From IMG/VR virus record IMGVR_UViG_3300027759_003944: 64,000 nt of DNA; one strand, 5' to 3'. The notes beneath the pieces are model-generated. The model saw nothing but the letters and a program-made list of their open reading frames with translations. It searched no databases and had not been told where the DNA came from. This DNA is from a virus (taxonomy: Duplodnaviria; Heunggongvirae; Uroviricota; Caudoviricetes). This document shows positions 1-64,000 of this stretch, one piece after another. Positions within the stretch are counted from its first letter, which is position 1. Each line of letters opens with the position of its first letter. The position numbers were made by a program, and so were the translations under genes.

Positions 1-186
1 GATCGTGCGGATGGCTACGATGTGATCCAAGATGGTTTCTGGACTATCTCAACAGATCGTGGCTACATAGACTTGGAAGTGCGCAACAGTCACAACGGCT
101 ACTATGGTGGCAGTGTGGTGTATGATGAAGAGTTCAAGTCTCTTAGCACCATCGAAGATTTGACAGCAGTGACAGAAGATTTTTAA
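1..186 (+). CDS. 3' end of an upstream gene (partial, 61 codons in frame 1 ending TAA 184-186)
   Basis: Open frame from window edge with no stops, ends DRADGYDV...TEDF*; no start in window. Confidence 0.4.
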   Translation, partial: DRADGYDVIQDGFWTISTDRGYIDLEVRNSHNGYYGGSVVYDEEFKSLSTIEDLTAVTEDF

Positions 187-263
187 CGGAATATGGCGCA
201 GTCTGGCAGCGCACTTGCATGGGGTGCAAGGGGTCGCAAGTTCGAATCTTGCTATTCCGACCA
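187..263 (+). tRNA. tRNA-Pro (anticodon GGG)
   Basis: Cloverleaf folded by hand: 7-bp acceptor CGGAATA/TATTCCG, D-stem GCGC/GCGC, anticodon stem CTTGC/GCAAG with loop AUGGGGU (G37 typical of Pro), T-arm GCAAG-TTCGAAT-CTTGC, discriminator A, encoded CCA; close to bacterial tRNA-Pro. Confidence 0.7.
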
Positions 264-288
264 ACAATAAATAACCTTGAAAGTGTAT

Positions 289-759
289 ATGAAAAAACTT
301 GATATAGAACAAGTGGCAGAATTTATCCGGGCTCAGTCTCCGGAAACCAAGATCTACCTGGGGTGTGATAGTGAACGCCTGCGCATTGACGGTGCTTGGC
401 ATGCTGACTATGTGTTGGCCATTGTGGTTCACATCAACGGCAACAACGGTTGCAAGATCTTTGGTGAAGTTCATCGCGAACGTGTGTGGGATCAAAAGGT
501 GTCAAAGCCGTCCATGCGGCTCATGACTGAAGTTTACAAAGTTTCAGAACTGTATTTGAAACTAGCAGAAGTGTTGGAAGGCCGTGATGTTGAAGTTCAC
601 CTGGACATCAACCCTGACGAAATGCACGGATCTAGTTGTGTTGTAAGTCAAGCCATAGGCTACATCAAAGGCACATGCAACGTGATTCCTTTTGTGAAGC
701 CACATGCGTTTGCCGCAAGTTATGCTGCCGACAGATTCAAAGGTCTGCGAGCGGCTTAA
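289..759 (+). CDS. hypothetical protein (possibly RNase H-like DUF458/YkuK-type; first ATG at 289, TTG at 277)
   Basis: 156-aa ORF between two tRNAs; clean frame; family assignment is a weak recollection only. Confidence 0.55.
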   Translation: MKKLDIEQVAEFIRAQSPETKIYLGCDSERLRIDGAWHADYVLAIVVHINGNNGCKIFGEVHRERVWDQKVSKPSMRLMTEVYKVSELYLKLAEVLEGRDVEVHLDINPDEMHGSSCVVSQAIGYIKGTCNVIPFVKPHAFAASYAADRFKGLRAA

Positions 760-850
760 AGAAAATGCTGGCACATATGGGCTATAACCAAGTGCAGAGC
801 CGCAGTGATAACGACATGTGGCACACCGGGCGTGAATCCCGGCTCAATTT

Positions 851-925
851 GCGGGTGTGGTGCTAGTGGTAACACATATCCTTGCCAAGGACAAGTTACG
901 GGTTCGATTCCCGTCACCCGCTCCA
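851..925 (+). tRNA. tRNA-Gly (anticodon GCC)
   Basis: Acceptor GCGGGTG/CACCCGC, anticodon loop UUGCCAA, T-arm ACGGG-TTCGATT-CCCGT, discriminator T, CCA encoded; one A-C mismatch in anticodon stem. Confidence 0.65.
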
Positions 926-932
926 ATCTTTT

Positions 933-1007
933 GCTGATGTGGCTCAGTGGTAGCGCACTCCCTTGGTAAGGGAGAGGTCATGGGTTCGATCCCCATCTTC
1001 AGCACCA
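933..1007 (+). tRNA. tRNA-Thr (anticodon GGT)
   Basis: Near-identical in layout to E. coli tRNA-Thr(GGU): GCTGATGTGGCTCAGTGGTAGCGCACTCCCTTGGTAAGGGAG...TTCGATC...CAGCACCA; anticodon loop UUGGUAA. Confidence 0.8.
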
Positions 1008-1008
1008 G

Positions 1009-1710
1009 TTATTTCACGGTGGCCAACTGCAAGGCACTGAGCAAGCGAATGTACATGTATCCAATATCAAACTCCCACCAGCGTCTGCTGAGTTGAGCAC
1101 TGGCAGGATCAAGGTGATGATTGTTGTGTAGTTCTTCGCCGCCGATCACAATGCCCCAAGGCACGATATTACGGCTACGATCCTTTGTTTCTCCATTGCG
1201 ATACCCCCACCAGTGTCCAACACCATTTATCACACCAGCGGCCCAGAATGGAATCCATAACATTTGTATGCCCCATATTATGGCGCCAACCCAACCAAAG
1301 ACGATGATGTTGAACAAAAAGAGAATGCCAATGCCAAGTCTGGAGTGACTACTGTATAAGTTGTGCTCAATCCAATCAGCAGGAGTACCAACACCGTATG
1401 TATCAACCATGACTTTATCTTTTGATGCTTCATGATATAGCATTGCTCCTTTGAAAAAAACTCTTTTGATTCCATACACATGCGGGCTGTGTGGGTCACC
1501 TTCTATATCACTGAATCTGTGATGCTTGCGATGCACAGCCACCCATTGTTTTGTGACCATGCCAGTTGTGAGCCACAGCCAGAATCTAAAGAAATGTGCC
1601 ACCGCAGGATGAAACTGTACGCTTCTGTGTGCTTGGCTTCTGTGCAGGAACAGTGTAACAGCAACAATGGTAATATGTGTTGCAATCAGTGTGTATAATA
1701 GTTCAGTCAT
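1009..1710 (-). CDS. membrane fatty-acid desaturase family protein (acyl-lipid/acyl-CoA desaturase-like)
   Basis: Histidine boxes HRSVQFH, HRKHHRFSD(x)EGDPHSP and C-terminal HNNHH; several hydrophobic TM segments. Confidence 0.7.
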   Translation of the reverse strand: MTELLYTLIATHITIVAVTLFLHRSQAHRSVQFHPAVAHFFRFWLWLTTGMVTKQWVAVHRKHHRFSDIEGDPHSPHVYGIKRVFFKGAMLYHEASKDKVMVDTYGVGTPADWIEHNLYSSHSRLGIGILFLFNIIVFGWVGAIIWGIQMLWIPFWAAGVINGVGHWWGYRNGETKDRSRNIVPWGIVIGGEELHNNHHLDPASAQLSRRWWEFDIGYMYIRLLSALQLATVK

Positions 1711-1728
1711 ACGTTACTTAGCAAACAC

Positions 1729-1803
1729 CGGCCCTTGGTGAAATGGATATCATGCTTGTCTTCGAAACAAGCGGTGGCGGTTCGATCCCGTCAGGGCCGG
1801 CCA
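1729..1803 (+). tRNA. tRNA-Arg (anticodon TCG)
   Basis: Acceptor CGGCCCT/AGGGCCG, D-arm GTGA-AATGGATA-TCAT, anticodon stem CTTGT/ACAAG loop CUUCGAA, T-arm GGCGG-TTCGATC-CCGTC (one G-U), discriminator G, CCA encoded. Confidence 0.7.
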
Positions 1804-3032
1804 TCTAATACTACAGGCTTGCTGGAAAAAGTCTTGTAGTTTAGCACTGTGTAGCGATCATACAGTGTTCGATCAACCCACGGAGTTAGTCCACCGTTGG
1901 TAATGTCTCCAATAGAGAGAGATGTTTCACCAATGCGATGCGCAACTTCATTCAGCACCTCGCCCAACACAGCGCGAACATGAGGGTGCTTCTCTTCCAA
2001 CACACGCAATACCGGCAGTTCAAACTGCATGAAAAATCCATAGTCTACTTGTTTGTCTGCTTGCCAGGCACCAACATCAAATCCTGGATACAAATGTTGC
2101 CGCATGGTATCTTGCACATATCTGCTGAACTTTAGTTCAGCACGATCATTTTCCGTAGTTGTGATATTGTGTGCTCGTGCTATCACAGGATCTTGTTGGC
2201 ACAAATCAATCAGTTCGTACCAACCACGTATGGCCAATTCAGGCAGGTCTGGAGTCCAATAAAACGGTTCCCAAATCACATTGTCTGGAAAGCCGTTGCT
2301 TCGGGTGCAGTAGGTGTAGTTACGTATCAGGCCTTCGGGAAAGAAGCCTTGATATGTGTTGCCATTTTGCATGATACAAGGTTTGTCTAGTCCCAACATC
2401 AGCGCGGCACGACGATTGCCTATACGCCTTTGCAGTTGTTCATTGGTGGCTACACTGAGCCAACGTCCAAAGAACACACCAGGCTTGGGTCTGCTATCCT
2501 TGAATACTTGCTCTGCATCTTTATAGGACTCAGCCACACGATCCAACCATTCAATCCGGATCACACCTGTGCCCGGATGCTCGTGGGCATAGCGTTCAGC
2601 ATAGGGCACAGCATGGTACTTGATCTCGCCATACCAGTTGTCAGGATTTAGATTATTGAATGGTGTTGAATTTTCCAACTCCTGTGTGGTAAACACAATG
2701 ATGTCATCTATGCGCAGGCCTTGTGCTGAAAAACTCTCAATGATGTTTCGACTGTCCCAACCTCCACTGAACATCACAGCCACGTAGTCATACTGTTCAC
2801 GTATTTGTCTTGCTCTAGCATAGTACAGTTCTTTAAGGCTTTGGTTACGCCAATGTCCTGCTGAATGTGCTGATGCCCATACGTCATCATAGTAATGCCA
2901 AAACACAGGTTGACCAGTGCAATGCCCTGCTTCTAGCGCATCACGATTTGAATAGAACCAACTGTCGCCCACAGTGTAGTGCCCCAGTGGACTGTACAAC
3001 ACTTCGCCCACTGAATCTGGAACATATATCAT
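1791..3032 (-). CDS. PP-loop superfamily ATP pyrophosphatase (N-type ATPase/PAPS-reductase-like)
   Basis: VAVMFSGGWDSRNII matches the SGGxDS PP-loop; start set at ATG 3032 (M19 of the track ORF), which overlaps the upstream gene's TGA as ATGA. Confidence 0.6.
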   Translation of the reverse strand: MIYVPDSVGEVLYSPLGHYTVGDSWFYSNRDALEAGHCTGQPVFWHYYDDVWASAHSAGHWRNQSLKELYYARARQIREQYDYVAVMFSGGWDSRNIIESFSAQGLRIDDIIVFTTQELENSTPFNNLNPDNWYGEIKYHAVPYAERYAHEHPGTGVIRIEWLDRVAESYKDAEQVFKDSRPKPGVFFGRWLSVATNEQLQRRIGNRRAALMLGLDKPCIMQNGNTYQGFFPEGLIRNYTYCTRSNGFPDNVIWEPFYWTPDLPELAIRGWYELIDLCQQDPVIARAHNITTTENDRAELKFSRYVQDTMRQHLYPGFDVGAWQADKQVDYGFFMQFELPVLRVLEEKHPHVRAVLGEVLNEVAHRIGETSLSIGDITNGGLTPWVDRTLYDRYTVLNYKTFSSKPVVLDGRP

Positions 3033-3934
3033 GCTAACAAAAACTTCTGAATACGATCTACTGCGTCTTGATATCCATGTTCCCAAAGTGAGAAGTGTGT
3101 GACACCGGGTATGGTATATGTTTGTATGTCAGCCATGTCAAAGTATCCACATGCGCGATCAAACCAATCTTGCGGAACATCTACATCATGTTCGCCACGA
3201 GTGAACAAAATTGGCACCCCAGTCAATGCGGCTGTATCAAAGCCATGATTGTCATGCAACAACGGCCAGTTGATTCTGTCCAACCACCATGTTCTAGGTG
3301 CTGTCCACGAATCCAAATTGTAAGAAGTATATCCTTGAGTGAGTCGTTGCATTTCCTTGTACCAAGAATCCACACGCTGTGACTCGCCTATTTGGGTATC
3401 ACTGATCTTGCAAAGTTGTTGTTCAATCAGCAATTCCAAACTGGTGCTCCAGTAGCCAGACTCTGTGGCTGTGCGTTGCCACAGTCGTATCCGGGCAGGA
3501 TTCTGTTGGCACCATGCTGTGTCAAACACAGTGGGACTCATTACCACCGCACGATTGACCAACCCTTGTGCTGCTAGTACCAAGGGTACCACAGTGGTAT
3601 TGCAAAAACCCAAACAAGCAATGTCATTGTACTGTGGCATGGTTTCAATTACTGCGCCAATCTGTTCAGCAAAGTAAATTCTACTGTAGCTAGGGCGTGA
3701 TATACCAGTGCTGTTGCCAAAACCCAGTGCATCTACCATGTATACATCCACACCCGATTGCGCCAGTTGTTCAGCATGTGTGACACCTGTGCCTGGATCA
3801 AAATGCCAAAAGTTTCTGGCACTCATTGAACGTCCAGGCAGTATTATCACTGCACAGCGATTGCCCGGCACAGTAACTGGGTGAACATAGATATTGCCCG
3901 ATTCAAATGGTACGTAGTAGTATGGAGTAAGCAT
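3029..3934 (-). CDS. putative alpha/beta-hydrolase fold protein
   Basis: 301-aa ORF; GFGNS and LGFCNTT elbow-like motifs; weak similarity judged by eye. Confidence 0.4.
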   Translation of the reverse strand: MLTPYYYVPFESGNIYVHPVTVPGNRCAVIILPGRSMSARNFWHFDPGTGVTHAEQLAQSGVDVYMVDALGFGNSTGISRPSYSRIYFAEQIGAVIETMPQYNDIACLGFCNTTVVPLVLAAQGLVNRAVVMSPTVFDTAWCQQNPARIRLWQRTATESGYWSTSLELLIEQQLCKISDTQIGESQRVDSWYKEMQRLTQGYTSYNLDSWTAPRTWWLDRINWPLLHDNHGFDTAALTGVPILFTRGEHDVDVPQDWFDRACGYFDMADIQTYTIPGVTHFSLWEHGYQDAVDRIQKFLLA

Positions 3935-4772
3935 CCTGTGTCCAGGCCTGTTCGACTAGTTGTTTTAGTTTGACTTGTTGATCACTTGGCACAAATATTT
4001 GCGATTCAAACTTGGTCACAGACACAATGTCTCCAGCAGTGCTGGTAATAAACATGTCTGCGGCTGCTTCTAATTTGTGCTGATCAATGTTGCAATATTT
4101 ATATGCGATGTCGTTGGCCCGGCACAACTTGACCACTGTGGCCATGGTGACACCACCCAGCACATTGTGTTGAGGAATGTGTATAACATCATCTATCACC
4201 ACTGCTACATTGAAGCCAGGACCTTCGGTCAGGTGTCCGTTGTGATCTAACAGCACAGCACTGTCATAGCCGCGATCCAGGGCTTGCCATTGTGCCTGTG
4301 TCAGATCCGGCCAGGCCCAATTTTTATAGCGTTGATTGATGCTGGCATCAGGCACTCTGGGCACAGTGCTCAAGCACAGCGTAGCAGTATTGGCAGCGTT
4401 AAATCCATAATATGGTTTTGCATAGGCCATGACTTGTGTGCCACAACGGGCCAGATCTCTGGGATTGCCTGAGTCGGGTATGCCCCGTGTGACTGCGAAC
4501 CAAACAAACGCTGAGTCTAGTCCACTGCGATGCACCAGTTCTGCCACAACAGTTTTCAAGTGTTCTGGTGTGTAAGGCATGGGCAAGCGCCAGCCGCGAC
4601 AACTCTCAATCAATCGATCTATGTGTGCATCCAGTTCTAGTGCTCGGCCTTTTCGAACCGCCAGCACATCATAGGTGGCATCTGAATGTATCACACCCAA
4701 GTCCAGTATGCTCAAAGAAAGGTCAGCAATGCCACAATAAGTGCCGTTACGCCAGGCAGGAAAATTATTCAT
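3903..4772 (-). CDS. class IV aminotransferase (branched-chain/D-amino-acid aminotransferase or 4-amino-4-deoxychorismate lyase-like)
   Basis: Motif HNGHLTEGPGFNVAVVIDDVIHIP fits the class IV E-x-s-x-N-x-F consensus; length about 290 aa; ATG 4772 (GTG 4775 alternative) sits directly after a TATAAT. Confidence 0.7.
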   Translation of the reverse strand: MNNFPAWRNGTYCGIADLSLSILDLGVIHSDATYDVLAVRKGRALELDAHIDRLIESCRGWRLPMPYTPEHLKTVVAELVHRSGLDSAFVWFAVTRGIPDSGNPRDLARCGTQVMAYAKPYYGFNAANTATLCLSTVPRVPDASINQRYKNWAWPDLTQAQWQALDRGYDSAVLLDHNGHLTEGPGFNVAVVIDDVIHIPQHNVLGGVTMATVVKLCRANDIAYKYCNIDQHKLEAAADMFITSTAGDIVSVTKFESQIFVPSDQQVKLKQLVEQAWTQDAYSILLRTI

Positions 4773-4853
4773 CACACATTATATAACAAATTTTGGTAAA
4801 ACACAATAGAAAATGTCAAAGTCAAGCATTAAAAAATACAATGGTATAATCCC

Positions 4854-4883
4854 TTGACCTGTGGCATAGCAATGCTATATACT
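4854..4883 (+). promoter_or_regulatory. sigma70-like promoter (TTGACC-N16/18-TATATACT) upstream of rubrerythrin gene
   Basis: TTGACC at 4854-4859, TATACT at 4878-4883, then RBS ATAGGAG and ATG 4910. Confidence 0.5.
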
Positions 4884-4909
4884 AGTACTTTCACTAATAG
4901 GAGTATTGT

Positions 4910-5371
4910 ATGAGTATCACAATTAAAAATCTTGAAGAGGCCTTGGCCGGAGAGAGTCAAGCACACATCAAATATCGTTATTTTGCACGTATCGCCAGAG
5001 CCGAAGGCCACGAAGAAGTGGCTCGTCACTTTGAGCAAACAGCAGACCAAGAACTACAACATGCCTGGGGTCATTTGGAATTGCTGATTGGCAAGCCTTC
5101 AACTAAAGAATGTTTGCAAATGGCCATTGACGGCGAAACATACGAATTCACCACAATGTATCCTACATTTAAAGAACAAGCCGCACAAGAAGGTCACACA
5201 GCAGTCCAAGAGTTTCAAGAACAAATTGAAGAATCAATTGAACACGCTGAAGAATTCAAAGCAGTATTGGCCAAAGCAGAACTTCGTTTTGCCGCGTTAG
5301 CCAAGATTGAAAAGCGGCATGCAGAAGCATATCAATCCAAATTGGATTCAATCACCTTTCCAGTAATTTAA
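4910..5371 (+). CDS. rubrerythrin/ferritin-like diiron protein
   Basis: ExxH pairs (EAHIKYRYF..., EGHEEVARHFEQTADQELQHA) typical of the rubrerythrin four-helix bundle; no C-terminal rubredoxin domain in this ORF. Confidence 0.65.
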   Translation: MSITIKNLEEALAGESQAHIKYRYFARIARAEGHEEVARHFEQTADQELQHAWGHLELLIGKPSTKECLQMAIDGETYEFTTMYPTFKEQAAQEGHTAVQEFQEQIEESIEHAEEFKAVLAKAELRFAALAKIEKRHAEAYQSKLDSITFPVI

Positions 5372-5384
5372 TAGGAGAACAAAA

Positions 5385-5515
5385 TGGAACATGTTTGTAT
5401 AGTATGTGGTCATGTACATGACGAAGCCACCGAAGGCGTTTGGGATGAACTTCCCGAAACATTTCTCTGTCCCGAATGTGGTTGTGGCAAAGAAGAATAC
5501 ATCGACGTAGCGTAA
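5385..5515 (+). CDS. rubredoxin-like small protein (43 aa)
   Basis: MEHVCIVCGHV...FLCPECGCGKEEY: CxxCG...CPxCG rubredoxin knuckles; RBS AGGAGAA 8 nt upstream; not in ORF track because it is under 60 aa. Confidence 0.7.
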
Positions 5516-5628
5516 ACACTTAGTGCATTTCACGACGGCAAAATCATGATCGCCAGGATATGATTCAGGTGGATTGTGTTGTATAATGGTCATACATACA
5601 ACAGTATGTTTAACCAAAGGAGACTACT

Positions 5629-5703
5629 ATGAAATGGACTACACCATCAGCAAGCGACATGCGTTTCGGATTTGAAATTACCATGTACATTGCAAATCGT
5701 TAA
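5629..5703 (+). CDS. small ORF (24 aa, MKWTTPSASDMRFGFEITMYIANR) with strong RBS
   Basis: AAGGAG 7 nt upstream of ATG; ends at the terminator hairpin; coding status uncertain. Confidence 0.3.
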   Translation: MKWTTPSASDMRFGFEITMYIANR

Positions 5704-5706
5704 ACA

Positions 5707-5728
5707 AAAGGGCCGAAAGGCCCTTTTC
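5707..5728 (+). terminator. rho-independent terminator
   Basis: AAAGGGCC-GAAA-GGCCCTTTTCTC hairpin plus T-tract. Confidence 0.7.
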
Positions 5729-5730
5729 TC

Positions 5731-5759
5731 TTGACACACAATGGATTCTTTGTTATACT
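5731..5759 (+). promoter_or_regulatory. consensus sigma70 promoter TTGACA-N17-TATACT
   Basis: TTGACA 5731-5736, 17-nt spacer, TATACT 5754-5759, immediately after the terminator. Confidence 0.65.
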
Positions 5760-5784
5760 GTACACCAAGGATGTAAATAACAGT

Positions 5785-5952
5785 ATGACTGAACCTAAAA
5801 AATTTACCGATGCGTTGAAAGACGCCCTGGCCAAAAAACATGCGGCCCAACATCCTGATGCCAAAAAAGGCAAGAATGGAAAAACCAAACCATCTGGCAC
5901 TCCTGTAATTGGGGGTAGACCTGTGCAACGCACAGTGGGACGCGGCGGATGA
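5785..5952 (+). CDS. hypothetical Lys/Ala-rich small protein (55 aa)
   Basis: ATG 5785 inside track ORF 5731-5952; ATGA overlap with next gene. Confidence 0.4.
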   Translation: MTEPKKFTDALKDALAKKHAAQHPDAKKGKNGKTKPSGTPVIGGRPVQRTVGRGG

Positions 5953-6239
5953 GCAACGAACAAGCCCGATTTATCAATTCACGACGACGTCACAAAAATG
6001 ATGTTGCTGTGGCCAGACAAGTCAAGATTGCCCGGGCAGCCGGTACACCTGTTGATGCCGCACACCGGTTTGTCAAACGTCATGCCCTGGACTGTGGCAA
6101 CCCTCGATGTTTCTTGTGTGGCAATCCGCGCAAGACACACAAGGATCGATTGACCCAGCAAGAAAAACGCCTGTTTCAAGACCTAGATCGCACAACAGAC
6201 AAGCATTCAAACGGATTATCAACCAAGGAAGAACCATGA
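5949..6239 (+). CDS. hypothetical basic protein with CxxxxC...CxxC motif (possible zinc ribbon/DNA-binding)
   Basis: CGNPRCFLCGNPRK; highly basic N-terminus; ATGA overlap with downstream omega-like gene. Confidence 0.45.
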   Translation: MSNEQARFINSRRRHKNDVAVARQVKIARAAGTPVDAAHRFVKRHALDCGNPRCFLCGNPRKTHKDRLTQQEKRLFQDLDRTTDKHSNGLSTKEEP

Positions 6240-6502
6240 AGCACCCAGCAGATAGAACAGCAGGCCTCAACTCAGAACTAGCAGTGGAAATGATTGGCAA
6301 CCGATACAATTTGATCCTAGCCGGTGCTCGCCGCATGAGAGAACTCAGTCGTGGTGACTTGCCTAAAATCACTCTCAAGTTTCCACATAGCCCCGGCGTG
6401 ACAGCCATGTTGGAAATCGAAGCAGGCAAGATTGGCAAAGACTACATCTATCGTGAAACTGAAGTTCAACCTCGACGCCGCAACAAACAACAACCCTTGT
6501 AA
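6236..6502 (+). CDS. RNA polymerase omega-subunit (RpoZ/Rpb6-fold) homologue, 88 aa
   Basis: EMIGNRYNLILAGARRMRELSRG...VTAMLEIEAGKI aligns with the E. coli RpoZ core [24 protein letters not shown]...VIALREIEEGLI; RBS AAGGAAG upstream. Confidence 0.65.
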   Translation: MKHPADRTAGLNSELAVEMIGNRYNLILAGARRMRELSRGDLPKITLKFPHSPGVTAMLEIEAGKIGKDYIYRETEVQPRRRNKQQPL

Positions 6503-6504
6503 TT

Positions 6505-6978
6505 GTGGAAGAAAGCAACAGCGCCAAGGGACGTGACAGTTTTGATGTAGAAACTGGCAACACCTTGGTGCATTTCTTCAACCGCAATATCACACCCTAT
6601 GCCACCAGCACCTTAGGTCCCAAGTTTGATCTAGTACCAGTCACACAGCAAAAAGATCTCATGATCAACCATGCCAGGATGTATGCCCAGCAAGAGTATG
6701 ACAGAATCATGGAACTGGTCACAGTGTTGCAAAAACAAGCAGACGACATCAAGCGCAGATTGGACGTCACAAATCTAGTGCATGCGGCCGTGTACCAATT
6801 CAGTCCTGTGATGGGCAATACATATTGGTTGGCATGGGACCGACGCCGGCAACATACCTTGTTGACACCGCATGGTCCCAATGATTGGAGTTCCTCAGCA
6901 CCCGAGGATTACGAGTACCAAGCACAGGTCCGGTACATGGGCGATCATACCTGGCAAGAAGTTGCAATAGATTTTTAG
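6505..6978 (+). CDS. hypothetical protein (GTG start at 6505 per track; true start uncertain)
   Basis: 157-aa open frame following omega-like gene. Confidence 0.4.
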   Translation: MEESNSAKGRDSFDVETGNTLVHFFNRNITPYATSTLGPKFDLVPVTQQKDLMINHARMYAQQEYDRIMELVTVLQKQADDIKRRLDVTNLVHAAVYQFSPVMGNTYWLAWDRRRQHTLLTPHGPNDWSSSAPEDYEYQAQVRYMGDHTWQEVAIDF

Positions 6979-7002
6979 AGATCATGCCCAAATAAATAAA
7001 GA

Positions 7003-8457
7003 ATGCTGACTAACACACACACAGACATTCTAGTTCTTAGTTGTCCGTTGACAGAAACTGGATCACCCATGCATGCTGGAGCAGTTTTGAAATCCATTGC
7101 CAACAAAGCTGGATTTTCTTGTACGGTGGTGGATCTCAACTTCTTGACATTAAAATGGCTACAGTCGCGTAAGCATAACTCCAACTTAAATTCGGCCACG
7201 ATAAGATCATTTTTTTGGAACGGTAAAAGAAATCATCAAACCCAAGAAGTTATTGATCAGTTCACACACATGGTATTGGAAATTATCAACAAGTACCAAC
7301 CAAAAATACTAGCACTTAGTGTTTTTACTGATTATTCTCGTCCTGCTGGCAAACTGATTTCAAATATAGTGCGCCAGCACTTGCCAAATATAAAAATAAT
7401 CATGGGCGGAGCTGGTATTGTAAACGCAGATGCTGAAGATTCTTCCGGCCACCCGGTTGCACAACCTGGACAAATTAGTTTTGCAGAAAAATTGTTGCGT
7501 AACAAGGAAATTGATTTTTATATCCAAGGTGATGCTGAACATGCATTTCTTGAGTTTCTTAAAGGGAATTATGATTTTGTGGGTATTAATCAGCCCACCT
7601 GGCAACAGTTGACCAACAGTGACCTTTTGACTCTTGAATATCCTGATTACAGTGATTATGATTGGTCCATGTATCATGAATTGGAAATTGGGATCAATGG
7701 CAGTCGAGGGTGTGTAAGACAGTGTAGATTTTGTGATTACATTACTACGTGGAAAAAATATACCTGGAGAACAGGCGAAAACATATTTAAGGAAATGTTG
7801 TATCAATACCAGCGCTATAATATAAGTTTCTTTCATTTTACTGATAGCTTGCTCAATGGAAATATGGCTGAATTTAAAAACTTAATAACTTTGCTGGCTG
7901 AACATAATACCACTCATCCTGATCATTTATTGTCTTGGGGTAGTTTTTTGATAATAAAATCTCCTGCACAATTTGATGACGAGTTATGGCGTCTTACAAA
8001 AATCAGTGGATGTAAATGGCTATGGATTGGATTGGAATCACTAGTTGAAAAAGTTAGATTTGACATGAACAAAAAATTCACCAATGCGGACGTGGATTTT
8101 TGTATAGAAAAAATAATAAAATACGATATCCATACGTTTTTTTTACTTTTTGTAGGATACCCTACTGAAACACAAGAACATATTGAGCAGTCAATACAAT
8201 GGCTCAAGGATCACCAACATCAGCAACAATATTTTGATTTCTTTTTTAACGAAACCATGGCACTGTTAAATGGAGCATGGCTTGAAAAAAATAAACATGT
8301 GTATAAAATACAATTGTTAGATCCGACCAATACTTATTCATGGGTATCGCCTGAATCCAATCTAGCACTACGCAAACAAAGATCCGAATTTCTTAGAAAT
8401 GCTGCCAAATCTCTTGGCTACACTGTGTACACACAAGAAATAGATATCAACATATAA
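7003..8457 (+). CDS. B12-binding-domain radical SAM protein (class B rSAM, methyltransferase-like)
   Basis: N-terminal Rossmann-like B12-binding-type region (KILALSVFTDYS...KIIMGGAG) then CVRQCRFCDY = CxxxCxxC; AT-rich composition distinct from flanks. Confidence 0.6.
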   Translation: MLTNTHTDILVLSCPLTETGSPMHAGAVLKSIANKAGFSCTVVDLNFLTLKWLQSRKHNSNLNSATIRSFFWNGKRNHQTQEVIDQFTHMVLEIINKYQPKILALSVFTDYSRPAGKLISNIVRQHLPNIKIIMGGAGIVNADAEDSSGHPVAQPGQISFAEKLLRNKEIDFYIQGDAEHAFLEFLKGNYDFVGINQPTWQQLTNSDLLTLEYPDYSDYDWSMYHELEIGINGSRGCVRQCRFCDYITTWKKYTWRTGENIFKEMLYQYQRYNISFFHFTDSLLNGNMAEFKNLITLLAEHNTTHPDHLLSWGSFLIIKSPAQFDDELWRLTKISGCKWLWIGLESLVEKVRFDMNKKFTNADVDFCIEKIIKYDIHTFFLLFVGYPTETQEHIEQSIQWLKDHQHQQQYFDFFFNETMALLNGAWLEKNKHVYKIQLLDPTNTYSWVSPESNLALRKQRSEFLRNAAKSLGYTVYTQEIDINI

Positions 8458-8497
8458 ATCATTTTATATCATCAAACTGGTCACTATAAAGTAGTAC

Positions 8498-8526
8498 TTG
8501 ACTAAAAATAGCCGATCTGCTATAAT
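8498..8526 (+). promoter_or_regulatory. sigma70 promoter TTGACT-N17-TATAAT
   Basis: Shares CGATCTGCTATAAT core with promoter at 11730; followed by RBS AAAGGAG and ATG 8552. Confidence 0.6.
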
Positions 8527-8551
8527 TACACTTTAAAGAAAGGAGTGACGT

Positions 8552-9157
8552 ATGCCAGCCGTATTTTTAGTCAGTGACACACACTTTGGCCATGCTGGTG
8601 TGTGTCGCTTCACACACCCTGATGACGCCACTGTGAAGTTGCGTCCCTGGACTGATCCTGCAGAGATGGATGAAGAAATGATCCGTCGTTGGAACGATCG
8701 TGTGCGTCCCAACGACAAGGTGTACCATTTGGGTGACGTGGTAATCAATCGCAAGGCATTGAGCACCTTGGCCAGGTTGAACGGGGACAAAGTATTGATC
8801 CGTGGCAATCATGACATTTTCCGTGATGACGAATACAGACAGTATTTCCGTGAGTTGCGGGCATACCATGTCATGAACGGCATGATCTTGAGTCACATCC
8901 CTGTGCATGAGGCTAGTTTGGGACGTTTTGGTACCAACATTCACGGACACTTGCATGCCAGTCGTGTTAAGAAAGCCCGTGGTGTTGATGCCCGTACAGG
9001 AGAGATCTTGTACAGCACAGAGATTGATCCGCGATACCATTGTGTGTGCGTGGAGCAGACTGACTTTGCACCCATCTTGTTGGATGATGTGTACCGGCGC
9101 ATTGAAGCAGAAGGTGGCCGAATTGGCTTTGCACAAGGCAACGGTCCAGCAATGTAA
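8552..9157 (+). CDS. calcineurin-like metallophosphoesterase
   Basis: Motifs SDTHFGH (DxH), GD, GNHD, and later histidines; 201 aa. Confidence 0.75.
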   Translation: MPAVFLVSDTHFGHAGVCRFTHPDDATVKLRPWTDPAEMDEEMIRRWNDRVRPNDKVYHLGDVVINRKALSTLARLNGDKVLIRGNHDIFRDDEYRQYFRELRAYHVMNGMILSHIPVHEASLGRFGTNIHGHLHASRVKKARGVDARTGEILYSTEIDPRYHCVCVEQTDFAPILLDDVYRRIEAEGGRIGFAQGNGPAM

Positions 9158-9175
9158 TACTCAAGTATTACTTTA

Positions 9176-9200
9176 AAACCCTGCCTTGTGCAGGGTTTTT
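9176..9200 (+). terminator. rho-independent terminator
   Basis: AAAACCCTGCCTTGTGCAGGGTTTTT; preceded by perfect inverted repeat GTAATACT-CA-AGTATTAC at 9154-9171. Confidence 0.65.
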
Positions 9201-9201
9201 C

Positions 9202-9230
9202 TTGACCAATAATTCCCATTCTGTTATACT
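9202..9230 (+). promoter_or_regulatory. sigma70 promoter TTGACC-N17-TATACT
   Basis: Same terminator-then-promoter arrangement as 5707-5759. Confidence 0.6.
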
Positions 9231-9260
9231 AGTGGCATACAAAGCAAAAAGGAGCCAGAG

Positions 9261-9533
9261 ATGAGAAAAGCGTTTGAAGGACTGACAACCAAAGAAATCC
9301 GTGAAGTTGGCATGTATGGTTGCACCGAAGCACAGATGCGTGAAGCAGTGGAGTCCAGCCCCAGTTTCCGTTTTTCAGGACCTGCAATGGTTGTGGCATC
9401 AATGATGAGCGATGCACAAGAAATGATGGCTTACGAACAGCCCGACTTCAACGTCATTGAAGATCAGCGTCAACTGCTGAACCGTGCCAAATTTGTTTTG
9501 ATGACTTATATCATGGACCGGGAGACAGCATAA
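9261..9533 (+). CDS. hypothetical small protein (90 aa)
   Basis: RBS AAAGGAG; ends ...RETA* with TAATG overlap to next gene. Confidence 0.5.
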   Translation: MRKAFEGLTTKEIREVGMYGCTEAQMREAVESSPSFRFSGPAMVVASMMSDAQEMMAYEQPDFNVIEDQRQLLNRAKFVLMTYIMDRETA

Positions 9534-9685
9534 TGAGCAAGAACATCCGTGCCCTGAGCACCACCGAACTTTGCCAGCGACTGGCTCTGTACCGGTCTTT
9601 GAAGAGCCGTGGTGTGTATGATGAGATCATGATCTCAATCATGGAACATGAACTAGATATGCGTAAACAAAAGGAGACAGCATAA
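9533..9685 (+). CDS. hypothetical small protein (50 aa)
   Basis: Preceded by GGAGACAGCATAATG; ends ...KETA* with the same GGAGACAGCATAATG junction to the next gene. Confidence 0.4.
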   Translation: MSKNIRALSTTELCQRLALYRSLKSRGVYDEIMISIMEHELDMRKQKETA

Positions 9686-9867
9686 TGGGAATGATGAAAC
9701 AACTGTATACTGAAATTCAAGAATTGATCAGTATGCACTGCACCGAAGACCAGGTCATTGACTTTGTTGTCAACGAATACGGCTTCAGCCGCAGTGATGC
9801 ACAAGAACTCATTGCAGAATTTATCTATGAAGAAGAACGTATGGTTTTAGCCACAGGCTACAATTGA
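9685..9867 (+). CDS. hypothetical small acidic protein (60 aa)
   Basis: Translationally coupled (TAATG) to upstream micro-gene. Confidence 0.45.
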   Translation: MGMMKQLYTEIQELISMHCTEDQVIDFVVNEYGFSRSDAQELIAEFIYEEERMVLATGYN

Positions 9868-9892
9868 CAACAAATTCAACTTCCGTTACAAT
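9864..9892 (+). promoter_or_regulatory. sigma70 promoter TTGACA-N17-TACAAT
   Basis: Upstream of RBS GAAAGGAAA and ATG 9933. Confidence 0.5.
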
Positions 9893-9932
9893 AACGACTT
9901 AACTTACTACAACCCCCGAAAGGAAACAGCCC

Positions 9933-11024
9933 ATGTCAGCAGTATCAGATGCACGTACAGTAACCAGTGCCCAAGTTCGAAAATCCATCATGCATGCTTT
10001 TAAGAAAAAGCGCCCTATGTTTTTGTGGGGTCCTCCCGGCATCGGCAAATCAGAAGTTGTGGCTGGCATCACAGAAGAACTGGGTGGCTTGATGATTGAC
10101 TTGCGTCTGGGGCAAATGGAACCCACAGACATTCGTGGTATTCCTTTTTACAACAAAGACTCAGGCAAAATGGATTGGGCTCCGCCTGTGGAAATGCCCG
10201 ATGAAGAAACTGCCAGCCAGTACCCTGTGGTGGTGCTGTTCTTGGACGAGATGAACTCGGCTCCAGCGTCAGTGCAAAGTGCCGCGTATCAACTTATTTT
10301 GAATCGACGCATTGGCAAGTATAAGTTGCCTGACAATGTGGTAATGGTTGCTGCCGGTAACCGTGAGAGTGACAAAGGTGTCACATTCCGTATGCCAACA
10401 CCACTGGCAAATCGTTTTGTTCACCAAGAAATGCGTGTGGACTTTGCAAGTTGGCAAGAGTGGGCTGTTAAAAACAACATCCACAAAGACGTGGTGGGTT
10501 ACTTGAGTTTTGCCAAGCAAGACTTGTACGACTTTGATGCCAAGTCAAGTTCACGTGCGTTTGCTACACCACGCTCATGGAGTTTTGTGAGTGAGTTGTT
10601 GGCAGACGAATGCGACGATGACACAGAAATGAACCTGATTGCAGGTACTGTGGGCGAGGGTCTTGCTGTGAAGTTCAAGGCTCACCGCAAAGTGTCTGGC
10701 AAGATGCCCCAGCCCGCAGACATCTTGAGTGGCAAGGTAACTGACTTGAATGTGAAAGAAGTCAGTGCCATGTACAGTTTGGTTATCAGCATGTGCTACG
10801 AACTCAAAGACGCCATCGAGCAAAAGAAAGTTTCAGACAAAGAGTTCCATGAAATGTCAAACAACTTTTTGACATACATGATGAAGAACTTTGAGACTGA
10901 ACTGGTGGTACTGGGTGCTCGTATTGCGTTGACAACTTACTTGTTGCCAATGCAACCCACCAAGATCAAGTGCTTTGACGAGTTCCACAGCCGCTACGGC
11001 AAGTACATTTTGCAAGCCAACTGA
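9933..11024 (+). CDS. MoxR/CobS-like AAA+ ATPase
   Basis: Walker A LWGPPGIGKSEV, Walker B VVLFLDEMN, sensor AAGNRE; size and layout resemble phage CobS-like proteins. Confidence 0.8.
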   Translation: MSAVSDARTVTSAQVRKSIMHAFKKKRPMFLWGPPGIGKSEVVAGITEELGGLMIDLRLGQMEPTDIRGIPFYNKDSGKMDWAPPVEMPDEETASQYPVVVLFLDEMNSAPASVQSAAYQLILNRRIGKYKLPDNVVMVAAGNRESDKGVTFRMPTPLANRFVHQEMRVDFASWQEWAVKNNIHKDVVGYLSFAKQDLYDFDAKSSSRAFATPRSWSFVSELLADECDDDTEMNLIAGTVGEGLAVKFKAHRKVSGKMPQPADILSGKVTDLNVKEVSAMYSLVISMCYELKDAIEQKKVSDKEFHEMSNNFLTYMMKNFETELVVLGARIALTTYLLPMQPTKIKCFDEFHSRYGKYILQAN

Positions 11025-11032
11025 TCGGGGGT

Positions 11033-11075
11033 GGGTGGCGCAGTCTGCAAGGGCTGTGGCTGCGCCACCCTTTTA
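11033..11075 (+). terminator. rho-independent terminator
   Basis: GGGTGGCGCAG...CTGCGCCACCC stem then TTTT. Confidence 0.65.
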
Positions 11076-11077
11076 CT

Positions 11078-11410
11078 ATGAAATACGAAATTGTCAAACT
11101 AAATGGTCGCAACAGTTGGAGCAAGGTCTACCGGTACACCATTGAATTTCCCAAAGGCACATACAGCAGTGGTGTGCTGGAGTTTGACCGAGCCCGACGT
11201 TGGTTCAACCGCACATATGGTTGGAGCACAGATGTCAAGACACAGAATGAAATTGCTGAACAACTCAATGATATGGTACCATCTAGCCATCAATCTGATG
11301 ATCTAAATCTGGCCTGGGCCTACAGCACCGAGTATCGCAACTACCGAATCTATGTGTCTTCAGACAAGGAGCTGATGTTCTTTGAACTGGCACACTCAGG
11401 CACCGCATAA
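11078..11410 (+). CDS. hypothetical protein (110 aa)
   Basis: ORF directly after terminator; TAATG coupling to next gene. Confidence 0.45.
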   Translation: MKYEIVKLNGRNSWSKVYRYTIEFPKGTYSSGVLEFDRARRWFNRTYGWSTDVKTQNEIAEQLNDMVPSSHQSDDLNLAWAYSTEYRNYRIYVSSDKELMFFELAHSGTA

Positions 11411-11715
11411 TGTCCTTAAAGGTAACCACCAAGCGGAATCTTATCATCTTTCACAACCCTGAAGACTGGTACCGAGTACTGGACCGCTTGGCCGAGGACT
11501 TTGGTCAGGCCATACGCATGCGGTTTATCATGAAACGTGAATTGGGATTTACTACACGTGACCATCGTGGACTTGAACCCAATCAGAAACTGGGTGGTGT
11601 GTTGGACACTTATGCGTGGGGCACAGCACCTGCAGGATACCACTATGAGGATCAAGTGCATTTGGACTTCTATACCGAGTCCGCACAGTCGTGGTTCATA
11701 CTTAAATACCTTTAA
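11410..11715 (+). CDS. hypothetical protein (101 aa)
   Basis: ORF with overlap start. Confidence 0.45.
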   Translation: MSLKVTTKRNLIIFHNPEDWYRVLDRLAEDFGQAIRMRFIMKRELGFTTRDHRGLEPNQKLGGVLDTYAWGTAPAGYHYEDQVHLDFYTESAQSWFILKYL

Positions 11716-11729
11716 ACAAAAGTACTATA

Positions 11730-11758
11730 TTGACCATTAATTCACGATCTGCTATAAT
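11730..11758 (+). promoter_or_regulatory. sigma70 promoter TTGACC-N17-TATAAT
   Basis: Contains CGATCTGCTATAAT shared with 8498 promoter. Confidence 0.6.
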
Positions 11759-11781
11759 ACATGAAACAAACAAGGAATCGC

Positions 11782-13086
11782 ATGCACTATTTTAACCCTG
11801 ATATACTACATGCCACAGCAGGCACCACTGCCACCAAAGAAGATGCAAAGAAATTTGCCAACTTGATTGGTGCTACAGATCCCAAACTGGATCGCGTGGT
11901 GCGTGAAAAATTGATTTCAGCCCGTGTGGGCTTGCTGTTGAAGGCTAGTTTCTTTGGCAACCTTGCAACACGATTGAAACTGATCAATGCTGATGAGTGG
12001 TGTGCCACAGCCGCAACAGACGGACGTAATTTTTACTACAACACCCGCTTCATTGAGATGTTGCGTCCCAAAGAAATTGAGTTTTTGTTTGGTCATGAAG
12101 TGTTGCATTGTGTGTATGATCACTTTGGACGTCGCGGTGATCGTGACCCACAGTTGTGGAACATTGCCAATGACTATTGTGTCAACGGTGACTTGGTCAA
12201 GCACAATGTGGGTGAGAAGATCACGTCAGTGCCTTGTTTGTATGATCGCAAGTATGATGGCATGAGTTCAGAAGAAGTGTACGATGCCTTGTACGAAAAT
12301 GCAACAAAGATTGACATTGGTAAATTGCTGGATCAGTTGATTGACGAGCACTTGGATGGTGAAGGTGATGGCGACGGTGATCAGGAGGGCGAAGGCCAGG
12401 GCCGTCCCCGGTTGACTGCTGAAGAAAAACAGGCCATCAAGGACGAGATCAAAGAAGCCATGCTGGCGGCAGCTGCCACTGTGGACGGTGCTGGCAACTT
12501 GCCCGCAGGCGTCAAGCGACTGATCCAACAGCTGACCGAGCCACAGTTGAACTGGCGTGAGATTTTGCGTATGAATCTGGAAAGCACTATCAAAGCAGAC
12601 TACACCTGGATGCGGGCCAGCCGCAAAGGTTGGCACATGGATGCAGTGATGCCTGGACAAAAACCCGACGAAATGATTGATGTTGCTGTGATGTTGGATG
12701 CGTCTGGTTCAATCTCGGAATCCATGCTCAAGGACTTCTTGAGTGAGATCCAAGGCATCATGGACTCGTTCCCTGCATACAAGATTCATGTGGTGACTTT
12801 TGACACCAACTGCTACAATCCTGCACAGTATGACTCGGACAATTTGGATTCGATGATGGACTACGAAGTGTCCGGTGGCGGTGGCACAGACTTTGATTGT
12901 ATCTTTACCTACTTGAAGGAAGAGGAAATCACACCACGCCGACTGATTGTGTTCACAGACGGCTATCCGTTTGGTTCTTGGGGTGACGCTGAATACTGTG
13001 ACACCACTTGGATCTTGCATGGTACTACAACCATTGTTCCACCCTGGGGCACACATGCCTACTATGACGAGAGCAAACAAGATTGA
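11782..13086 (+). CDS. von Willebrand factor A (VWA) domain protein with N-terminal HExxH motif (CobT/VWA partner of the AAA+ ATPase)
   Basis: MIDAS motif DASGSISES at residues about 300; GHEVLHCVYDHF zincin-like motif; acidic DGEGDGDGDQEGEGQG linker; start chosen at ATG 11782 with AAGGAA RBS (ATG 11761 lies inside the promoter). Confidence 0.7.
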   Translation: MHYFNPDILHATAGTTATKEDAKKFANLIGATDPKLDRVVREKLISARVGLLLKASFFGNLATRLKLINADEWCATAATDGRNFYYNTRFIEMLRPKEIEFLFGHEVLHCVYDHFGRRGDRDPQLWNIANDYCVNGDLVKHNVGEKITSVPCLYDRKYDGMSSEEVYDALYENATKIDIGKLLDQLIDEHLDGEGDGDGDQEGEGQGRPRLTAEEKQAIKDEIKEAMLAAAATVDGAGNLPAGVKRLIQQLTEPQLNWREILRMNLESTIKADYTWMRASRKGWHMDAVMPGQKPDEMIDVAVMLDASGSISESMLKDFLSEIQGIMDSFPAYKIHVVTFDTNCYNPAQYDSDNLDSMMDYEVSGGGGTDFDCIFTYLKEEEITPRRLIVFTDGYPFGSWGDAEYCDTTWILHGTTTIVPPWGTHAYYDESKQD

Positions 13087-13097
13087 GGAGTGCCGGA

Positions 13098-13391
13098 ATG
13101 AACGAACGAATTCGAGAACTTTACGATCAGGCTTTAGAAGAATTCAAGGCAGAAAATAAGTATGCCACCATCATTGTTCCCAATCTTTTACAAGAAAAGT
13201 TCGCCGAGTTGATTATCCGGGAATGTTGCATAGCATTGAATCCCATGTTGCGTGACATGATCAGTCGTGGACAGGGTGTAGATTTAATTAAACTGCATTT
13301 TGGAATGAATCCCAAAGAAATCACAACTCGTATGCTTGACACTGCCATTGATCAGATGGAAAAACAATTAGCGGAGAAGAAACATGATTAG
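13098..13391 (+). CDS. hypothetical protein (97 aa)
   Basis: RBS GAGGAG 7 nt upstream of ATG 13098. Confidence 0.5.
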   Translation: MNERIRELYDQALEEFKAENKYATIIVPNLLQEKFAELIIRECCIALNPMLRDMISRGQGVDLIKLHFGMNPKEITTRMLDTAIDQMEKQLAEKKHD

Positions 13392-13560
13392 ACTTTGGTT
13401 GGTATTTGCCATTCTTGCTGTGTTGATCCATTTGGGTATCACAACCTGGAGGCGACTGGAAGGCCGGGAACAATGGGCATTGACAAAATCTATTACATAT
13501 AGTATAATTGTTGCATTGCTGGCTGTGCTGGCAATGGCTGTGATTGTTGTTTTATTCTAA
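13384..13560 (+). CDS. small two-TM membrane protein (58 aa)
   Basis: MIRLWLVFAILAVLIHLGITTW...LLAVLAMAVIVVLF; overlaps upstream stop. Confidence 0.4.
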   Translation: MIRLWLVFAILAVLIHLGITTWRRLEGREQWALTKSITYSIIVALLAVLAMAVIVVLF

Positions 13561-13570
13561 AGGAAATCAA

Positions 13571-14368
13571 ATGAAGCGTATTTTTACTCTGTCCGTTCTT
13601 GCCGCGGCTGTGTTGGCAACAGGTTGTACTCGTATTGAAACTGGAGAAGTTGGTCTCCGTGTGGGCTTTGACAAACAAGTCAAAACTGAGGAATTGCTGC
13701 CTGGTAGTTTTAACCAGACCTTGATTGGTGATGTCATCACATTCCCAACCAAAGAGATTTCTGTCAAAGTTGAAAACATGACACCCTTGGCCAAAGACAA
13801 TTCAACCATGAAAGACTTTGATGCACTAATTACCTACAACATCAATCAAGCACAAGTGGCTGAGATCTACAACACCAAGAACAAATCGTTCCACGCTAAA
13901 CACGATGGCGATGTTTACTTAATGTATAACTATGTGTTCAACGCCACACGCAATGCCATCTACAAGAGTGCTCGCAAGTTCGAAGCATTGGAAATGGGCG
14001 ATGCACGCCAAGCAATGGAAACTGAAATCAAAGAGCAAGTGATTCGTACACTGGCAGAAGAAAAGCTGGACGGTACTATTGTGATCAGCCAAGTGTTGAT
14101 TCGCAACATTGAACCAGCAGACTCAGTTGTTGCAAGTGCCAACGAATTGGTTCGTGCCAAGAACGAGTTCAAGACTGAAGAAGTCAAAGTGGCCACTGCC
14201 AAGAAGCGCAACGAGTCAATGCAGGCTAACCCAATGGCTATTCCATTGCTCAAAGCCGAAGCCGAAGCCGAAGCCATGCGTAACTTGCCCGGTGCTATTG
14301 CCAACTTCAAAGGTCAGACCTTGGTGATCAACGGCGTGGTTACACCTACTGTAGCAACAAACAAATAA
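13571..14368 (+). CDS. lipoprotein, SPFH/band-7-like domain
   Basis: Signal peptide with lipobox LATGC; central region resembles prohibitin/SPFH fold; Ala/Glu-rich coiled C-terminus (AEAEAEAM). Confidence 0.5.
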   Translation: MKRIFTLSVLAAAVLATGCTRIETGEVGLRVGFDKQVKTEELLPGSFNQTLIGDVITFPTKEISVKVENMTPLAKDNSTMKDFDALITYNINQAQVAEIYNTKNKSFHAKHDGDVYLMYNYVFNATRNAIYKSARKFEALEMGDARQAMETEIKEQVIRTLAEEKLDGTIVISQVLIRNIEPADSVVASANELVRAKNEFKTEEVKVATAKKRNESMQANPMAIPLLKAEAEAEAMRNLPGAIANFKGQTLVINGVVTPTVATNK

Positions 14369-14369
14369 C

Positions 14370-14531
14370 ATGTGGGCCTTGATCATTGCACTTACCATGG
14401 ATACGGCTCCATTTGAGGTAAAGTTCTCTCAACTGGCCGAGGTCCGAACATATCAAGAATGTAGAGACCTTTCTAAAATCCTGAAGGACCGTGGACTGAA
14501 TGCACACTTGTTTTGTGTACAACAACAATAA
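14370..14531 (+). CDS. small ORF (53 aa)
   Basis: Fills the gap between the lipoprotein and the next membrane protein; no strong RBS. Confidence 0.25.
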   Translation: MWALIIALTMDTAPFEVKFSQLAEVRTYQECRDLSKILKDRGLNAHLFCVQQQ

Positions 14532-14534
14532 GAT

Positions 14535-14906
14535 ATGACTGCCGCTGACATTTTACTGCTGATGGTGTTGCTCACAGCCAAACACAATCTTGCAGATTTC
14601 ATAATCCAAACCAATTATCAGTATCAGCACAAACACATCTATGGACACATAGGTGGCGTTATCCATGCTGTGATACATGGCATTGGTACTTTGCTTTGCA
14701 TGGTTTGGTTTTTTCCGTCAGCGGCGGTTTACTTGGCCATTGCAGATGCAGTGATTCATTACCACATTGACTGGATCCGTGTTAATCTTTGTTATGCAAT
14801 GAATTGGACTGTGACAAACAGCCGGTACTGGTGGTGGACCATTGGTGTGGATGAATTTTTGCACTACCTGACTTATATTGGTCTCATCGCTGTAATGGTG
14901 TTGTAA
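14535..14906 (+). CDS. integral membrane protein with His-rich motifs (DUF3307-like?)
   Basis: Multiple TM helices; HKHIYGHIGGVIHAVIHG. Confidence 0.45.
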   Translation: MTAADILLLMVLLTAKHNLADFIIQTNYQYQHKHIYGHIGGVIHAVIHGIGTLLCMVWFFPSAAVYLAIADAVIHYHIDWIRVNLCYAMNWTVTNSRYWWWTIGVDEFLHYLTYIGLIAVMVL

Positions 14907-14907
14907 C

Positions 14908-15153
14908 ATGGGCAATCAAACTGAATATTTTGAACGCATTGGCTACCGGCCTGAGTACTCGATAGGCGACAGGGTGTTTGGTCACTGGAACAAGATCCCT
15001 TTTGCAGGCACTGTGGGTAACGATACGCTGATCAGTCTGGTAGAAGGGCCTAGGATTAGCATACACTTGGATTTGCCCATTAAATATGAAGGCATAGTGA
15101 AAACTATGTTAATTGTCAAGCACAGAGACGTTCGACGCATGAAGGAGTTTTAA
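14908..15153 (+). CDS. hypothetical protein (81 aa)
   Basis: ORF, tight spacing. Confidence 0.4.
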   Translation: MGNQTEYFERIGYRPEYSIGDRVFGHWNKIPFAGTVGNDTLISLVEGPRISIHLDLPIKYEGIVKTMLIVKHRDVRRMKEF

Positions 15154-15375
15154 ATGCCAACAGTATACACAGAAGTAGAAGTTGATGTAGATCTAGTAGA
15201 TTTTGACACTGATGATCTCTTGGAAGAACTAGAATCACGTGGCTCATTGCCCCCAGAAGGCAATGCCAATGCCCGAGAAATTGTGGAACAGATTTACTAC
15301 TTGCGTAGGCAGGGACGACCATATGAACACCTGATGGATTCGTTAATATATGCTGTGATGGGACGAGTAGTGTGA
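15154..15375 (+). CDS. hypothetical acidic protein (73 aa)
   Basis: ORF, tight spacing. Confidence 0.4.
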   Translation: MPTVYTEVEVDVDLVDFDTDDLLEELESRGSLPPEGNANAREIVEQIYYLRRQGRPYEHLMDSLIYAVMGRVV

Positions 15376-15495
15376 TTCAATTTGAATGGTTTGTGTACGG
15401 ATTCATTGCAGGACTTGTGGCTCCGTACATCTGGCCCTTGATCACTCGTTGTATTGAAGAAGCACGTATAGCACGACGAGACTGGCGCCGGAACG

Positions 15496-15702
15496 ATGAA
15501 CACCATTGAGCAAATTATAAACAGGATCAAGCGCCTGGAGCAGTTTGTGGTGAGAGTGCCTGTTCCGCCCACTTTTCAATTCACAGGTTCTGTGCCATTT
15601 GATATAGAGATTGTGGGGTCAACTGCCATGGTCACTGTGTGGGCCGCAAACGAAGCAGAAGCACAAAGACGGGCCGAAGAGTTCTTCCAAAATACTCCAT
15701 AA
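15496..15702 (+). CDS. hypothetical protein (68 aa)
   Basis: ORF. Confidence 0.35.
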   Translation: MNTIEQIINRIKRLEQFVVRVPVPPTFQFTGSVPFDIEIVGSTAMVTVWAANEAEAQRRAEEFFQNTP

Positions 15703-15739
15703 AATATTCCATCCTCATTCTCCTGCCTTAAATATTTGT

Positions 15740-15955
15740 ATGGAAAACGCATCACTAACCCTAGCCGACATGGCATCACTTAAAAACCTAATCGAAGCCG
15801 CTACTGCACGTGGCGCTTTTCGTGCCAATGAAATGAGTACTGTTGGCGGCATCTACGACAAATTAGATGCTTTCTTAACAGCTACTCAAGCCCAATTAGC
15901 ACAACAAGCTGATGAACAACAATCGGCCGAACCCACACAAGGAGAATCACAATGA
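15740..15955 (+). CDS. hypothetical protein (71 aa)
   Basis: ATG 15740 inside track ORF 15611-15955; ATGA overlap with next gene. Confidence 0.35.
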   Translation: MENASLTLADMASLKNLIEAATARGAFRANEMSTVGGIYDKLDAFLTATQAQLAQQADEQQSAEPTQGESQ

Positions 15956-16665
15956 AACACATAGGACGACACGGCGACCGCAAGGTTGCAATCATATTTA
16001 GAGAACTTCCCGGACAAGAACACATGTGCCTGGTGATCTATCCTGAAACATTGCCAACGCATATTCACAACACTATCATGAGTATTTTGGAATCTGCACC
16101 TGGACAGCAAAGTCCCAACTTGGCTGATGTGTTGCACCGTAACTTGCTACCTGATGGCAGAGTTATTTTACAAGCCTTGCACAACGAAGGCATGTTGAAG
16201 AAGATCAACACCAACCAGGTGATTGTCACGCCCACTGCACAAAGCAATGTCAAACTGGACGAACTTAATCGCATTGTGAAAGAAATGGAATCAGGTGCCG
16301 AGGCTCTCAAACGCATGCAGGAACTGGATGCCAACGCTGGCTTTGTAGACCCTGCTGTGAAACGCAAGGCAGAAAAAGCATTCAAAGAAGGTCGCATTGC
16401 CGACGCTGAAGCCATAGTTGCACCATTGGTCGCTCCTGCTACTGGCGCATTAGATGACCAGTCACTGGCGGCCAACATGTTGGCCCAGGCCAAGAAGATG
16501 GAAGTAGATGCTAAAGGACTGGTTGCCGAAGCTGCTAGAATGAAAAAAGAAGCACAGAAGATGTTTCCTGCTGTGAACATGAAATCTGTTAAACCTGTAC
16601 CTGTTGCCGAAGTACCTGCAAAAACACGCAGTCGCAAGAAGGCAGCGGCTGATGCAGTTCAGTGA
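15952..16665 (+). CDS. hypothetical protein with Ala/Lys/Glu-rich C-terminal region (237 aa)
   Basis: ORF. Confidence 0.5.
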   Translation: MKHIGRHGDRKVAIIFRELPGQEHMCLVIYPETLPTHIHNTIMSILESAPGQQSPNLADVLHRNLLPDGRVILQALHNEGMLKKINTNQVIVTPTAQSNVKLDELNRIVKEMESGAEALKRMQELDANAGFVDPAVKRKAEKAFKEGRIADAEAIVAPLVAPATGALDDQSLAANMLAQAKKMEVDAKGLVAEAARMKKEAQKMFPAVNMKSVKPVPVAEVPAKTRSRKKAAADAVQ

Positions 16666-16954
16666 TGAGTTTTTGGAACGCTGGGAACACATCATTGACG
16701 ATGTAGATATCACAGACGTTCCACTTGAGTGTATCAAAAAAGTTGTGGTCAAGTTGCATGGTAAGAAACAACGTACCATCAATCTCGATCTACTACGACG
16801 ACAAGGTCTTGACTTTGATGAAATTGAAACTGTGATGTCAAGAACCTTGTCTGATCTTGGCGAGCAAGTGCGTGACGTTGATTTTATATTAGATGTTGGT
16901 GCTATCGCTACTATTGTACAACCTGAAACAGACAAACTACTCAAAGATTTATGA
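16652..16954 (+). CDS. hypothetical protein (100 aa)
   Basis: ATG 16652 overlapping previous stop. Confidence 0.4.
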   Translation: MQFSDEFLERWEHIIDDVDITDVPLECIKKVVVKLHGKKQRTINLDLLRRQGLDFDEIETVMSRTLSDLGEQVRDVDFILDVGAIATIVQPETDKLLKDL

Positions 16955-17223
16955 CTTGGTTTAATTCTCAACACCTGCAACAGGCATCAGCATACGCTGA
17001 TAGACAGAAAAATAATCCAGTGTTGAATTACTTTTGGCATTTTGCACTGTCGATGACCGAAGCCGGTAAATTACTTTTTTTAGCACTAGGCAGTGTTGTT
17101 CATGCAATTTTTCCCTGGGTATTAAATTTCAAATTGTTAGAGTGGCGTGTGAATGCTCTTGAAACTTTAAAAAATAATTTCCCTAACGATCCAATTCTTA
17201 AAAAAATTAATTTTGACAAATGA
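16951..17223 (+). CDS. hypothetical membrane-associated protein (90 aa)
   Basis: ORF, ATGA overlaps on both sides. Confidence 0.4.
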   Translation: MTWFNSQHLQQASAYADRQKNNPVLNYFWHFALSMTEAGKLLFLALGSVVHAIFPWVLNFKLLEWRVNALETLKNNFPNDPILKKINFDK

Positions 17224-17900
17224 ATGTTCAATTACTCAGTTATAGCCAACCTACCGCAGAATTTGCAAGCCAAGGCATTGCAGATGCACAGGAACTCATC
17301 GCGTACTGCGCCCGTGTCAGCAATCCCTCCAACCAATTCAACACAGACACTAGTGAGAAACTCATTAGGTACTTGGTCAAGCACCAGCACTGGAGTCCCC
17401 TTGAAATGGTTTCAGCTTGCATGGAAATTACGACAACAAGAGATATTGCGCGGCAAATGCTTAGACACCGAAGTTTCAGCTTCCAAGAGTTTTCGCAACG
17501 CTATGCTGACCCAACGCAGGATCTTGAATTCGTACTACGTGAAGCGCGACTGCAAGACACCACAAATAGACAAAACAGCATAGAGCTTGTGCTAGACAAT
17601 CCTGAAGCACGTAACTTGGCCACAGGTTGGGAACGTGCTCAAACTCGTGTTAAACTTGCTGCCATAGAAGCCTACCGCTGGGCCATAGACAATGGCATTG
17701 CCAAGGAACAGGCTAGAGCCGTACTACCCGAAGGCATGATGAGCAGTCGCTTGTACATGAATGGCACATTACGTAGTTGGATTCACTTTATTGAATTGCG
17801 ATCAGCAAATGGTACACAAAAAGAGCACCAAGCTGTGGCCCGAGCCTGTGCTGAAGCTATTGCGGCAATCTTCCCAATGGCATCGACATTGGCAGAGTAA
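17220..17900 (+). CDS. thyX: flavin-dependent thymidylate synthase ThyX
   Basis: Signature RHRSFSFQEFSQRY (RHRxxSxxxxSxRY) plus N-terminal ELIAYCARVSNPS region. Confidence 0.85.
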   Translation: MNVQLLSYSQPTAEFASQGIADAQELIAYCARVSNPSNQFNTDTSEKLIRYLVKHQHWSPLEMVSACMEITTTRDIARQMLRHRSFSFQEFSQRYADPTQDLEFVLREARLQDTTNRQNSIELVLDNPEARNLATGWERAQTRVKLAAIEAYRWAIDNGIAKEQARAVLPEGMMSSRLYMNGTLRSWIHFIELRSANGTQKEHQAVARACAEAIAAIFPMASTLAE

Positions 17901-17916
17901 TCTGTTACAATGTTGC

Positions 17917-18240
17917 ATGTCAACAACACGCAACGATTACCACGCATACAAGCAATATCAAGAGCCAGAATACCGAATTGTCAACGATCACGTTGTGCGT
18001 TTCAGTGATATTTGTGTACACGAGTTTAACATGGGCGATGTAGAAGATCCTGACTTATACGCGGCCCAGCCACTTTGGGAATGGCAAGAAAGCGAAGCTG
18101 GAAAGTTTGTCATGGAACATGCTGTGGAAACACCTTACTGGATTCGTCAAGCCGATATACACAGTTATGGTTATCAGTACAAAATCATCGCCAGACTCAG
18201 CGAGCCAAATCAAACATTTTTTAAGTTGAAATTCAAATGA
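17917..18240 (+). CDS. hypothetical protein (107 aa)
   Basis: ATG 17917 within track ORF; ATGA overlap downstream. Confidence 0.4.
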   Translation: MSTTRNDYHAYKQYQEPEYRIVNDHVVRFSDICVHEFNMGDVEDPDLYAAQPLWEWQESEAGKFVMEHAVETPYWIRQADIHSYGYQYKIIARLSEPNQTFFKLKFK

Positions 18241-18764
18241 ATTACTGCAAAGAATTGTTGTGCAATAACTATGAAGAAATCAATCAAGAAATTCTTAATT
18301 TTATAACATCAACAGTTGACATTGAACATACTCAACATTTTTGGAATCCTATACCTGTTGTATCTTTTGTAAAAAACACACCATTGTTTCAAGAATGGTG
18401 CAAATTCAATGGAGTGCAAATTAAAGCCGTAGCAGTCACCATCGGTAAACATGAAAACTGTTGCGGCGTTCATACTGATACTCCTCCTGCTGTTTTTAAA
18501 TTAAGTTGGCCTATTAAAAATACTGATTGTTCTTGGAATAGATGGTTTGCTGAGCAAGTAGATAATTGTACTGTAGAGATAAATCATTTGGGCGGGAAAT
18601 CATATTTAGACATATCTCAATTAAAAGAAATTGCTCGTAAAAAAGTCGACCGTCCCATGTTAATAAATGCTGGTATACCGCATGATGTATGGTTTGAAAC
18701 AAATTCAAAATTTCCTCGACTGGGCCTTCAGTGTCAATTAATGAAAGAGCCTGCTGAATTATGA
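18237..18764 (+). CDS. hypothetical protein (possible cupin/2OG-Fe oxygenase-like HxD...H), AT-rich
   Basis: GVHTDTP and later IPHDV histidines; weak. Confidence 0.35.
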   Translation: MNYCKELLCNNYEEINQEILNFITSTVDIEHTQHFWNPIPVVSFVKNTPLFQEWCKFNGVQIKAVAVTIGKHENCCGVHTDTPPAVFKLSWPIKNTDCSWNRWFAEQVDNCTVEINHLGGKSYLDISQLKEIARKKVDRPMLINAGIPHDVWFETNSKFPRLGLQCQLMKEPAEL

Positions 18765-19477
18765 AGCAGTTAATTACAGGCGGATGCAGTTTTAGCGAAT
18801 GTTGCGGTCATGCTGGTACTTGGCCTCGTCACCTGTCAACTGCATTATATGACTACGAACATGTTAGTACAGCAATGGGCAGTCAAGGCAATGGTTTAAT
18901 CAGTCGCAAAGTGATATACCAGGTTACTGAAACATTAAAGCATACAGCCGCCCGAGATATCCTGGTGGGCATCATGTGGTCAGGACCTGATAGACATGAC
19001 TTTTATCAGTTAGGCAACCGACAGTTCGACAACCAAGACGGTTGGATGGAGAATCCCACACGTTTTGTGCCTAACGGGCAAGGTGCCTGGACCATTGTTA
19101 GTTCCGGTTGGCGTATGCCTGAATCGGCTAATTACTTTGTAAACTTTCATGATTTCATCGGGCAATACATTTACACATTAGAGCACATATTACGCACCCA
19201 ATGGTTTTTAAAATCTGCAGGTGTTAGATATTTCATGAGTACGTATACCAGTGCTGTGCTGCCTGAGATTGCACGAACACACAATGACACAAGACATCTG
19301 TATGAACTGGTTGATACTGATACGTTTTTGCCTGTGACTGGCGAGTATGAATGGTGCAGAGATCATTCAGGATTGCCTTTTCCCGTACCTACAGATCCGC
19401 ACCCTGGTGTGGAACAACATCAAGCATTTGTCAACCAAATCATCCTTCCTTATTTGAAAGAAAGAAACTTAGCATGA
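18761..19477 (+). CDS. hypothetical protein (238 aa; possible SGNH-type hydrolase, weak)
   Basis: ITGGCSFSE near N-terminus. Confidence 0.35.
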   Translation: MKQLITGGCSFSECCGHAGTWPRHLSTALYDYEHVSTAMGSQGNGLISRKVIYQVTETLKHTAARDILVGIMWSGPDRHDFYQLGNRQFDNQDGWMENPTRFVPNGQGAWTIVSSGWRMPESANYFVNFHDFIGQYIYTLEHILRTQWFLKSAGVRYFMSTYTSAVLPEIARTHNDTRHLYELVDTDTFLPVTGEYEWCRDHSGLPFPVPTDPHPGVEQHQAFVNQIILPYLKERNLA

Positions 19478-20442
19478 CATTTTTAGTAACAGGCGGCCTA
19501 GGCCTTATTGGACACAACATAGTGACACGATTGCAAGCATATGAGTCGGTTGTGGTTGTAGACAATAAAACCACATATGGTATTATTCCTCAAGCAGAAA
19601 TTGATTATCTAATGACTGAGCGCCGAAAGAAGATTGCCGAGGGAACACCAATCTATACAATTGATATTGTAGACGCTGACAACGTTGATTTTGTGATGAG
19701 CAAACACAAACCCAAAGTTGTGATTCACTGTGCCAGTTTTCCCCGACAGAAAGTTGTCAATGCCAACCCTGCGCTGGGTGCAGACGTAATGATGCGTGGT
19801 TTGATCAACTTGCTTGAGAGTGCCAAAAAACACAAAATTGAACGGTTTGTGTACATCAGTAGCAGTATGGTGTACGGAGACTTTGAAGACCAAGTGTTGG
19901 AAGATGATCTATGCCGTCCGCAAGGGCAGTATGGAATAATGAAACTATGTGGAGAAGACCTTGTTAAAGATTATAGCCGCCGTTGTGGCTTTGAGTATGT
20001 TATTATCCGCCCCAGTGCTGTATATGGGCCACTTGATGTTGAAGACCGAGTTGTTGCCAAATTCATGCTCACAGCAATGCGCGGCGGAGTGCTCCGAGTT
20101 AATGGAGCAAACGAAACACTAGACTTTACCTATGTGGATGATGCCGCAGATGGTATTGTGTCAGCAGCCACACGTATCATGTGCCGCAACATGACATTCA
20201 ACATCACCAAGTCACACTCAGTAAGTCTGTTACAAGCGGCAGAAATGATTGTGAAAATTGTGGGCAAGGGTACAATTGAAGTGCGGGACAAAGACACAGA
20301 CTTTCCCAGCCGCGGTGCGCTAAACATTGATCGTGCTCGAACCATCTTGAGTTTTGATCCAAAAGTAGACGTAGAAGAAGGATTCCAAAAGTATTATGAG
20401 TGGCTTAACAGTTCCGTTTACTGGACTACAAAAACAGTATAA
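19474..20442 (+). CDS. NAD-dependent sugar epimerase/dehydratase (SDR family)
   Basis: VTGGLGLIGHNIV Rossmann GxxGxxG; YxxxK-type region; 322 aa. Confidence 0.75.
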   Translation: MTFLVTGGLGLIGHNIVTRLQAYESVVVVDNKTTYGIIPQAEIDYLMTERRKKIAEGTPIYTIDIVDADNVDFVMSKHKPKVVIHCASFPRQKVVNANPALGADVMMRGLINLLESAKKHKIERFVYISSSMVYGDFEDQVLEDDLCRPQGQYGIMKLCGEDLVKDYSRRCGFEYVIIRPSAVYGPLDVEDRVVAKFMLTAMRGGVLRVNGANETLDFTYVDDAADGIVSAATRIMCRNMTFNITKSHSVSLLQAAEMIVKIVGKGTIEVRDKDTDFPSRGALNIDRARTILSFDPKVDVEEGFQKYYEWLNSSVYWTTKTV

Positions 20443-21475
20443 CAATCTTCGCACAGAGATCTTGGATGCGACAGATACAGTGTTGCGTTCAGGGTCTCTC
20501 ATGAGTGGCAATTACACTTATGAGTTTGAAGACTGGCTGGCTCGACGCAATCATCAACCCTATGCTGTGACCTGCCACTCAGGTACACAGGCTCTGGAGA
20601 TCATCGCCGAGTGGTATCGAACTGGTTGGAATACTACTCCCACTGTGGCTGTGCCCACGCTGACTTATCCAGCCACACTCAACGCATTTGTGCGAGCAGG
20701 CTGGAACTTGCACATTGTGGACACTGATCGATATGGTGTGATGGACATGACCAAACTTGCTCACGTGGCAGACATTCACGCTATATGCAGTGTGGGTCTG
20801 TATGGGCAATCTGTACAGCGCATGATGCAGAATTTATGGACGTTGACACACCCTGTGATTGAGGATGGCGCACAACATTGGCTCAGCAATGATTGCAAAC
20901 GCATAGGCGACTGTGCCATCAGTTTTGATCCCACAAAGAATCTGGCCAACTACGGCAATGGTGGCGCTGTGATCACTGCCAATCGTGAGTTGATGGAATT
21001 TGCTAGAAACTGGGTCAGTAACGGCAAGCACACAAAACATGCTGAAACAGGCACCAACAGTAGAATGAGTGAAACGGATTCGGCGCAGATGTTGGTCAAG
21101 ACTCGTTACATTGATCAGTGGCAACAACGTAGACGCACCATTGCTCAACACTGGATGGAGATGTTGAAACAAAATCCTGATATCACTTGTTTAATTGATG
21201 ACACCAACTTTGATCAACACTGCTTTCACAAGTTTGTAATACATACAGACAACCGAGATATACTACAACGTAATCTTGCCTTGCGTGGCGTTGAGACCAA
21301 AGTGCATTATGCAACACCCATGCATGAGTTGCCAGCATATCAACACTATCCCGGACCAGACTTGCTGAGTGCTGGCAGCAGTCTAGCACGTAGATGTCTT
21401 TCACTTCCGATCTACCCTGAACTGTCAGACTTGGAAGTTGAATACGTTATTGATTCTTTGCTCGATTGTGTCTAA
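20396..21475 (+). CDS. DegT/DnrJ/EryC1/StrS-family PLP-dependent sugar aminotransferase
   Basis: N-terminal LQKQYNNLRTEILDATDTVLRSGS..., SGTQALEIIA, later lysine-containing region; 359 aa; start may be later than 20396. Confidence 0.7.
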   Translation: MSGLTVPFTGLQKQYNNLRTEILDATDTVLRSGSLMSGNYTYEFEDWLARRNHQPYAVTCHSGTQALEIIAEWYRTGWNTTPTVAVPTLTYPATLNAFVRAGWNLHIVDTDRYGVMDMTKLAHVADIHAICSVGLYGQSVQRMMQNLWTLTHPVIEDGAQHWLSNDCKRIGDCAISFDPTKNLANYGNGGAVITANRELMEFARNWVSNGKHTKHAETGTNSRMSETDSAQMLVKTRYIDQWQQRRRTIAQHWMEMLKQNPDITCLIDDTNFDQHCFHKFVIHTDNRDILQRNLALRGVETKVHYATPMHELPAYQHYPGPDLLSAGSSLARRCLSLPIYPELSDLEVEYVIDSLLDCV

Positions 21476-22092
21476 TGTACAAAGTTTATATTATTTCATT
21501 AATAAATGCAAATGCAGGCATTCACTCACAATCAGCGTCACGTAGATATCATAATACAATAAAATCCTGTCAGGAATATCAATGGCCGGTTGAGCTTTTT
21601 AATGCTGTTAATGGATACAACTTAACAGAAAATGTATGGAGTGAGTACCATTTACTTCCACCAAAAAAATCAACAAAGCATTTGGATAAATTTGGAAATT
21701 TACCCGGGGCACACGGATGTTTTTTAAGTCACTTTACTCTGTGGAATCAATGCATAAGTTTAAATGAACCAATTGTAATTTTAGAAGACGATTCTGAAAT
21801 ATTGTCACCATTAACTGAAATTAGCACTGAGTTTGATTTGTTAAAATTAACACGCCCTTACGCTTTACATCAAAGTTCTAAACTAGGCACATGGTCTGCA
21901 GGTGCTTCTGCTTATTGGTTATCACCAATTGGAGCAAAAAAATTAGTAGAATTTTCGACTACACAAGGTCCAGGACATGCTGATAAATTAATGGGATCAA
22001 ATATTTTAAACTGGGGATACATACCATCCCCCATTGTAAAAATATCACCTACTAAAGGTAGTAGTACCAATCCAATCAATCATCCTTACTAA
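21475..22092 (+). CDS. glycosyltransferase family 25-like (LPS beta-1,4-galactosyltransferase-type)
   Basis: VYIISL...R, FNAVNG, GCFLSHFTLW, ILEDD motifs; AT-rich. Confidence 0.55.
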   Translation: MYKVYIISLINANAGIHSQSASRRYHNTIKSCQEYQWPVELFNAVNGYNLTENVWSEYHLLPPKKSTKHLDKFGNLPGAHGCFLSHFTLWNQCISLNEPIVILEDDSEILSPLTEISTEFDLLKLTRPYALHQSSKLGTWSAGASAYWLSPIGAKKLVEFSTTQGPGHADKLMGSNILNWGYIPSPIVKISPTKGSSTNPINHPY

Positions 22093-24293
22093 GGTACCAA
22101 ACTGCGTTTGACGAACGCATACGTGGCCAACCAATCCCACTCGTAACTCTTTTTCAGCGCCGCAAAGTCACCGCTGACTGAGTCATAGTACTCCACACCA
22201 TCTTCTGCACCTTTGCGACTCCATTGCCCTTCTGTGGTATCAACAGTGAGCCACCGGTTGAGTCTGTGCTCGCTTTCCACATCAGGCAAACTGGCTTTTA
22301 ATTTGAGCACTTCACGAAATGCAGTGCGCCAACACATCCAGTCCGAATCATGATACATGGCTGTGCCCGACACAATGGGCACAACTTCATGTGGTTGGTC
22401 CAGGGTAAAGTCTAATCCTTGCCCAGTATTCTCCAACACCAGCTGCTTGTTGTAAGCAATCATGGCCTGGTGTCCATATATCAATCCGTTCACAGGATTG
22501 TGTGCATGAAAGATATAGTGCTTGGGTTGTTGCATGCGATCCGGTTGCCAGGACCAGTCAAAATCTCTAGTGACTTCTAGTTTGGCAAACACAGCAAAAA
22601 ACCAAGGTGTAGTACTTTGTCTAGCAGCCGCTTGATATGCTGCCACACGACCATTCACACCCGACACATGATGCATGAGATTCTTATGATTTGCGTCGTG
22701 GGCTGTGTATTCCAAATGTTCAAAGTAAATTTCGGCATTTATTTCACCGTTGCTGATAAACACAATGTCTAATGGAGAGTCTTTCAACATGCGCTGTGTA
22801 CGATCTATATGAGCATAGTCATACAATTGTGTCTTTATGTAAGGAACAGCCACCCGGGGAACAACTACTGTGCCTGCACCACTCCCAACAGGCACAATGG
22901 TCTTGGTCTCTTGCCGCCATAATGGCACAGTCACTAGATTACCCTGTACATAGTCATGATTGGTAAAGGTGGCCACGGGGCCTGCCCAGTCAGTTGTTTT
23001 TACTGCATCTACTTGACTATCAGCACTATGCACAATCACTGGCATAGATCTACGTGGTACAGCGGTGTTGACAAAGTTCACATCATACCACTCTAGTAAC
23101 GCTTTCTTTTCAGCGCGGGCAGCAAATGTGGGTACATGCATGAAGAAGGTGTCTCCAAACTTTTCATTATCTGACTTGAACACATGCAACATTGTGGCCT
23201 GCCATTGTTCGGGGTGCCACGAAAAGTCAAAGACAGTGTAGTCGCAAATGCTTGAGCATATCCACACAAACTCATGTTCAGTGCCTATGCTCTTGGCAAT
23301 GCGTATTAGTGTATCTCGGTAGTTGTCAAAGTAACGCACAGTGCGTGTGGTGTTGGGAATTTGTCCAGCTGAGCCGCATAGGTGATCTATTTCGTAGATG
23401 GCTGTGGCATTGCTGGCAATTTTTGCACGTATCTGATCCACATACTTGATTTCTACAGCACCAGGTACTGTGTACACTGGACCACCTGTGCGTTGATGCT
23501 GAGTGGCAAATTGATATATGTACGGAGGATCGCCTGGGTCAGGCCTCCACGAAAAGTCCACTGTGGATTCATCTATGCTGTTGGGCACAGTCCAAGCAGT
23601 TCGATCTTCCGGCAACTCTGCACGTGGCCAGTTCACATACTTGCGTTCTGTAGCACCTGGCACATGATATTCCACTGTGGGCATTTTTTCTGCTGACCAC
23701 CATTGATTACCAAATACGTAAACATAAGGCGGGTCTCCAGGATCTGGACACCAACTACGGTCCCAGTTACACTCCACTAGAGTGTGCCAGCGACTGGCAT
23801 GTCGTTCAGGCAACCGTGCCTGTGGGTTGTCTATGTATTTGGTTTGTGTGGCTCCGGGCACATGATATTCCACAGTGGGCATCACCGTGCCAGGCCACCA
23901 TTGATTACCAAATACGTAAACATAAGGCGGGTCATGTGGATGTGGTGCCCAAGACGTATCAAATTCCGCGTCCTTTACTAAAAATTTGTAAGGTTTGAGA
24001 TGACTACGATTAAGAATTGTTTGAGCATGAAAGTGATAGTTGTCCACAGCACCTGTTCTTGGCACCAGATACGTGCCCGAATGATCATGCCATTGGCTGG
24101 GCCATGCATGAGTAAATTCGCTTTGCCATGGCACTGGTTCCCAAAGAAAATCAAAGCCAGTATAATCCGCTAAGTATGTGATCCACCAGAAATATCTAGT
24201 GCGACTCAGACTCTGCGCATGTTCAAATGACTCAGCAGGCCGTTCGTGTGCAAACACTCCGGGTTTTTTACCAGAATAAAATACATCAAACAT
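22089..24293 (-). CDS. 734-aa protein with about six tandem roughly 45-aa repeats (F/D-x-SW-x-PDPGDPPYVYVFGNQWW...TVEYHVPGA)
   Basis: Three near-identical and three degenerate repeat units visible in translation; no recognisable catalytic motif. Confidence 0.6.
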   Translation of the reverse strand: MFDVFYSGKKPGVFAHERPAESFEHAQSLSRTRYFWWITYLADYTGFDFLWEPVPWQSEFTHAWPSQWHDHSGTYLVPRTGAVDNYHFHAQTILNRSHLKPYKFLVKDAEFDTSWAPHPHDPPYVYVFGNQWWPGTVMPTVEYHVPGATQTKYIDNPQARLPERHASRWHTLVECNWDRSWCPDPGDPPYVYVFGNQWWSAEKMPTVEYHVPGATERKYVNWPRAELPEDRTAWTVPNSIDESTVDFSWRPDPGDPPYIYQFATQHQRTGGPVYTVPGAVEIKYVDQIRAKIASNATAIYEIDHLCGSAGQIPNTTRTVRYFDNYRDTLIRIAKSIGTEHEFVWICSSICDYTVFDFSWHPEQWQATMLHVFKSDNEKFGDTFFMHVPTFAARAEKKALLEWYDVNFVNTAVPRRSMPVIVHSADSQVDAVKTTDWAGPVATFTNHDYVQGNLVTVPLWRQETKTIVPVGSGAGTVVVPRVAVPYIKTQLYDYAHIDRTQRMLKDSPLDIVFISNGEINAEIYFEHLEYTAHDANHKNLMHHVSGVNGRVAAYQAAARQSTTPWFFAVFAKLEVTRDFDWSWQPDRMQQPKHYIFHAHNPVNGLIYGHQAMIAYNKQLVLENTGQGLDFTLDQPHEVVPIVSGTAMYHDSDWMCWRTAFREVLKLKASLPDVESEHRLNRWLTVDTTEGQWSRKGAEDGVEYYDSVSGDFAALKKSYEWDWLATYAFVKRSLVP

Positions 24294-25470
24294 GATTAGA
24301 ATTGACGAAATCTATAACAATACATTTTGGCCTTGGATTAAGAAACATCATCCTGGAGTGAGATTATGGTGGTGCGAACCATTCGGTAGGACTGATCCTG
24401 ACAGCTTAGTTAATTATGGCAGTGATGACATACATGAACACAATTATACACTGTTATGGGACCAAGAGCCTATTCATTTGAACGTGCATCTACCCACTTT
24501 TGAATCTGTGGCGGAGAAAAATTCTGATTTTGCCAAGACTTGGCAACATAAACAACGTAACCAAGAGCACCTACACAACAAACTGCGCAAAATAACTGAT
24601 ATGCCACCTTGGATTCTTAAAGAAAAAAAATTCGGATCAATCATCACCAGCGAACGTGACAGTGACACTGTTGACGCTGTATGCAAAAAATTTGGTTGGC
24701 ATAGTTATTATTATTTTTTTCATGGCTGGGCTGCTTTAGACTGGTATCGAGGATATGACAAGACTTTTTTGATCACTCCCTGGCAAGAAAGAACAATTAC
24801 CCAAACATTCCTGGCACCCAATCGAATTGTGGCAGGAGCACGTGAGCACAGATTAGAAATGTTGTATTGGATATTTAAACTTGGTATGAACAACAATCAT
24901 GTATCTTGTCCTGCTGTATGTCCAGCAGAAAACATTGCCATACTAGATGCCGTACAGCCTCTTAGAGACCAGTACCCTGACATTGAAACAGTGTTTGCCC
25001 AACAGGCATTGCCCCGAAACTTTGAGGGGGAAATTGATCATCCCATGCATTCATGTTGGCTCAGTTTGTTTGATGAATCAGCTGAAAGTTTGTTATACTT
25101 GGTTACTGAAACTGTGGCTACAGGTCGCAGACATCACTTGACTGAAAAAACATTCAAACCCATTGCCTTGGGTATGCCGTTTATGATTGTGGGCACACAG
25201 GGCAGTTTGCGGTATTTGCGCAGTTATGGTTTCCGAACATTTGGTGACCTGTGGGATGAAAGTTATGATGACGAACCAGATGACTCAAAGCGCATAGAAA
25301 AAATTGCACAGGTATTGAAGCAGTTAGAACAAAGTGATCGCCAGGCCATATTTGAATCTGCACATGATGTTATTGCGCACAATTGGAATCATTTTTACAA
25401 CGGCGGTTTTGAACAAATACTATGGCAAGAATTGCAGGACATGTTGAATGAGCTTGAATTTAATAGCTGA
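24292..25470 (+). CDS. GT10-like (alpha-1,3-fucosyltransferase-like) glycosyltransferase, paralogue 1
   Basis: C-terminal block LSLFDESAESLLYLVTET...TEKTFKPIALGMPFMIVG...GFRTFGDL resembles the FucT FxLxFENS...YVTEK...P...VDDF motif. Confidence 0.5.
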   Translation: MIRIDEIYNNTFWPWIKKHHPGVRLWWCEPFGRTDPDSLVNYGSDDIHEHNYTLLWDQEPIHLNVHLPTFESVAEKNSDFAKTWQHKQRNQEHLHNKLRKITDMPPWILKEKKFGSIITSERDSDTVDAVCKKFGWHSYYYFFHGWAALDWYRGYDKTFLITPWQERTITQTFLAPNRIVAGAREHRLEMLYWIFKLGMNNNHVSCPAVCPAENIAILDAVQPLRDQYPDIETVFAQQALPRNFEGEIDHPMHSCWLSLFDESAESLLYLVTETVATGRRHHLTEKTFKPIALGMPFMIVGTQGSLRYLRSYGFRTFGDLWDESYDDEPDDSKRIEKIAQVLKQLEQSDRQAIFESAHDVIAHNWNHFYNGGFEQILWQELQDMLNELEFNS

Positions 25471-26629
25471 TCAAGTCACCCGGGGTAGAATATATCCTGC
25501 ACTGGCTCGGCACCAGGCTGCGCCATACACTCAAGGCTGGCGTGAGTTTGGACAACATTGGCCCAACACTATACCCATACGACTGCAAGAATACTGTGAC
25601 CATCACGGTGTCAAACTAAACATCACGGATATTGATTCTGAGTGGCCAGCTGATGCATTTTACCCTGTGGGACTAGGCTTCTTTAATTTTGACATTGATT
25701 ACTTTGAACTAATGCCTGAGCGCATACGCACAGGTTTATTCTTTGGCGATGTGCGTGTGTTGTTTTACTATCATGAAGGCGATAACCCGTTCCGTATCAA
25801 AACTAGACTTGATGACCTATGTACCAAGCACAATTTGCGCGATGACTGCTATGTATTTGTGAGTTCTAATTCAGCGGCCAGTAGTATTCCACGTTTTGTT
25901 GCATTTCAAGACAGTGAACTTTGGTACTGGCAGCGCAATCATGAATCACCAGCATTGAACATACACCATGAACCTAGAGAGCGTGATTTTACTGTGTTGA
26001 ACAGACTGCACAAAAGCTGGCGTGCCTTGATCATGGCAGATTTAAAAAGTCTTGACATACTGAATAACTCATACTGGAGCTATTGCGAGCCAGGCGAATT
26101 TGCGGATTCGGACTGTCCAATAGAAATTGATGCCATTGCAGGTTTACGCACTGCTACTGAGGAGTTTTTGAAATCAGCACCTTATGTGAGTGATGAGTTG
26201 GACAATGATCAGCGAAACAATCACAGCACACTGGTTGCCAAGTATCATGTCAACAGCTATTGCAACATTGTGGTTGAAAGTCAATTTGATTACGATCAAA
26301 GTGGTGGCGTACTCTTAAGTGAAAAAACATTCAAACCTATCAAACATGGGCAACTGTTTTTTATTGCAGGTGCTGCTGGTAGTTTGCAAATGCTACGTGA
26401 CTTGGGATATCGTGTGTTTGATTCAGTATTGGACAACAGTTACGATTTAGAACCTGATCACACACAACGCTGGATGGCGCTGACAAGATCCATTTATTTT
26501 GCTCAACAGCAATTACCACAACTTTTTGAGCAGGCCAGAGCTGACATAGAACACAACCAGCAGTTATTTCAAGCCATAAAGACTGAACGTTTAAATAGCT
26601 TGATCAAGGACATCAATGAATCCCATTAA
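25448..26629 (+). CDS. GT10-like glycosyltransferase, paralogue 2
   Basis: IVVESQF...SEKTFKPIKHGQLFFIAG...GYRVFDSV; homologous to 24292 gene. Confidence 0.5.
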   Translation: MSLNLIADQVTRGRIYPALARHQAAPYTQGWREFGQHWPNTIPIRLQEYCDHHGVKLNITDIDSEWPADAFYPVGLGFFNFDIDYFELMPERIRTGLFFGDVRVLFYYHEGDNPFRIKTRLDDLCTKHNLRDDCYVFVSSNSAASSIPRFVAFQDSELWYWQRNHESPALNIHHEPRERDFTVLNRLHKSWRALIMADLKSLDILNNSYWSYCEPGEFADSDCPIEIDAIAGLRTATEEFLKSAPYVSDELDNDQRNNHSTLVAKYHVNSYCNIVVESQFDYDQSGGVLLSEKTFKPIKHGQLFFIAGAAGSLQMLRDLGYRVFDSVLDNSYDLEPDHTQRWMALTRSIYFAQQQLPQLFEQARADIEHNQQLFQAIKTERLNSLIKDINESH

Positions 26630-27656
26630 CTCTTACACCAGCTGGCAGCCACTTGAAGAAGTCATTGTGGGCCGTGCGTACACACCAGACTATTTTGACT
26701 TTATTGAAAATGCACAGGTACGCAATCAACTGCAACAAATACTGTCAGAGACCGAAGAAGACCTGGCCAACTTGCAAAAGACCATTGAGACTTATGGCGC
26801 TCGAGTGCGTAGACCTGACTTGCCCAACAAACATCACTTTCAACGTGATCAAATGAAAGGCAACGGCGCACCACTGCCGCCACTTACACCAAGAGACTGG
26901 CAGATCACACTGGGTGATCAACTGTTGCGTGTGCTGGCCATGCCAGAACTGGATGGTTTGTGTGCCGAGTATGAAGCAGCACAGCCCGGCAGTGTGATCA
27001 ACCCACATGGTCCCACCGGCTGGGACGAGAACTGTATTCTCAATCAAGCATCAGCATCATGCATTGTGCGTGTGGGCCGTGATGTATTTTTTGACAACTC
27101 TGACTTCCTGCGTCCAGGCCAAACTCGTTGGATTGTGGACAATGTATTAGGTCCAGAATATCGCATACACGAAGCCATAACAGATGGACATGGAGATGCT
27201 GTGTTTGCTATATTGAAGCCGGGGGTGTTGTTGTCAAGCAAACACGATGTAAACTTGAACTTGGCAGCAGACTTTCCGGGATGGGACGTTTGTAAAATTT
27301 GGGACAGCAGTATCTGGGCTGCCATGGAAGTAGGCAAGTTTAAATATGAACAATCACCAGGTGCTTGGTATGTACAAGGACAAACCCCCACACCCGAGTT
27401 CACAGACTTTGTTGACACTTATCTAACCAAGTGGACTGGCTTTGTTGCAGAAACTGTGTTTGATGTCAACTGCTTGGTGCTGGATGAGTCACACGTTATA
27501 TTCAGTGCTTACAATCGAGAAGTCTTTGACTATTGCCGTCGGCATCGGATAGAACCCATCATCAGTGAACTGCGTCACAGTTACTTCTGGGATGGTGGTA
27601 TCAGTTGTTGCACACAAGACATTCGACGTCGCGGCGGCCTGGAAACTTACCTTTAA
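26616..27656 (+). CDS. amidinotransferase-family protein (AGAT/StrB-like)
   Basis: C-terminal WDGGISCCTQDIRRRGGLETYL matches the amidinotransferase catalytic-Cys tail GGG(F)HC(V)T(L)D(V)RRG(T)L(Q)SY. Confidence 0.55.
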   Translation: MNPINSYTSWQPLEEVIVGRAYTPDYFDFIENAQVRNQLQQILSETEEDLANLQKTIETYGARVRRPDLPNKHHFQRDQMKGNGAPLPPLTPRDWQITLGDQLLRVLAMPELDGLCAEYEAAQPGSVINPHGPTGWDENCILNQASASCIVRVGRDVFFDNSDFLRPGQTRWIVDNVLGPEYRIHEAITDGHGDAVFAILKPGVLLSSKHDVNLNLAADFPGWDVCKIWDSSIWAAMEVGKFKYEQSPGAWYVQGQTPTPEFTDFVDTYLTKWTGFVAETVFDVNCLVLDESHVIFSAYNREVFDYCRRHRIEPIISELRHSYFWDGGISCCTQDIRRRGGLETYL

Positions 27657-29137
27657 CTGTAAACCGTTACACCATACAACATTTCAAATCTATCAGCGTC
27701 TGCACGGTCATTGACCATGGGCTCTCCACGTATGTTCAAACTGGTGTTGAGCAACATAGGACATCCTGTTTGGGCATACCATGCTTCCAACAATTGTCTT
27801 ATTCCCGACCCATCCGCCGCAACAGTTTGAACTCTACTGGTACCATCAACATGACATATAGCAGGGTAAAGATCAGGATTCCGGCAATGGGCAACTGACT
27901 GCATATAACTGTGAGTGTGCCAACCAGGCTGCATATCAAAGTAGTCATCAGCCATCTCAGCAAGAATGACTGGAGCAAAAGGTCTGAATTTTTGTCTGCG
28001 TTTGATTGCATTTACTTGATCCTTGATTTTTGCACCACGGGGGTCAGCAAGTAGGCTTCGGTTACCCAACGCCCTGGGCCCAAATTCAGCGCGACCATTA
28101 GCAACTCCAACAATACCATCGTGAAGTAAACCGCGGACAATATTGTCAACAGGATAAGCACCAGAGATATTGTGACCAAGGTAAGCATTGCGCCAATGCA
28201 GCCTTTTGCCATACGCAAGAGCAGCGGCTCCAAGACTTGACCCTGCGTCTCCTGGGCAGGGCATGATCCAGATGTTTTCAAAGTAATTTCCTAGTCGTCT
28301 ATTGGCCAAGCAGTTGAGTGCAACACCGCCTTGATACACAAGATTGGTGCTCCACTCAAAATCTCTAGCACGTTGCATAACATTGCCAATCAAGCGTTCC
28401 AGCAGGGTTTGAGCACTGGCGGCGATATCTTCATTGCTGAGACTGCCCATGAATTCATCATCAAACCCTGTGTGCAAGTTTTGTCCAAACTCTATTTCAT
28501 CTGGATCACGTATTAGCACTGCTTCCATCACATGATGATAACTGTCTCTGCCATAAGCAGCCATACCCATGGTGATGTATTCTTCGTCTAGTGGGTGTAG
28601 GCCCACACGCTGAGTAATTGCACTATAAAACAGGCCCAGGCTGTGCGGATACTTTTGTCCCCACAGTCGTCGGTATCTTGCTTGTCCTTGCTTGTCATAT
28701 TCTGCTCCCCAGATTGTGATTGTGTCCCACTCGCCTATGGCATCGATTACCACAACTGTGGCACGGTCAAATGGGCTGGTTTGAAAACCGCCAGCGGCAT
28801 GACTCAAATGATGGCTGTGACAACTGTAGGGCGTGTACGAAAACCATCCTCGCAGTTGTTGTTTTAAAATTTGGCCTGTGGTCAACTTGTTCCACTCTAT
28901 GCCTTGACCTGCATACCACTGGCGAAGTTGTTTTTTCCAGGGTGTTTCGTAGTAGGCCACATGATCTACGGCAAGATTTGCGTCACATGCGTCCCAGATT
29001 AGGCCAAGGTTGATGTCAGCATCATTCTTCTTCTTGCTGTAGCGTTCTGCATGTCCAGCAAATACAATGTCACCTCGTGAGTCAATCACTGTGGCTGCGG
29101 CGTCATGAAAGCCGGCACTGATTCCTAGGATATTCAT
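27653..29137 (-). CDS. carbamoyltransferase (NodU/CmcH family)
   Basis: N-terminal MNILGISAGFHDAAATVID... typical of NodU/CmcH O-carbamoyltransferases; 494 aa. Confidence 0.7.
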   Translation of the reverse strand: MNILGISAGFHDAAATVIDSRGDIVFAGHAERYSKKKNDADINLGLIWDACDANLAVDHVAYYETPWKKQLRQWYAGQGIEWNKLTTGQILKQQLRGWFSYTPYSCHSHHLSHAAGGFQTSPFDRATVVVIDAIGEWDTITIWGAEYDKQGQARYRRLWGQKYPHSLGLFYSAITQRVGLHPLDEEYITMGMAAYGRDSYHHVMEAVLIRDPDEIEFGQNLHTGFDDEFMGSLSNEDIAASAQTLLERLIGNVMQRARDFEWSTNLVYQGGVALNCLANRRLGNYFENIWIMPCPGDAGSSLGAAALAYGKRLHWRNAYLGHNISGAYPVDNIVRGLLHDGIVGVANGRAEFGPRALGNRSLLADPRGAKIKDQVNAIKRRQKFRPFAPVILAEMADDYFDMQPGWHTHSYMQSVAHCRNPDLYPAICHVDGTSRVQTVAADGSGIRQLLEAWYAQTGCPMLLNTSLNIRGEPMVNDRADADRFEMLYGVTVYS

Positions 29138-29231
29138 TTGTAGATAAATGGATCACGTTTGCGAAGTTCTTTTAATTTTTTACGATAACGTATTTCCAGC
29201 GTGATTCTATCCCAAAGTTGTCGTATCCATT

Positions 29232-30260
29232 TCATGTCAATCTCCTTATTTGCTGCTCAGCATAGTCTGCATCGCACCAGCGATACTCATATGTAGCCTC
29301 TGCCGTGCTGGTGCGTATTTTATATACATCAAGGTGTGGCGCCAGTCGATCCCAAATTTCTTTATAGTTGCGTGTGCCAAAACTTCGTTGCAAATCTACT
29401 TGTGCAACCTTGGGATGGCCGATAGTTAAACTTTGGTCCTCCGGATCAAATCCATTGGATACAAGCCATGTTCTAAACTCTGCCAACTTCTTTATTTGCC
29501 ATTCATGTGCGCCTGTTTCATTGCCCCATTCTATATCAAAATCTCCAGCAGCTTCTGTTTGTGATCTCAACCCGGTTGTGACTAATTTGTCAACATCTTG
29601 ATCTTCGTCAATGAAAACCTCCCAATGATGCTTGCCCACGGATTTGTTTACTCCCACATACACACCACCTAGATCTCGATTGATAGTTTCTACACCAAAC
29701 AGTTCATAATCTTTTGCATCCAATGCAAATCTTGGTGCATTGAGCCAGCACATGAGTTGACTGGGTCTACGCCATTCAGGTGCTTGTACCAGTTTGCGCA
29801 TGCTGAGTATGAGACTTTCGTATTCATGACACAGCAAATTAAGTTGCCGTATGTGCCAGCGAATTGTGGAATCAGCTCGATGATAATAATCACTTATACC
29901 ACCTGACCATCCTTGCAAATCTTCAAAATATCTGTGCAATTTATTCATATGGTCATGATTTATATCTAGGTTGCTTTGTATGGTATTGGCAGTATCAAAA
30001 TGGTCGTTGATGTGATAGCCTAGATCACTGTTGTTAATGGCCTCAATGCTATCATTTATGCATTTGCAAATGTATTCAGCCGTGCGTTGACTTTCTGTCC
30101 AACCTAGCCAGCAGTAATTTTTTTCCAAATGCAAGTTGTTGCGTATGATATCATTCAATGCTCCGAGCCATTTGCGACTGAGGCTATTATCATAAACATC
30201 AATATACAGTTTGTGTTCAGTATCTTTGCCACGTAGAGTTATTTCAATTTGATCAAGCAA
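29232..30260 (-). CDS. hypothetical protein (342 aa)
   Basis: ORF, head of the minus-strand rSAM operon. Confidence 0.5.
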   Translation of the reverse strand: MLDQIEITLRGKDTEHKLYIDVYDNSLSRKWLGALNDIIRNNLHLEKNYCWLGWTESQRTAEYICKCINDSIEAINNSDLGYHINDHFDTANTIQSNLDINHDHMNKLHRYFEDLQGWSGGISDYYHRADSTIRWHIRQLNLLCHEYESLILSMRKLVQAPEWRRPSQLMCWLNAPRFALDAKDYELFGVETINRDLGGVYVGVNKSVGKHHWEVFIDEDQDVDKLVTTGLRSQTEAAGDFDIEWGNETGAHEWQIKKLAEFRTWLVSNGFDPEDQSLTIGHPKVAQVDLQRSFGTRNYKEIWDRLAPHLDVYKIRTSTAEATYEYRWCDADYAEQQIRRLT

Positions 30261-31530
30261 TGTTGTTCCACCATTCTAGCACCGCAGGACGATCAGCAAG
30301 TATTTGTTCCATTGTAATCTTCTGTGTGCGTATACTTTCTAATTGTAACACACGAGCACGACCTTTTGCAATACCAGCCGCATATTGATCAGGCCATTGT
30401 TCTTCAAATGTGGGTCGTGTTTTTAACTGTGTCAGCATGTCACGCAACGCACCATCCGTTTCAGGCACAAGTTCATCAATCCAAGGTTCTAATAAATGTC
30501 TAGGCAAGGCCAATGGACTCATCACAATGTTAGGCGAGAATGAAAACATTACTTTAGCCAGGACTTCGACTCCATATTCTTGGGCAAGTTGTCTAATGCG
30601 TGTAACTTCGAACATTCCGGGCAGAGTGAGCGTAAAGTCAATTCGTACTTGACGTCGGTTACGTTGGATCGCAACTGCCGCACCAAAATTGTCAAGCCAT
30701 TGATCATAGTCAAGGCCTGTTCTAATGTACTCGCCAATTGCGCCTGTGCCGTCGAGACTTGCGCATATCTGCCAATCGCGCAGCCCGCTGAGAATATCGC
30801 GATATAAGTTAACACCTCGATAATCCACTCTGGATAAATTTGTATTGTATCTAGCATATACTCGTGGCCCGTCCCCTAATTCAACTATGCGGCGCATGTA
30901 ACGCCAATGTTGTTCGTACATCAAGGGTTCGCCACCTACCCAGTATACTTCTTCAACACGATGCTGTTCCACGGCTGCTGAAAACTCTGCTTCTATTTGG
31001 CTGTCTTGAAATGCTGTGATACTTGTTCTTACTTCTGGACGCATCCATGAGTTTTTTGGATTTGACCAGTCAACCATGTTCTGTTGCTTCTGCTCTGTTT
31101 CCCAACTACTACTCAGCATGTCACCGCACGTTCTACATTTGAAATTGCAAAGATTACTAAATCTATAATCCCAACTCACAGGCTGCATTGTGGTGCGTCC
31201 TGCGGTGTCAGTGGTTTCCCAAATGTCAGGGTACTTATGCTTGAACAATTGCCAAAAATATGTGCGGTAAACATCAGTGTTCAACAGTTTGTCATTGCAC
31301 ACTTCGCACTCGGGCAGTGTTTCTCCAGCCATCATGCGGCTGCGCACACTCATCATGTGTGGAGAATTCCAATGTTCATCCAGTGTGATGGGAATGTATT
31401 CACCAGTGCCTGCGGCGGTGTCTATGTACTGTTCAAAGTTCTGTGCAGGTTCACGTGATGCACAACACATACGTCGTTCTGTTTGTGGACTCAAGTAGGT
31501 ATGCACCCAAGGTGCCATGCACAAGCTCAT
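30253..31530 (-). CDS. radical SAM protein, paralogue A (N-terminal Cys-rich domain + CNFKCRTCG core)
   Basis: CxxxCxxC in MoaA/anSME-like context CN(F/L)xC(x)(Y/T)C; GGEPL, YNTN, GEYIRTG motifs shared with paralogues. Confidence 0.7.
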   Translation of the reverse strand: MSLCMAPWVHTYLSPQTERRMCCASREPAQNFEQYIDTAAGTGEYIPITLDEHWNSPHMMSVRSRMMAGETLPECEVCNDKLLNTDVYRTYFWQLFKHKYPDIWETTDTAGRTTMQPVSWDYRFSNLCNFKCRTCGDMLSSSWETEQKQQNMVDWSNPKNSWMRPEVRTSITAFQDSQIEAEFSAAVEQHRVEEVYWVGGEPLMYEQHWRYMRRIVELGDGPRVYARYNTNLSRVDYRGVNLYRDILSGLRDWQICASLDGTGAIGEYIRTGLDYDQWLDNFGAAVAIQRNRRQVRIDFTLTLPGMFEVTRIRQLAQEYGVEVLAKVMFSFSPNIVMSPLALPRHLLEPWIDELVPETDGALRDMLTQLKTRPTFEEQWPDQYAAGIAKGRARVLQLESIRTQKITMEQILADRPAVLEWWNNIA

Positions 31531-32738
31531 GGATAGTGAATTAAATCAGCAAACTCAGGTGCTACATCATGCATGTTTTGATTGCGTTTGCGATCTAGGT
31601 CTGCAATCTTCATACGCAACATAAACCCATCTGTTGACGCACCTGTATTCATAAAGTCCGTAATACGGTCAAACTCCACACGATACTGTGGTGGTACATC
31701 TGCTGTGCGCAAGTGTTCTGTTATGGCTGCTTTGGCTGTGTCTGGCAAGGTGGCAATACTGAAATACCAAGCGTCATGCATCATGTTCCAATAAACAAAA
31801 TTAAAACTTTCTTTATTTTGATCAATCCACCAAGCCACTTGATCTAGGTAACGCACATTGAATACATTCACTGTGGTACAAATTTGAAGCACTATGTTTT
31901 TATGGCATTCTTTGAGATCTCTGAAAAGATCCAAATTTGCACAGACTTCCGGCCAGTTGGCATTGGTTCGTTGATATTCAAATCTCTTACCAATGTCATC
32001 GATGCTGAATGCAATCTCCACAGTTTTAAAATGGCGCCAAATTGCTTCACCACGTTCTGGCCATTGTGTGCCATTGGTGTTGTAGTGTATTTCTACTTGA
32101 TGTGCAATACCACGATCCACAATACCCTGCAACATGTCAAAGTGTTCGTCAATCATGAACGGCTCGCCACCTGTGAATTCAATATAACGAATGTCTGTCA
32201 GCACACTGTCAATCTGCTGCCAAAACTGCGTGTTCTCTCTGGGCCATGCACCAGCACGTAGCATTTGATATGCATGACTGCTTTTCTGTTCTTCGCGTGG
32301 TAACTGATTGATTTCTTCTGTGGCAAACTGACTTGAACTCCATGAACCACATATACGGCATTTCAAGTTGCAGATATTACCCAGCTTCAAGTCCAAAAAC
32401 ATCAAGGATTTGGCATCTGTTGTCCACTCTGTATCGCTAATGCTGTGCTTGAGCCTGTCTAGCGTGTGCATGCGTTTGCTGGTACGCCCGCCACGTTCTT
32501 CATTCCAACACTTGCGACAAGTTTGTGGACGTTCACCAGCAAGAAACTGTTCACGTAGTCGGCGCATGTGGTCACTGTTTTGTATGTCAGCAAAGTTGGC
32601 AGTGCTTAACTCAAACTTGTTGCCAGCATCATCCAAGATTTCATCATCTGCAAGACAACAAGGACGTACTGTACCGATTGGACTTGCTTCTATACTGACC
32701 CAAGGCAACACGCAGAATTTGTCGTGTGGTATGTTCAT
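31527..32738 (-). CDS. radical SAM protein, paralogue B
   Basis: N-terminal C-x17-CC...GERPQTCRKCW then CNLKCRICGSWSSSQF; TGGEPF. Confidence 0.7.
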   Translation of the reverse strand: MNIPHDKFCVLPWVSIEASPIGTVRPCCLADDEILDDAGNKFELSTANFADIQNSDHMRRLREQFLAGERPQTCRKCWNEERGGRTSKRMHTLDRLKHSISDTEWTTDAKSLMFLDLKLGNICNLKCRICGSWSSSQFATEEINQLPREEQKSSHAYQMLRAGAWPRENTQFWQQIDSVLTDIRYIEFTGGEPFMIDEHFDMLQGIVDRGIAHQVEIHYNTNGTQWPERGEAIWRHFKTVEIAFSIDDIGKRFEYQRTNANWPEVCANLDLFRDLKECHKNIVLQICTTVNVFNVRYLDQVAWWIDQNKESFNFVYWNMMHDAWYFSIATLPDTAKAAITEHLRTADVPPQYRVEFDRITDFMNTGASTDGFMLRMKIADLDRKRNQNMHDVAPEFADLIHYP

Positions 32739-33994
32739 TGTACTATGGGCCTTCCTATATTCTTAAAAATTTCTATCAATTTGTTGTACTCCGGATGCTC
32801 ACGATCGTACACATTGTGTTGCTTGAATTCTTCCATGGACCAAGTCCCCCAGTTCCACATCTTTTGAAAATTTATTTTTTTTATACCAAATGAATTGGCC
32901 AATTCAACAAACATTGGAATTTCTTGATAATTTTGTTGCTGTACTACAAAATCTGCCACAAGCTCAACCTTGAGTTGATTTTCTTGAACATAATCACACA
33001 GCCATTGCACATTCTCTAATAGTGTGTTCCAGTGTCCGCCAACACGAATTTTTGAATATGTTTCTGCTGTGGCTGCATCAAAACTGATTCTCAACATGCT
33101 CAAATTAGGCAAAATATCTATTAGCAAATCTCTTTTTTTCAAAAGGTAGCTGCCATTAGTTGACATTGAGTGAGTGATGTTTGATTTTTTAGTGCGTGTA
33201 ATATATTTAAGTAAGTTTAAATAAGGCTCAGAAATAAAAATTTCTCCGCCAGCCCAACATATAAGCACTGGTTGATCTTCGATCTTGTCAATAATTTTTG
33301 TTTTAATGTTTTCAACAATTTGATTGTTGATAGTACGGATTACATGATGTTTATTGTTGTTGATCACTTGCGTTCTACAACTGGGGCACTGAAGATTACA
33401 TGTGTAGTCAAAATCAAACGTTATTGTTCTGGGAATTTGATGCACCTGATATTCTGGCTTGGATTCAAATGCCAAGGGCGCTAAATCACTGTCAACTGCA
33501 GACGTAAAATTATACTTTGATGTCGCAACATTGGCAAAGAACGAACAAATTTTGTTGTTGCAGTAGTAGTATCGTCCGTGGTAAATTTCTTGTCTTATTT
33601 TTTGTGCTGTTTCACTGTTGAGTATTTGCCATACATCATCTGCTTCAACAATATTGCCCACAAACTTGGGCACGAAACTAGGACTTGTGCAAATATATGC
33701 ATTTCCGCCAGCATTGATACCCAGGAAGTTCCAGGGAATCCTACAACCGTTTGGTTTGTAATTCTTGTTGTGAAATTGATGTTGCTGTCGGTGTGCATTC
33801 GAATCTGCTAGTGTGTCTAAATCCACATTCAACGCCTGATAGTTTTCTATCATCATTTGTATGAATTGATCAATCTCTTGCTGTATGCTTGGATCTGTAG
33901 CATCAGCGCCTGCGACAAAATCTTCGTAGCTGGGCCAACTGTTGCCCGCAAAAGTTTTGTATTCTTTCCTACCAACAAATTGATTTCTATTCAC
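32735..33994 (-). CDS. radical SAM protein, divergent AT-rich member (CNLQCPSCRT at residue about 195)
   Basis: CxxxCxxC, AGGEIFISEPY; different N-terminal architecture and composition. Confidence 0.6.
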   Translation of the reverse strand: MNRNQFVGRKEYKTFAGNSWPSYEDFVAGADATDPSIQQEIDQFIQMMIENYQALNVDLDTLADSNAHRQQHQFHNKNYKPNGCRIPWNFLGINAGGNAYICTSPSFVPKFVGNIVEADDVWQILNSETAQKIRQEIYHGRYYYCNNKICSFFANVATSKYNFTSAVDSDLAPLAFESKPEYQVHQIPRTITFDFDYTCNLQCPSCRTQVINNNKHHVIRTINNQIVENIKTKIIDKIEDQPVLICWAGGEIFISEPYLNLLKYITRTKKSNITHSMSTNGSYLLKKRDLLIDILPNLSMLRISFDAATAETYSKIRVGGHWNTLLENVQWLCDYVQENQLKVELVADFVVQQQNYQEIPMFVELANSFGIKKINFQKMWNWGTWSMEEFKQHNVYDREHPEYNKLIEIFKNIGRPIVQ

Positions 33995-35253
33995 AACAGC
34001 GCCACTAACTCAGGAATTGCATCTTGCCAGAACTCTTTTCGTATGTTGTCTAACTCATGAGTCTTGCGCCAAAATGTATCTATTAGATGTGTGTTGTCTG
34101 TGGCCATCATGAACTTGACGGCACTTTCAAATCCTTGCGTGGCACGGCCCAGCGAATCTTGGTCACGCAACCAAAGAATATGGTCAAGATACTTTGTGGC
34201 CAGGCGTTGCTTGTACTCTGCAGGTGCCATGTCTATTCTATAGTGCAGTGGATCTTGTAGTATGTTCACATTTAGATCCTGCGCACGTATGAATCCACGT
34301 TCAGTCCAATCACGATGAAAATCTGGTAGGTGCCATGCATTCATTATGCTGAGTGTGGGGCTGATGTAAAAATCCACTTCTGGACAAACTTTTAGCATTT
34401 CTTGTCTATTATTTTCTACCACTGTCCAGTCTGTGCCCTTGCGAATATATTCTCCACGTGTGCCAGAATCATCTAAACTTGCACCCACTGCCACACTATC
34501 AAACTGCTTCCAGTATTCAAATACACTGTTGCCTTTGAGATCAGTGTGTGTAAAATTTGTGTTGTAGATCAATCGCACATCAAATCTTTTTCTACGCACT
34601 AGCTCATCTAAAATTCTATAATGCTCTTCCATCAGCAGCGGTTCTCCACCAGCAAAGTAAATTTGCTCTACATAATCCAGGTGTGGCTCTAGTTGTTCCC
34701 ACATGTCCAGTTCAGTGCGTCCTGCATAATTCAACACGGTGTTCTGTTCTTTCCAGTTGCCCCCAGCCAGCTTGGCTTGATCCTGATACCATTGGCTGCT
34801 GAATATGTGTCCGCAACTACGGCATTTCAAATTGCATAAATTGCTGAATCGAATGTCCCAATAAGTCATTTCAAAAGGATTGTCATCTAACTTTTTGATC
34901 TGATGTCCGTGATGTTTGTTTGCACTCTTGCGCCCACTAAAGAAACCGTTGGTTTCTTGTTCATAACAACGACCACAGGTGGCATTTGACGTTTCTGTCA
35001 ACATATCCTCACGCAGTTGTTGCATGGGTTTGTCAGTCCATATTTCTTCTAGCGTGTTGCTACGGCAATTTCCAACTTGACCCACGCCCATTTCGGCATG
35101 GCAACAAGGATATGCTTCGCCTGTAGGATAGGCATGCAGATGTATCCAAGGATATATGCAAAATGTTTTTGATTCTGTTAATAAAAATTGCTCACGTGCA
35201 GTTAGTTCAGTAGACCGTACCAGGTCAGTGCTGTTATACTTGTATTGAGTCAT
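33991..35253 (-). CDS. radical SAM protein, paralogue C
   Basis: CNLKCRSCGHIFSSQW; FAGGEPLL; GEYIRKGTDW; N-terminal PCC and CGRCYEQE cysteines. Confidence 0.7.
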   Translation of the reverse strand: MTQYKYNSTDLVRSTELTAREQFLLTESKTFCIYPWIHLHAYPTGEAYPCCHAEMGVGQVGNCRSNTLEEIWTDKPMQQLREDMLTETSNATCGRCYEQETNGFFSGRKSANKHHGHQIKKLDDNPFEMTYWDIRFSNLCNLKCRSCGHIFSSQWYQDQAKLAGGNWKEQNTVLNYAGRTELDMWEQLEPHLDYVEQIYFAGGEPLLMEEHYRILDELVRRKRFDVRLIYNTNFTHTDLKGNSVFEYWKQFDSVAVGASLDDSGTRGEYIRKGTDWTVVENNRQEMLKVCPEVDFYISPTLSIMNAWHLPDFHRDWTERGFIRAQDLNVNILQDPLHYRIDMAPAEYKQRLATKYLDHILWLRDQDSLGRATQGFESAVKFMMATDNTHLIDTFWRKTHELDNIRKEFWQDAIPELVALL

Positions 35254-36577
35254 ACCATTCTACTAGGTTAGGAAATGTAACAGCAAAGTTTTTGTCTCTG
35301 CGTTGATCATATTGTGTGTAAAACTGTTTGAAGTCATTCAATAACTTGGGCATTTCAAATGCTTCGCTGTGCGGAGTTTTGACCACGTCCAGATAATCAA
35401 TCAAGCGTTGTACATGATTGATTTCGTGTTCGTGCAGACAGGGATTTTGACGATTGTGAAACAACCAAGATTCCAACTGCAACCGATAGCGATTGCGCAT
35501 GTGGTCAGGTAATACCAATGCACTTTGAAAGCTGGGAAAACGCAGGATATTCAAAGTAAAATTTACTTGATCACGGCCATAACGTTGTTTTAAATTCAAC
35601 ATCATGTTGAGGTGATCTACAATACTGTCCAAGCACAAGGCATTGATGGTACACATCACGTGTACAGCACCAACAAATCGACCTTGCAACAAAAACAACA
35701 CATTGTTGAGCCATTGATCATAGTCCAGGCCATCACGAATGTATTCTGCTTGCGCGAATGTGGCTTCCATTGAAGTGTACAGATCCACCCTGGGCAACGT
35801 GGCAACTGCCACAGCAAAGTCTTTCATCTTTTCCATGTCAATGCCAAGATTTGAATTGATGGCCAAACTTGTTGTGCTACGCCCTTGATTGGTCTTGAAC
35901 CACTCGATTAGCTGCCAGGTGTATCCTGACATCAAGGGTTCACCGCCAGTTATTCGGAGTTCTTGCAAGGTGCGGTGGAGGTCTCGTTCCCACCAGTCAA
36001 AGAAGGCTTCCACGTACGGATTAGTTTCACCGAATTTATAAAGTTGACTACTATCATGAGTGTGAGTAAAATGGTTCCTGCCATCGCTAACCAACCCGTT
36101 GTAGGGTCCATGCTTGCGTATATCATTGACCCAAGTGGAACTAAAAGCAGGATTACAATAAGAGCAAGCAAACTGACAAGTGCGATCGAAACTGATTTCG
36201 AGAGTTCTAAGATTGACATCATCTTGGATGGGAGTTTTAACAGCTTCATTCAAGGCCTCTATGGGATAAATTTTACTTTTGTACACACGGTCACTCACAG
36301 CGTCAGTGTGCATGTCTTCGATCTTCCAGCAGTATTCACAACCTGCAGGACGTTCACCTGCCAGCATTTTACGCCGGTCTTCTTTCTTTTGATCAGAATT
36401 GTGCAGCAGCCTAGAGTTGAGCCGGACTTTATCAGCGTCCACCAAATGGGCTGGCGGGTGATGGCAACTTGTTGTCTGCCCACTTCCTAACCAAATGGTA
36501 GCATTGTACCATTTTGCCGCACAAAAACTTGCGGATACAGGATCTAATACCTGTTGCTTAAATTCTAAATCTGTCAT
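35234..36577 (-). CDS. radical SAM protein, paralogue D
   Basis: CQFACSYCNPAFSSTW; ITGGEPLM; AEYIRDGLDYDQW; N-terminal SCHHPPAH and GERPAGCEYCW. Confidence 0.7.
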   Translation of the reverse strand: MTDLEFKQQVLDPVSASFCAAKWYNATIWLGSGQTTSCHHPPAHLVDADKVRLNSRLLHNSDQKKEDRRKMLAGERPAGCEYCWKIEDMHTDAVSDRVYKSKIYPIEALNEAVKTPIQDDVNLRTLEISFDRTCQFACSYCNPAFSSTWVNDIRKHGPYNGLVSDGRNHFTHTHDSSQLYKFGETNPYVEAFFDWWERDLHRTLQELRITGGEPLMSGYTWQLIEWFKTNQGRSTTSLAINSNLGIDMEKMKDFAVAVATLPRVDLYTSMEATFAQAEYIRDGLDYDQWLNNVLFLLQGRFVGAVHVMCTINALCLDSIVDHLNMMLNLKQRYGRDQVNFTLNILRFPSFQSALVLPDHMRNRYRLQLESWLFHNRQNPCLHEHEINHVQRLIDYLDVVKTPHSEAFEMPKLLNDFKQFYTQYDQRRDKNFAVTFPNLVEWYDSIQV

Positions 36578-37679
36578 TGATATATTGGGTTAACCGTTCA
36601 GGGAGTTCTGCACGTTCACGACGATTGTGTTCGCGGAGATGTTGATAATTGTATTTACAAATGTCTTCAGCAGCCTCCAAGAAACTGGCAGCACCATTAT
36701 AACATATATCTGCCACAACATCAACCATTCTGTCAGCACGAGATTTGGGGTCATCTATTAAATCAAAACGTTCGTCAATCAAATGACTGAATGTGTGGAA
36801 TCCTGCATCACGCAAATCTCTGTAGTATCCTGGATTGGCCGCTACAACAAATGGATGCCGCATGATCATGGGCTTCCAAATCTTTTCTGTGCGGAAAGTG
36901 TAGGGGTAATCGTATACTGTTTCAGTCACCACACTGAAGTAAGTGTCAATATAGGCAACAGGATTAATTTCAGCATCGCCCCAGGTGTTGCCAAACAAGT
37001 GGTGTTTGACAAATCCTGTGGGCAGGTTATCCATATTGGGCAGCGCACGATCAATTTCGTATTGTTTGGGCAACAGTCTCACCGGCTCTGAATCACCAGT
37101 GGTCAACTTACTGGTCCAGGCCATTTCCACACGGTCATTGAGATTGGTCCACAGAGCACGTTCCAGTAACTCTCGCTCACGCATGGCATCTATCAGATAC
37201 TTGCGATGCGGTCGCAGTCGGCCATTCAAAAACAAAAAATCATATGGCTTGTTGTCTTTGTGATACACCTGCGTATAAGATTCATGCGCATGTAAGTTTT
37301 CCAAGTACTCAACAATGTTGGAAAAGTAGCAGTCGGTTTTGCAATAATTCCAGCCTGGTTCTATGTTGCCCGATGTTAGTAATCCAATTCGACCGTCTCG
37401 CACATGTTCCTCCAGCATGAGTCGTTTCAACTGCAACAACATGGTTTGACTGCCTTCTGCTGGATTGGAGAATATGATGTGTCCTGGGTGTCGAGTTGCC
37501 CAGTCAGTAATAGAATACCAATTTTCTTTTAGTACGACTCGGCCCACAATATAAACAGCCACCGGATCCGGTTGGTCAGGCCACTGCCAAAAGCTGCCAT
37601 CAGCATAGGGTTTCAGCAGGTCCCAGACTTCGGCCCATTCATCCACAATAATTTTATGCTTGCCGAGCATGATATGCAC
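36558..37679 (-). CDS. GT10-like glycosyltransferase, paralogue 3
   Basis: YFSVVTETVYDYPYTFRTEKIWKPMIMRHPFVVAANPG...GFHTFSHL. Confidence 0.5.
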   Translation of the reverse strand: MHIMLGKHKIIVDEWAEVWDLLKPYADGSFWQWPDQPDPVAVYIVGRVVLKENWYSITDWATRHPGHIIFSNPAEGSQTMLLQLKRLMLEEHVRDGRIGLLTSGNIEPGWNYCKTDCYFSNIVEYLENLHAHESYTQVYHKDNKPYDFLFLNGRLRPHRKYLIDAMRERELLERALWTNLNDRVEMAWTSKLTTGDSEPVRLLPKQYEIDRALPNMDNLPTGFVKHHLFGNTWGDAEINPVAYIDTYFSVVTETVYDYPYTFRTEKIWKPMIMRHPFVVAANPGYYRDLRDAGFHTFSHLIDERFDLIDDPKSRADRMVDVVADICYNGAASFLEAAEDICKYNYQHLREHNRRERAELPERLTQYINDRFRI

Positions 37680-39060
37680 ACTCCTCCCACCATGATCGCA
37701 TCTCAGGGAATGTTTTCACGAAGTCTGTGCCGCGGCGACGGTCATGTTCACTGAAAAAACGATAGAAGTCTGCTCGGGCACGTGAGTGATCTGTCAACTG
37801 TGCTGATTGCATCCAGGCAATGTCACGATCCAGTCTGTGCAATTCATAGTCTTTGAATCCTTTGAATGGTGCGTCTTCAGTTTCGATCTGTCGCACCATC
37901 CAGGCCCACAACAGTTCCAGTTTGTCTACATAACTCTCAGGCAGGATCTGTAGACTCTGCCATGCAGGCTCACGCAACACAGGTGTGTCAAACCACACAC
38001 GTTGATATGCGTTGCTGTATACTTTGCGCAGGCCCAGGATGCCAGCAAACAACTTGTCCAGACTGGTCACACTCAAGTTGTTCATTGTGACAATAAATGT
38101 AAGACTTGAATAATTGGGTACTTCTGTAAGGAATTGGTTTACTCGATCCCATAACAGGTCAAAGTCCAAACCGTCACGCATGTATTCTGCTTGGGCTCCC
38201 CAACCATCTAAACTCACATACTGCATGAAGTGTTCAATGCGCCCGTCACAGATGCGTTTTACATAGTCTAAGTATTTCTGCCATGACTTTTCATCTACTG
38301 AGAAGTTACTTGTGACATTCAAATGCAGTTTAGGACTGGGGTTGGCCAACACATAATCAAACACACGATAGGTATTTTTGTCCAGCAACGGCTCACCACC
38401 AGTCATTCTAAAATGTTCTAGGTGAGGGTACAGGTCTGGCCACCAAGACCAGAAGGCGTCAACATAAGGGTTTGATTCTCTAACGGGAATAGGACCACGA
38501 CTGCCAGCAAAATGCTCAGGAGCATTATGAGGCACCAGGGTAGGATATGCTCCCAGTCTAGCAACTTCATCTGCCCATGAACTACTAAACTGAGGGCTGC
38601 AATAACTACACCGCAGATTGCAAGCGTGATTAAAATTAACTTCAACATAACTTGGAATGACATTTTCCGCTCCTGTGCTATTTTTTATTGATTCAAAATC
38701 TACGGCTGCCCAAGGCTCACCCGAACGATAGTGTCGGTCACTCAACTTGCCTTCGTTCTCCATGTTCCAGCAGTAAGAGCATTCTGTAGGCCGCTCTCCT
38801 GCCAACATCATCCGACGCTGTGCTTTTTTATGAGCAGTATTGTGCAATGCCGAAACATCTATTGTAATCTCTGCAGGATTGATAGCATGCAGCGGAGGAT
38901 GATAACATGAGTTGTTCATGCCTGTGGTCAGGTGTAGACTAACTTGTTTCCATTTGGCCAGGCAAAGTGCAGGACCCAGTTGTTGTTTCATTTGTTCAGC
39001 AGAATTTAAGAACTTGCTCTTGGTGTCTATTGACTCATCGCCTTTGTTCATTTTGGCCAT
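37654..39060 (-). CDS. radical SAM protein, paralogue E
   Basis: CNLRCSYCSPQFSSSW (MoaA-like); MTGGEPLL; AEYMRDGLDFD; N-terminal SCYHPPLH and GERPTECSYCW. Confidence 0.7.
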   Translation of the reverse strand: MAKMNKGDESIDTKSKFLNSAEQMKQQLGPALCLAKWKQVSLHLTTGMNNSCYHPPLHAINPAEITIDVSALHNTAHKKAQRRMMLAGERPTECSYCWNMENEGKLSDRHYRSGEPWAAVDFESIKNSTGAENVIPSYVEVNFNHACNLRCSYCSPQFSSSWADEVARLGAYPTLVPHNAPEHFAGSRGPIPVRESNPYVDAFWSWWPDLYPHLEHFRMTGGEPLLDKNTYRVFDYVLANPSPKLHLNVTSNFSVDEKSWQKYLDYVKRICDGRIEHFMQYVSLDGWGAQAEYMRDGLDFDLLWDRVNQFLTEVPNYSSLTFIVTMNNLSVTSLDKLFAGILGLRKVYSNAYQRVWFDTPVLREPAWQSLQILPESYVDKLELLWAWMVRQIETEDAPFKGFKDYELHRLDRDIAWMQSAQLTDHSRARADFYRFFSEHDRRRGTDFVKTFPEMRSWWEECAYHARQA

Positions 39061-40124
39061 GTTGATCTATCATAATATTTTTCAGTTTGCAAAGTGAACT
39101 GTTTGAATAATGGCTGCAATTCATATATCAAACGTCGATTGTGTTCTAGATCTTTTTGACACTTTTCCAATATAGTATTTGCAGAACCGTTACGAATCAG
39201 TGTATCAAGTATGTCAAACACATGATCCACTCGGTGTACCCCAGCATCATTATCATAATCCAAGCCAAAAACGTTTTCATAAAATCTAAAACCAACCAAT
39301 TTTTTACATATTTGATCTATCAGATCAGCATCCATGAATTCTTTCAGCGGTGTCCATACTTCTCTTATGATGTCCATCTCTTTAGCTCTTTTTATAGAAT
39401 TTCGTCCAGCAATTAACATAAAAGGACGTCCATACAAAATTGGACGTATAAATTTTTCAGATATGGTATAACAGTCTTCAGCAGTGGATGTTTCAAACAC
39501 TAATTCTACAGCAATCTGTCGATAAACCGTTTCCCAATCAGTATCCATTGTGCCAACAATTGGCGGTTTAAATGTTTTACCAATATCGCTGTAGGGACGG
39601 ATTTCTAATACTTCGCTAAATCTATCGTTGGTTTGGCACAGGTACTCAAGTAATTCTGGAGTATCAATTTGCTCTTTCAAGTCGTGATGAAAACTTGTGA
39701 GTCCAAGATCTTTAAATTCAAAATTTTTATGCCTTACTGCTCCTCTAATTCTTTCTGCTGTGGCGCGGCCTAAAAACATGCCGTACACCTTGCTGCCGTT
39801 CCAAACAGGTGGTTCAATATTGTGCTGCCATGCAGACAAAGGTTCCGTTGACCAAAAAGTATTAAAAATTATTTGTACAGTATAAAGGTTGTGCTTTTCA
39901 AGAAAATTTGGAGTTATAACAGTTATCTTGGTTGGATCCCAGTTCCAGACTGCACAAAGTTCATCCAGTAACTGGAACAATCCGGAATGCCTACCAGACC
40001 GGCATTCTTTGGAAAACAGCTCAACACTGCCGTGTTGTTGCATGCTTTGAATAATTCGTGAAGCCAGTTCAACGGGATGAAATATTTCACTGTCGCCCCA
40101 GTACCGTTGTATATCAATTACCAT
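39048..40124 (-). CDS. GT10-like glycosyltransferase, paralogue 4 (AT-rich)
   Basis: VFETSTAEDCYTISEKFIRPILYGRPFMLIAG. Confidence 0.45.
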   Translation of the reverse strand: MVIDIQRYWGDSEIFHPVELASRIIQSMQQHGSVELFSKECRSGRHSGLFQLLDELCAVWNWDPTKITVITPNFLEKHNLYTVQIIFNTFWSTEPLSAWQHNIEPPVWNGSKVYGMFLGRATAERIRGAVRHKNFEFKDLGLTSFHHDLKEQIDTPELLEYLCQTNDRFSEVLEIRPYSDIGKTFKPPIVGTMDTDWETVYRQIAVELVFETSTAEDCYTISEKFIRPILYGRPFMLIAGRNSIKRAKEMDIIREVWTPLKEFMDADLIDQICKKLVGFRFYENVFGLDYDNDAGVHRVDHVFDILDTLIRNGSANTILEKCQKDLEHNRRLIYELQPLFKQFTLQTEKYYDRSTWPK

Positions 40125-40803
40125 GGGAAAAAACAGCCTTTTGTTTTAAATCTACATAGCAATCTTTGCCGTTGCGTTCTGGCCAATCCTGTGGCCTTGC
40201 ATCCATCAACAAAATTCCGCGAGCTGCGTCTTCGGGGGTCATGTACATGTGCCAACCCATTGTTTGAATATTGTCATTCACATAAGCGGTGTGCGAATTT
40301 CTTCCATCGTACCGAGCCAGTTTCAACCACTTGGCACATTCCGCATTGTCAGTTAGAATTATACCACCACGGCCAATGGGTATGGCTTTTTTTATTTGAA
40401 AACTAACCACTCTCAATCCGCCGCTGTACATGCCTCGGTGCCATTGAATAGCTGCGTCCCATAGCGGATATGGTTTGAGTTGATAACACCCTATCCAGTC
40501 TTGATCGGTAAATTCAACCTGACAGCCGGCATGTTGGATATACATTGGCACACTGGCATAGGTATGCGAAGGTATAGTGATGGTACCTTGTGCATTCAAA
40601 TACTTCAAACTCAAAAACAAACCATGACTGCAACAATCTACTGCTACTGCATAAGGTGCACCAGCAAACTCAGCCACCTTGTTTTCAAATATTTCTACCA
40701 CTTCTCTAGGGTCATCAAAACTGTAACCTTTGTCTTGCAACATACGCAACTCAGGACGCTGTAGTTCTGAGGGCAAGGTATCCAGTGGCCATATGTTATA
40801 CAT
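40114..40803 (-). CDS. DegT-family PLP-dependent aminotransferase (short form)
   Basis: FENKVAEFAGAPYAVAVDCCSHGLFLSL...IPSHTYASVP; SFQIKKAIPIGRGGIIL lysine region; start placed at ATG 40803 (8-nt overlap with upstream stop) rather than 40851. Confidence 0.6.
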   Translation of the reverse strand: MYNIWPLDTLPSELQRPELRMLQDKGYSFDDPREVVEIFENKVAEFAGAPYAVAVDCCSHGLFLSLKYLNAQGTITIPSHTYASVPMYIQHAGCQVEFTDQDWIGCYQLKPYPLWDAAIQWHRGMYSGGLRVVSFQIKKAIPIGRGGIILTDNAECAKWLKLARYDGRNSHTAYVNDNIQTMGWHMYMTPEDAARGILLMDARPQDWPERNGKDCYVDLKQKAVFSHGN

Positions 40804-41443
40804 GTTTAAATTCCTTGATTTCTCCCACGTACCGGGCTGGGCTTCCCACATACCGGCCAGGACGCTCTAGGTTTTTTGTAACTGTGCTGACTGCACCAAC
40901 TTCAATACCATCACACAGTGTCAGTGCATTGAGCGCACTGCTGCGAAAATTGAATACCGAATCATTGCCTACTTGAGTGCGTCCTGCAATCATTGTGCCT
41001 GAATGTAATTGCACATTGTTACCTAGTTTACTGTAATGAGCTATCAAGCAATAAGTTTCTACAATGCAATGGTCGCCAATTTGACTTCCAAGTAAAATTG
41101 TACTAAATGGAGACACAAAGCTGCCACGACCAACCACAGCAGATACATCAGGATTGTAGCACACCACAGTGTCATGCACGTATCTTATACAATCTAGATT
41201 CTGCCGATCAACCATGTCTATTATGTGTTTTCTTAACTCTTGGTCAAGCGTAAAGGCAACCCCGTACTGGAATTGATCTTTGTTGTCTAGATCAACAAAT
41301 TGTTCGGGTTCTAAAATAAACACCTGCCCTGAATGTTCTTGAGACATAAAATGATAGGCTTCCTGAGTCAATGTGCTCGGGGCATACCCTATGAGACAGA
41401 TTGGTTTTTGATTAGCTATTAACATTTTTAATCCAAGGTTCAA
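40796..41443 (-). CDS. hexapeptide-repeat sugar N-acetyltransferase (NeuD/PglD-like)
   Basis: N-terminal Rossmann-like ICLIGY then left-handed beta-helix repeats (GSFVSPFSTILLGSQIGDHCIVETYCLIAHYSKLGNNVQLHSGTMIAG). Confidence 0.65.
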   Translation of the reverse strand: MNLGLKMLIANQKPICLIGYAPSTLTQEAYHFMSQEHSGQVFILEPEQFVDLDNKDQFQYGVAFTLDQELRKHIIDMVDRQNLDCIRYVHDTVVCYNPDVSAVVGRGSFVSPFSTILLGSQIGDHCIVETYCLIAHYSKLGNNVQLHSGTMIAGRTQVGNDSVFNFRSSALNALTLCDGIEVGAVSTVTKNLERPGRYVGSPARYVGEIKEFKHV

Positions 41444-42026
41444 ACATGTCCACGGTGTTTTCCCAAGATGTCAATTCAAGACTCTTGTATCTTACACTCA
41501 CACACCATCGTGAACGGGTACGTGTTTCAACATTGTGCGGTATGCCGGTGCGCACAAGCGTGGGGGTAGTACCTATAATTTTTCTCGTACTCTCATACGG
41601 TGCAATTTGGTCTAATGGCCAGTCTCTGTATAAAGTACCGGCAGGTGTCAACGAATCCACAGGTGGAATTGGTGGGATATCATACCAAATCATTTCGCTG
41701 TCGTCTAGCGAGTCCATGGTCCAATTGATTGCAGAGACAGCAGGTTCGCCGGACCCTGTCAGGATATCAACATGTACAGCAGGATGCAAATAATTGGGTG
41801 TACGATAAAATATCAACGCAGTTCGCACAGGAATTCCTATACTGTGCATGTATTCTATCCAATCAGCCGACAATAATTGGTCAACTGTTTGGTGTCCAAA
41901 ATGCCAAATACCCGCTGGAAGTTCAGCATATATGCTGTTGCGTAACAAATCATCAAGCACAACGTCTTTGCGGACTGCTTCTGCCACATCAATGGTCAAC
42001 TCCTGCCATGGTTGTTGATAATTCAT
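41412..42026 (-). CDS. hypothetical protein, possible 2OG-Fe(II) oxygenase/cupin (HxD...H...RxS)
   Basis: PAVHVD...GIPHNVETRTRSRWCVSVR. Confidence 0.3.
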   Translation of the reverse strand: MNYQQPWQELTIDVAEAVRKDVVLDDLLRNSIYAELPAGIWHFGHQTVDQLLSADWIEYMHSIGIPVRTALIFYRTPNYLHPAVHVDILTGSGEPAVSAINWTMDSLDDSEMIWYDIPPIPPVDSLTPAGTLYRDWPLDQIAPYESTRKIIGTTPTLVRTGIPHNVETRTRSRWCVSVRYKSLELTSWENTVDMFEPWIKNVNS

Positions 42027-42995
42027 TTACCACCCTTCCTGTTTGCGTATTACATCAATCTCTCTAGTCATGATGTCTTGATTGTGCCAGTTTGAACGAT
42101 AGTGTTGTTTGAAGAACCGGCTTTGTTCACCTTCAAATACAGCCATGGGCAAATCTAACTGGCTGTGTAACTCATCCGCCACACGTCCGCCCAACAGTCT
42201 TGGCTCTGAATCTTTTACACTGTCCCATATCTCAGTCAGGGCATCAAAGTCTTGCACCAGTCGATAATCCCAGTTTGTGAGCATGGTCATGTAGGTGCCT
42301 TGTCTAGCACCGGCCATGGCCCATTGACCGTTATTGACATCCGCACCAATATTGTGCCATATGGTCAAATTATCTAGATTTCTTTTGTGTACTTGCTGTT
42401 GAAATTCTTCTACTGTGGGTCGGGCACCTCGGCTCAGGCACATTTTAACACCTTCGCGGAATCCAGCCCGCCAGGCTTGAAAAGCAGAAGCATTGGGGTA
42501 TGTGGTGGAGTAGCAGTTGTACATGGGCCAATACATGGGATCAAAACAAAACTCCACTTCGGTTTCCACACGTCCGTCGGTGGCTTCGTGTGTGCGCATG
42601 TTATTGACAAAATCCTTGGTCCATGAACTCAATCCGCCATTGCCATACATCAATCCGTTGATGTGATTTCTTGCTCGCCAGCGGAAAACAGCTTGTTCGT
42701 AATCTGCTGTAGGAAGATCCAGAGTAGCATTGAAAAAAACAGGGTCTGGAAGATTATCTCCGTCAATAAGAACAAAGCGATCAGTAGTACTCTCAGCGGC
42801 GGCGGCTTTGTGGGCTGCATCACTTCCTTTAACTCCGTCCACACGTTTTGCCCAAGGCACCATGTTGCGAATCTTGATCCAAAACTCTTCTTTTTCAGGT
42901 TCATCATATGTCAAATATATGCAATCTAAGTCTGCTATGTCAATGCGTTTCATATGTTTGTTTGCTCCAGCGGATATGAGGTTGATCCTCGGCAA
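42027..42995 (-). CDS. hypothetical protein (322 aa)
   Basis: ORF; VLIDGDN could be a DxD but unsupported. Confidence 0.45.
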   Translation of the reverse strand: MPRINLISAGANKHMKRIDIADLDCIYLTYDEPEKEEFWIKIRNMVPWAKRVDGVKGSDAAHKAAAAESTTDRFVLIDGDNLPDPVFFNATLDLPTADYEQAVFRWRARNHINGLMYGNGGLSSWTKDFVNNMRTHEATDGRVETEVEFCFDPMYWPMYNCYSTTYPNASAFQAWRAGFREGVKMCLSRGARPTVEEFQQQVHKRNLDNLTIWHNIGADVNNGQWAMAGARQGTYMTMLTNWDYRLVQDFDALTEIWDSVKDSEPRLLGGRVADELHSQLDLPMAVFEGEQSRFFKQHYRSNWHNQDIMTREIDVIRKQEGW

Positions 42996-43284
42996 CGATT
43001 ACAGCGACATTGTCGGGATGACAAGGGGATCCAGAGTTGCCAGGGACCAATTTTGTTGTGGTTGCCCACGTTATTTCTACTAATTGACCATCTCGCACAC
43101 GCACGTTCATGGAGCCGCGAGCAAAGGTTGCTTGATCAATTTCAATGTATATACCAGGTACCCGTTCCATGCTGTAGAATAAAGGCTGACCTTGATCATC
43201 ATGATACAACAAGTACACCACTGGTTGTGGCTCTGGCATGTTGTGCAGTATGGACCAAAACTCTTCAGGTGTCATGCTTGCCAT
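42940..43284 (-). CDS. hypothetical protein (114 aa)
   Basis: ORF. Confidence 0.4.
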   Translation of the reverse strand: MASMTPEEFWSILHNMPEPQPVVYLLYHDDQGQPLFYSMERVPGIYIEIDQATFARGSMNVRVRDGQLVEITWATTTKLVPGNSGSPCHPDNVAVIVAEDQPHIRWSKQTYETH

Positions 43285-44039
43285 TCTTTAACATGGTAAT
43301 GAAATGCACCTGTCTGTGCCACAGTTTGTACACGCAGGCGCATGTCTTGATATTCCCAAATCAGTTCCTTGGTCCAGGCTTCAGTTGCTGTGCCTGCTAT
43401 GTGGCGTTTCATATGCACAATCTTTGGATATGTGCTGAATGGCATTGTGACCCGATCTCTGCCCATGATTTCAGCGGCCATGGCATACACTAGGTCAGTT
43501 GATGGTGTTTCATCCGGAAACTTTATGAGTTTTCGAAACTCTGCCCAATTGTCAAATATGTCTCGTACCCAGCCAAAAAACTCCCGAGCCGTTTCACTGC
43601 GCCGCCAGTAGGTCACAGCATTGTACACATCAGGCAGGTGGTTCACATCAAACACTCGTCTGTAGTTTCTCGCTGTGCTAACATTATCCTGCCAGTCTCT
43701 ACAGCCTGTTGATATCACAACATCTCTGTGTCTAAATTGGTCCCACCAATGAGCAATAGGTGATACAATAAACATATCTGCTTCCAGTTTGATGGTTTCA
43801 CGAAATGGTGTGAGTCGGAACAGTTGTGCATCGTTGGCATAAGGATTGGCTTGTGGCACAAGTTGTCTGTGGTGATCGTACAAGGGATCAGTGTAAGAGC
43901 TGTCTGTGACCAGGCAGATCCGTGCAGACGGATCCCAGTAGCGTATGGTCTTGGCCAAGGTTCTAGCACAATCCTGATAATCAACTGTGTCGCTGTTGAC
44001 AGCAACAATTAAGTAACCTTGTTCATCAATGGGCTGCAA
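43272..44039 (-). CDS. putative GT-A-fold nucleotide-sugar transferase, paralogue 1
   Basis: YLIVAVNSDTVDY...ICLVTDS and KLEADMFIVS (DxD-like); paralogous to next gene. Confidence 0.4.
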   Translation of the reverse strand: MQPIDEQGYLIVAVNSDTVDYQDCARTLAKTIRYWDPSARICLVTDSSYTDPLYDHHRQLVPQANPYANDAQLFRLTPFRETIKLEADMFIVSPIAHWWDQFRHRDVVISTGCRDWQDNVSTARNYRRVFDVNHLPDVYNAVTYWRRSETAREFFGWVRDIFDNWAEFRKLIKFPDETPSTDLVYAMAAEIMGRDRVTMPFSTYPKIVHMKRHIAGTATEAWTKELIWEYQDMRLRVQTVAQTGAFHYHVKEWQA

Positions 44040-44877
44040 CTATCACCCCCAGGTGTCGTTTACACATGGCATGAAAGTCTAAACCAGCCCAACTTAGAGT
44101 TTTGAGCCGACCTTCAGAGTTGGTATATTCAATTTCATAATGATCCTGTTCCACACAAGTCAATCCATGATCTGGCATGACGTTGAGCATGGGGAAGAAT
44201 ATCTCATGCACTGATTGTTCAGCACCTGCTACCAGTCCCAGGGCAATGCTTAGGGCATAGTCATTGCGATAGTTGCTTTGGTGGATGCCGTACAAGTCTC
44301 GGTAATGTTGCCAGTTGTTGCGTATCATTTGCATTGAATCAAATATGTATTGGCTAATGTTGCCACGACGGAACATCATCACTGTGGCCCACCACATGGG
44401 CATATTATACGCACCAAATGTGTCAAGGTTGGTCATACTGCTGGGATCAAACCCATCCTTAAATGCCGCAAACTGTTGTGGTAGTGTTAGTACTTCCAAT
44501 AATCGATCACTGGCTATCACATAGTCAGCATCTAGTACCAAGGTTTGATCAAATGGTGACAGTTCATAAGCATTAATTCGTCCAGCGTTGTGCCAAGTCA
44601 CCGTAGAGCCGTAATCCGCAAAGTGTCTTGAGCCGCCAGTGTCAGGCACAGTGGCAATGATGTGTTCAAATTCATGCTCGGCAGCTGCCGCAGGATCATC
44701 GGTGACCAAGGCCACAGGCAAGTTCAAATGCCTGCGAATGTTCCGAGCACTCCATGCTGCCATGGCAATGTAGTCCGTTGCCTCATTATTGAAGGCAAAG
44801 ATTAGCACACCTTGACTCAGCGTTTTTGATTTAGCTCTTGCCATTCTACCTGCCATGCATTCATTTGTTCTTGCCAA
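44026..44877 (-). CDS. putative GT-A-fold nucleotide-sugar transferase, paralogue 2
   Basis: GVLIFAFNNEATDY...VALVTDD, LVLDADYVIAS DxD; start may be internal (44844 or 44856). Confidence 0.45.
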   Translation of the reverse strand: MARTNECMAGRMARAKSKTLSQGVLIFAFNNEATDYIAMAAWSARNIRRHLNLPVALVTDDPAAAAEHEFEHIIATVPDTGGSRHFADYGSTVTWHNAGRINAYELSPFDQTLVLDADYVIASDRLLEVLTLPQQFAAFKDGFDPSSMTNLDTFGAYNMPMWWATVMMFRRGNISQYIFDSMQMIRNNWQHYRDLYGIHQSNYRNDYALSIALGLVAGAEQSVHEIFFPMLNVMPDHGLTCVEQDHYEIEYTNSEGRLKTLSWAGLDFHAMCKRHLGVIVAAH

Positions 44878-45125
44878 CGTTCATGTGCTCGGGCAAACAA
44901 GTCTGTCACAGTAATCTTCACCGGGGTTTCATACAAGTCTAGTATCACAACATCCTTGTCTTGTGCGCAGGCCAACAGCACAGTCAGTAATTCTGGTCCG
45001 GCACGCCACATTCCGCCCCCATGGGCAAATACCATACGTGCTTCATATTTTTCTTTTAGCACTCGTCGTGCGGCTGCGTGATCAAATCTTGCTCGTGCAT
45101 GAGCAACCAAGGCATCAGTGTTCAT
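44817..45125 (-). CDS. hypothetical protein (102 aa)
   Basis: ORF. Confidence 0.4.
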   Translation of the reverse strand: MNTDALVAHARARFDHAAARRVLKEKYEARMVFAHGGGMWRAGPELLTVLLACAQDKDVVILDLYETPVKITVTDLFARAHERWQEQMNAWQVEWQELNQKR

Positions 45126-45156
45126 ACCTTATTGTACAGGAGATTTAGATAAAAGT

Positions 45157-45178
45157 AAAGGGGCTGGTGCCCCTTTTG
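45157..45178 (-). terminator. rho-independent terminator (hairpin functional on both strands)
   Basis: AAAGGGGCTGGTGCCCCTTTTGG; lies 3' of the minus-strand fibre gene. Confidence 0.6.
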
Positions 45179-45179
45179 G

Positions 45180-46148
45180 TTAAGATGTTGTGGCAGTCAC
45201 AGTGGGTGTGCCCCACGAATTGGTTAGATATGTAGTTGAGGGTGGATAATATGTGACCAAAGTACAGGGTGCTGTGCCTGCTGTGCCACCCGAAGCTGCT
45301 GTGCCACCCGAAATAGGATCGCCGTCAGTACCTGACCAGTATGTTGTAATAGTAAGTGTGGTACTGCCGGCGTTGACTGCCGCATAGTATTGAAGATAGT
45401 CAGCAGTGTAAGGTGCAGTGGGTGAATATTGTCTGTAAATTTCAGTGGCAGCAGCACCCGGTGTGAGTGAATACCAACCAGCGTTGGTGGTCAGCACAGT
45501 GTTGGTGCCAGATCCGCCCACTTTAGTGGTGCCTGTGTAGCTGGTACCAGCAATGGTTTGTGCAGCACCGTTGACTCGGCCAGAAAAGTAAATATCTCCG
45601 GAACTGGCGGCCAGGGCGTTCCAGGGAGGATCGCCAGTTTGTCCTGTGCTAGTTTTGGTAGAACTGATTCTAATCAGCCCGCCAGCATTGAAAAAATATC
45701 TTGCTTGGGCCGCACTGGGAAATGTAATAGTATTAACGATTGTAATAAGCCATGAACCTGCGCCTTTACCACCGGTCAAACTGTTGGTACCAGTCCAACC
45801 AGTGTACTGTGCGCCAATAGCAGCCGCGTTGCCACGGTTGGTGGTACAGTTGGTAAGGTCAGTGTTTACTGCTGACAAAACGCTGATTGTTGCTCCTGTG
45901 GTGGGTGCTGTTCTAGCAGTGATAGCAGTGTTGGTTTGACTCCCTGCACTGGCCAGGGTGTTGACCAAGCTGGCCCATTGAGTGGCTGTGACTGTTCCTG
46001 CAGCCGACACAGTGCCAACTGCGGTTTGCCCCCAGCCTTTGTCCCCAGATCCAGTGCTCCAGATGTCATTTAGGTTGGCGCCTGCTGTGGTACTCACAAA
46101 GCCATTGTAGTCTGTGGCCTGAATTAGTCCGCCTGCTGAATATGTCAT
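45180..46148 (-). CDS. Gly/Thr/Ala-rich fibre-like structural protein (322 aa)
   Basis: Low-complexity G/T/S/A composition typical of phage fibres. Confidence 0.55.
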   Translation of the reverse strand: MTYSAGGLIQATDYNGFVSTTAGANLNDIWSTGSGDKGWGQTAVGTVSAAGTVTATQWASLVNTLASAGSQTNTAITARTAPTTGATISVLSAVNTDLTNCTTNRGNAAAIGAQYTGWTGTNSLTGGKGAGSWLITIVNTITFPSAAQARYFFNAGGLIRISSTKTSTGQTGDPPWNALAASSGDIYFSGRVNGAAQTIAGTSYTGTTKVGGSGTNTVLTTNAGWYSLTPGAAATEIYRQYSPTAPYTADYLQYYAAVNAGSTTLTITTYWSGTDGDPISGGTAASGGTAGTAPCTLVTYYPPSTTYLTNSWGTPTVTATTS

Positions 46149-46160
46149 TTAGTTTGTTCC

Positions 46161-47963
46161 TTACTTGATTGTGACTATGGCTTCAATTGTACCCAGTTCA
46201 GGGGTATGTTTGTCAACCAGGCTTCGCCCAATCACATTGAATGCTGTGGCTTCTCCGGCCTGAGCAGCACGGGCCACACCCGATCCTGCACTGACCAATC
46301 GATCACCTTTGCGTATGTATCCAGTAACTTTGACCGGTACTCGACCAGTCATGGCCACTTTGGGATGGGTATTATCTTCGCCAGCTCCACCATTCATGGT
46401 GTATGCAGGTCTTGTACTTATAACCCCAAACACATTTTCGCTTAGATCTTGGGTTGATCGGGTAATTTCTGCTGAGCCGCCTAGTTCAACCACGGTACCG
46501 GGTTCTAGCAGGTCATCTGCGGCAAAACGTTCCGCAACGTCAGCGTACAGGGCTGTGGTGGCTGTGGCAAATACTTGATTGAAATAATTGGTTGAACTTC
46601 CAATATTGCCCACTGCATTGCTGCCACTTTTGGCAATACTGCTTACGTTGGCAGTGCTCACATACAGTGTGGTGGTGTCAATTACCACAACGTTGGCTGT
46701 GCCGCCCACAGTGAAATTAACGTTGCCACCTGACACACCAATGTTGCCTTCTGTGGTACCGTTTACAAACTTGGTAACGCTGACACCCAGACTCAAGCCT
46801 GTCAGTTGTGATCCATTGCCAATGAAATATGTACCTGCAATGTTGGCTGCACTGGTCACGTTGCCAGTGGCCGAAATCAATCCAGCTGTGCGCAGGTTAC
46901 CACCTTGAACGTTGCCAGTGGCACTGAGCGTAGCACCTTGCACCAATGCAGCAGTGATAATATTACCGCCAGTGATGTTGCCAGTAGCCGTCATCACACC
47001 ACCAGTATTGATGTTTCCACCTGTGATATTGCCTACTGCACTTGCCGTTGTGCCAACGGTGACAGCATTGCTGATGGCAAATACGCCGCTGGCTCCCAAG
47101 GCCTGTGCTACCACATAAGTGGTGCCACTCACGTTGGCTTGAATATTCAAATTACCACCAGTAATGTTGCTCTTGATGTTGGCATCAGTTGTGGTGGTGT
47201 TGACGTTGAACACATTGGCTGCGCCCACACTCAAACCAGTATTGTTTAAAATAGCTACAGTACCTGTGGTCGATGTGTTGGCTGTGGCTCGCATGAAGTC
47301 AGTTGAGTCAAGATTGTCCAACAGCTGAGCGTTGGTGGCTGATCCTGCAAACACCGCACTGGCCACTGAACTAGACAATGTAAATCCAGGATAAATGGTG
47401 GGGAAGGCTGTGGCCAATGCTGCTTGTGGAGTAAACGATGAACTGTTGTAAATTATACCAACACGCACGTTGTTCACATACAAGCTGGTGATATACTTGG
47501 TGGCCCCCACATTGTCAAGAATGGTTTCAGGCACAGCACCTGATGTGCCTTGTGCTGCGGTGTATCCAGGACCTACCACTAAAAATGCAGCACCAGTATA
47601 AACTTTCAACTGTTGATTTGTGGTATCATACCACAAGTCACCAGTGACATTACTGGCGGGTTGAGTGGCAGACGCTGTGGCTGATCCAATGTTTTTAAAT
47701 GTAGTGCCAGTGTACACTTTCAACAGTGTATTGGTTTTGTCCCACCAAAGTTGACCTGTTAGTGGTGCTGGTGGTTGTGAAGTGCTTGCTCCATTTTCCA
47801 TCAAACGAATAAAGTTTTCATCTAAAAATTCACCATAACCGGCGTAATTTTTTCCCACCAATGTAAGTGGTGCGCCTGTTGCAAACCCAGCTGTGGTGTT
47901 TACTGTTCCGTCAGCAATGGTAGCAAAAACTGTACCGTCGGTTAGATTGATTGTATATGCCAT
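46161..47963 (-). CDS. tail-fibre-like protein with GN(I/V)TGGN tandem repeats and conserved C-terminal domain
   Basis: VGNITGGNINTGG...TGNITGGNIIT...TGNVQGGNLRT...TGNVTSAANIAG. Confidence 0.6.
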   Translation of the reverse strand: MAYTINLTDGTVFATIADGTVNTTAGFATGAPLTLVGKNYAGYGEFLDENFIRLMENGASTSQPPAPLTGQLWWDKTNTLLKVYTGTTFKNIGSATASATQPASNVTGDLWYDTTNQQLKVYTGAAFLVVGPGYTAAQGTSGAVPETILDNVGATKYITSLYVNNVRVGIIYNSSSFTPQAALATAFPTIYPGFTLSSSVASAVFAGSATNAQLLDNLDSTDFMRATANTSTTGTVAILNNTGLSVGAANVFNVNTTTTDANIKSNITGGNLNIQANVSGTTYVVAQALGASGVFAISNAVTVGTTASAVGNITGGNINTGGVMTATGNITGGNIITAALVQGATLSATGNVQGGNLRTAGLISATGNVTSAANIAGTYFIGNGSQLTGLSLGVSVTKFVNGTTEGNIGVSGGNVNFTVGGTANVVVIDTTTLYVSTANVSSIAKSGSNAVGNIGSSTNYFNQVFATATTALYADVAERFAADDLLEPGTVVELGGSAEITRSTQDLSENVFGVISTRPAYTMNGGAGEDNTHPKVAMTGRVPVKVTGYIRKGDRLVSAGSGVARAAQAGEATAFNVIGRSLVDKHTPELGTIEAIVTIK

Positions 47964-47991
47964 GTCAGTTACCTGTTCCTAGTTTCAATAT

Positions 47992-48600
47992 TTATACAGC
48001 ATTTATGTTGCTCAGCGTCTGTATACGCAGGGTGTAATCAATTTGAATTTGTCTATTCAAACTTTTTTGCACCGGGTGAAAAATCACATGAGTGATCAAC
48101 CGTAAATTAGTTGTACTACCATTCCATGTTTTAAGTCCCAATTCATCAAATACAAATTCTCCATTGAAATTTGTTGAATTATCAAAGGCTTGTTGTGTGG
48201 GCGGTTCGCCATAGTCCAACAAACAAGTCACAAGAATATCACTGTATACATTGCCACTGGTGTGCAGCGCAGTCATCTTGTTGTTTTCTGGATCAATGTT
48301 GGCAGCTGAGTTGTCATCAACCACTTTGGCGTAGGTTTGATTGTACAAGTCGGCGTTTTGACCAGTGGTGTTTGGGGGCAAATATGTGATAACGCCTGTG
48401 GGGTCAACTGAACTTCCACCGTTGCCAAATGCCATTTGATAGATGTAACCGGTGTTGCGATCGCTCAGAGTTTGAGCCATGGCCAAACTGATATTTTCGT
48501 AGTGAATCGCGTTCTTTTTGTCCACCAGCACTTCACCAGTTTTGGGATCGTGTATCTTTACAAATCCTTCAATTTTGCACAGTCCGGGCTGAATAATCAT
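47992..48600 (-). CDS. hypothetical structural protein (202 aa)
   Basis: ORF, ATGA coupling with upstream small gene. Confidence 0.5.
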   Translation of the reverse strand: MIIQPGLCKIEGFVKIHDPKTGEVLVDKKNAIHYENISLAMAQTLSDRNTGYIYQMAFGNGGSSVDPTGVITYLPPNTTGQNADLYNQTYAKVVDDNSAANIDPENNKMTALHTSGNVYSDILVTCLLDYGEPPTQQAFDNSTNFNGEFVFDELGLKTWNGSTTNLRLITHVIFHPVQKSLNRQIQIDYTLRIQTLSNINAV

Positions 48601-48752
48601 GCTCGTCCCTCCACGTAAGTTTTTAGGGTCTTTGGATCAAATATACGCATATGGGCTTGTACACTGATTGTGCCAGTTTCGTTGGGTCGGCGAGCAGGTT
48701 GCTCTTTTGGGGGGTTTGACTCCACCGTTTGTGTTTCAGTTTGATTTGCCAT
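48597..48752 (-). CDS. small hypothetical protein (51 aa, MANQTETQTVESNPPKEQPARRPNETG...)
   Basis: Fills gap between giant gene stop and next gene; TGA overlaps downstream ATG. Confidence 0.35.
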   Translation of the reverse strand: MANQTETQTVESNPPKEQPARRPNETGTISVQAHMRIFDPKTLKTYVEGRA

Positions 48753-48771
48753 GATCAGTTATTTATCCGTG

Positions 48772-51700
48772 TTATCTGCCGCACAAAAACCTTGCGGCCA
48801 CAGTGTCGGTTTCTTGCAAGGCCACCCCGTCGCTGGCAGTGTTGACACCTGGTTGATACCAGCTCAATCCGCGGCGTTGCAATATCAGCACTTCACTGCC
48901 AGCTGCTGGTGGCAACATGGGAGTGATGGGGTCGTTGTCAACTAGAAACTCAATAGCCAAGGGCGAAAAATCAGTTACAATATATCGATATTCACTGGTG
49001 GCCTGGGTTTCACTGTAGTTGTATTGTCTTACTCCACCCACATAGACTTCAACACTTTCTGTGTAAGCAGTACTAGAGTCGCCAAAATCTCCAATATCTA
49101 TTTTGGGGGCATAATAGATAGTTGTACTACCATCGGCTAGACTTGAATTAGACACTACGTAATTTTGGTACACTTCATTCAGCAAATTGCCTGTGCCCAA
49201 GTCATACACTTCTGTGCCAATCAGGTGCGAAGTGGCCGCTGTGCCAGCTGTGCCTCTGCGCAGGCTCGATACTGTGTTAGACACCAAGTCAATATCGCGA
49301 TACAAAATACGCTCGCCGTTAATGGTAATTGTACCAAACACACCACTGGCCAAGTTTGGTATTGATAATTTTGCAGCATCTTCAACATAAATTATGTCAG
49401 CAGTGGCTGACAATGCTTGTGCCAACACAGTGGTTGTATCAGCAGTCATACGATAAGTTGCTTGTACACCGCGCATGTCTTGGAAAATACGGAATGCTGC
49501 GGCTTCAGGTACTATACTGTCAGTAAATTCTGTTATCACCATGGTCTCTGTGGGACTGATTGCACCTGATGCCAAAATTAAATATTGGCCCTGTATGGTG
49601 TAATCTGATCCCTCAAACAGTCTTATACCATCCAATGTGACCCACAGTCTACCAGCTGTGACATCCAGTCTTTGCAGATCAAAATTGTTGTCAGGTACAC
49701 TGGTACCGATTGTGTAGTCAAAAGATCCTGGTTGATCATTAAATGATCCCGAATCATAATTGGTGCTGTCATACGGTTCATTTACTGTGAGACCGGTCAC
49801 TATTGGTCCCACAAATACCAATGTCAATGCATTTTGTTGTGCTGTGTCGTTCCAGGTAGTGACAGTAATCTTATCATTGAAATTCAATGCAGCATTAAAT
49901 TGCACCTCATCACCTGCTATTTGATATGCAGCCACGGTAGTTACACTGATCAATATCCTTGCACCAGCTGCTGGCGGTGTAGTAAACACCACTTGGCGTC
50001 CAGGTGTGTTAGTGCCAGTCCAGTTGGTAACACCATAGGTACCAACAGTTGCACCCACGCTTTGCACCTGTAGCACATTGTCTACCCATACTTGAACTTG
50101 ATCAGGTGCATAAATTAAACTTTGTTGATAGCCGCCGCGTTGTGGCAGGCCAAAACTCACAGAACTGTCATCTCCAATCCATTCTATGCCTTCCGGAGGT
50201 TGAATTCTTGCACCATTGATTTCTACTATCATGTTGGCAACGTTGGTACCAGACAAATTGGCAGTTAATGTAACTGAGTTGGTGACCAGCACATCACCAA
50301 CTGCAACAAAATTTTCAACTACTGGAGTACTCCAACTTTGGAAATCAGTTGGTACAAATTTGGCGGTAAGCTCGCCTAGCCATAGAGTTTGATCGTCTAT
50401 TAGATCAACTTCGGTTGTGCCGTTCAAACTCAATGTTATTGCATTGGTAGAATCTTCTACAATGCTGAAGATTTGATATTGTTCACTAGTCAACACACCG
50501 CCCAGGCTGTAACCTGAGAATGTCACAGTCTGTCCCACGGTGAGTGTGCTCAAATCGCCTTGCAAGATCACGGCATTGCTTGTGCCCACAACTTCTGTTG
50601 CTGGCATACTCAATGCATTGCCCAAGGCCACGACTGTGACCAAATCTGTCAAGGTCACAGTGACTGGTATCTCAACCTTGGAGTAGTTGGAAGGTACAAA
50701 TGGTAACCAATATGTGGTGTTGGTCAACAAAATACCTGGCGGTATTGTTTGAACAGCGCGATAATATGTGCCTGATGGACTGCCGGTCATTGAACCAGAT
50801 GCTGTGGTCAATGTCAACGCTGTGGTTGAACCAGCCACGTCAGTGATTAAAAACTGTGTGCCATTGGCCACGCTTAACACATAGTATGTTACACCACTCG
50901 CAATGCCACCAAACACAGTGCCAGAAAATACAATGGGTTGTCCTATTGTCAATGAACTGGTGTTATTGCACGTGATCACACTGTATGTACTATTGGTATC
51001 GGTACAAGTGATGGTGTTGTTGTTGAACACCACGTCCAATGCCTGGTATTCTGAAGTCAGCGTCCAAGGAATAGATTCTATGTATGGTGACACAAGGGGG
51101 CTGGCGACCAAACTTCCATTTACAAAGATTGGTACACTTACAATTTCTTTGTAGGCCACTGGTATGATAACATTGTTGTTTGCAGCAATGATGTCAGCGC
51201 TCAAATATGTTTTTCTAAACAGTTGGCTGCCGCCACCCACTTCGTACACATTGATATTAATGATTTCGCCACTAGCCACCCCAGAAATAATTTCAATGGT
51301 CTGATCAGCCCATTCTATAGAGTAGTTGACATCTTGTATCAAGTCTACACCAGTGGTCAAATTAGATACAAGTACTTGCACCGGCACTTGCACCAAATTG
51401 GCCCAACTGTAAATCAAAGAAATTCCTGGTTGGTATGTGTAACGAACAGAAGTTATTTGGAATCCATGCCCATTGTTATCCCAGTCTGATCCTGGACGAG
51501 TGTAAATTCGCATGTCCAACGTGTCATACTCTGATCCATTGACCAGTTCTTCAGGTGCATGCCCTTCGTATGGACCAACAAATTCTCCACCGTCCACATT
51601 GATGTCGCTGAACTGAGTGCCAAGGTAACTGTCTAAGAAACTGCTTTGATAATCTGCATCCAACAACAGTGTTGTTTGTGCTGACATGGTACCAACAGCA

Positions 51701-54700
51701 TCAGTCAGTGACAATGCAAACCCTCCCTCGGATGTGCTAACAGTAAAGGTATTAGCAGTCACAACAGAGTGTACATAGTAGGTGATTCCTACTTGTACGC
51801 CGCCAAATGCTGCCCCAGAAAATTTTACTGGATTGCCCACTGTCAATTGCAGTGTGGCACCACAAGTGATGGTGTTGTCACTGGAGTTGGTTGCTGTGCA
51901 AGCAATAATTGGATCAGTTGAGGAACTGCCCAAGAAATAATTGCCGTACACTTGCACTCCAGGATAGTCAATGCCATCTATCAATAATGGTAGTTCTAGT
52001 CCAGGACTGTTTGCAGCTGGAACATAAAGTCCAGCAGTTCTATCAACACCTGTTAGACCAGTTGCTTGAGCAGCACCCGGATAGGTATAGTTTGCGGCAT
52101 TGACCAAGGTCCAATTTTCAAGATCAAATGTGGGACCAGTAACAGCACTGCTGCCATCTGAACTGCTGGCCGACCATACTTGATTATTGTAACGCACCAA
52201 AGTACCATTCAGATAAGTGCCGGTGGTACTCCAAGTTTCAACCGCTGTTTGGTATTGATATCGGTCATATCTAATCACAGTTTTAAATGAACGTGTGAGT
52301 CCATTGATCAATCTAGGATATGCCACAGCGCCAGTGCCGTTGCCACCATCAAAAGTCACAGTGGGTGTTGAACGATAGCCTGCACCTGAATCAACAACAT
52401 TAATAGCATACACTTGTCCAATGCTGTTCAACAAAGCCACTGCCACAGCAGGACGAATTGGCACTGGATCACCAGGATTGGCAGTAATCACTACTTCAGG
52501 CGGTTCAGTATAACCAGATCCTGTGACAATCACGTCAATGGTGTCGATGCTCATTAGATAATTTTGATACCATTGACTGTAAGGCCACGATGTCCAAACT
52601 GTGCTATTACTGGGCAGATCACTTAAAATATTATTTTGTGAATTGACCGCAGTTCCATGATCATATGGCAACAATATTGGGCTAGTGTACCGAGGAACTG
52701 CCAATGCAGTGTTGTAATAGGCTGGCACATCAAAGTCGGTCATGTCACCAAACCACTCGTTGAAACCATTGTATAACAAATTAAATTCACGAACTTGCAC
52801 ATGGTATGGCTTGACTTCTTGAATGTAATCTAACACAAACTCTTGATTGTCTCGACTGTAGTTCTGGAATGGCAGCAAACTACGAATTCTGTGTTCAACA
52901 TCAATCAAGCTGGTTTTGATCAGCCATTCAGGTGCTGCAAATTCGCTCAGTACAAAGTTAAACATCAAAGTCAATGCACGATTGCGTTCAATCAACAAAT
53001 CATCAATAAAGATTTCCTGGTTGATGGCCTGGATAATTTTACGAGTTTCAATCACAGGTTCTTGATCATAGTACTGAGCATCAAATACTTCCACGTCAAA
53101 CCCAAATCGTCCCAATTGATAGTCCCACAGTTCTGCTGAAAATTCTATAGTGCCATCTTGTAATATCACTCGATCCCATCCAGTTGCTGTGCGCAGGTAA
53201 ATTTCATATTTGCCCTGAGCATTGTCTGTGACTTTTACACTGCTGCCTAATGGTACATCAATTGTGGACAATCCTGCATAATTAGGTACCTCGGCAATAA
53301 TTTTGTTGCTGGCGTTGTATCCAGGCATTACCCAATTAATATAGCTCCAGTATTGTTTGGTGTCGTAATTTTGAACTTGTGTTAGTATTAATTCTCTAGT
53401 GGCCACGGTACCACTGACCAATTGAACTGTGTAAATTGTCCATAAACCTCGATTGTTGCTGTCACTGGTCACCAGGTACTTGTAGCCCAATACAACATCA
53501 TAGATATTTTGGAATCCCAAAATATCAAGGTTGGCCACTTGTTTGTTCCATTTGCCTGATGTGGCACTGGGTTCAGGGTCTTGGCTGTTTAACAGCACAA
53601 ACTCTCTATTTTCTGAAATTGTGTATCTTGCACATACTTCATTGGCTCGTGTTAGATAATTTTTCAGTGCGGCGAATCTATCCACAAACATGCTCTGTCG
53701 TGGACGGAATTGAACACCATAACGTTCTGCCACATTGAGATTGATATCTGGCACCAAATTACCTGCAATGTCTACTCCGCAGAAACTGTCTAATAATTTA
53801 CGATATAAATTATCACTGAGAAATCCATCTGCTTGATCTTGTGCAATTAATTCGTACTCAACGTGTACATCATCATTGGTGTATTCACGATCAAACTCAA
53901 TACTGATAATGGTATCTTGTGCTGAAATAAGATCTCTAGCATTGTAAATTGCAAAGGTACTTGCATCAATCGGAGCAATATATGGTATACCACTAGCTCG
54001 AGGATTGCTAATATAGTTGGCCACTGTGCTGATTGGCAAAGTTTTGCCTTGTGCAGTTGCAGTGGTGGTCAATCCGCGTACCCAAAAATAATATTCACGC
54101 ACAAACACGCCAGTTTGATTCAACACAGTGTTAACTGTGTAACTTGTGGTGTCTCTCGGAAAGCCAGGACCTACATAGTTGGCTGGTGGCACATTGCTCA
54201 CTATCCATTGATATACATCCACTGAACTTCCTGGGAATACTTGTCCCCACCGTCGGCTGGCGTAAACAATATCATCTTGATTGGGGTCAATAAATCTCAC
54301 AGTGCCGGTATCCCACCAAGTCTGTCCTAGATATCCAGCAAACCAACTTGAACCAGTTATGTTACGAGGTCCTACATTGTAATTGGCAGGATCTACTGCT
54401 CCAATGTAATCCAAGTTTTGTTTGGCAGCACCAAGAATTTTGCCTTGCAATGGATTGAAAAAATCAAAATATGATGTAGTAGCCGAAGTGGCGCGATCAT
54501 ATGCATAAACTGAATTTAACAATCTTACGTCTACAACTGGCAGTTGTTCTCTTAGCACTGTCCATGCTGGTGTACGAGTGGCATTTTCACTTATGAACAC
54601 TCGCCCGTAATTGCCGGTCAATGTGCTGTCGCCCAGTTCATTACCAGGAGCACCGGCCCATAATAGGCCAGAAGTGTAATCAACTGCTGCACCATATCTG

Positions 54701-57700
54701 TCATATGAATTCACATTAGAATTTTGTATTTGCTGACCAAACACAAACTTGCCAGGATTGCTCAGGGTGTTAGTACTACTGGACAACAAATCATAAGTGT
54801 ATATAGATCCACTTTGCATCACCTGGTCAAAAAAGTCAGTGACTCCTTCATCAAATATTGTTTCGCCAAGATCAAAAATTACTTCAAGATACAATGTTCC
54901 CTGTGGAGCACCCACAACCAGGTTAACAGCAGAATCGTCTACACTGATGCTGGCACCAAATGAAGCAAAATCTTGCGGGTATGGACTGATTATGGTTTGA
55001 GTAAATGCAAATACATCAAATCCAAGATCTGCAAATGTAGTGCCTATGCTGCCTGGTGCCACCTGCAACTTGTTGCCAACTGCTGCGGCGGCTGAGTTTT
55101 TAACTGCCAAGGTCAACCTTCCTGACCCATCAACTGTGGCGTTGACGTTAGGCACTGCGGCGTTGATGGCTGTGGCCAAATTAGCCACAGTGTTATTGGG
55201 GCTGGCAGCTACTGCCACATCTATGTTGTCAACCCGCAAAGTATTGCCAGCAGTCAACACAGGATTGCCAACAGTGGATGTTATAATACCGTAGGTGCGA
55301 CTTTGATTGACATTGCGTTGAACCACACCACCCTTGAATGCTTGAATACCACTCTGCGGAGCGCCCACATACAGGCTGCAATTGTAACTGCAAAGATCTA
55401 GTGCTTGTCCAAAGTTACTGAATTCTTCTAGTGCGGTTTGATGCACAATCTGTGTCTGTGCAAATTGATTGGTCTCAATTTCTACTATGTCACCAATTTG
55501 TAAATTGCCGTTGATGGTGACCACGTTGCCGTTCACTGTGAATGTATTGCTGGCATGTGGTGTTGTGGCAGCGGCATTCAGCAAAAACTCACCATTTACC
55601 AACACACTCACTGGTTCAGTAACTGTGCCCAACACAGTAAAGTCTACTGAGGATGTATCTGTGCCATATATGAATTTTTGTACGTTTCTGTCATACACAT
55701 AAACCGAGCCTGCCTGCGGATACGAGTTTACCGTGGACACTGTCATGGTCAAGTTGTTGTACAACACACTGCCGCCCAACACACTGCCAAGTATGGTGAT
55801 TGTATCTCCCACAGCGTAGCCTTGTCCAGGATCTGTTACTGTGACTGAGTAGGTGTTGGCTGCTTTTGCTATGGTGAATCTGGCACCAGTGCCTGATCCA
55901 GAAGTGGAATTTTGTGAGATATTGGTGTATGTGTTGGTGCCAACTGCTGCTAGGCCCAAAGTTGACACAGCATCCAATGCACCCGAAATCAATACTTTTT
56001 CACCGCCAATTAGCACTTGACGACCATCAGTGCTGGTGCTTACACTGCTGCCAAATCTATCACCTGCTGTGCTGCCACCATAAGATATTGTGCCGGCATA
56101 TTCAAAATATCCTTCGGCACGTACCAAGATTGTGGTTCCTGCCGCAGGCACACTGCCAATAAAAGTCAAATCTTTAGTGGTTGAATTGAATGTGTAATCA
56201 ATGTTGGGACGTTGTAAAACATCATCGACTTGGACACTGAAACTGTAAATGGTATCAACTGTGAAAAAATACTCATTCAATGAGAATGTGTTGACCAATG
56301 TGCCTGCATATGTAGGAGTACCAAATATGCCAGTAACCTTGCCACCTGCCACGGTGACTTGCAGCACAATATTAGCATTGCCGTCAAAACTTGCTGCTGA
56401 TATGGTCAATGTACCTGCGCTGGGACTGCCATTTGCGTAACCTGACCCACCACTGCTCACCGACACTGTCACAGTGTTACGTAGTCTAGTCACAGTAAAT
56501 TCTGCGCCTGTGCCTGTGCCACCTGTGGCTATTACATTGTAATAAACCCCGAAATCAAGAATTTTTCGATTCACACGTTGAATTTCGACGGCTTCGCCAT
56601 CAGCGGGTGCATTGGTGAATGTCACTGTGCTGAAAGAGGAATCCACAGTGTAATCAACATTCAAAATTTGGCCAGCGCCACCTACACCAATTTGCAACTG
56701 GGTGGCAGCATTGATTTGTATTGCATCGCCAATGTAGAAAGATTTTGTTAATCCATTACCAAATGCATTTAAGAATTGTTTTTCCCAGGGCACCTGTCCG
56801 TACGCATAAACTCGGTTAACACCCGGTGCACCAATATACATCCAACGCTCGTCTAGGCTCACAGTGGCTGAGTAACCAAATTCTCCTTGATCCACACTGA
56901 CACTGTCAGGAGTGGTCAGCAGTTGCCATGGTCCGTAAGGTATGCTGCCGGGTGCGGCCAACAGTGGGTCACGATAGATCACAGCCGCATATCCATTGTT
57001 GGCTTGGCTGGCGCTGCCCAGGCTGGCTGATGCTCCGGCCACTGCCCAGTCTTTGTTGCCAAACGCAACACTATTACCAAACCCACGCACACCGGTGACA
57101 TCCAAGGTCAAGACTGAATCAAGTGGTGCCAGTGGACTAATCACAGTGTATGTGTCGCTGTCGCTGCGAACATATACATATACGCCACCTTTTCTGGGTA
57201 GTGCATCTAAAGAATACGATGTCCAGTAAGTGGTATTGGTTGGCACTGGTCCTGGTGGTGTTGGAGTTCCCAGTACACATTGATAAAATGCAGTTTGATA
57301 AGGATCACGTACAAATACAATGTCGCCTACGTTGTAAATCTCTGCTTGGCTCCATTCAGTTGCATCTACAGGGAATCTATATTGCGGGCTACCCACAATT
57401 GCGGCATACTGACGCTGTGCTTGTGCCACACTGGAACTGTACTGCTCACTTACATCAGTCAACACTGGTGCTAGTTCAGTCAAAGAAGAGAATACTTCTT
57501 CTTTTTTCAACACAGTCCACGAATCGTCACCATTGTTGTCGACCCAAACTTGAGCACCAGGCTGAATGGTGTTGGCATACGGTAAATTGATAATGTCGCT
57601 GGCCTGAGCCACACGTTGAGTCTGCAATGTAAACGCTAGTCCAGTACTGTCAACAATGGTACGACTGCCAGTAAAACTGAATGCAACGGTGATTTTTTCC

Positions 57701-60700
57701 AGACTTGGTACACTGATAACTGTGTATACTCCGTCAACTTCAAAATCAAACTGTTTTATGATGAGTTGATCACCTGATTTTAAACCATGTTGCTGTGAAA
57801 ATATCACCAAGCTGGTGCCATCTAGGTTGTCACATACGTGTTGCACTGTGCCCGGCACTGCTTCGGCTCGATAGATGTCCCAGTCATATTGATTGGTTTT
57901 TGCCACCCATATGGTGGTACCAACAGCAATGAGATTTAAATTTGCTTCCAAACTGGCAGTGTCATTTATGTCAAACACTGTGATGTCAGCATCATCTAAA
58001 TTGACATAACCAGCAGTGGGCAGTGCTGTGTCTGTTGGCAATGACTTGGTGACTGGCAGTATGTCCGGCGATGTTATTTTGTAACTTTGTCTCCATATGT
58101 CTGACAACAAAATGGGTTGATCTGCCTGGCTTGATTCACCTGCAGCCACCACTTGTACCAAACTGGGATTGCTATTAAGTAGAGCACGATCCAATCTCAA
58201 CTGGAAGAAACTGCGGTTGGCATTGGCTCCATACACCGCACGTTGCACTGCCCAATTTTCATAGATGTTGTAGTCTGCCTGTTCTTTACCAAGATTGGCT
58301 TGTGCAAATAATTCTGCACTGAGTATGGTGCCTTTTGAGCCCAAGAATTGTCGATAGATGTTCAGTTGACTGACGTCATCAAGATTTAGAGATGACATGT
58401 ATTGTCGTGGACGGAATCCGATCAAGCCGTAACTCAGCAGGTCATTGTCGCTGTCCAAATTGGCAGTGTTGATGTTGTAGCTGTTTTGCAACTGATCAGC
58501 TTTGTTGGCCAAATTGGGCAACAGTCCCAATTCAATGCGTGTGTAATCACTTTGATACCAGTCATTGGCGTTGAACAAGATACTGGGCTGTACAATAGTG
58601 GCTGCTGACCAATAGGTGCCTTTGTAAGTGACAATTTCGCCTTTGGCGTAGGTCTTGTATGGATCCCATGCTTCAATGTTGTTTTGATTTAAAATAAACC
58701 CTTGAGCATCAACTGAACCATTCCATTCAGTTGAGGTGGCAGCAATCAAATTCAATCTGCTTTGTCTAGCACCTGTAATAGGTGCATAAATCAAATCACC
58801 AAATGTACTGGCATTGTCCAACACAATCATATGTTCATATGCAGTGTACTTGAGATCAATATAGCTCAGCGTTTGATCTGTGGCCGGTTCCACAGTGAAT
58901 GTGTTGTCCAAGCGGGTGATAATCAAGTTACGAGTGGGCAATTCATTACGATTTTGATCCAGTAAAATATTTTCGTTGGTCTGTGCCACAATGCTGTCTA
59001 CTATGACCTGCGGTCTAGTCACACTGAGTTTGAATGCCAAGGGATTCAAATTGATCAAGGCATTGTCATCCCAACCTTGTTGACTCCAGTACAGGAATTC
59101 ATTGACCATTTGCCCCCAACTCAAGATATAGCCATTGGTGGTGTCTGTAAACGTCACACCTTGACGTTCAAGATATTGCCCATAGCCTAACATAAAGTCA
59201 CTGACTGCTGTTTGGTTGGCAAACACAGTGCCATAAGGTACCTGCACAATTTGATTGCTGTAGGTGGTTGGTACTTGTACTGTGGCTCCACCACTGCTGT
59301 AAGTTTGTAGTTGTCCAGCAAACACGCTGGCTATGGTGTTAAAATAAGGCTGCGTGGTGCTGTAGCCAAACACTGCATAACCACCAGGTGTTTGCTGTAC
59401 CACTACTGATGAATAGCTGACTCGGTCAAACGGTTGATTTTTATACAACAGCAAATTGTAACTGTCATCAGGAATCAAGAACGTGGTGTTGATACTGTTG
59501 GGACTGGACTTTTCAGTGTAAATTTTGATATACTGTTTGTCGCTGAAGCTGGCCATTCGGTAACACAGTCTCACATCAAGGCTGGCTAAGTCAGCAGTGA
59601 GTTGGGTGGTGCTGTCAAGACCACTGTTGCGATTGTAGTCCACTATCCAGTCAATATAACTGGCTTTGCTGACACCATTTCCATAAACTTCAATTCCATT
59701 GGCATCCAAGCGGTACCGGTCATTGTACAGATATTGTCCAAATTCTGCTTGATAACGATACAAATCTCTATCAGCAAATAGTGCAAAGAATTTAGCCGGC
59801 TGTGTCAATGCCAACAATCGCATGGCCGCAAAAGGATAGGCACTCGAATTCCACCATGATGCTTCCACAGGGCCGCCATCGCCTACCGCCCAGCTCTTGC
59901 GGAAAGTTTGATCATTGTATTTGCCAGTCACTGCGTCGAATGGACTCAACAATTCACCTTCTGTGCCAGTGGGTATTATTTTGCTCAGTCCTGGACGAGC
60001 ATATTCGGGTCGATAATATCCTCCCATTGGATCAGCAACATATCCTGCTTCCAAATCGTCCCACAGCACCAAGTTGTCTTGTGTGTATGGTCCAGGACCA
60101 TAAACCACAGTCCACCAGTCTGGTTCTACACTGAATCCCAGCATCTCCCATGGAGTAAGTTGGGGCTGTTGAGTATCATAGTAGTAGCGATAGATGCCGC
60201 GCCAGGCACCCAACAAGGGTCGATTATCTAATTTGCTCTGACTCCCGCTGTAGTTCCATGTGAACTCATTGTTGGCGCGATAATCTTGTGCGCGATAATC
60301 CAATTTGTTCCAGGCCACATAACTCAAAAAATCTTGTTCTAAAATAGTGGTTATCTCACTTGATGAGAAACCAGTTGTTCTGAATTGTCCAGGAACTACT
60401 TCTGCTAGATTAATCGGAACTGGGTTACCATCTAATTTTAGATTGTTGTAAATTCTTGTTTCAAATTCCAACAACACCTGATCTCGAATGTCATTAAATG
60501 CACGAGTGACTGATCCATCATGCCCAATGATTACTGATTGTGTGCCAGTGCTGGTGACTTCGGTTATTTGCTCTGGGCGCCAGGCAGGATACAACCCCAG
60601 CTTGGTAGGTGTGTTGGGGACAAATGTGCCATATGTGGTGTCGTACTCATTTATGGTCAACACATCACCCAATGTTAATGTGGTCAGCACAGTAATTCTA

Positions 60701-63700
60701 GGACCATCCGTGGCCACAATGTAATCTAGTCCGCGTGTTAAAATTACATCATTTAGATAAACATCCATGCCTTGGTAATTTGCCGAGGTATAATTATAGA
60801 CATTTCGAATGTCAAATGTAGTGCCTGTGGTATTTGAAATTGGGTAAGTCAATGTTTGATACACGCTGCCTGCAGGCAACATGTCTGACCAATAGAACGG
60901 TTGAGTAGATACTCGTCCCAGAGTGATATCGGCCATGGCAGTATCCAACACCTGTGCTGCGGTCTGATATTGAATGAGTTGTTGTGTGACAGCATTCAAC
61001 ATCTGCCCTTTGAATTTTAAATATTCGTTGCTGTTGTACTGCAAGCTGGCAAAAATATTAAACTTTTCGCTGCGCAAGAAATATCCAGCCAGTGTCAATG
61101 GAGCACTCTGTTGCAGAATAATTTGTCCGTATATGCTGATGTCGCCTAGATCTCTACTGTTGTTGGCACCAGATACCGGTCCTGACAAATCAGCCAAATT
61201 CTCACAGATACTTTCATAATGAGTGCGAATAGTACCCAGTGTAAACACATTGCTGTTGCCATTTAATGGATTATTTTGCAAGTTAATGGGCACTTGATAA
61301 AATGCCACTGCACTGGTTTGGTCACTCAAGGCCAATAATTCAATTACGTCAGTTGGCAAATATGTGTTGGTCAATGTAACGGTGGTGCTGTTACTACTGG
61401 TAAGATAAGAATATTCACTAGGGGGAATGAATGTTGATCCCACGTAAATTTTCAATGGCGGCAGTGATGATGTTGTTCCTACTTTTACATCCAACTGTAA
61501 AGTTCTACCAGTGTAAGTGAATTTAAATTGTTGATAATCTTGGCTGGTGGACACTGCTGTTTTCCAACCCAACAGTCGTTCAAATGCAGTGCGTGTGGCA
61601 TATTGTCTAGGTGTTCCTGAACTGATGGCTAGTGTTTGACTGACATTATCAACCACATAAACAAATGTGTCTTTGTACAAGTTGTTTTCAAAAACAATAT
61701 CACCAATGTTGTTGATGTTCAAATATTGCAATGGGAATTGCAATATAGGATCCAGTATGCCAGTGTCGCCCACAGCATAACTCAGTAGCTTGCTGCCAAC
61801 AAATGTGCTACTGGGATAGGTAGCGTTATTGCTAAAACTCACACCATCCAGATTGTACACATCAAACAATGGGGCTTGTTGCACGCCAGTTTTGAGTTGG
61901 GCCTGGGCCCATGATGATCCGTTATACCAAAAAGTCAGTCCTTTGAGTGTGAGTCCATCAAGACACAACACTGATTGATCAGCCAATACTGCACCATCAC
62001 TGGCTTCTACTAGATGAATAACTGGTTGTGGTCCAGGATACGGTGGACTCATGGGCGGTGAAGAGTCAGGAGTAATAAACTGAACAATATAAACTTTATC
62101 TCGTACTTCAGGATCTAGGTCAGCCGCAAACACAACTCGGCTGCCGTCAACAAATGTGTATCCGTCAACGCTGTAGCTGGTAGATCCTTCTATGTTACTC
62201 AAGGCGTCAGTTTGTGAAAAATCAATCACATTGATTGGCTGTTTGCCTTCTGTGCCCATGTTGAATAATCGAATATCAGGTTGAAATTCAATAATGGGAC
62301 GTTTGGCACGGTAATCATTGTCTAAAACTGGTGGAAGATTGTTGTAAGTAGCCGAAGCCTGAATCACATCCAAATGGAACCAACGATTACTGCGGGTCCA
62401 GGCATTTAGATCCAGACTGGCCCGGTCAATAGTGAGATAATCAAGATCTTTGGGCTCTACAGCAGCCGTGCTGTCGTTGTCATCTATCACATAGGTTTCT
62501 GGACACACAAAGTTAGAGACCGGCAGTAATTCAATGGCTTTTCCAACCCCACTAACATAGTACTGTTTGTCACTTATGGCTGTGGCTGAGAAGCCTGCGC
62601 CTGTGGCACTGCTGACAGCAAATCTTGCACCGCCCAGTTGTTCAGAAATAGAAAATTGTATTCCATTGGCTGTGAGTGTGTCTACATAGTAGGTTTGCCC
62701 AGGCACAATACCGCCTAGGGTGGTACCTGTGAACACGATCGCTTCACCCACATACAATCCAGCAGTAGAATTACAAGTAATAAGATTGCTACCTCCCACT
62801 GTGGCTGTGTAGGTCAGTTGAGTAGTACCTGATCCATAACTGGCTGGTTCTACCGAGCCTATAAATTTAACTTTGAGTCCGTTGGTAAATTGTACACCGT
62901 TGGGACTGGTATAATTCTTTTGTCCAATAACTTGATCAATGTAGGTTGTATCTGCTTGAGTTGGTTCTAGCAATCTAATCCGACCAAATATTTCTGGGTC
63001 AGTGCCGTCTTGGTAGTACAAGGTATCTAGAGTTGCGGTCAACAGAGGAATCTGTGAAAAGTAACCTGATCCTGCCTTGTACCATGATGTGTTGCTGTAA
63101 ACATTGCCATACAACACTGTGAATTTTTCATTGACATTGACATTGGCAATCTTAGCCAAACTGATGTAATCTATGCCTTGGCGATTTACAATGTTAATTT
63201 GCCATACCTGATATCGGTCACCAACTGGTACCTCAGTGGTTTGATCAAACTCTATACTGTCAAAGCTACCTGGCAACGTATTGTTAGCATCCAGTCGAAC
63301 CAATGGATCAAACAAGGTAGTTTCTAACCAACCGCCAGTTTCGGCATCAATTACAGGATTGGTAAACACCAATGTGCGATTTTTGAGATATGTGATGCCA
63401 TCAATACCGCCATATTGAGAGATGAATTGTTCTACTTGTTGATTGTTGATCTGATTGAACTGCAAATTAGTCAGCAAATCAATTGGTCCCACGTCTGTGA
63501 GATTGTAATAAAATTCTTGTGCGGTTTTTGTCGGGACTTCAAAAATCACAGTGCCTAGGTCTTGACCGTTTCCACTAACACCATAAACGTCTCTATTGCT
63601 GATGTTGGGAGTGTTGAGGAGTTTGCCATTTACACCTGGATTGGTTTGAATCCAAAACCCCGGTCCGGTGCCAGGCACGCTGTCAACAATGTTGATGGTG

Positions 63701-64000
63701 CCGCGCAGATTGGTTTGATTCTCGCTGGCATAATACAGTGTATCAGGAGCATCCTGTGGCACAACAAATGTCACTAGACCAAAACTGCTGCCGTTTCGCA
63801 ACACGCCTGAATTATATGCATCACCTGTGCCTAGGCTCAGGGCAGTTTTGATCCAGAAAGGATATACACCAGTCAAGTTCAAATTGAAAACATAAGTGTT
63901 GCCACGTGCCAGGGTCAGTGTGGGGTTGGACTGAAAGTCAATTTGATAACTGGTGGTTCCTTGATTTGTCACACGAAAGTTTTCAGTTTCTTTTGTGTTT
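48772..64000 (-). CDS. giant structural/adhesin-like protein, over 5066 aa, 5' end outside window
   Basis: Uninterrupted minus-strand frame from TAA (48772-48774) to the window edge; no in-frame stop in the last 28 nt, so the GTG at 63972 is probably not the real start; Thr/Ser/Gly/Asn/Val-rich beta-type composition; dispersed roughly 55-aa modules (ITC..T..L.VG.P..FSG..FGG...G.TYYV). Confidence 0.75.
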   Translation of the reverse strand, partial: NTKETENFRVTNQGTTSYQIDFQSNPTLTLARGNTYVFNLNLTGVYPFWIKTALSLGTGDAYNSGVLRNGSSFGLVTFVVPQDAPDTLYYASENQTNLRGTINIVDSVPGTGPGFWIQTNPGVNGKLLNTPNISNRDVYGVSGNGQDLGTVIFEVPTKTAQEFYYNLTDVGPIDLLTNLQFNQINNQQVEQFISQYGGIDGITYLKNRTLVFTNPVIDAETGGWLETTLFDPLVRLDANNTLPGSFDSIEFDQTTEVPVGDRYQVWQINIVNRQGIDYISLAKIANVNVNEKFTVLYGNVYSNTSWYKAGSGYFSQIPLLTATLDTLYYQDGTDPEIFGRIRLLEPTQADTTYIDQVIGQKNYTSPNGVQFTNGLKVKFIGSVEPASYGSGTTQLTYTATVGGSNLITCNSTAGLYVGEAIVFTGTTLGGIVPGQTYYVDTLTANGIQFSISEQLGGARFAVSSATGAGFSATAISDKQYYVSGVGKAIELLPVSNFVCPETYVIDDNDSTAAVEPKDLDYLTIDRASLDLNAWTRSNRWFHLDVIQASATYNNLPPVLDNDYRAKRPIIEFQPDIRLFNMGTEGKQPINVIDFSQTDALSNIEGSTSYSVDGYTFVDGSRVVFAADLDPEVRDKVYIVQFITPDSSPPMSPPYPGPQPVIHLVEASDGAVLADQSVLCLDGLTLKGLTFWYNGSSWAQAQLKTGVQQAPLFDVYNLDGVSFSNNATYPSSTFVGSKLLSYAVGDTGILDPILQFPLQYLNINNIGDIVFENNLYKDTFVYVVDNVSQTLAISSGTPRQYATRTAFERLLGWKTAVSTSQDYQQFKFTYTGRTLQLDVKVGTTSSLPPLKIYVGSTFIPPSEYSYLTSSNSTTVTLTNTYLPTDVIELLALSDQTSAVAFYQVPINLQNNPLNGNSNVFTLGTIRTHYESICENLADLSGPVSGANNSRDLGDISIYGQIILQQSAPLTLAGYFLRSEKFNIFASLQYNSNEYLKFKGQMLNAVTQQLIQYQTAAQVLDTAMADITLGRVSTQPFYWSDMLPAGSVYQTLTYPISNTTGTTFDIRNVYNYTSANYQGMDVYLNDVILTRGLDYIVATDGPRITVLTTLTLGDVLTINEYDTTYGTFVPNTPTKLGLYPAWRPEQITEVTSTGTQSVIIGHDGSVTRAFNDIRDQVLLEFETRIYNNLKLDGNPVPINLAEVVPGQFRTTGFSSSEITTILEQDFLSYVAWNKLDYRAQDYRANNEFTWNYSGSQSKLDNRPLLGAWRGIYRYYYDTQQPQLTPWEMLGFSVEPDWWTVVYGPGPYTQDNLVLWDDLEAGYVADPMGGYYRPEYARPGLSKIIPTGTEGELLSPFDAVTGKYNDQTFRKSWAVGDGGPVEASWWNSSAYPFAAMRLLALTQPAKFFALFADRDLYRYQAEFGQYLYNDRYRLDANGIEVYGNGVSKASYIDWIVDYNRNSGLDSTTQLTADLASLDVRLCYRMASFSDKQYIKIYTEKSSPNSINTTFLIPDDSYNLLLYKNQPFDRVSYSSVVVQQTPGGYAVFGYSTTQPYFNTIASVFAGQLQTYSSGGATVQVPTTYSNQIVQVPYGTVFANQTAVSDFMLGYGQYLERQGVTFTDTTNGYILSWGQMVNEFLYWSQQGWDDNALINLNPLAFKLSVTRPQVIVDSIVAQTNENILLDQNRNELPTRNLIITRLDNTFTVEPATDQTLSYIDLKYTAYEHMIVLDNASTFGDLIYAPITGARQSRLNLIAATSTEWNGSVDAQGFILNQNNIEAWDPYKTYAKGEIVTYKGTYWSAATIVQPSILFNANDWYQSDYTRIELGLLPNLANKADQLQNSYNINTANLDSDNDLLSYGLIGFRPRQYMSSLNLDDVSQLNIYRQFLGSKGTILSAELFAQANLGKEQADYNIYENWAVQRAVYGANANRSFFQLRLDRALLNSNPSLVQVVAAGESSQADQPILLSDIWRQSYKITSPDILPVTKSLPTDTALPTAGYVNLDDADITVFDINDTASLEANLNLIAVGTTIWVAKTNQYDWDIYRAEAVPGTVQHVCDNLDGTSLVIFSQQHGLKSGDQLIIKQFDFEVDGVYTVISVPSLEKITVAFSFTGSRTIVDSTGLAFTLQTQRVAQASDIINLPYANTIQPGAQVWVDNNGDDSWTVLKKEEVFSSLTELAPVLTDVSEQYSSSVAQAQRQYAAIVGSPQYRFPVDATEWSQAEIYNVGDIVFVRDPYQTAFYQCVLGTPTPPGPVPTNTTYWTSYSLDALPRKGGVYVYVRSDSDTYTVISPLAPLDSVLTLDVTGVRGFGNSVAFGNKDWAVAGASASLGSASQANNGYAAVIYRDPLLAAPGSIPYGPWQLLTTPDSVSVDQGEFGYSATVSLDERWMYIGAPGVNRVYAYGQVPWEKQFLNAFGNGLTKSFYIGDAIQINAATQLQIGVGGAGQILNVDYTVDSSFSTVTFTNAPADGEAVEIQRVNRKILDFGVYYNVIATGGTGTGAEFTVTRLRNTVTVSVSSGGSGYANGSPSAGTLTISAASFDGNANIVLQVTVAGGKVTGIFGTPTYAGTLVNTFSLNEYFFTVDTIYSFSVQVDDVLQRPNIDYTFNSTTKDLTFIGSVPAAGTTILVRAEGYFEYAGTISYGGSTAGDRFGSSVSTSTDGRQVLIGGEKVLISGALDAVSTLGLAAVGTNTYTNISQNSTSGSGTGARFTIAKAANTYSVTVTDPGQGYAVGDTITILGSVLGGSVLYNNLTMTVSTVNSYPQAGSVYVYDRNVQKFIYGTDTSSVDFTVLGTVTEPVSVLVNGEFLLNAAATTPHASNTFTVNGNVVTINGNLQIGDIVEIETNQFAQTQIVHQTALEEFSNFGQALDLCSYNCSLYVGAPQSGIQAFKGGVVQRNVNQSRTYGIITSTVGNPVLTAGNTLRVDNIDVAVAASPNNTVANLATAINAAVPNVNATVDGSGRLTLAVKNSAAAAVGNKLQVAPGSIGTTFADLGFDVFAFTQTIISPYPQDFASFGASISVDDSAVNLVVGAPQGTLYLEVIFDLGETIFDEGVTDFFDQVMQSGSIYTYDLLSSSTNTLSNPGKFVFGQQIQNSNVNSYDRYGAAVDYTSGLLWAGAPGNELGDSTLTGNYGRVFISENATRTPAWTVLREQLPVVDVRLLNSVYAYDRATSATTSYFDFFNPLQGKILGAAKQNLDYIGAVDPANYNVGPRNITGSSWFAGYLGQTWWDTGTVRFIDPNQDDIVYASRRWGQVFPGSSVDVYQWIVSNVPPANYVGPGFPRDTTSYTVNTVLNQTGVFVREYYFWVRGLTTTATAQGKTLPISTVANYISNPRASGIPYIAPIDASTFAIYNARDLISAQDTIISIEFDREYTNDDVHVEYELIAQDQADGFLSDNLYRKLLDSFCGVDIAGNLVPDINLNVAERYGVQFRPRQSMFVDRFAALKNYLTRANEVCARYTISENREFVLLNSQDPEPSATSGKWNKQVANLDILGFQNIYDVVLGYKYLVTSDSNNRGLWTIYTVQLVSGTVATRELILTQVQNYDTKQYWSYINWVMPGYNASNKIIAEVPNYAGLSTIDVPLGSSVKVTDNAQGKYEIYLRTATGWDRVILQDGTIEFSAELWDYQLGRFGFDVEVFDAQYYDQEPVIETRKIIQAINQEIFIDDLLIERNRALTLMFNFVLSEFAAPEWLIKTSLIDVEHRIRSLLPFQNYSRDNQEFVLDYIQEVKPYHVQVREFNLLYNGFNEWFGDMTDFDVPAYYNTALAVPRYTSPILLPYDHGTAVNSQNNILSDLPSNSTVWTSWPYSQWYQNYLMSIDTIDVIVTGSGYTEPPEVVITANPGDPVPIRPAVAVALLNSIGQVYAINVVDSGAGYRSTPTVTFDGGNGTGAVAYPRLINGLTRSFKTVIRYDRYQYQTAVETWSTTGTYLNGTLVRYNNQVWSASSSDGSSAVTGPTFDLENWTLVNAANYTYPGAAQATGLTGVDRTAGLYVPAANSPGLELPLLIDGIDYPGVQVYGNYFLGSSSTDPIIACTATNSSDNTITCGATLQLTVGNPVKFSGAAFGGVQVGITYYVHSVVTANTFTVSTSEGGFALSLTDAVGTMSAQTTLLLDADYQSSFLDSYLGTQFSDINVDGGEFVGPYEGHAPEELVNGSEYDTLDMRIYTRPGSDWDNNGHGFQITSVRYTYQPGISLIYSWANLVQVPVQVLVSNLTTGVDLIQDVNYSIEWADQTIEIISGVASGEIININVYEVGGGSQLFRKTYLSADIIAANNNVIIPVAYKEIVSVPIFVNGSLVASPLVSPYIESIPWTLTSEYQALDVVFNNNTITCTDTNSTYSVITCNNTSSLTIGQPIVFSGTVFGGIASGVTYYVLSVANGTQFLITDVAGSTTALTLTTASGSMTGSPSGTYYRAVQTIPPGILLTNTTYWLPFVPSNYSKVEIPVTVTLTDLVTVVALGNALSMPATEVVGTSNAVILQGDLSTLTVGQTVTFSGYSLGGVLTSEQYQIFSIVEDSTNAITLSLNGTTEVDLIDDQTLWLGELTAKFVPTDFQSWSTPVVENFVAVGDVLVTNSVTLTANLSGTNVANMIVEINGARIQPPEGIEWIGDDSSVSFGLPQRGGYQQSLIYAPDQVQVWVDNVLQVQSVGATVGTYGVTNWTGTNTPGRQVVFTTPPAAGARILISVTTVAAYQIAGDEVQFNAALNFNDKITVTTWNDTAQQNALTLVFVGPIVTGLTVNEPYDSTNYDSGSFNDQPGSFDYTIGTSVPDNNFDLQRLDVTAGRLWVTLDGIRLFEGSDYTIQGQYLILASGAISPTETMVITEFTDSIVPEAAAFRIFQDMRGVQATYRMTADTTTVLAQALSATADIIYVEDAAKLSIPNLASGVFGTITINGERILYRDIDLVSNTVSSLRRGTAGTAATSHLIGTEVYDLGTGNLLNEVYQNYVVSNSSLADGSTTIYYAPKIDIGDFGDSSTAYTESVEVYVGGVRQYNYSETQATSEYRYIVTDFSPLAIEFLVDNDPITPMLPPAAGSEVLILQRRGLSWYQPGVNTASDGVALQETDTVAARFLCGR

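Follow-up and report, generated by a model that had tools for sequence, protein, structure and literature searches.

A small open reading frame in a stretch of phage DNA resembles rpoZ, the gene for the omega subunit of bacterial RNA polymerase (RNAP). Is it a genuine omega and, if so, what use would a phage have for one? Omega is the least understood subunit of bacterial RNAP, with roles in beta-prime assembly, in ppGpp site 1 and in sigma competition. Phages retarget the host RNAP with sigma factors, with small proteins that bind it and by covalent modification. The stretch analyzed (termed the window) is 64,000 nt in length, and positions given below without another reference are window positions.

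The omega open reading frame and its operon

The open reading frame at positions 6236–6502 (+ strand) encodes an 88 amino acid protein with a pI of 10.1, MKHPADRTAGLNSELAVEMIGNRYNLILAGARRMRELSRGDLPKITLKFPHSPGVTAMLEIEAGKIGKDYIYRETEVQPRRRNKQQPL. Both the ORF list and the sequence show it as it was given in the original prediction. The features of the omega region are:

5706–5729, + strand: hairpin with T-run (aaaagggcc-gaaa-ggccctttt), taken directly from the sequence and not listed by the consensus scan
5731–5759, + strand: sigma-70-type promoter, TTGACA-17 nt-TATACT with a TG extended -10 (11 of 12 matches)
5785–5952, + strand: first cistron, a very basic 55 aa protein (pI 10.6) with a GRGG end, from the ORF list and sequence
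5949–6239, + strand: second cistron, zn96, a basic 96 aa protein of pI 10.4 (phrog_4499, E-value = 7.9e-9, 36.9 bits)
6225–6231, + strand: Shine-Dalgarno sequence AAGGAAG, inside the zn96 coding sequence and 4 nt before the omega ATG; kept in the related loci L001, L006, L008 and L009
6236–6502, + strand: third cistron, the phage omega (RpoZ) homologue, from profile, PDB, fold and alignment matches; its parts are an N-terminal extension with the TAGL motif (aa positions 1–13), the omega core (14–66) and a basic PRRR tail (71–88)
6505–6978, + strand: fourth cistron, a DUF2452-like protein of 157 aa (PF10504, 32.6 bits)
7003–8457, + strand: radical SAM protein with a B12-binding-like N-terminus (PF04055, 57.2 bits)

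Several JGI gene calls use a longer reading of the omega frame, 131 aa from an ATG at position 6107. This reading is wrong because the extension contains in-frame stops in two relatives (L007 and L009) and shows pN greater than pS. The overlapping zn96 frame displays pS of 0.29–0.77 and pN of 0.02–0.17, i.e. purifying selection acts there on zn96. The 88 aa omega gene is real and is under strong purifying selection: dN/dS is 0.009–0.14 at dS of 0.55–1.4 among six close relatives, and the window and L006 proteins are one residue apart, yet 39% of synonymous sites differ.

The original prediction had claimed an RpoZ signature, to be checked by a search with PF01192 and by alignment of the core with bacterial RpoZ. 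The PF01192 (RNA_pol_Rpb6) profile gave 33.2 bits against a gathering score of 26 (E-value = 5e-8), and the equivalog model TIGR00690 (rpoZ) gave 31.9 bits against 23.6 (E-value = 1e-7); both are above the cut-off. The subfamily model NF001579 gave 18.2 bits, below its cut-off of 58. A phmmer search of all PDB chains matched 21 distinct omega sequences in gap-free alignments over residues 14–78, the best being the omegas of V. cholerae (E-value = 4e-8) and E. coli (E-value = 1e-5). The core, N22-R23-Y24-x-L26-I27-L28-A29-x-A31-R32-R33-x-R35 together with E60-I61-E62-x-G64, aligns to E. coli omega (EIEEG at the second motif) without gaps. Residues N22, R23, Y24, L26, L28, R33, R35, E36, L37, E60, E62 and G64 are invariant in 55 family members, and these are the conserved core of cellular omega. 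The signature is thus far beyond chance, and neither outcome that the original prediction had named as a refutation (no significant HMM match, or a core that cannot be aligned) arose.

An AlphaFold2 model from the 55 members has a mean pLDDT of 81.5, with values above 86 over residues 11–70, and shows helices at positions 13–20, 23–38 and 53–62. When this model was compared with the PDB by Foldseek, the top 50 matches were all omega chains of RNAP. The closest of these, from E. coli and Vibrio, superimpose with an rmsd of 1.2–2.0 Å over about 59 residues and a TM score of 0.6–0.76. Profile, alignment and model matches together show the gene to be a true homologue of the bacterial omega subunit, the predicted omega fold included.

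The hairpin at 5706–5729 separates the preceding pqqA unit, which it terminates, from the omega operon, whose 5′ limit it forms. A consensus sigma-70 promoter had been placed upstream of omega; it is present with 11 of 12 matches, but about 480 nt and two cistrons separate it from the gene. The 55 aa protein has no Pfam match, but its homologues occupy the corresponding place in 13 of 80 IMG/VR loci and in L001 and L006–L013. Its stop codon overlaps the zn96 start as ATGA (5949–5952). The translational coupling of omega to an upstream basic protein with a Cys motif was read correctly as well: the zn96 stop (TGA, 6237–6239) overlaps the omega start (ATG, 6236–6238) behind AAGGAAG, zn96 carries a Cys/His cluster, and related loci also keep the start-stop overlap.

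The DUF2452 gene is a variable neighbour outside the conserved module; it is found in L001, L006, L008 and L009 and not in L003, L007, L011 or L013. The radical SAM gene that follows is the final gene ahead of the next promoter (8498–8526). A metallophosphoesterase is also encoded downstream of omega in the window, along with the DUF2452 and B12/radical SAM proteins.

Seven near-consensus sigma-70 promoters are found on the + strand between positions 4854 and 13508, starting at 4854, 5731, 8498, 9202, 9864, 11730 and 13480. They show 10–12 of 12 matches, a spacer of 17 nt in six and 18 nt in one, and a TG in four. The one at 13480–13508 is a perfect TTGACA-17-TATAAT. Each is located 30–70 nt upstream of a gene start, all within 9 kb. 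The cluster looks like an early region dependent on host RNAP; an early-gene block, as this part of the window had been called, is what we infer from these seven promoters.

The unit upstream of the hairpin contains pqqA (5629–5703, + strand), which encodes a 24 aa PqqA precursor peptide, MKWTTPSASDMRFGFEITMYIANR (PF08042, 40.4 bits against 21.1). The gene is alone, with no pqqB-E nearby. At the DNA level the pqqA region is 83% identical to a region annotated as "hypothetical protein" in Melnitz, a phage of Methylophilales (OM43). The peptide and the Melnitz match are hints of a methylotroph host and of phage manipulation of PQQ supply.

The early regions of the clade are also rich in stress and redox genes. 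Rubrerythrin and rubredoxin are encoded at 4910–5515 of the window, and there are genes of this kind in L003 (2499–4578) and downstream of omega in L013 and L023. The early regions of relatives encode AhpC and an AhpF-like thioredoxin reductase, and a pair of DSP-type phosphatase and AAA_33 genes follows omega in most.

Phage origin and distribution

The source of the DNA had been taken to be a phage. This is borne out by strong PHROG matches (e.g. phrog_11259 with 242 bits and phrog_11311 with 186 bits), a structural protein shared with jumbo phages, IMG/VR contigs of 110–364 kb and a tRNA cluster. The structural protein (202 aa, 47992–48600) has matches of 42%–57% identity in Sinorhizobium phage Phosso, Agrobacterium phage Atu_ph07 and Rak2-like jumbo phages; certain records label the protein "structural" or "baseplate". 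A MoxR-type ATPase gene shows DNA similarity to the PA5oct group. Four tRNA genes, for Pro(GGG), Gly(GCC), Thr(GGT) and Arg(TCG), are present in 1.7 kb at positions 187–1803. Judged by these matches, the window is from a jumbo myovirus of the same kind as Rak2, Atu_ph07 and PA5oct.

The tRNA genes are interspersed with an RNaseH-like gene (277–759) and a fatty-acid desaturase gene (1009–1710), the desaturase being 90%–94% identical in related loci. At the other end of the window, a 5066 aa open reading frame (48772–63972, − strand) adjoins the structural/baseplate protein at 47992–48600 and a tail-fibre-like protein at 46161–47963 (phrog_14394, virion structural). It has no Pfam domain above the cut-off; CBM_5_12 is sub-threshold. 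Between these ends, about six radical SAM paralogues form a run (30253–39060, − strand). In three of them (31527–32738, 32735–33994 and 33991–35253) the SPASM domain is N-terminal to the radical SAM core, a reversal of the usual order. The flanks of the run (19351–29137 and 40114–41443) encode a carbamoyltransferase, DegT aminotransferases, an epimerase and glycosyltransferases.

The same omega is found on IMG/VR contigs of 110–225 kb and on metagenome contigs of 318–361 kb, where it is surrounded by many small open reading frames on the same strand. A profile-guided scan showed that at least 484 IMG/VR stretches encode omega relatives, on contigs of up to 364 kb. The family motifs were absent from all 185,579 species genomes of bacteria and archaea in two pattern scans. 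Because these species-genome scans found nothing, no donor lineage can be named.

Of 50,697 phage records (INPHARED), nine were matched by three tblastn queries, and eight of these are bacterial or contaminated DNA. The ninth is a weak match (E-value = 6e-4) to a human faecal contig of 4.4 kb, labelled "Bacteriophage sp." (MT839270.1). Candidate isolated phages with omega were rejected as bacterial DNA: Campylobacter phages A11a and A18a, Acinetobacter "phage" MD-2021a, two Salmonella WGS contigs and two 1.5-kb fragments. Both of the mislabelled-record contexts that were inspected show gmk-rpoZ-spoT. In A11a (L020, MG065691.1, 116234–122386) the DNA is 100% identical to the ligB-gmk-rpoZ-spoT region of E. 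coli; A18a (MG065686.1) has the same omega match. The "Acinetobacter phage MD-2021a" contigs (L109, CAKLQH020000003.1) are chromosomal, with pil genes, ispH and gmk-rpoZ-spoT.

The nearest omega relatives outside the family have 40%–50% identity and are metagenomic. Two of three contexts are phage-like (P0256 and P0257), and the third, L025/L026, is ambiguous. These last are ENA k141 contigs of 24–63 kb that encode a 75 aa omega-like protein (P0383, about 50% identical by way of its cluster representative P0255) among genes for a porin, a desaturase, AhpC, an aldolase, a Trp halogenase and TctA; the source may be a phage rich in auxiliary metabolic genes or a bacterium.

In 75 of the 80 viral loci (94%) the gene that immediately precedes omega is zn96. 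The invariant residues of its product are H39, D48-C49-G50, C54 and C57-G58-N59-P60-R61-K62, i.e. a pattern H..DCG.P.C..CGNPRK. Its metagenomic homologues comprise 2216 protein clusters, a wider family than that of omega, and phrog_4499 is a family with no assigned function. Weak tblastn matches are found in phiKZ-like Pseudomonas phages (PhiPA3 gp279, pPa_SNUABM_DT01). There is no Pfam, NCBIfam or PDB-profile match, and the AlphaFold2 model (pLDDT 60.5) is too poor for a fold search. Since zn96 is present without omega in L017–L019, and omega without zn96 in L021 and in five of the 80 loci (with examples in L041, L058 and L106), neither requires the other.

Downstream of omega, a DSP-type phosphatase is encoded in 55 of the 80 loci and an AAA_33 kinase in 30. 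In 13 of the 80, and also in L003, L004 and L023, an HD_4 hydrolase of the SpoT/RelA type (PF13328, 54.7 and 58.6 bits) is encoded no more than 5 kb downstream. Homologues of HD_4, DSPc and AAA_33 are absent from the 64-kb window. The hydrolase is linked to omega in a minority of loci, and the linkage may reflect a shared synteny of the early region.

Departures from cellular omega and the proposed role

The differences from cellular omega are at the two ends of the protein. The N-terminal M-A-R-V-T-V of E. coli omega aligns with T-A-G-L-N-S of the window protein, which has seven additional residues in front. The M-A-R motif of proteobacterial omegas with ppGpp site 1 is thus absent, with T-A-G aligned in its place. 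The position of Arg3 is occupied by Gly in 54 of the 55 members from the protein search and in every one of the 56 distinct proteins that the 80 best viral loci encode. In all but one of these 56 the motif T-[A/L]-G-L-[T/S]-[S/N]-E is found behind an extension of 5–18 residues, a length that depends on heuristically chosen start codons. Most of the contacts between E. coli omega and the ppGpp 5′ diphosphate at site 1 are made by Ala2 and Arg3 (PMC13192712, section 8), and the MAR motif is a marker of ppGpp-binding omegas (PMC6416229).

In the subclade of the window an Arg is conserved two positions ahead of the motif (D-R-T-A-G) and could stand in for Arg3. This Arg is mostly missing from the larger T-L-G subclade, so the picture is not uniform. 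At the C-terminal end most of the clade keeps a motif [D/E]-x-x-P-R-R-R. The last 18 residues have a median net charge of +3 compared with −2 in E. coli omega, and the median pI of the 55 members is 10.1 compared with 4.87. The genomic context differs as well: the gmk-rpoZ-spoT arrangement is absent, and the order in the window is sORF55-zn96-omega-DUF2452. Alignment across the whole clade shows loss of the Arg3 equivalent, gain of an N-terminal extension and a basic PRRR tail.

That the phage omega tunes the host RNAP, as suggested in the original prediction, is the hypothesis considered here. Among about 55 window open reading frames scanned there is no sigma factor and no RNAP large subunit, and the beta-prime motif DFDGD is absent from 1.02 Mb (the window and 108 related loci, which are parts of genomes). 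Jumbo phages without an RNAP of their own use the host core (PMC7598289). From the sigma-70 promoters, the absence of the beta-prime motif in these sequences and this precedent, we infer that the host sigma-70 holoenzyme reads the operon.

In the proposed process the host sigma-70 RNAP would transcribe the operon soon after infection. The phage omega would take the omega site on host beta-prime, by new assembly or by exchange, and an RNAP that carries it would have an altered regulatory surface. With the N-terminus buried behind the extension and Gly at the Arg3 position, ppGpp site 1 would be weakened or abolished, and loss of site 1 would uncouple phage transcription from the stringent response of the host. 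The basic tail and the coupled zn96 may supply a contact to nucleic acid or to a partner. In relatives, the nearby gene of alarmone-hydrolase type and the altered omega could act as a two-pronged evasion of the stringent response.

The change of the ppGpp-contact residues throughout the clade suggests a weakened site 1, the contacts being those described for E. coli. In E. coli, loss of site 1 alone gives partial relief, and the DksA-dependent site 2 would stay intact, which counts against a full escape from ppGpp by the omega change. The more distant omega-like genes (40%–50% identity) keep the start MAR[I/Y/L]TSE; P0256 and P0257, which are among phage-like genes, belong to these. Blindness to ppGpp therefore cannot account for all phage omegas.

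Weighing this, the phage omega probably binds host RNAP as an omega subunit. That it both binds and changes regulation of the enzyme has about an even chance. A change that concerns ppGpp specifically is a tentative proposal, more doubtful than a change in regulation as such. The overall explanation preferred here, a replacement of host omega with changed regulation and with ppGpp as the leading mechanism, appears evenly balanced between holding and failing. In its fullest form, a clade of freshwater jumbo phages would swap a core subunit by means of an early operon of omega and zn96, giving a host enzyme that is alarmone-blind and dedicated to the phage; this is speculative, and the weight is somewhat against it.

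Several other explanations have to be set against a replacement that alters regulation. The one that survives best, though unlikely, is that the protein is a plain assembly helper, i.e. extra omega would chaperone the folding of beta-prime and stabilise RNAP as host expression collapses, with regulation unchanged. Folding and assembly of beta-prime is the established role of omega (PMC5811629, PMC7598289), and the core motifs that face beta-prime are the best-conserved parts of the phage protein. A helper would however have no need for termini remodelled throughout the clade (T-x-G-L, PRRR, pI about 10) or for a 94% linkage to zn96, and rpoZ is dispensable in E. coli (PMC5811629).

Less likely again is a role as an adaptor, in which the basic tail and N-terminal extension would form a docking surface by which a phage factor, possibly zn96, steers RNAP to phage promoters. 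There is a precedent in GafA, which activates the genes of the Rhodobacter gene transfer agent (RcGTA) by direct contact with omega (PMC9638019). The position of zn96, translationally coupled and directly upstream in 75 of the 80 loci, and its basic character with a Cys/His cluster would suit such a factor. The loci that have one gene without the other (L017–L019 for zn96; L021, L041, L058 and L106 for omega) argue against it, as does the lack of a Pfam or PDB match and of a good model for zn96.

It is improbable that the phage protein is a dominant-negative omega that would bind beta-prime and disable host RNAP for host shut-off. Structurally altered omega variants can inactivate E. coli RNAP, and the divergent termini are compatible with such an action. 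However, the omega operon and six neighbouring units carry near-consensus sigma-70 promoters and no phage RNAP is seen in the 1.02 Mb of window and related loci, therefore the phage needs a working host enzyme.

A subunit of a multisubunit RNAP encoded by the phage itself is very improbable. Eukaryotic giant viruses do have RPB6 homologues in their own RNAPs, with weak Foldseek matches to the phage protein. The known multisubunit RNAPs of jumbo phages are without alpha and omega (PMC7598289), the window groups with phages of the Rak2, Atu_ph07 and PA5oct kind, and the 1.02 Mb of window and related loci contain no DFDGD motif. The least credible of all is that bacterial DNA or a host rpoZ was mis-binned as phage, in the way that eight of nine INPHARED records with an omega match are bacterial DNA, given that the locus has no gmk-rpoZ-spoT context, phage genes surround it on contigs of up to 364 kb and the family motifs are in 0 of 185,579 bacterial species genomes.

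Relation to known systems

Two UniProt entries ("uncultured Caudovirales phage") and many JGI calls have been named omega or RNAP automatically. Since the gene is already auto-annotated, the novelty is in recognising and explaining it and not in an unseen sequence. In the literature searched we found neither an account of a phage-encoded omega nor a report of a phage that supplies a replacement RNAP core subunit; a paper taken as the source of the two UniProt entries makes no mention of phage omega. If replacement of host omega is correct, omega would be the first core subunit of bacterial RNAP to be replaced by a viral version, and the case would be a natural experiment on omega function. Hundreds of natural variants, with the beta-prime-binding core kept and the ppGpp-contact N-terminus and the C-terminal tail rewritten, would serve as a testable probe of omega functions. 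The phage omega may also reveal a new phage route out of the stringent response.

Bacterial RpoZ (the closest solved are V. cholerae 9gdo_E and E. coli) shares family, fold and a similar size with the phage omega, with 41%–44% identity over the core (positions 14–66) and with NR[FY]xL[VI]L..A.RR.R and EIE.G kept. The phage omega differs in that it is outside a gmk-rpoZ-spoT operon, has T-[A/L]-G-L in place of MAR and is coupled to zn96. Its tail is basic (PRRR, pI about 10), whereas that of bacterial omega is acidic (pI 4.9). RPB6 of eukaryotic giant viruses is likewise virus-encoded and of the same superfamily, with weak Foldseek matches (E-value = 0.46 or worse). It belongs to a viral multisubunit RNAP, in contrast to the phage omega, which is accompanied by sigma-70 promoters and by no RNAP large subunits that could be seen.

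The GafA-omega pair of the Rhodobacter gene transfer agent (PMC9638019) resembles the present proposal in that omega serves an element of phage descent as its regulatory contact on host RNAP. That element encodes the activator and uses the omega of the host, whereas the present phage encodes omega itself. Sigma factors, gp39 of P23-45 (PMC3950348), Gp2 of T7 and P7 of Xp10 are early products that alter the host RNAP, as the phage omega would. They are accessory binders or sigma factors, whereas the phage omega is a core-subunit homologue. Phage alarmone hydrolases (SpoT/Mesh1-type HD, PF13328) and MazG are thought to counter the stringent response, as is proposed for the phage omega. Phage HD hydrolases have already been described. 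Alarmone hydrolases would lower the level of ppGpp, whereas the phage omega would act at its receptor.

Follow-up and report, generated by a model that had tools for sequence, protein, structure and literature searches.

An uncultured freshwater jumbo phage carries, at positions 19474-45125 of the 64,000-nucleotide stretch of DNA analysed here (the window), 25 tightly packed genes and one 33-codon micro-gene (a 26-gene block), which probably form a self-contained cytoplasmic module for building and tailoring glycans, the likeliest product, to which we give about an even chance, being a complex, variable oligosaccharide on the virion fibres. The island adds a form of virus-encoded glycosylation cluster with a radical SAM array. 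The initial annotation had placed about 25 consecutive genes here, correct in coordinates and count, and had proposed a sugar-modification and glycosylation island unusually complex for a phage, which the enzyme families and the radical SAM array bear out. The block opens at the ATG of the SDR gene at 19474 (MTFLVTGG..., the mechanical open-reading frame beginning upstream at 19351) and ends at 45125, where the last minus-strand gene starts. Comparison of gene context with other viral contigs found the same gene set and order in 80 related loci, so the island is not a chance assembly. These loci are the best 80 of 241 IMG/VR contigs encoding a relative of the radical SAM protein at 33991..35253, to which they are 75-87% identical; the island backbone is kept in all 80, with variable cassettes inserted, and each locus holds four to eight radical SAM genes and zero to seven GT-B copies within the flank. 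Relatives of ten island gene families, sought for nine of them among the 80 related loci alone, were met almost solely on contigs from viruses or uncultured phages. The possibility of a host LPS island carried by a bacterial chromosome was ruled out, as the window holds phage genes, including one for a 5066-aa virion structural protein (48772..63972, minus strand; phrog_10938, E 6.5e-195) whose N-terminus matches a baseplate-wedge/tail-fibre connector.

Searches of each open-reading frame against Pfam, NCBIfam and further profiles upheld most of the enzyme families first proposed. On the plus strand, the extended SDR NDP-sugar dehydratase/epimerase (19474..20442; Pfam Epimerase, E 3e-41) has its YxxxK motif as YGIMK and finds dTDP-glucose 4,6-dehydratase as top NCBIfam match (115 bits, under the cut-off), and is followed by a full-length DegT/PseC-like sugar aminotransferase (20396..21475; Pfam DegT_DnrJ_EryC1, E 2e-54; nearest NCBIfam model PseC, 133 bits, under the cut-off). 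The second of the two predicted DegT aminotransferases, a variable cassette on the minus strand (40114..40851; Pfam DegT, E 1e-15), is only 245 aa long; it shares 37% identity with a 195-aa ‘AHBA synthase’ (ORF305) of cyanophage S-SCSM2R, which indicates a compact family, and the existence of this similar short homologue led us to reject a pseudogene. The predicted NeuD/PglD acetyltransferase, also a minus-strand variable cassette (40796..41443), is a NeuD-like hexapeptide acyltransferase (Pfam Hexapep, E 2.5e-11; best NCBIfam model NeuD/PglB/VioB, TIGR03570, 96 bits against a cut-off of 160.8). As the SDR, DegT and acetyltransferase proteins reach no NCBIfam equivalog cut-off, their earlier placement in a di-N-acetyl-trideoxyhexose/nonulosonate pathway was not confirmed. 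Both decorating enzymes named at the outset were recovered. The AGAT/StrB1-family amidinotransferase (26616..27656, plus strand; median identity among relatives 89%) has no Pfam match; a profile of its orthologues matches the PDB structures of AGAT (5e-18), StrB1 (2e-13), SxtG (1.5e-12) and HsvA (6e-12), with C331 aligned to the AGAT active-site cysteine. The NodU/CmcH/TobZ-type carbamoyltransferase (27653..29137, minus strand) exceeds the Pfam cut-offs for both Carbam_trans_N (124 bits) and Carbam_trans_C (163 bits).

The expected GT25 glycosyltransferase (208 aa; 21466..22092, plus strand) scores 61 bits against a Pfam Glyco_transf_25 cut-off of 24, in a match spanning profile positions 2-109 of 199, the N-terminal half alone. 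Four genes labelled GT10-like in the initial annotation are indeed paralogues, at 24292..25470 and 25448..26629 on the plus strand and at 36558..37679 and 39048..40124 on the minus strand (the last a cassette that varies between loci), with a common C-terminal TEKxxKPxxxGxPF region; the GT10 label itself rested on a motif alone, and the 31 family members give no match to a Pfam glycosyltransferase family even at E<=1. Judging by the family fold, for which the protein at 36558..37679 was modelled, the four are predicted to form a new GT-B glycosyltransferase family. It matches, at fold level, Mimivirus L138, which belongs to a fibril-glycan gene cluster (PMC10117803), and elsewhere in viruses it is fused to dTDP-glucose 4,6-dehydratase and UDP-glucose dehydrogenase. 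Two minus-strand genes earlier called GT-A-like, at 43272..44039 (EADM motif; phrog_1903) and 44026..44877 (DADY motif), are paralogues as well (BLASTP, E 2e-6), almost all loci with a long enough flank have both, and their GT-A assignment stays at the level of GT8-like candidates, the family profile reaching only glycogenin (E 0.07) and NleB (0.7) in the PDB. Another candidate GT-A-like transferase is the 322-aa product of 42027..42995 (minus strand; 72 loci, 70-86% identity), which has a DGD motif and no PDB or Pfam match. It is related (BLASTP E 2e-4; alignment) to the C-terminal domain of the large repeat protein that had also been noticed (734 aa; 22089..24293, minus strand), which has six [FWV]DxSWxP units, at residues 47, 111, 177, 245, 355 and 578, and no match in Pfam, PHROG or NCBIfam.

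Of the six radical SAM enzymes that had been claimed, which are all encoded on the minus strand, five pass the 170-bit cut-off of NCBIfam NF033640 (N_Twi_rSAM) as core, N-terminal-twitch copies: 30253..31530 (268 bits; motifs CX3CX2C and GGEP), 31527..32738 (340 bits), 33991..35253 (387 bits), 35234..36577 (286 bits) and 37654..39060 (315 bits). The sixth, a divergent accessory copy (32735..33994; 83 bits, sub-cut-off) with an orthologue in nine loci only, has the Pfam architecture of 31527..32738, in which SPASM (residues 9-78) lies N-terminal to Radical_SAM (119-283), its own N-terminal domain being SPASM-like. Literature searches found no characterised N_Twi_rSAM member. In bacteria, proteins of this family are fused to Glycos_transf_1/Glyco_transf_4 domains (P0165, P0168, P0176 and P0190) or to CBM_4_9 (P0160, P0170 and P0181), and they lie in polysaccharide or NDP-sugar clusters (three polysaccharide loci and one Methylomagnum plasmid locus), whilst Vibrio phage K566 has five N_Twi_rSAM genes interleaved with two GT8 genes and one GT4-like gene. 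These fusions, the bacterial polysaccharide loci and the GT8-interleaved array tie the family to glycan biosynthesis, and a role in glycan chemistry is well supported as a prediction for the island array.

Several further minus-strand genes are widely kept. The 33-aa micro-gene (29134..29235; MKWIRQLWDRITLEIRYRKKLKELRKRDPFIYK), also annotated as a gene by JGI, has an ATGA overlap with both neighbours and is present in 68 of 81 loci as 51 distinct DNA versions, in which residues stay invariant across up to six synonymous codons. Adjacent to it, a 342-aa protein (29232..30260; 71 of 80 loci) has no match in Pfam, PHROG, NCBIfam or PDB, and its AlphaFold model (pLDDT 63) was set aside. There are also a 114-aa protein (42940..43284; 70 loci) with no family match and a 102-aa protein encoded by the first gene of the minus-strand block (44817..45125; 56 loci). 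The genes at 42027, 42940 and 29232 and the carbamoyltransferase gene occur as one copy each in nearly every locus with sufficient flank. The 204-aa product of 41412..42026, a paralogue of 18237-18764 (BLASTP, E 0.003), has no PDB or Pfam match; an oxygenase is no more than hinted at by its HxD...H motif. The 25 longer island proteins are all free of membrane segments, and none carries a hydrophobic stretch of the kind expected in a flippase, polymerase, ligase or initiating phosphoglycosyl transferase.

Directly upstream of the island, on the same strand, lie two fibre-like genes (45180..47963), assigned by PHROG matches, composition and conserved adjacency; they encode proteins of 322 aa with 29.5% Ser+Thr and of 600 aa with 21.8% Ser+Thr, the latter with PHROG virion structural and fibre-type matches. 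Fibre genes adjoin the island in every related locus whose flank extends to them. Of the earlier proposal of virion (fibre or capsid) glycosylation, the adjacency therefore holds, but a terminator-like hairpin (45157..45176, minus strand; 8-bp stem with five GC pairs, then a T-run) and, after it, a promoter-like site (45131-45159; TTTACT-17-TACAAT) intervene, and a virion target is our inference.

The family memberships above suggest a scheme whose reactions follow family chemistry. The SDR would convert a host NDP-hexose to a 4-keto-6-deoxy intermediate, the DegT enzymes would supply amino groups, one of which the NeuD-like transferase would then acylate, the AGAT-type amidinotransferase could draw on arginine as donor to make a guanidino group from a free amine, and the NodU/TobZ-type enzyme may O-carbamoylate a hydroxyl. 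The five conserved N-terminal-twitch radical SAM enzymes and accessory copies would carry out radical tailoring of sugars, with epimerisation, dehydration, dehydrogenation and C-C bond formation as candidate chemistries. Chains would be assembled by seven to nine glycosyltransferases (the GT25, the four GT-B and the two GT8-like enzymes, to which the product of 42027 and the 734-aa repeat protein may have to be added), probably on the Ser/Thr-rich fibre proteins encoded just upstream, our best guess for the acceptor, and cassettes inserted into the fixed backbone would make the product differ between related phages. The scheme gives no role to the conserved core proteins 29232, 42940 and 44817 or to the micro-gene.

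Fibre glycosylation, though unproven, is the best reading among those considered, ahead of three rivals. It draws on the enzyme identities, the radical SAM-glycan link, the L138-like GT-B family, the conserved backbone and fibre adjacency, the 22-30% Ser+Thr of the fibre proteins and the lack of membrane-type island proteins; against it stand the hairpin and promoter-like site, the absence of a detected nucleotidyltransferase for sugar activation, the unreached equivalog cut-offs and the K566 cluster, which adjoins LpxC- and PagP-like genes, not structural genes. This last context would fit remodelling of host surface glycans, in which soluble phage enzymes modify lipid-linked LPS, O-antigen or capsule intermediates at the inner membrane face and host flippases or ABC exporters then display the modified product on the cell exterior. 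Such a change might, for instance, shut out superinfecting phages or alter properties of the cell while a long jumbo-phage infection runs its course. GT25 is named an LPS biosynthesis family by Pfam, GT8 is a classic LPS-core family as well, and N_Twi_rSAM genes of bacteria occur in loci for exported polysaccharides that also encode Wzm/Wzt-type ABC transporters, UbiA and polyprenyl synthase; the absence of membrane proteins is compatible with an envelope target, since GT25, GT8 and GT-B enzymes acting on LPS intermediates are likewise soluble. The authors of the S-SCSM2R study also take a comparable set of genes to serve modification of the cell wall or surface (PMC12801897). However, the island has no initiating transferase, flippase, polymerase, ligase or exporter, its position beside fibre genes is kept across the clade, and serotype conversion would presumably benefit a lytic jumbo phage less than a temperate one, and we regard host remodelling as unlikely, at roughly one chance in five.

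Improbable, in our judgement, is hypermodification of DNA, whereby glycosyltransferases and tailoring enzymes put complex sugars on modified phage bases against host restriction. DNA glycosylation systems known to date need just one to three glycosyltransferases, not the island's eight with six radical SAM enzymes besides; the surrounding genes are structural, not replicative, and the window has no hydroxymethylase, hydroxymethyl-base pathway or base-exchange enzyme, an ordinary ThyX being the sole nucleotide enzyme found there. T4-type DNA glucosylation involves far fewer enzymes, and sequence identity to T4-type DNA glucosyltransferases is only 6%. Cassette diversification would nevertheless suit an arms race, and phage glycosyltransferases that hypermodify DNA with diverse glycans provide a precedent (Pyle et al. 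2024, as cited in PMC12619734). Just as slight is the chance of a soluble toxin, signal or cofactor produced during infection, either an aminoglycoside-like pseudo-oligosaccharide or a glycosylated, radical-SAM-modified peptide from the micro-gene. StrB1-type, TobZ-type, DegT and twitch radical SAM enzymes (as BtrN and NeoN) with glycosyltransferases recall aminoglycoside pathways, yet neither a cyclitol synthase nor a gene for export or self-resistance is present. Purifying selection acts strongly on the 33-aa peptide, which is translationally coupled within the cluster, and reviews describe characterised SPASM/twitch enzymes as mostly modifying peptides, but the peptide lacks Cys, no RiPP recognition element turned up, the micro-gene is absent from K566 and the bacterial loci bearing the same radical SAM family, and the bacterial contexts of that family are polysaccharide loci.

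Fibre glycosylation has partial parallels. Glycosylating mycobacteriophages are siphoviruses of Actinobacteria and reportedly use few glycosyltransferases, which draw on host sugars, and lack both radical SAM enzymes and a pathway for tailoring sugar nucleotides. Their virion O-glycosylation (Freeman et al. 2023, cited in PMC12619734 and PMC12801897) likewise involves phage glycosyltransferases beside structural genes, which there decorate virion proteins. The Mimivirus/Megavirinae fibril clusters (R132-L143; PMC10117803, PMC8456856) are also virus-encoded, and are host-independent and clade-variable, yielding bacterial-type amino-deoxy sugars. The Mimivirus cluster shares with the island a 4,6-dehydratase, a PLP aminotransferase, an N-acetyltransferase and several glycosyltransferases, but lacks the radical SAM array, amidinotransferase and carbamoyltransferase, all three present here; Mimivirus is a eukaryotic giant virus with chemically demonstrated fibril glycans, whereas the acceptor proposed for the island is a prediction. 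The aquatic cyanomyovirus S-SCSM2R (PMC12801897; PQ898602) encodes many glycosyltransferases (GT10, GT11, GT25, GT1, GT2), NDP-sugar epimerases, two amidinotransferases (one detected in the virion proteome), a short DegT, a radical SAM and 2OG oxygenases. It differs in being a T4-like cyanophage with scattered sugar and ‘antibiotic synthesis’ genes, and the stretch examined holds one short radical SAM only, with no N-twitch array and no carbamoyltransferase. Bacterial NF033640 loci have the same radical SAM family, with its N-terminal auxiliary-cluster domain and adjoining or fused glycosyltransferases, but in one or two copies with exporters and lipid-carrier enzymes, against five to eight in the viral arrays. 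The island may also extend to the left (18237..19477, plus strand), where the paralogue of 41412-42026 is followed by a gene for a DUF6071/SGNH-like protein; this region is weakly similar (E 0.001) to a GDSL-like gene that forms a cassette within the island of other loci.

The island at 19474-45125 comprises 25 genes whose ends abut or overlap, at exactly the coordinates of the initial annotation, together with a 33-codon micro-gene, and very probably makes and tailors a glycan of some kind. Judged by its gene content, the window is phage DNA: among its products are a 5066-aa virion structural protein (phrog_10938, E 6.5e-195), with a baseplate-wedge/tail-fibre connector match at the N-terminus, fibre-like proteins (both from PHROG searches), an AAA ATPase with 53% identity to that of jumbo phage PA5oct, accompanied by a DUF2201 partner, and ThyX (NCBIfam). 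A host LPS, O-antigen or capsule island in a bacterial chromosome, the case named at the outset as one that would refute the proposal, was rejected on this context of structural and replication-type genes; relatives of the island lie on viral contigs, and its 25 longer proteins lack the membrane-type segments that an initiating phosphoglycosyl transferase and a Wzx/Wzy system or ABC exporter would bring to such a locus. Searched by megablast, the island had no match among 50,697 phage records. Relatives of the radical SAM gene at 33991-35253 occur on 241 IMG/VR contigs, the best 80 of which share 75-87% protein identity with its product and include several contigs of 340-350 kb, and on these sequence relationships the source of the window is an abundant, uncultured jumbo phage clade. 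In the protein collection a single core island protein is represented by >6000 clusters (90% identity). The window derives from a JGI freshwater metagenome; an identical radical SAM product is present on three contigs, and in the one inspected, Ga0114974_10000180 (3300009183, 55.8 kb), the island gene order matches that of the window. Literature searches found no description of this clade's island, and no link emerged between the clade and the "moraphage" lineage, which is described as reaching 307 kb (PMC12619734). The scan of genome contigs used one query protein and gave only two near-identical contigs; NZ_JBBAKG010000003.1 and NZ_JBBAKG010000001.1 (148 and 183 kb) each contain the complete island with its gene order preserved and are both binned in a Haliscomenobacter MAG, which reflects either mis-binning of phage contigs or, as a weak hint, a Saprospiraceae (Bacteroidota) host.

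Most of the proposed sugar-building and decorating enzymes withstood profile searches. The SDR dehydratase/epimerase was recovered by HMM (E 3e-41), as were both DegT aminotransferases in Pfam, with 186 bits at 20396-21475 (E 2e-54) and 58 bits at 40114-40851; these pass the DegT/DnrJ/EryC1 cut-off and carry the SFxxxK lysine, as SFQIKK in the shorter protein. This 245-aa protein (minus strand) shares 37% identity with a 195-aa protein of cyanophage S-SCSM2R, a conserved homologue which rules out a pseudogene or fragment. The compact DegT-like family (195-245 aa) is thus common to the window and S-SCSM2R (locus L086, 38498-39085), where it is annotated "AHBA synthase". The NeuD/PglD acetyltransferase was upheld as far as its generic Hexapep repeat, while the specific assignment fell short: the top NCBIfam family is NeuD/PglB/VioB (TIGR03570), at 96 bits vs. 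a membership cut-off of 160.8, and the hexapeptide acyltransferase is predicted to act as an enzyme of this type. The carbamoyltransferase is secure (Carbam_trans_N 124 and Carbam_trans_C 163 bits vs. Pfam cut-offs of 24 and 27), with the NodU equivalog not reached in NCBIfam (132 bits vs. 1000). The amidinotransferase matched no Pfam family at E<=0.01, yet its orthologue profile matches the AGAT/StrB1 family in the PDB (AGAT 5e-18, StrB1 1.9e-13, SxtG 1.5e-12, HsvA 5.9e-12) in three stretches covering residues 4-346, where GGISCCTQDIRRRG pairs with GGGFHCWTCDVRRRG of AGAT and the C-terminal catalytic cysteine is aligned and invariant among orthologues, bearing out the original call.

The seven glycosyltransferases proposed initially fared unevenly. 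The GT25 enzyme was confirmed (Glyco_transf_25, 61 bits vs. a gathering score of 24) by a match limited to the N-terminal half, at profile positions 2-109 of 199. The four genes labelled GT10-like (named here, as below, by their start coordinates: 24292, 25448, 36558 and 39048) form a single paralogous family for which the GT10 label fails: 31 diverse members gave no Pfam glycosyltransferase match at E<=1, tblastn against phages gave no match, and an alignment with a cyanophage GT10 was non-significant and covered only the TEK...KP...G.PF motif region; GT10 membership was dropped as unsupported by any HMM. At sequence level the family profile had no credible match in the PDB. AlphaFold2 modelled the 36558-37679 product with confidence (pLDDT 92.5); the joint best structural matches include the T4 DNA glucosyltransferase, and GT10 is not favoured above other GT-B families. 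Compared with predicted viral structures, the family has counterparts in many uncultured-phage proteins and in Mimivirus L138, and is also seen fused with dTDP-glucose 4,6-dehydratase and UDP-glucose dehydrogenase. Together, the missing Pfam match, the confident model, the viral structural matches and these fusions point to a new GT-B glycosyltransferase family. The two GT-A-like paralogues, 43272 and 44026, share a conserved acidic-x-Asp (D/E-A-D) motif, have no Pfam match and align weakly with glycogenin (E 0.067-0.1) and NleB (0.7) in PDB profile searches, and are plausible GT8-type (GT-A) candidates. The 42027 product, related to the C-terminal domain of the 734-aa protein, contains a DGD motif and looks like a further GT-A-like candidate, for which PDB sequence and profile searches gave no support. 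This 734-aa protein is the large repeat protein noted initially, with six [FWV]DxSWxP units, three of them near-identical. Pfam, PHROG and NCBIfam were uninformative for 22089, 24292, 25448, 29232, 36558, 39048, 41412, 42027, 42940, 44026 and 44817. Sequence and profile searches of 29232 and 41412/18237 against the PDB gave no credible matches, the AlphaFold model of 29232 (pLDDT 63) was too low in confidence for a fold search, and no relatives of the conserved proteins 29232, 42940 and 44817 were detected beyond the clade.

Each of the six radical SAM assignments was upheld. Five proteins belong to the N-terminal-twitch family N_Twi_rSAM (NF033640; 268-387 bits vs. the curated whole-protein cut-off of 170), and the sixth, at 32735-33994, has the same architecture but at 83 bits is not counted as a member. 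Their alignment shows invariant C140/C144/C147 (CX3CX2C), GGEP and N-terminal C32/C51/C96, and in three of the island proteins Pfam places SPASM N-terminal to Radical_SAM. Literature searches returned no characterised N-terminal-twitch radical SAM. A further search was seeded with a bacterial member, from a Methylomagnum plasmid, which PGAP labels with the family name. Several ~855-aa bacterial proteins fuse the radical SAM with Glycos_transf_1/Glyco_transf_4 domains and others with the carbohydrate-binding module CBM_4_9, and each of the four bacterial neighbourhoods that were inspected proved to be a glycan locus: one with a Wzm/Wzt-type ABC transporter, GT2/GT4 genes and polysaccharide deacetylases, one with an NDP-6-deoxyhexose pathway and GT2 genes, one with AsnB, GT4, UbiA and a tandem radical SAM pair, and one with glycosyltransferases, a polyprenyl synthase, UbiA and an ABC transporter. 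In isolated phages the family is almost absent (3 of 50,697 records); one of these is Vibrio phage K566 (locus L081, OZ196521.1, 15198-27984), in which five N-twitch radical SAMs alternate with two GT8 genes and one GT4-like gene. The domain fusions, bacterial context and independent phage lineage K566 tie the family to glycan biosynthesis, and from the fusions and gene contexts we predict sugars or glycans as its substrates. Next to the K566 cluster lie a homologue of LpxC and a gene annotated as PagP, and NAD-salvage genes flank the cluster. A seventh radical SAM in the window, at 7003-8457 (plus strand) outside the island, has B12-binding and Radical_SAM domains (class B type).

Comparison of the 80 best related loci showed a fixed backbone into which cassettes enter at a few points. 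On the fibre-side strand, the fibre genes are followed by the 44817 homologue, two GT8-like genes, the 42940 and 42027 homologues, the radical SAM/GT-B array, the 29232 homologue and the carbamoyltransferase; the opposite strand carries the amidinotransferase, GT-B genes, the 734-aa protein, DegT and SDR. Copy numbers range from four to eight radical SAMs and from none to seven GT-B genes (±10 kb per locus), and both the block at 39048-42026 (GT-B gene, short DegT, acyltransferase and a 204-aa protein) and the radical SAM gene at 32735-33994 are variable and confined to a minority of loci. In combining an invariant frame with variable tailoring genes, the island is like surface-polysaccharide loci, an analogy which suggests diversifying selection on its product. 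Genes are tightly packed with strand switches, as in the divergent pair 22089-24293/24292-25470 (2-nt overlap at both start codons) and in convergent pairs such as 26616-27656/27653-29137 (4-nt overlap), leaving no intergenic space for promoters or terminators there. A T4-type late promoter (TATAAATA) was not enriched (2 observed vs. 1.4 expected). The true start of the island may lie near 18237: the genes at 18237-18764 (plus strand, just outside 19474) and 41412-42026 (minus strand) are paralogues with an HxD...H pattern, and that at 18761-19477 (DUF6071-like, GxSxS start) shows a weak likeness to a GDSL-like cassette gene in the islands of other loci.

The micro-gene at 29134-29235 (minus strand) encodes a basic 33-aa protein (MKWIRQLWDRITLEIRYRKKLKELRKRDPFIYK) and sits between 29232 and the carbamoyltransferase, overlapping both neighbours by ATGA in translational coupling. 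It was present in 68 of 81 loci under a search pattern that required M1, W3 and a C-terminal RDPF[IV]Y[KR] and limited residue 4 to I/L/V; invariance at residues 14, 17, 18, 20 and 23-27 is independent of that pattern. Many residues are invariant across up to six synonymous codons, and by this measure the micro-protein is more conserved than the surrounding enzymes.

As to what carries the glycan, we put the chances of virion (fibre) glycosylation at about even. Glycosyltransferases and sugar-nucleotide enzymes adjoin structural genes, as would be expected of virus-encoded virion glycosylation; in every case the island sits immediately downstream of the fibre genes, on their strand, Ser and Thr make up 22-30% of the fibre proteins (45180-46148 and 46161-47963), and the nearest characterised analogues are the Megavirinae fibril glycan clusters (PMC10117803) and mycobacteriophage virion glycosylation. 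The 25 longer island proteins contain no membrane-type hydrophobic segment and therefore include no flippase, polymerase, ligase, exporter or initiating transferase, although glycosyltransferases of the LPS type are likewise soluble, and the K566 cluster adjoins LpxC- and PagP-like genes and not structural genes, which both count against the virion as target. Remodelling of a host surface glycan is unlikely in our judgement. Against fibre glycosylation there is also a strong terminator-like hairpin at 45157-45176 (minus strand; AAAGGGGCACCAGCCCCTTT, then a T-run) on the boundary between the fibre genes and the island, directly followed by a promoter-like site, TTTACT-17-TACAAT; hairpin and site together span 45131-45176.

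The T4 DNA glucosyltransferase among the joint best structural matches likewise speaks against a virion protein target, yet no base-hydroxymethylating or activating enzyme was found among the 59 window proteins scanned (a set excluding 17 short open-reading frames at 5348-16954), and we regard DNA glycosylation as improbable. A soluble or peptide-derived product seems to us just as improbable: the conserved micro-gene is a candidate RiPP precursor, whereas Pfam and NCBIfam detected no RRE-type domain and the micro-protein was not found in K566 or the bacterial N_Twi_rSAM loci, being missing wherever the radical SAM family occurs outside the clade. More speculative still is a scheme in which the five to eight radical SAMs, the amidino- and carbamoyltransferase and the glycosyltransferases would act on the micro-protein or a virion protein scaffold to give a radical-cross-linked, guanidinylated and carbamoylated glycopeptide; if true, RiPP and glycan chemistry would be combined in a phage-encoded hybrid for which we know of no counterpart.

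Virus-encoded glycosylation has been chemically demonstrated in giant viruses and a few mycobacteriophages, to which the island would add a very abundant, uncultured freshwater jumbo phage clade. To our knowledge, the predicted guanidino and carbamoyl decorations, accompanied by a radical SAM array, are not known for any viral glycan. The gene set of cyanomyovirus S-SCSM2R is comparable to that of the island, with many glycosyltransferases, epimerases, two amidinotransferases, a short DegT, a radical SAM and 2OG oxygenases; sugar-gene islands in aquatic phages have thus already been reported at annotation level. Its authors interpret the sugar genes as cell-wall modification and "antibiotic synthesis", and describe one of the amidinotransferases as found in the virion proteome (PMC12801897). 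Four features appear new: a conserved array with five to eight N-twitch radical SAMs, the union of this array with AGAT-type amidino and NodU/TobZ-type carbamoyl transfer, the GT-B family without a Pfam model, and the cassette architecture next to the fibre genes of a very abundant clade that has yet to be cultured. The island also gives a concrete handle on the curated family N_Twi_rSAM, and cassette-like diversification beside receptor-binding fibres suggests that the product matters in phage-host or phage-predator interactions in lakes.

Elsewhere in the window, a fatty acid desaturase (1009-1710), an alpha/beta hydrolase (3029-3934), a class IV aminotransferase (3903-4775) and a rubrerythrin (4910-5371) form a metabolic set unusual for a phage; we speculate that the rubrerythrin might protect the oxygen-sensitive Fe-S enzymes. 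Near-consensus sigma-70 promoters precede plus-strand genes at 4776-4912, 9805-9935 and 13392-13546, for example TTGACA-17-TACAAT upstream of 9933 and TTGACA-17-TATAAT upstream of 13544, which suggests early units dependent on the host RNAP.

Follow-up and report, generated by a model that had tools for sequence, protein, structure and literature searches.

A divergent amidinotransferase-like gene and a class III carbamoyltransferase gene in a sugar-modification island of an uncultured jumbo phage

StrB1, the scyllo-inosamine-4-phosphate amidinotransferase of Streptomyces griseus (PDB ID 1bwd), has as its target an amino group on a cyclitol that resembles a sugar, and DegT-type aminotransferases take part in the same pathway; amidino- and carbamoyltransferases occur together in the saxitoxin (sxtG/sxtI) and bluensomycin clusters. 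Viruses encode glycan machineries as well, as seen for the viosamine and bacillosamine of Mimivirus, the capsid glycans of chloroviruses and the virion glycosylation of mycobacteriophages. Here we describe a 64-kb window (the whole stretch of viral DNA analysed, 64,000 nucleotides) in which the gene for an amidinotransferase-like protein, ORF1, meets that for an O-carbamoyltransferase, ORF2, within a set of sugar-related genes (Table 1).

The convergent locus and its surroundings

As had been predicted, ORF1 and ORF2 converge with a 4-nt overlap that includes their stops. Both the ORF list and the junction sequence cctTTAActg, in which TTAA is common to the two stop codons, place the TAA of ORF1 at 27654-27656 and that of ORF2 on the reverse complement of 27653-27655. 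ORF1 and the carbamoyltransferase converge at all of 28 related viral loci; they lie 3 to 4631 bp apart (median 1377), the 4-nt overlap is not kept, and for this reason we rejected a functional role for it. No terminator or promoter signal rose above background around the junction. To judge from their conservation both are genuine genes rather than chance ORFs. For ORF1 there are 1703 relatives in the database at E<=1e-3 (83-94% identical among the 120 matches listed) and its own 90% cluster holds 1678 members, and by its dN/dS of ~0.07 against orthologs it is under strong purifying selection; for ORF2 we found pN of ~0.2 against a saturated pS of ~0.77. A megablast search with positions 26000-30000 returned no match among deposited phages.

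The DNA is from an abundant uncultured Rak2/Atu_ph07-like jumbo phage, with structural proteins akin to their counterparts in Atu_ph07, Phosso and Rak2-like phages and related contigs that reach ~350 kb. One genome-collection contig labelled as a Haliscomenobacter MAG has the same phage island, and was probably mis-binned. The sugar-modification island around ORF1 and ORF2 extends over ~25 kb and adjoins virion genes. Decoration of a sugar had been suggested from the two enzymes themselves, and the neighbouring SDR, DegT, GT25 and NeuD-type acetyltransferase genes fit this; among the ORFs scanned there was no sugar nucleotidyltransferase. Directly upstream, the end of p393 overlaps the start of ORF1 by 14 nt. 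Neither p393 nor its paralog p392 matched Pfam, NCBIfam or PHROG, and their profile search against the PDB was empty. The best GT-B matches of a low-confidence AF2 model (pLDDT 59) were Gtf3, SenB and PimA at E values of at least 6e-3, and p393 is possibly a GT-B-like glycosyltransferase, although with so poor a model and an empty profile search we read the resemblance of both proteins only as a hint.

Table 1. Features of the island, by position in the window
Feature	Coordinates	Strand	Length	Remarks
SDR-type NDP-sugar 4,6-dehydratase/epimerase-like	19351..20442	+		best NCBIfam match dTDP-glucose 4,6-dehydratase, below curated cut-off
DegT/DnrJ/EryC1-type sugar aminotransferase	20396..21475	+		ortholog co-varies with ORF1
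GT25-family glycosyltransferase	21466..22092	+		
Protein with three W.PDPxDPPY.Y.F..Q repeats	22089..24293	-	734 aa	conserved island member
p392	24292..25470	+		p393 paralog; first gene of the p392-p393-ORF1 cassette
p393	25448..26629	+		E...(T/S)EK..KPI motif; cassette partner of ORF1
ORF1	26616..27656	+	346 aa	divergent amidinotransferase-like, GME superfamily
ORF2	27653..29137	-	494 aa	class III (NodU/CmcH/TobZ/GdmN-type) O-carbamoyltransferase
unk342	29232..30260	-		directly upstream of ORF2, same strand; core partner of the carbamoyltransferase
Five consecutive N-terminal-twitch radical SAM paralogs	30253-31530, 31527-32738, 32735-33994, 33991-35253, 35234-36577	-		
u373	36558..37679	-		third paralog of the p392/p393 family
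Sixth radical SAM paralog	37654..39060	-		
DegT-like fragment	40114-40851	-		
NeuD/PglB/VioB-type sugar N-acetyltransferase	40796-41443	-		

Enzyme identity and catalytic residues

By sequence, family profile and predicted fold, ORF1 is nearest to AGAT, StrB1, HsvA and SxtG. A phmmer search of the PDB placed AGAT first (1e-15), followed by HsvA, StrB1 and SxtG, and the ORF1 family profile recovered amidinotransferases only (6e-36 to 1e-31); with neither search did arginine deiminase or DDAH appear among PDB sequences at E<=0.01. The AF2 model (pLDDT 89.2, pTM 0.90) predicts a five-fold pseudosymmetric alpha/beta-propeller nearest to solved amidinotransferases, with HsvA, AGAT, StrB1 and SxtG occupying ranks 1-7 of a Foldseek search of the PDB (E=4.5e-21 to 2.3e-20) and arginine deiminases and DDAH beginning at 3.7e-10. 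Sequence search, profile and Foldseek ranking thus bear out the original prediction of an AGAT/StrB-like protein and not an arginine deiminase or DDAH. No Pfam or NCBIfam model matched ORF1, and only 2 of 60 relatives touched PF02274.

The ORF1 product ends in ...FWDGGISCCTQDIRRRGGLETYL, and the Cys in this tail that was predicted to be catalytic, Cys331, does align with the AGAT nucleophile. We found that Cys331 and His192, the counterparts of AGAT Cys407 and His303, are invariant in 60 diverse relatives, with Asp94 (PRD motif) conserved in 59 and Asp194 (H.D motif) in all 60. These Asp residues align with AGAT Asp170 and Asp305, which we take to be the guanidinium-binding pair, their roles reportedly having been assigned by Humm et al. 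in 1997. Of the expected Cys/His/Asp triad, however, the Asp did not stand. In AGAT it is Asp254 of the FDAADF motif (triad as cited in PMC3684758); the aligned position in ORF1 is Ser146, and varies between S, D, N, E, P and A across the family. Of the 120 close relatives listed, 113 have ASAS as the local motif, and all 120 share with ORF1 a Ser (Ser330) instead of the usual His before the nucleophile Cys. The jumbo-phage clade of the subfamily carries an FWDGGISCC motif and is likewise without the triad Asp. With Ser146 in place of the Asp and Ser330 in place of the His, the chemistry of ORF1 may therefore differ from classical transamidination. One could go further and propose that ORF1 is not a transferase but a deiminase-like hydrolase of guanidino groups, a binding protein or an enzyme for a different electrophile, a reading that both Ser substitutions, the lack of a Pfam or NCBIfam match and the presence of this fold in hydrolases of the same superfamily would accommodate. 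We consider it unlikely, as the nucleophile Cys, the His and the guanidinium-binding Asp residues are conserved, the gene is under strong purifying selection, hydrolases lie 10-11 orders of magnitude further off than transferases in sequence and in fold, and the family has invariant acidic residues of its own, Glu279 and Asp326, that could substitute for the triad Asp.

ORF2, as far as its residues tell, is a complete carbamoyltransferase with the catalytic His and iron-site residues in place. Its assignment to the NodU/CmcH type was confirmed, with both the Kae1-like and the YrdC-like domain present according to Pfam (PF02543, Carbam_trans_N, 124 bits against a cut-off of 24; PF16861, Carbam_trans_C, 163 bits against 27), PHROG 1601 ('Nol-like carbamoyltransferase', covering residues 1-481) and an alignment with GdmN that spans residues 10-479. 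In this alignment the general base His, conserved Tyr and iron-site ligands of GdmN (H27, Y82, H133, H137, D156 and D333; PMC9633730) correspond to His11, Tyr63, His109, His113, Asp132 and Asp297, of which all but His11 are invariant in 8 orthologs. The YrdC-like domain contains the motifs GRAEFGPRALGNRS (348-361) and KRRQKFRPFAP (379-389). We rejected ORF2 as a NodU ortholog, since it scored 131.7 bits against the cut-off of 1000 for the NodU equivalog NCBIfam NF041651, and regard it as a family member instead.

Distribution and modular inheritance

Both enzyme types had been thought rare in phages, which metagenomic counts contradict for each: 141 phage records and no fewer than 550 IMG/VR loci contain carbamoyltransferase relatives, and the ORF1 family is present at 582 or more IMG/VR loci but in only 3 deposited phage records. 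The ORF1 family appears, at the sequence level, to be a large virus-enriched amidinotransferase branch that Pfam and NCBIfam models do not see and in which one catalytic residue of the canonical set is missing. Most of its distant members lie in non-sugar settings, either in mini-operons of the ATE_C-like/DUF6614 kind or with QueD and QueE on their two sides, whereas for three distant relatives the contigs were too short or gave no useful gene context; at loci L037, L049, L071, L073, L074 and L024 the homolog sits between QueD and a QueE-like radical SAM gene with FolE upstream. These loci would suit a family, ORF1 included, that works in nucleobase or DNA modification, for example on a 7-deazaguanine derivative. 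We find this very improbable, for FolE, QueD and QueE are absent from the 64-kb window, ORF1 is part of a sugar-gene cassette, and the phage 7-deazaguanine papers found name 'amidinotransferase' only in citing ArcS. In the literature on amidinotransferases and carbamoyltransferases in phages, cyanophages and 7-deazaguanine we found no functional study of these phage genes; it yielded only the S-SCSM2R genome paper and the ArcS citations.

The original prediction also held ORF1 and ORF2 to be a functional pair, and here the comparative data depart from it, both in their counts and in the variable gap given above. A carbamoyltransferase lies within 10 kb at only 4 of the 80 loci of the ORF1 family, and ORF1 is present in just 23 of 56 well-flanked carbamoyltransferase islands (absent from 33). 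Islands with and without ORF1 differ in their content of p393 orthologs (20/23 versus 1/33), p392 orthologs (21/23 versus 2/33) and a DegT ortholog at >=50% identity (19/23 versus 2/33), counts that, coming from related genomes, lack phylogenetic independence. By this pattern of inheritance ORF1 belongs with p392 and p393 to a cassette (p392-p393-ORF1) that is optional and varies together with a single DegT ortholog, and the carbamoyltransferase is part of a conserved core with unk342 and the radical SAM genes. The carbamoyltransferase also accompanies a twitch radical SAM in Ralstonia phage RsoM2USA, whose annotation reads 'hypothetical' throughout, and in marine virus AG-345-D19. The junction of ORF1 and ORF2 is an insertion hot spot for unrelated inserts, among them, in relatives, genes for an AMP-binding enzyme and for a protein like tryptophan halogenase, neither of them a typical sugar enzyme. 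From these comparisons the neighbourhood of the two genes is lineage-specific, and they adjoin because two modules abut and not because of joint action.

Joint modification of a single small molecule, of the saxitoxin or bluensomycin type or in the 'antibiotic synthesis' sense raised for S-SCSM2R, would explain why, in this lineage, ORF1 and ORF2 are without exception neighbouring and convergent and why they occur together independently, within ~2 kb, in AG-345-D19, and it has the precedent of the two pathways in which both enzyme types are found. It is nevertheless very unlikely in our estimation, given the co-occurrence counts in either direction, a gap between the genes that is a variable insertion site, and the finding of no polyketide, NRPS or inositol-phosphate synthase gene among the ORFs scanned. 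A toxin or antibiotic pathway as such was rejected because no scanned ORF forms a scaffold. For the S-SCSM2R amidinotransferases antibiotic synthesis is offered as speculation only (PMC12801897).

A proposed pathway and its relation to known systems

Building on the enzyme identities, conserved residues, neighbourhood and modular inheritance described above, we infer that arginine is the donor, an amino sugar the acceptor and virion proteins the probable target of the glycan. We favour a model, whose chances of being right we regard as about even, in which the ~25-kb island makes and tailors an amino-deoxy-sugar glycan that ORF1 guanidinylates and ORF2 carbamoylates independently, the two being neighbours through module abutment. 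The SDR 4,6-dehydratase-like enzyme and the DegT aminotransferase would supply an NDP-amino-deoxyhexose. Acting like AGAT and StrB1, ORF1 would hold L-arginine through Asp94 and Asp194, with His192 as acid/base, and Cys331 would attack its guanidino carbon; ornithine would depart, and the S-amidino intermediate on Cys331 would hand the amidino group to the primary amine of the sugar, giving a guanidino sugar that the co-inherited p392 and p393 might then handle or transfer. Independently of ORF1, the YrdC-like domain of ORF2 would convert ATP and carbamoyl phosphate to carbamoyl-AMP, and the Kae1-like iron site would O-carbamoylate a hydroxyl with His11 as base. The glycan is probably carried by virion proteins, and possibly by the host envelope. 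With more reserve, we suggest that the jumbo-phage clade could make a guanidino, permanently cationic, deoxy-sugar that dedicated transferases place on virion proteins or the host surface; we know of no such guanidino sugar modification in glycans outside aminoglycoside-type antibiotics.

That the acceptor is a sugar is favoured by the translational coupling of ORF1 to p393, by its co-variation with a specific DegT ortholog in this lineage, and by the canonical amidinotransferase that lies within a glycosyltransferase string in S-SCSM2R. These same observations make it rather doubtful that ORF1, brought into the island by modular accretion, amidinates a non-sugar amine such as a polyamine (as for HsvA), an amino acid (as for AGAT and AmtA) or the lysine side chains of virion proteins, and because of the gene context glycine is an unlikely acceptor. 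Points in favour of a non-sugar amine are that the characterised relatives, going by the molecule names of PDB matches, have glycine, lysine, polyamines and toxin precursors as substrates, that the majority of viral family members are not beside sugar genes, and that the S-SCSM2R homolog ORF266 (29% identical to ORF1) was found in the virion proteome (PMC12801897).

If the guanidino-sugar model holds, abundant uncultured jumbo phages possess a modular, fast-evolving glycan-tailoring island whose optional cassettes equip sugars with groups that are charged (guanidino) or neutral (carbamoyl), a plausible route to vary virion or host-surface chemistry in an adsorption and recognition arms race. 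The ORF1 subfamily, with its at least 582 viral loci, would then be a phage toolkit for putative amidino transfer, other members of which are wired to arginyl-tRNA-transferase-like proteins or the 7-deazaguanine pathway. Annotation should label ORF1 and ORF2 neither a coupled pair nor genes for 'antibiotic synthesis'.

Compared with StrB1, ORF1 has the same predicted fold (Foldseek E=1.4e-20, TM 0.68), is matched through its family profile (E=9.5e-32) and has the Cys nucleophile, the His and two Asp residues in common, but the two are only ~20% identical, and ORF1 has the Ser146 and Ser330 substitutions, is phage-encoded and falls outside the Pfam and NCBIfam models. Human AGAT (GATM, PDB ID 1jdw), its best single-sequence PDB match, shares the tail GG.xC.T.D.RRRG...YL at the C terminus and the motif P.NSY..W.PLEEVIVGRA at the N terminus, whereas ORF1 has no equivalent of Asp254 and no 300-flap-like insertion, and is shorter (346 versus ~386 aa for the mature enzyme). 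Among viral proteins, A0A6J5LX73 (UniProt, uncultured Caudovirales) resembles ORF1 at TM 0.86 and 31% identity, and Campylobacter phage CP20 also encodes an amidinotransferase homolog. Similar to ORF1, the StrB1-like ORF309 of cyanophage S-SCSM2R (1e-60) lies among GT, GT25, DegT-like and radical SAM genes, although it is canonical and retains the triad Asp. Like the class III enzymes TobZ, NodU/NolO, NovN, GdmN and CmcH, ORF2 has the two domains, the catalytic His, the ligands of the iron and the motifs that form carbamoyl-AMP, but at 494 aa it is shorter than they are (570-700 aa), and cyanophage copies are only ~28-30% identical to it. By analogy, the island as a whole resembles the virus-encoded glycan machineries in having a dehydratase, an aminotransferase, an acyltransferase and a glycosyltransferase of its own beside structural genes, and it differs from the Mimivirus, chlorovirus and mycobacteriophage systems in being a bacteriophage island that carries six twitch radical SAM paralogs together with an amidino- and a carbamoyltransferase.

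Assignment of the two convergent genes

The amidinotransferase-like gene ORF1 and the carbamoyltransferase gene ORF2 are real genes, and the ORF listing of the window returns for both exactly the positions that the original prediction had given, with ORF1 ending in ...FWDGGISCCTQDIRRRGGLETYL. The predicted 4-nt overlap is likewise present, the two TAA stop codons interlocking in the TTAA of the junction cctTTAActg. ORF1 has 1703 relatives in the database (83-94% identity among the 120 matches listed), the 90% cluster that contains it has 1678 members, and its dN/dS against orthologs is ~0.07; for ORF2 against its orthologs pN is ~0.2 and pS ~0.77 (saturated).

ORF2 matches the Pfam domains Carbam_trans_N (124 bits vs a cut-off of 24) and Carbam_trans_C (163 bits vs a cut-off of 27), its residues 1-481 are covered by PHROG 1601 ('Nol-like carbamoyltransferase'), and the closest solved structures are NovN, GdmN and TobZ (2e-49 to 5e-34). 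We transferred the GdmN active-site residues named in PMC9633730 through an ORF2-GdmN alignment and found that the general base His27 corresponds to ORF2 His11, the conserved Tyr82 to Tyr63, and the iron site His133, His137, Asp156 and Asp333 to His109, His113, Asp132 and Asp297. Considering that these residues map and that both YrdC-like motifs (GRAEFGPRALGNRS and KRRQKFRPFAP) are intact, ORF2 is a complete class III carbamoyltransferase, in line with the NodU/CmcH-type enzyme first proposed, and would use ATP and carbamoyl phosphate to form carbamoyl-AMP and then O-carbamoylate its substrate. Orthology to NodU itself was rejected (131.7 bits vs a cut-off of 1000).

ORF1 had no match in Pfam or NCBIfam, and in PHROG matched an unnamed family only. 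A phmmer search of PDB sequences returned AGAT (1e-15), HsvA, StrB1 and SxtG with no other notable match, and a family profile of 60 diverse relatives (identity to ORF1 27-40%, apart from one close homolog) recovered only these same four, at 6e-36 to 1e-31. With a confident AF2 model (pLDDT 89, pTM 0.90), the best seven Foldseek matches were all amidinotransferases (~1e-21 to 1e-20), and arginine deiminase and DDAH came next at ~1e-10. Amidinotransferases thus lead in sequence, profile and fold, which supports the AGAT/StrB-like assignment over a deiminase or DDAH.

The expected catalytic triad was recovered in part. The equivalents of AGAT His303 (ORF1 His192), Asp305 (Asp194) and Cys407 (Cys331) are invariant in the 60 relatives and that of Asp170 (Asp94) is kept in 59/60, whereas Asp254, the third triad member according to the passage of PMC3684758 that cites it, is replaced in ORF1 by Ser146 and is variable (S/D/N/E/P/A) among the relatives. 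Asp254 sits within the canonical FDAADF motif, and the Ser146 assignment is upheld by alignment to ORF309, the canonical homolog in cyanophage S-SCSM2R. Moreover, the position ahead of the nucleophile, a His in canonical amidinotransferases and in 104 of the distant ORF1 relatives, is occupied by Ser330 in each of the 120 close relatives (FWDGGISCCT). Glu279, Asn285, Asp326 and Arg338 are invariants peculiar to the ORF1 family. This combination of a kept core, two replacements and private invariants points to a protein that would work like an amidinotransferase, yet as a divergent variant and no textbook member. The same loss of Asp and His could instead signal a changed chemistry or a hydrolase activity, a rival reading to be weighed beside the retained Cys331 and His192.

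Modularity of ORF1 and ORF2

We located ORF1-family loci in IMG/VR by the motif FWD[GSA]GxHC (at least 582 confirmed), and only 4/80 of the best 80 have a carbamoyltransferase within 10 kb. In the reverse test, 56 carbamoyltransferase islands with enough flanking DNA, drawn from at least 550 viral loci, contained ORF1 in 23 cases and lacked it in 33, and many of the ORF1-negative islands retain the carbamoyltransferase, unk342 (the protein upstream of ORF2), radical SAMs, an SDR, a DegT and the repeat protein. Orthologs of p393 (20/23 ORF1-positive vs 1/33 ORF1-negative islands) and p392 (21/23 vs 2/33), the paralogous proteins upstream of ORF1, co-vary with ORF1, as does a DegT at ≥50% identity (19/23 vs 2/33); the islands come from related genomes and these counts are therefore not independent, although the carbamoyltransferase identity ranges of ORF1-positive and ORF1-negative islands overlap (58-88% vs 52-73%). 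ORF2 is the end of a core module and ORF1 the end of an optional p392-p393-ORF1 cassette. The two had originally been read as a pair, and a true coupled small-molecule pathway would fit that reading, but the co-occurrence data speak against it, as do the separate modules and a variable gap. In related islands ORF1 is always convergent to ORF2, with 3-4631 bp between them that can hold radical SAM genes, methyltransferases (FkbM and class I), an AMP-binding enzyme, a tryptophan-halogenase-like protein and several unassigned ORFs; this makes the tail-to-tail junction a hot spot for insertions and the 4-nt overlap incidental. At one locus (L107, 11476-14185) the AMP-binding (adenylating) enzyme and the tryptophan-halogenase-like flavoprotein both lie inside this gap, which hints at chemistry beyond sugars in some islands.

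Both enzyme types had also been called rare in phages. This fails for carbamoyltransferases, which cyanophages and pelagiphages commonly carry (141 records, mostly 26-33% identity); for the ORF1 family it holds among deposited phages (3 records) but not in viral metagenomes, where the at least 582 IMG/VR loci make it abundant. Automatic annotation already names some ORF1 relatives as glycine or inosamine amidinotransferase. The two enzyme assignments are thus correct, yet as annotations not new. What is new is the divergent active site of a viral amidinotransferase subfamily, the modular architecture in which ORF1 and ORF2 are no pair, and the link of ORF1 to a specific aminotransferase and to p392/p393.

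ORF1-family genes often occur in non-sugar contexts, which favours the rival that the ORF1 acceptor is a non-sugar amine. In six loci (L037, L049, L071, L073, L074 and L024) the family member has QueD (PTPS) on one side and a QueE-like radical SAM on the other, downstream of GTP cyclohydrolase I, which places it in an operon for 7-deazaguanine precursors there. A role of ORF1 in nucleobase modification is suggested by such loci; however, neither QueD nor QueE was found in the window, and our literature search on phage 7-deazaguanines did not link the ORF1 family to them. In ~35/80 viral loci (L010-L089; e.g. L017, L026, L045, L053, L081) the family member is part of a tight mini-operon with a ~148-aa protein resembling the arginyl-tRNA-protein transferase C-terminus (PF04377), a 168-aa protein and DUF6614 (PF20319), and an arginine-using enzyme beside an arginyl-transferase-like protein may represent a distinct, unexplored pathway.

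The sugar island and its phage context

The genes flanking ORF1 and ORF2 are a sugar island.

Genes of the sugar island and other features of the window
Feature	Position (strand)	Remark
Four-tRNA cluster	187-1803	Pro-GGG, Gly-GCC, Thr-GGT, Arg-TCG
B12-binding radical SAM protein	7003-8457 (+)	
AAA ATPase, then DUF2201 metallopeptidase/VWA-like protein	9933-13086 (+)	CobS/CobT-like pair
SPFH/Band 7 protein	13544-14368	
ThyX	17220-17900	
SDR	19351-20442	best match dTDP-glucose 4,6-dehydratase
DegT aminotransferase	20396-21475	best matches PseC and other 4-aminotransferases
GT25 glycosyltransferase	21466-22092	
734-aa repeat protein	22089-24293 (-)	
p392 and p393	24292-26629	
ORF1 and ORF2	26616-29137	ORF1 26616..27656 (+), 346 aa; ORF2 27653..29137 (-), 494 aa
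unk342	29232-30260	
Six twitch radical SAM paralogs	30253-39060 (-)	third p392-like paralog interspersed
DegT-like fragment	40114-40851 (-)	245 aa; matches only ~26-94 of 360-position Pfam model
NeuD/PglB/VioB-type acetyltransferase	40796-41443	
Virion-protein-like genes	downstream of sugar island	
Protein with phage relatives	47992-48600	56% identical to Sinorhizobium phage Phosso proteins, 54% to Agrobacterium phage Atu_ph07, ~45% to Rak2-like jumbo phages
5066-aa single ORF	48772-63972 (-)	directly downstream of island and virion-protein-like genes

The six radical SAM paralogs in a row have an N-terminal twitch/SPASM-like domain (NCBIfam N_Twi_rSAM), and the ortholog of the one at 30253-31530 is the best-conserved gene across carbamoyltransferase islands (69-92% identity); in the Ralstonia jumbo phage RsoM2USA and the marine virus AG-345-D19, too, the carbamoyltransferase has a twitch radical SAM as its neighbour. 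The 734-aa protein has the repeat W.PDPxDPPY(V/I)Y.F(G/A).Q...(M)P(T)VEYHVPGA...KY in three copies, orthologs of the protein are ~1520 aa long in three loci (L002, L004, L005), and its gene start abuts the divergent p392 start (24292/24293) with no intergenic promoter space. The DegT-like fragment may reflect truncation or splitting of an aminotransferase gene. No Pfam domain scored above threshold in the 5066-aa ORF, the sole match being a faint CBM_5_12; it may encode a giant fibre or surface protein and is a candidate for glycosylation. Contigs bearing relatives of the ORF1/ORF2 locus reach ~350 kb, and a 186.6-kb JGI contig also encodes the exact proteins. A 148-kb contig deposited in a 'Haliscomenobacter sp.' MAG (NZ_JBBAKG010000003.1, our L001) has this phage island too, with an ORF1 89% identical; it probably belongs to a jumbo phage and was binned wrongly, unless it gives a clue to the host.

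A possible guanidino-sugar pathway

Considering that the ORF1 start overlaps the p393 end and that ORF1 tracks with one aminotransferase ortholog, the simplest reading is a guanidino-sugar pathway, the whole of which we infer. The SDR and DegT would produce an NDP-amino-deoxyhexose, whose amine ORF1 would turn into a guanidino group with arginine as donor, by way of an S-amidino intermediate on Cys331; p392 and p393, for which modelling weakly suggests a possible GT-B-like fold, would then handle the guanidino product, and ORF2 would O-carbamoylate a hydroxyl separately from ORF1. The position of the island beside virion genes suggests virion proteins as a candidate glycan target, and remodelling of the host envelope is a further candidate role. 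A precedent is found in S-SCSM2R ORF309, which its authors took for a gene of antibiotic synthesis (PMC12801897). ORF309 is a canonical amidinotransferase of the StrB1 type (1e-60) and is similarly flanked by genes of the glycosyltransferase, GT25, DegT-like and radical SAM types.
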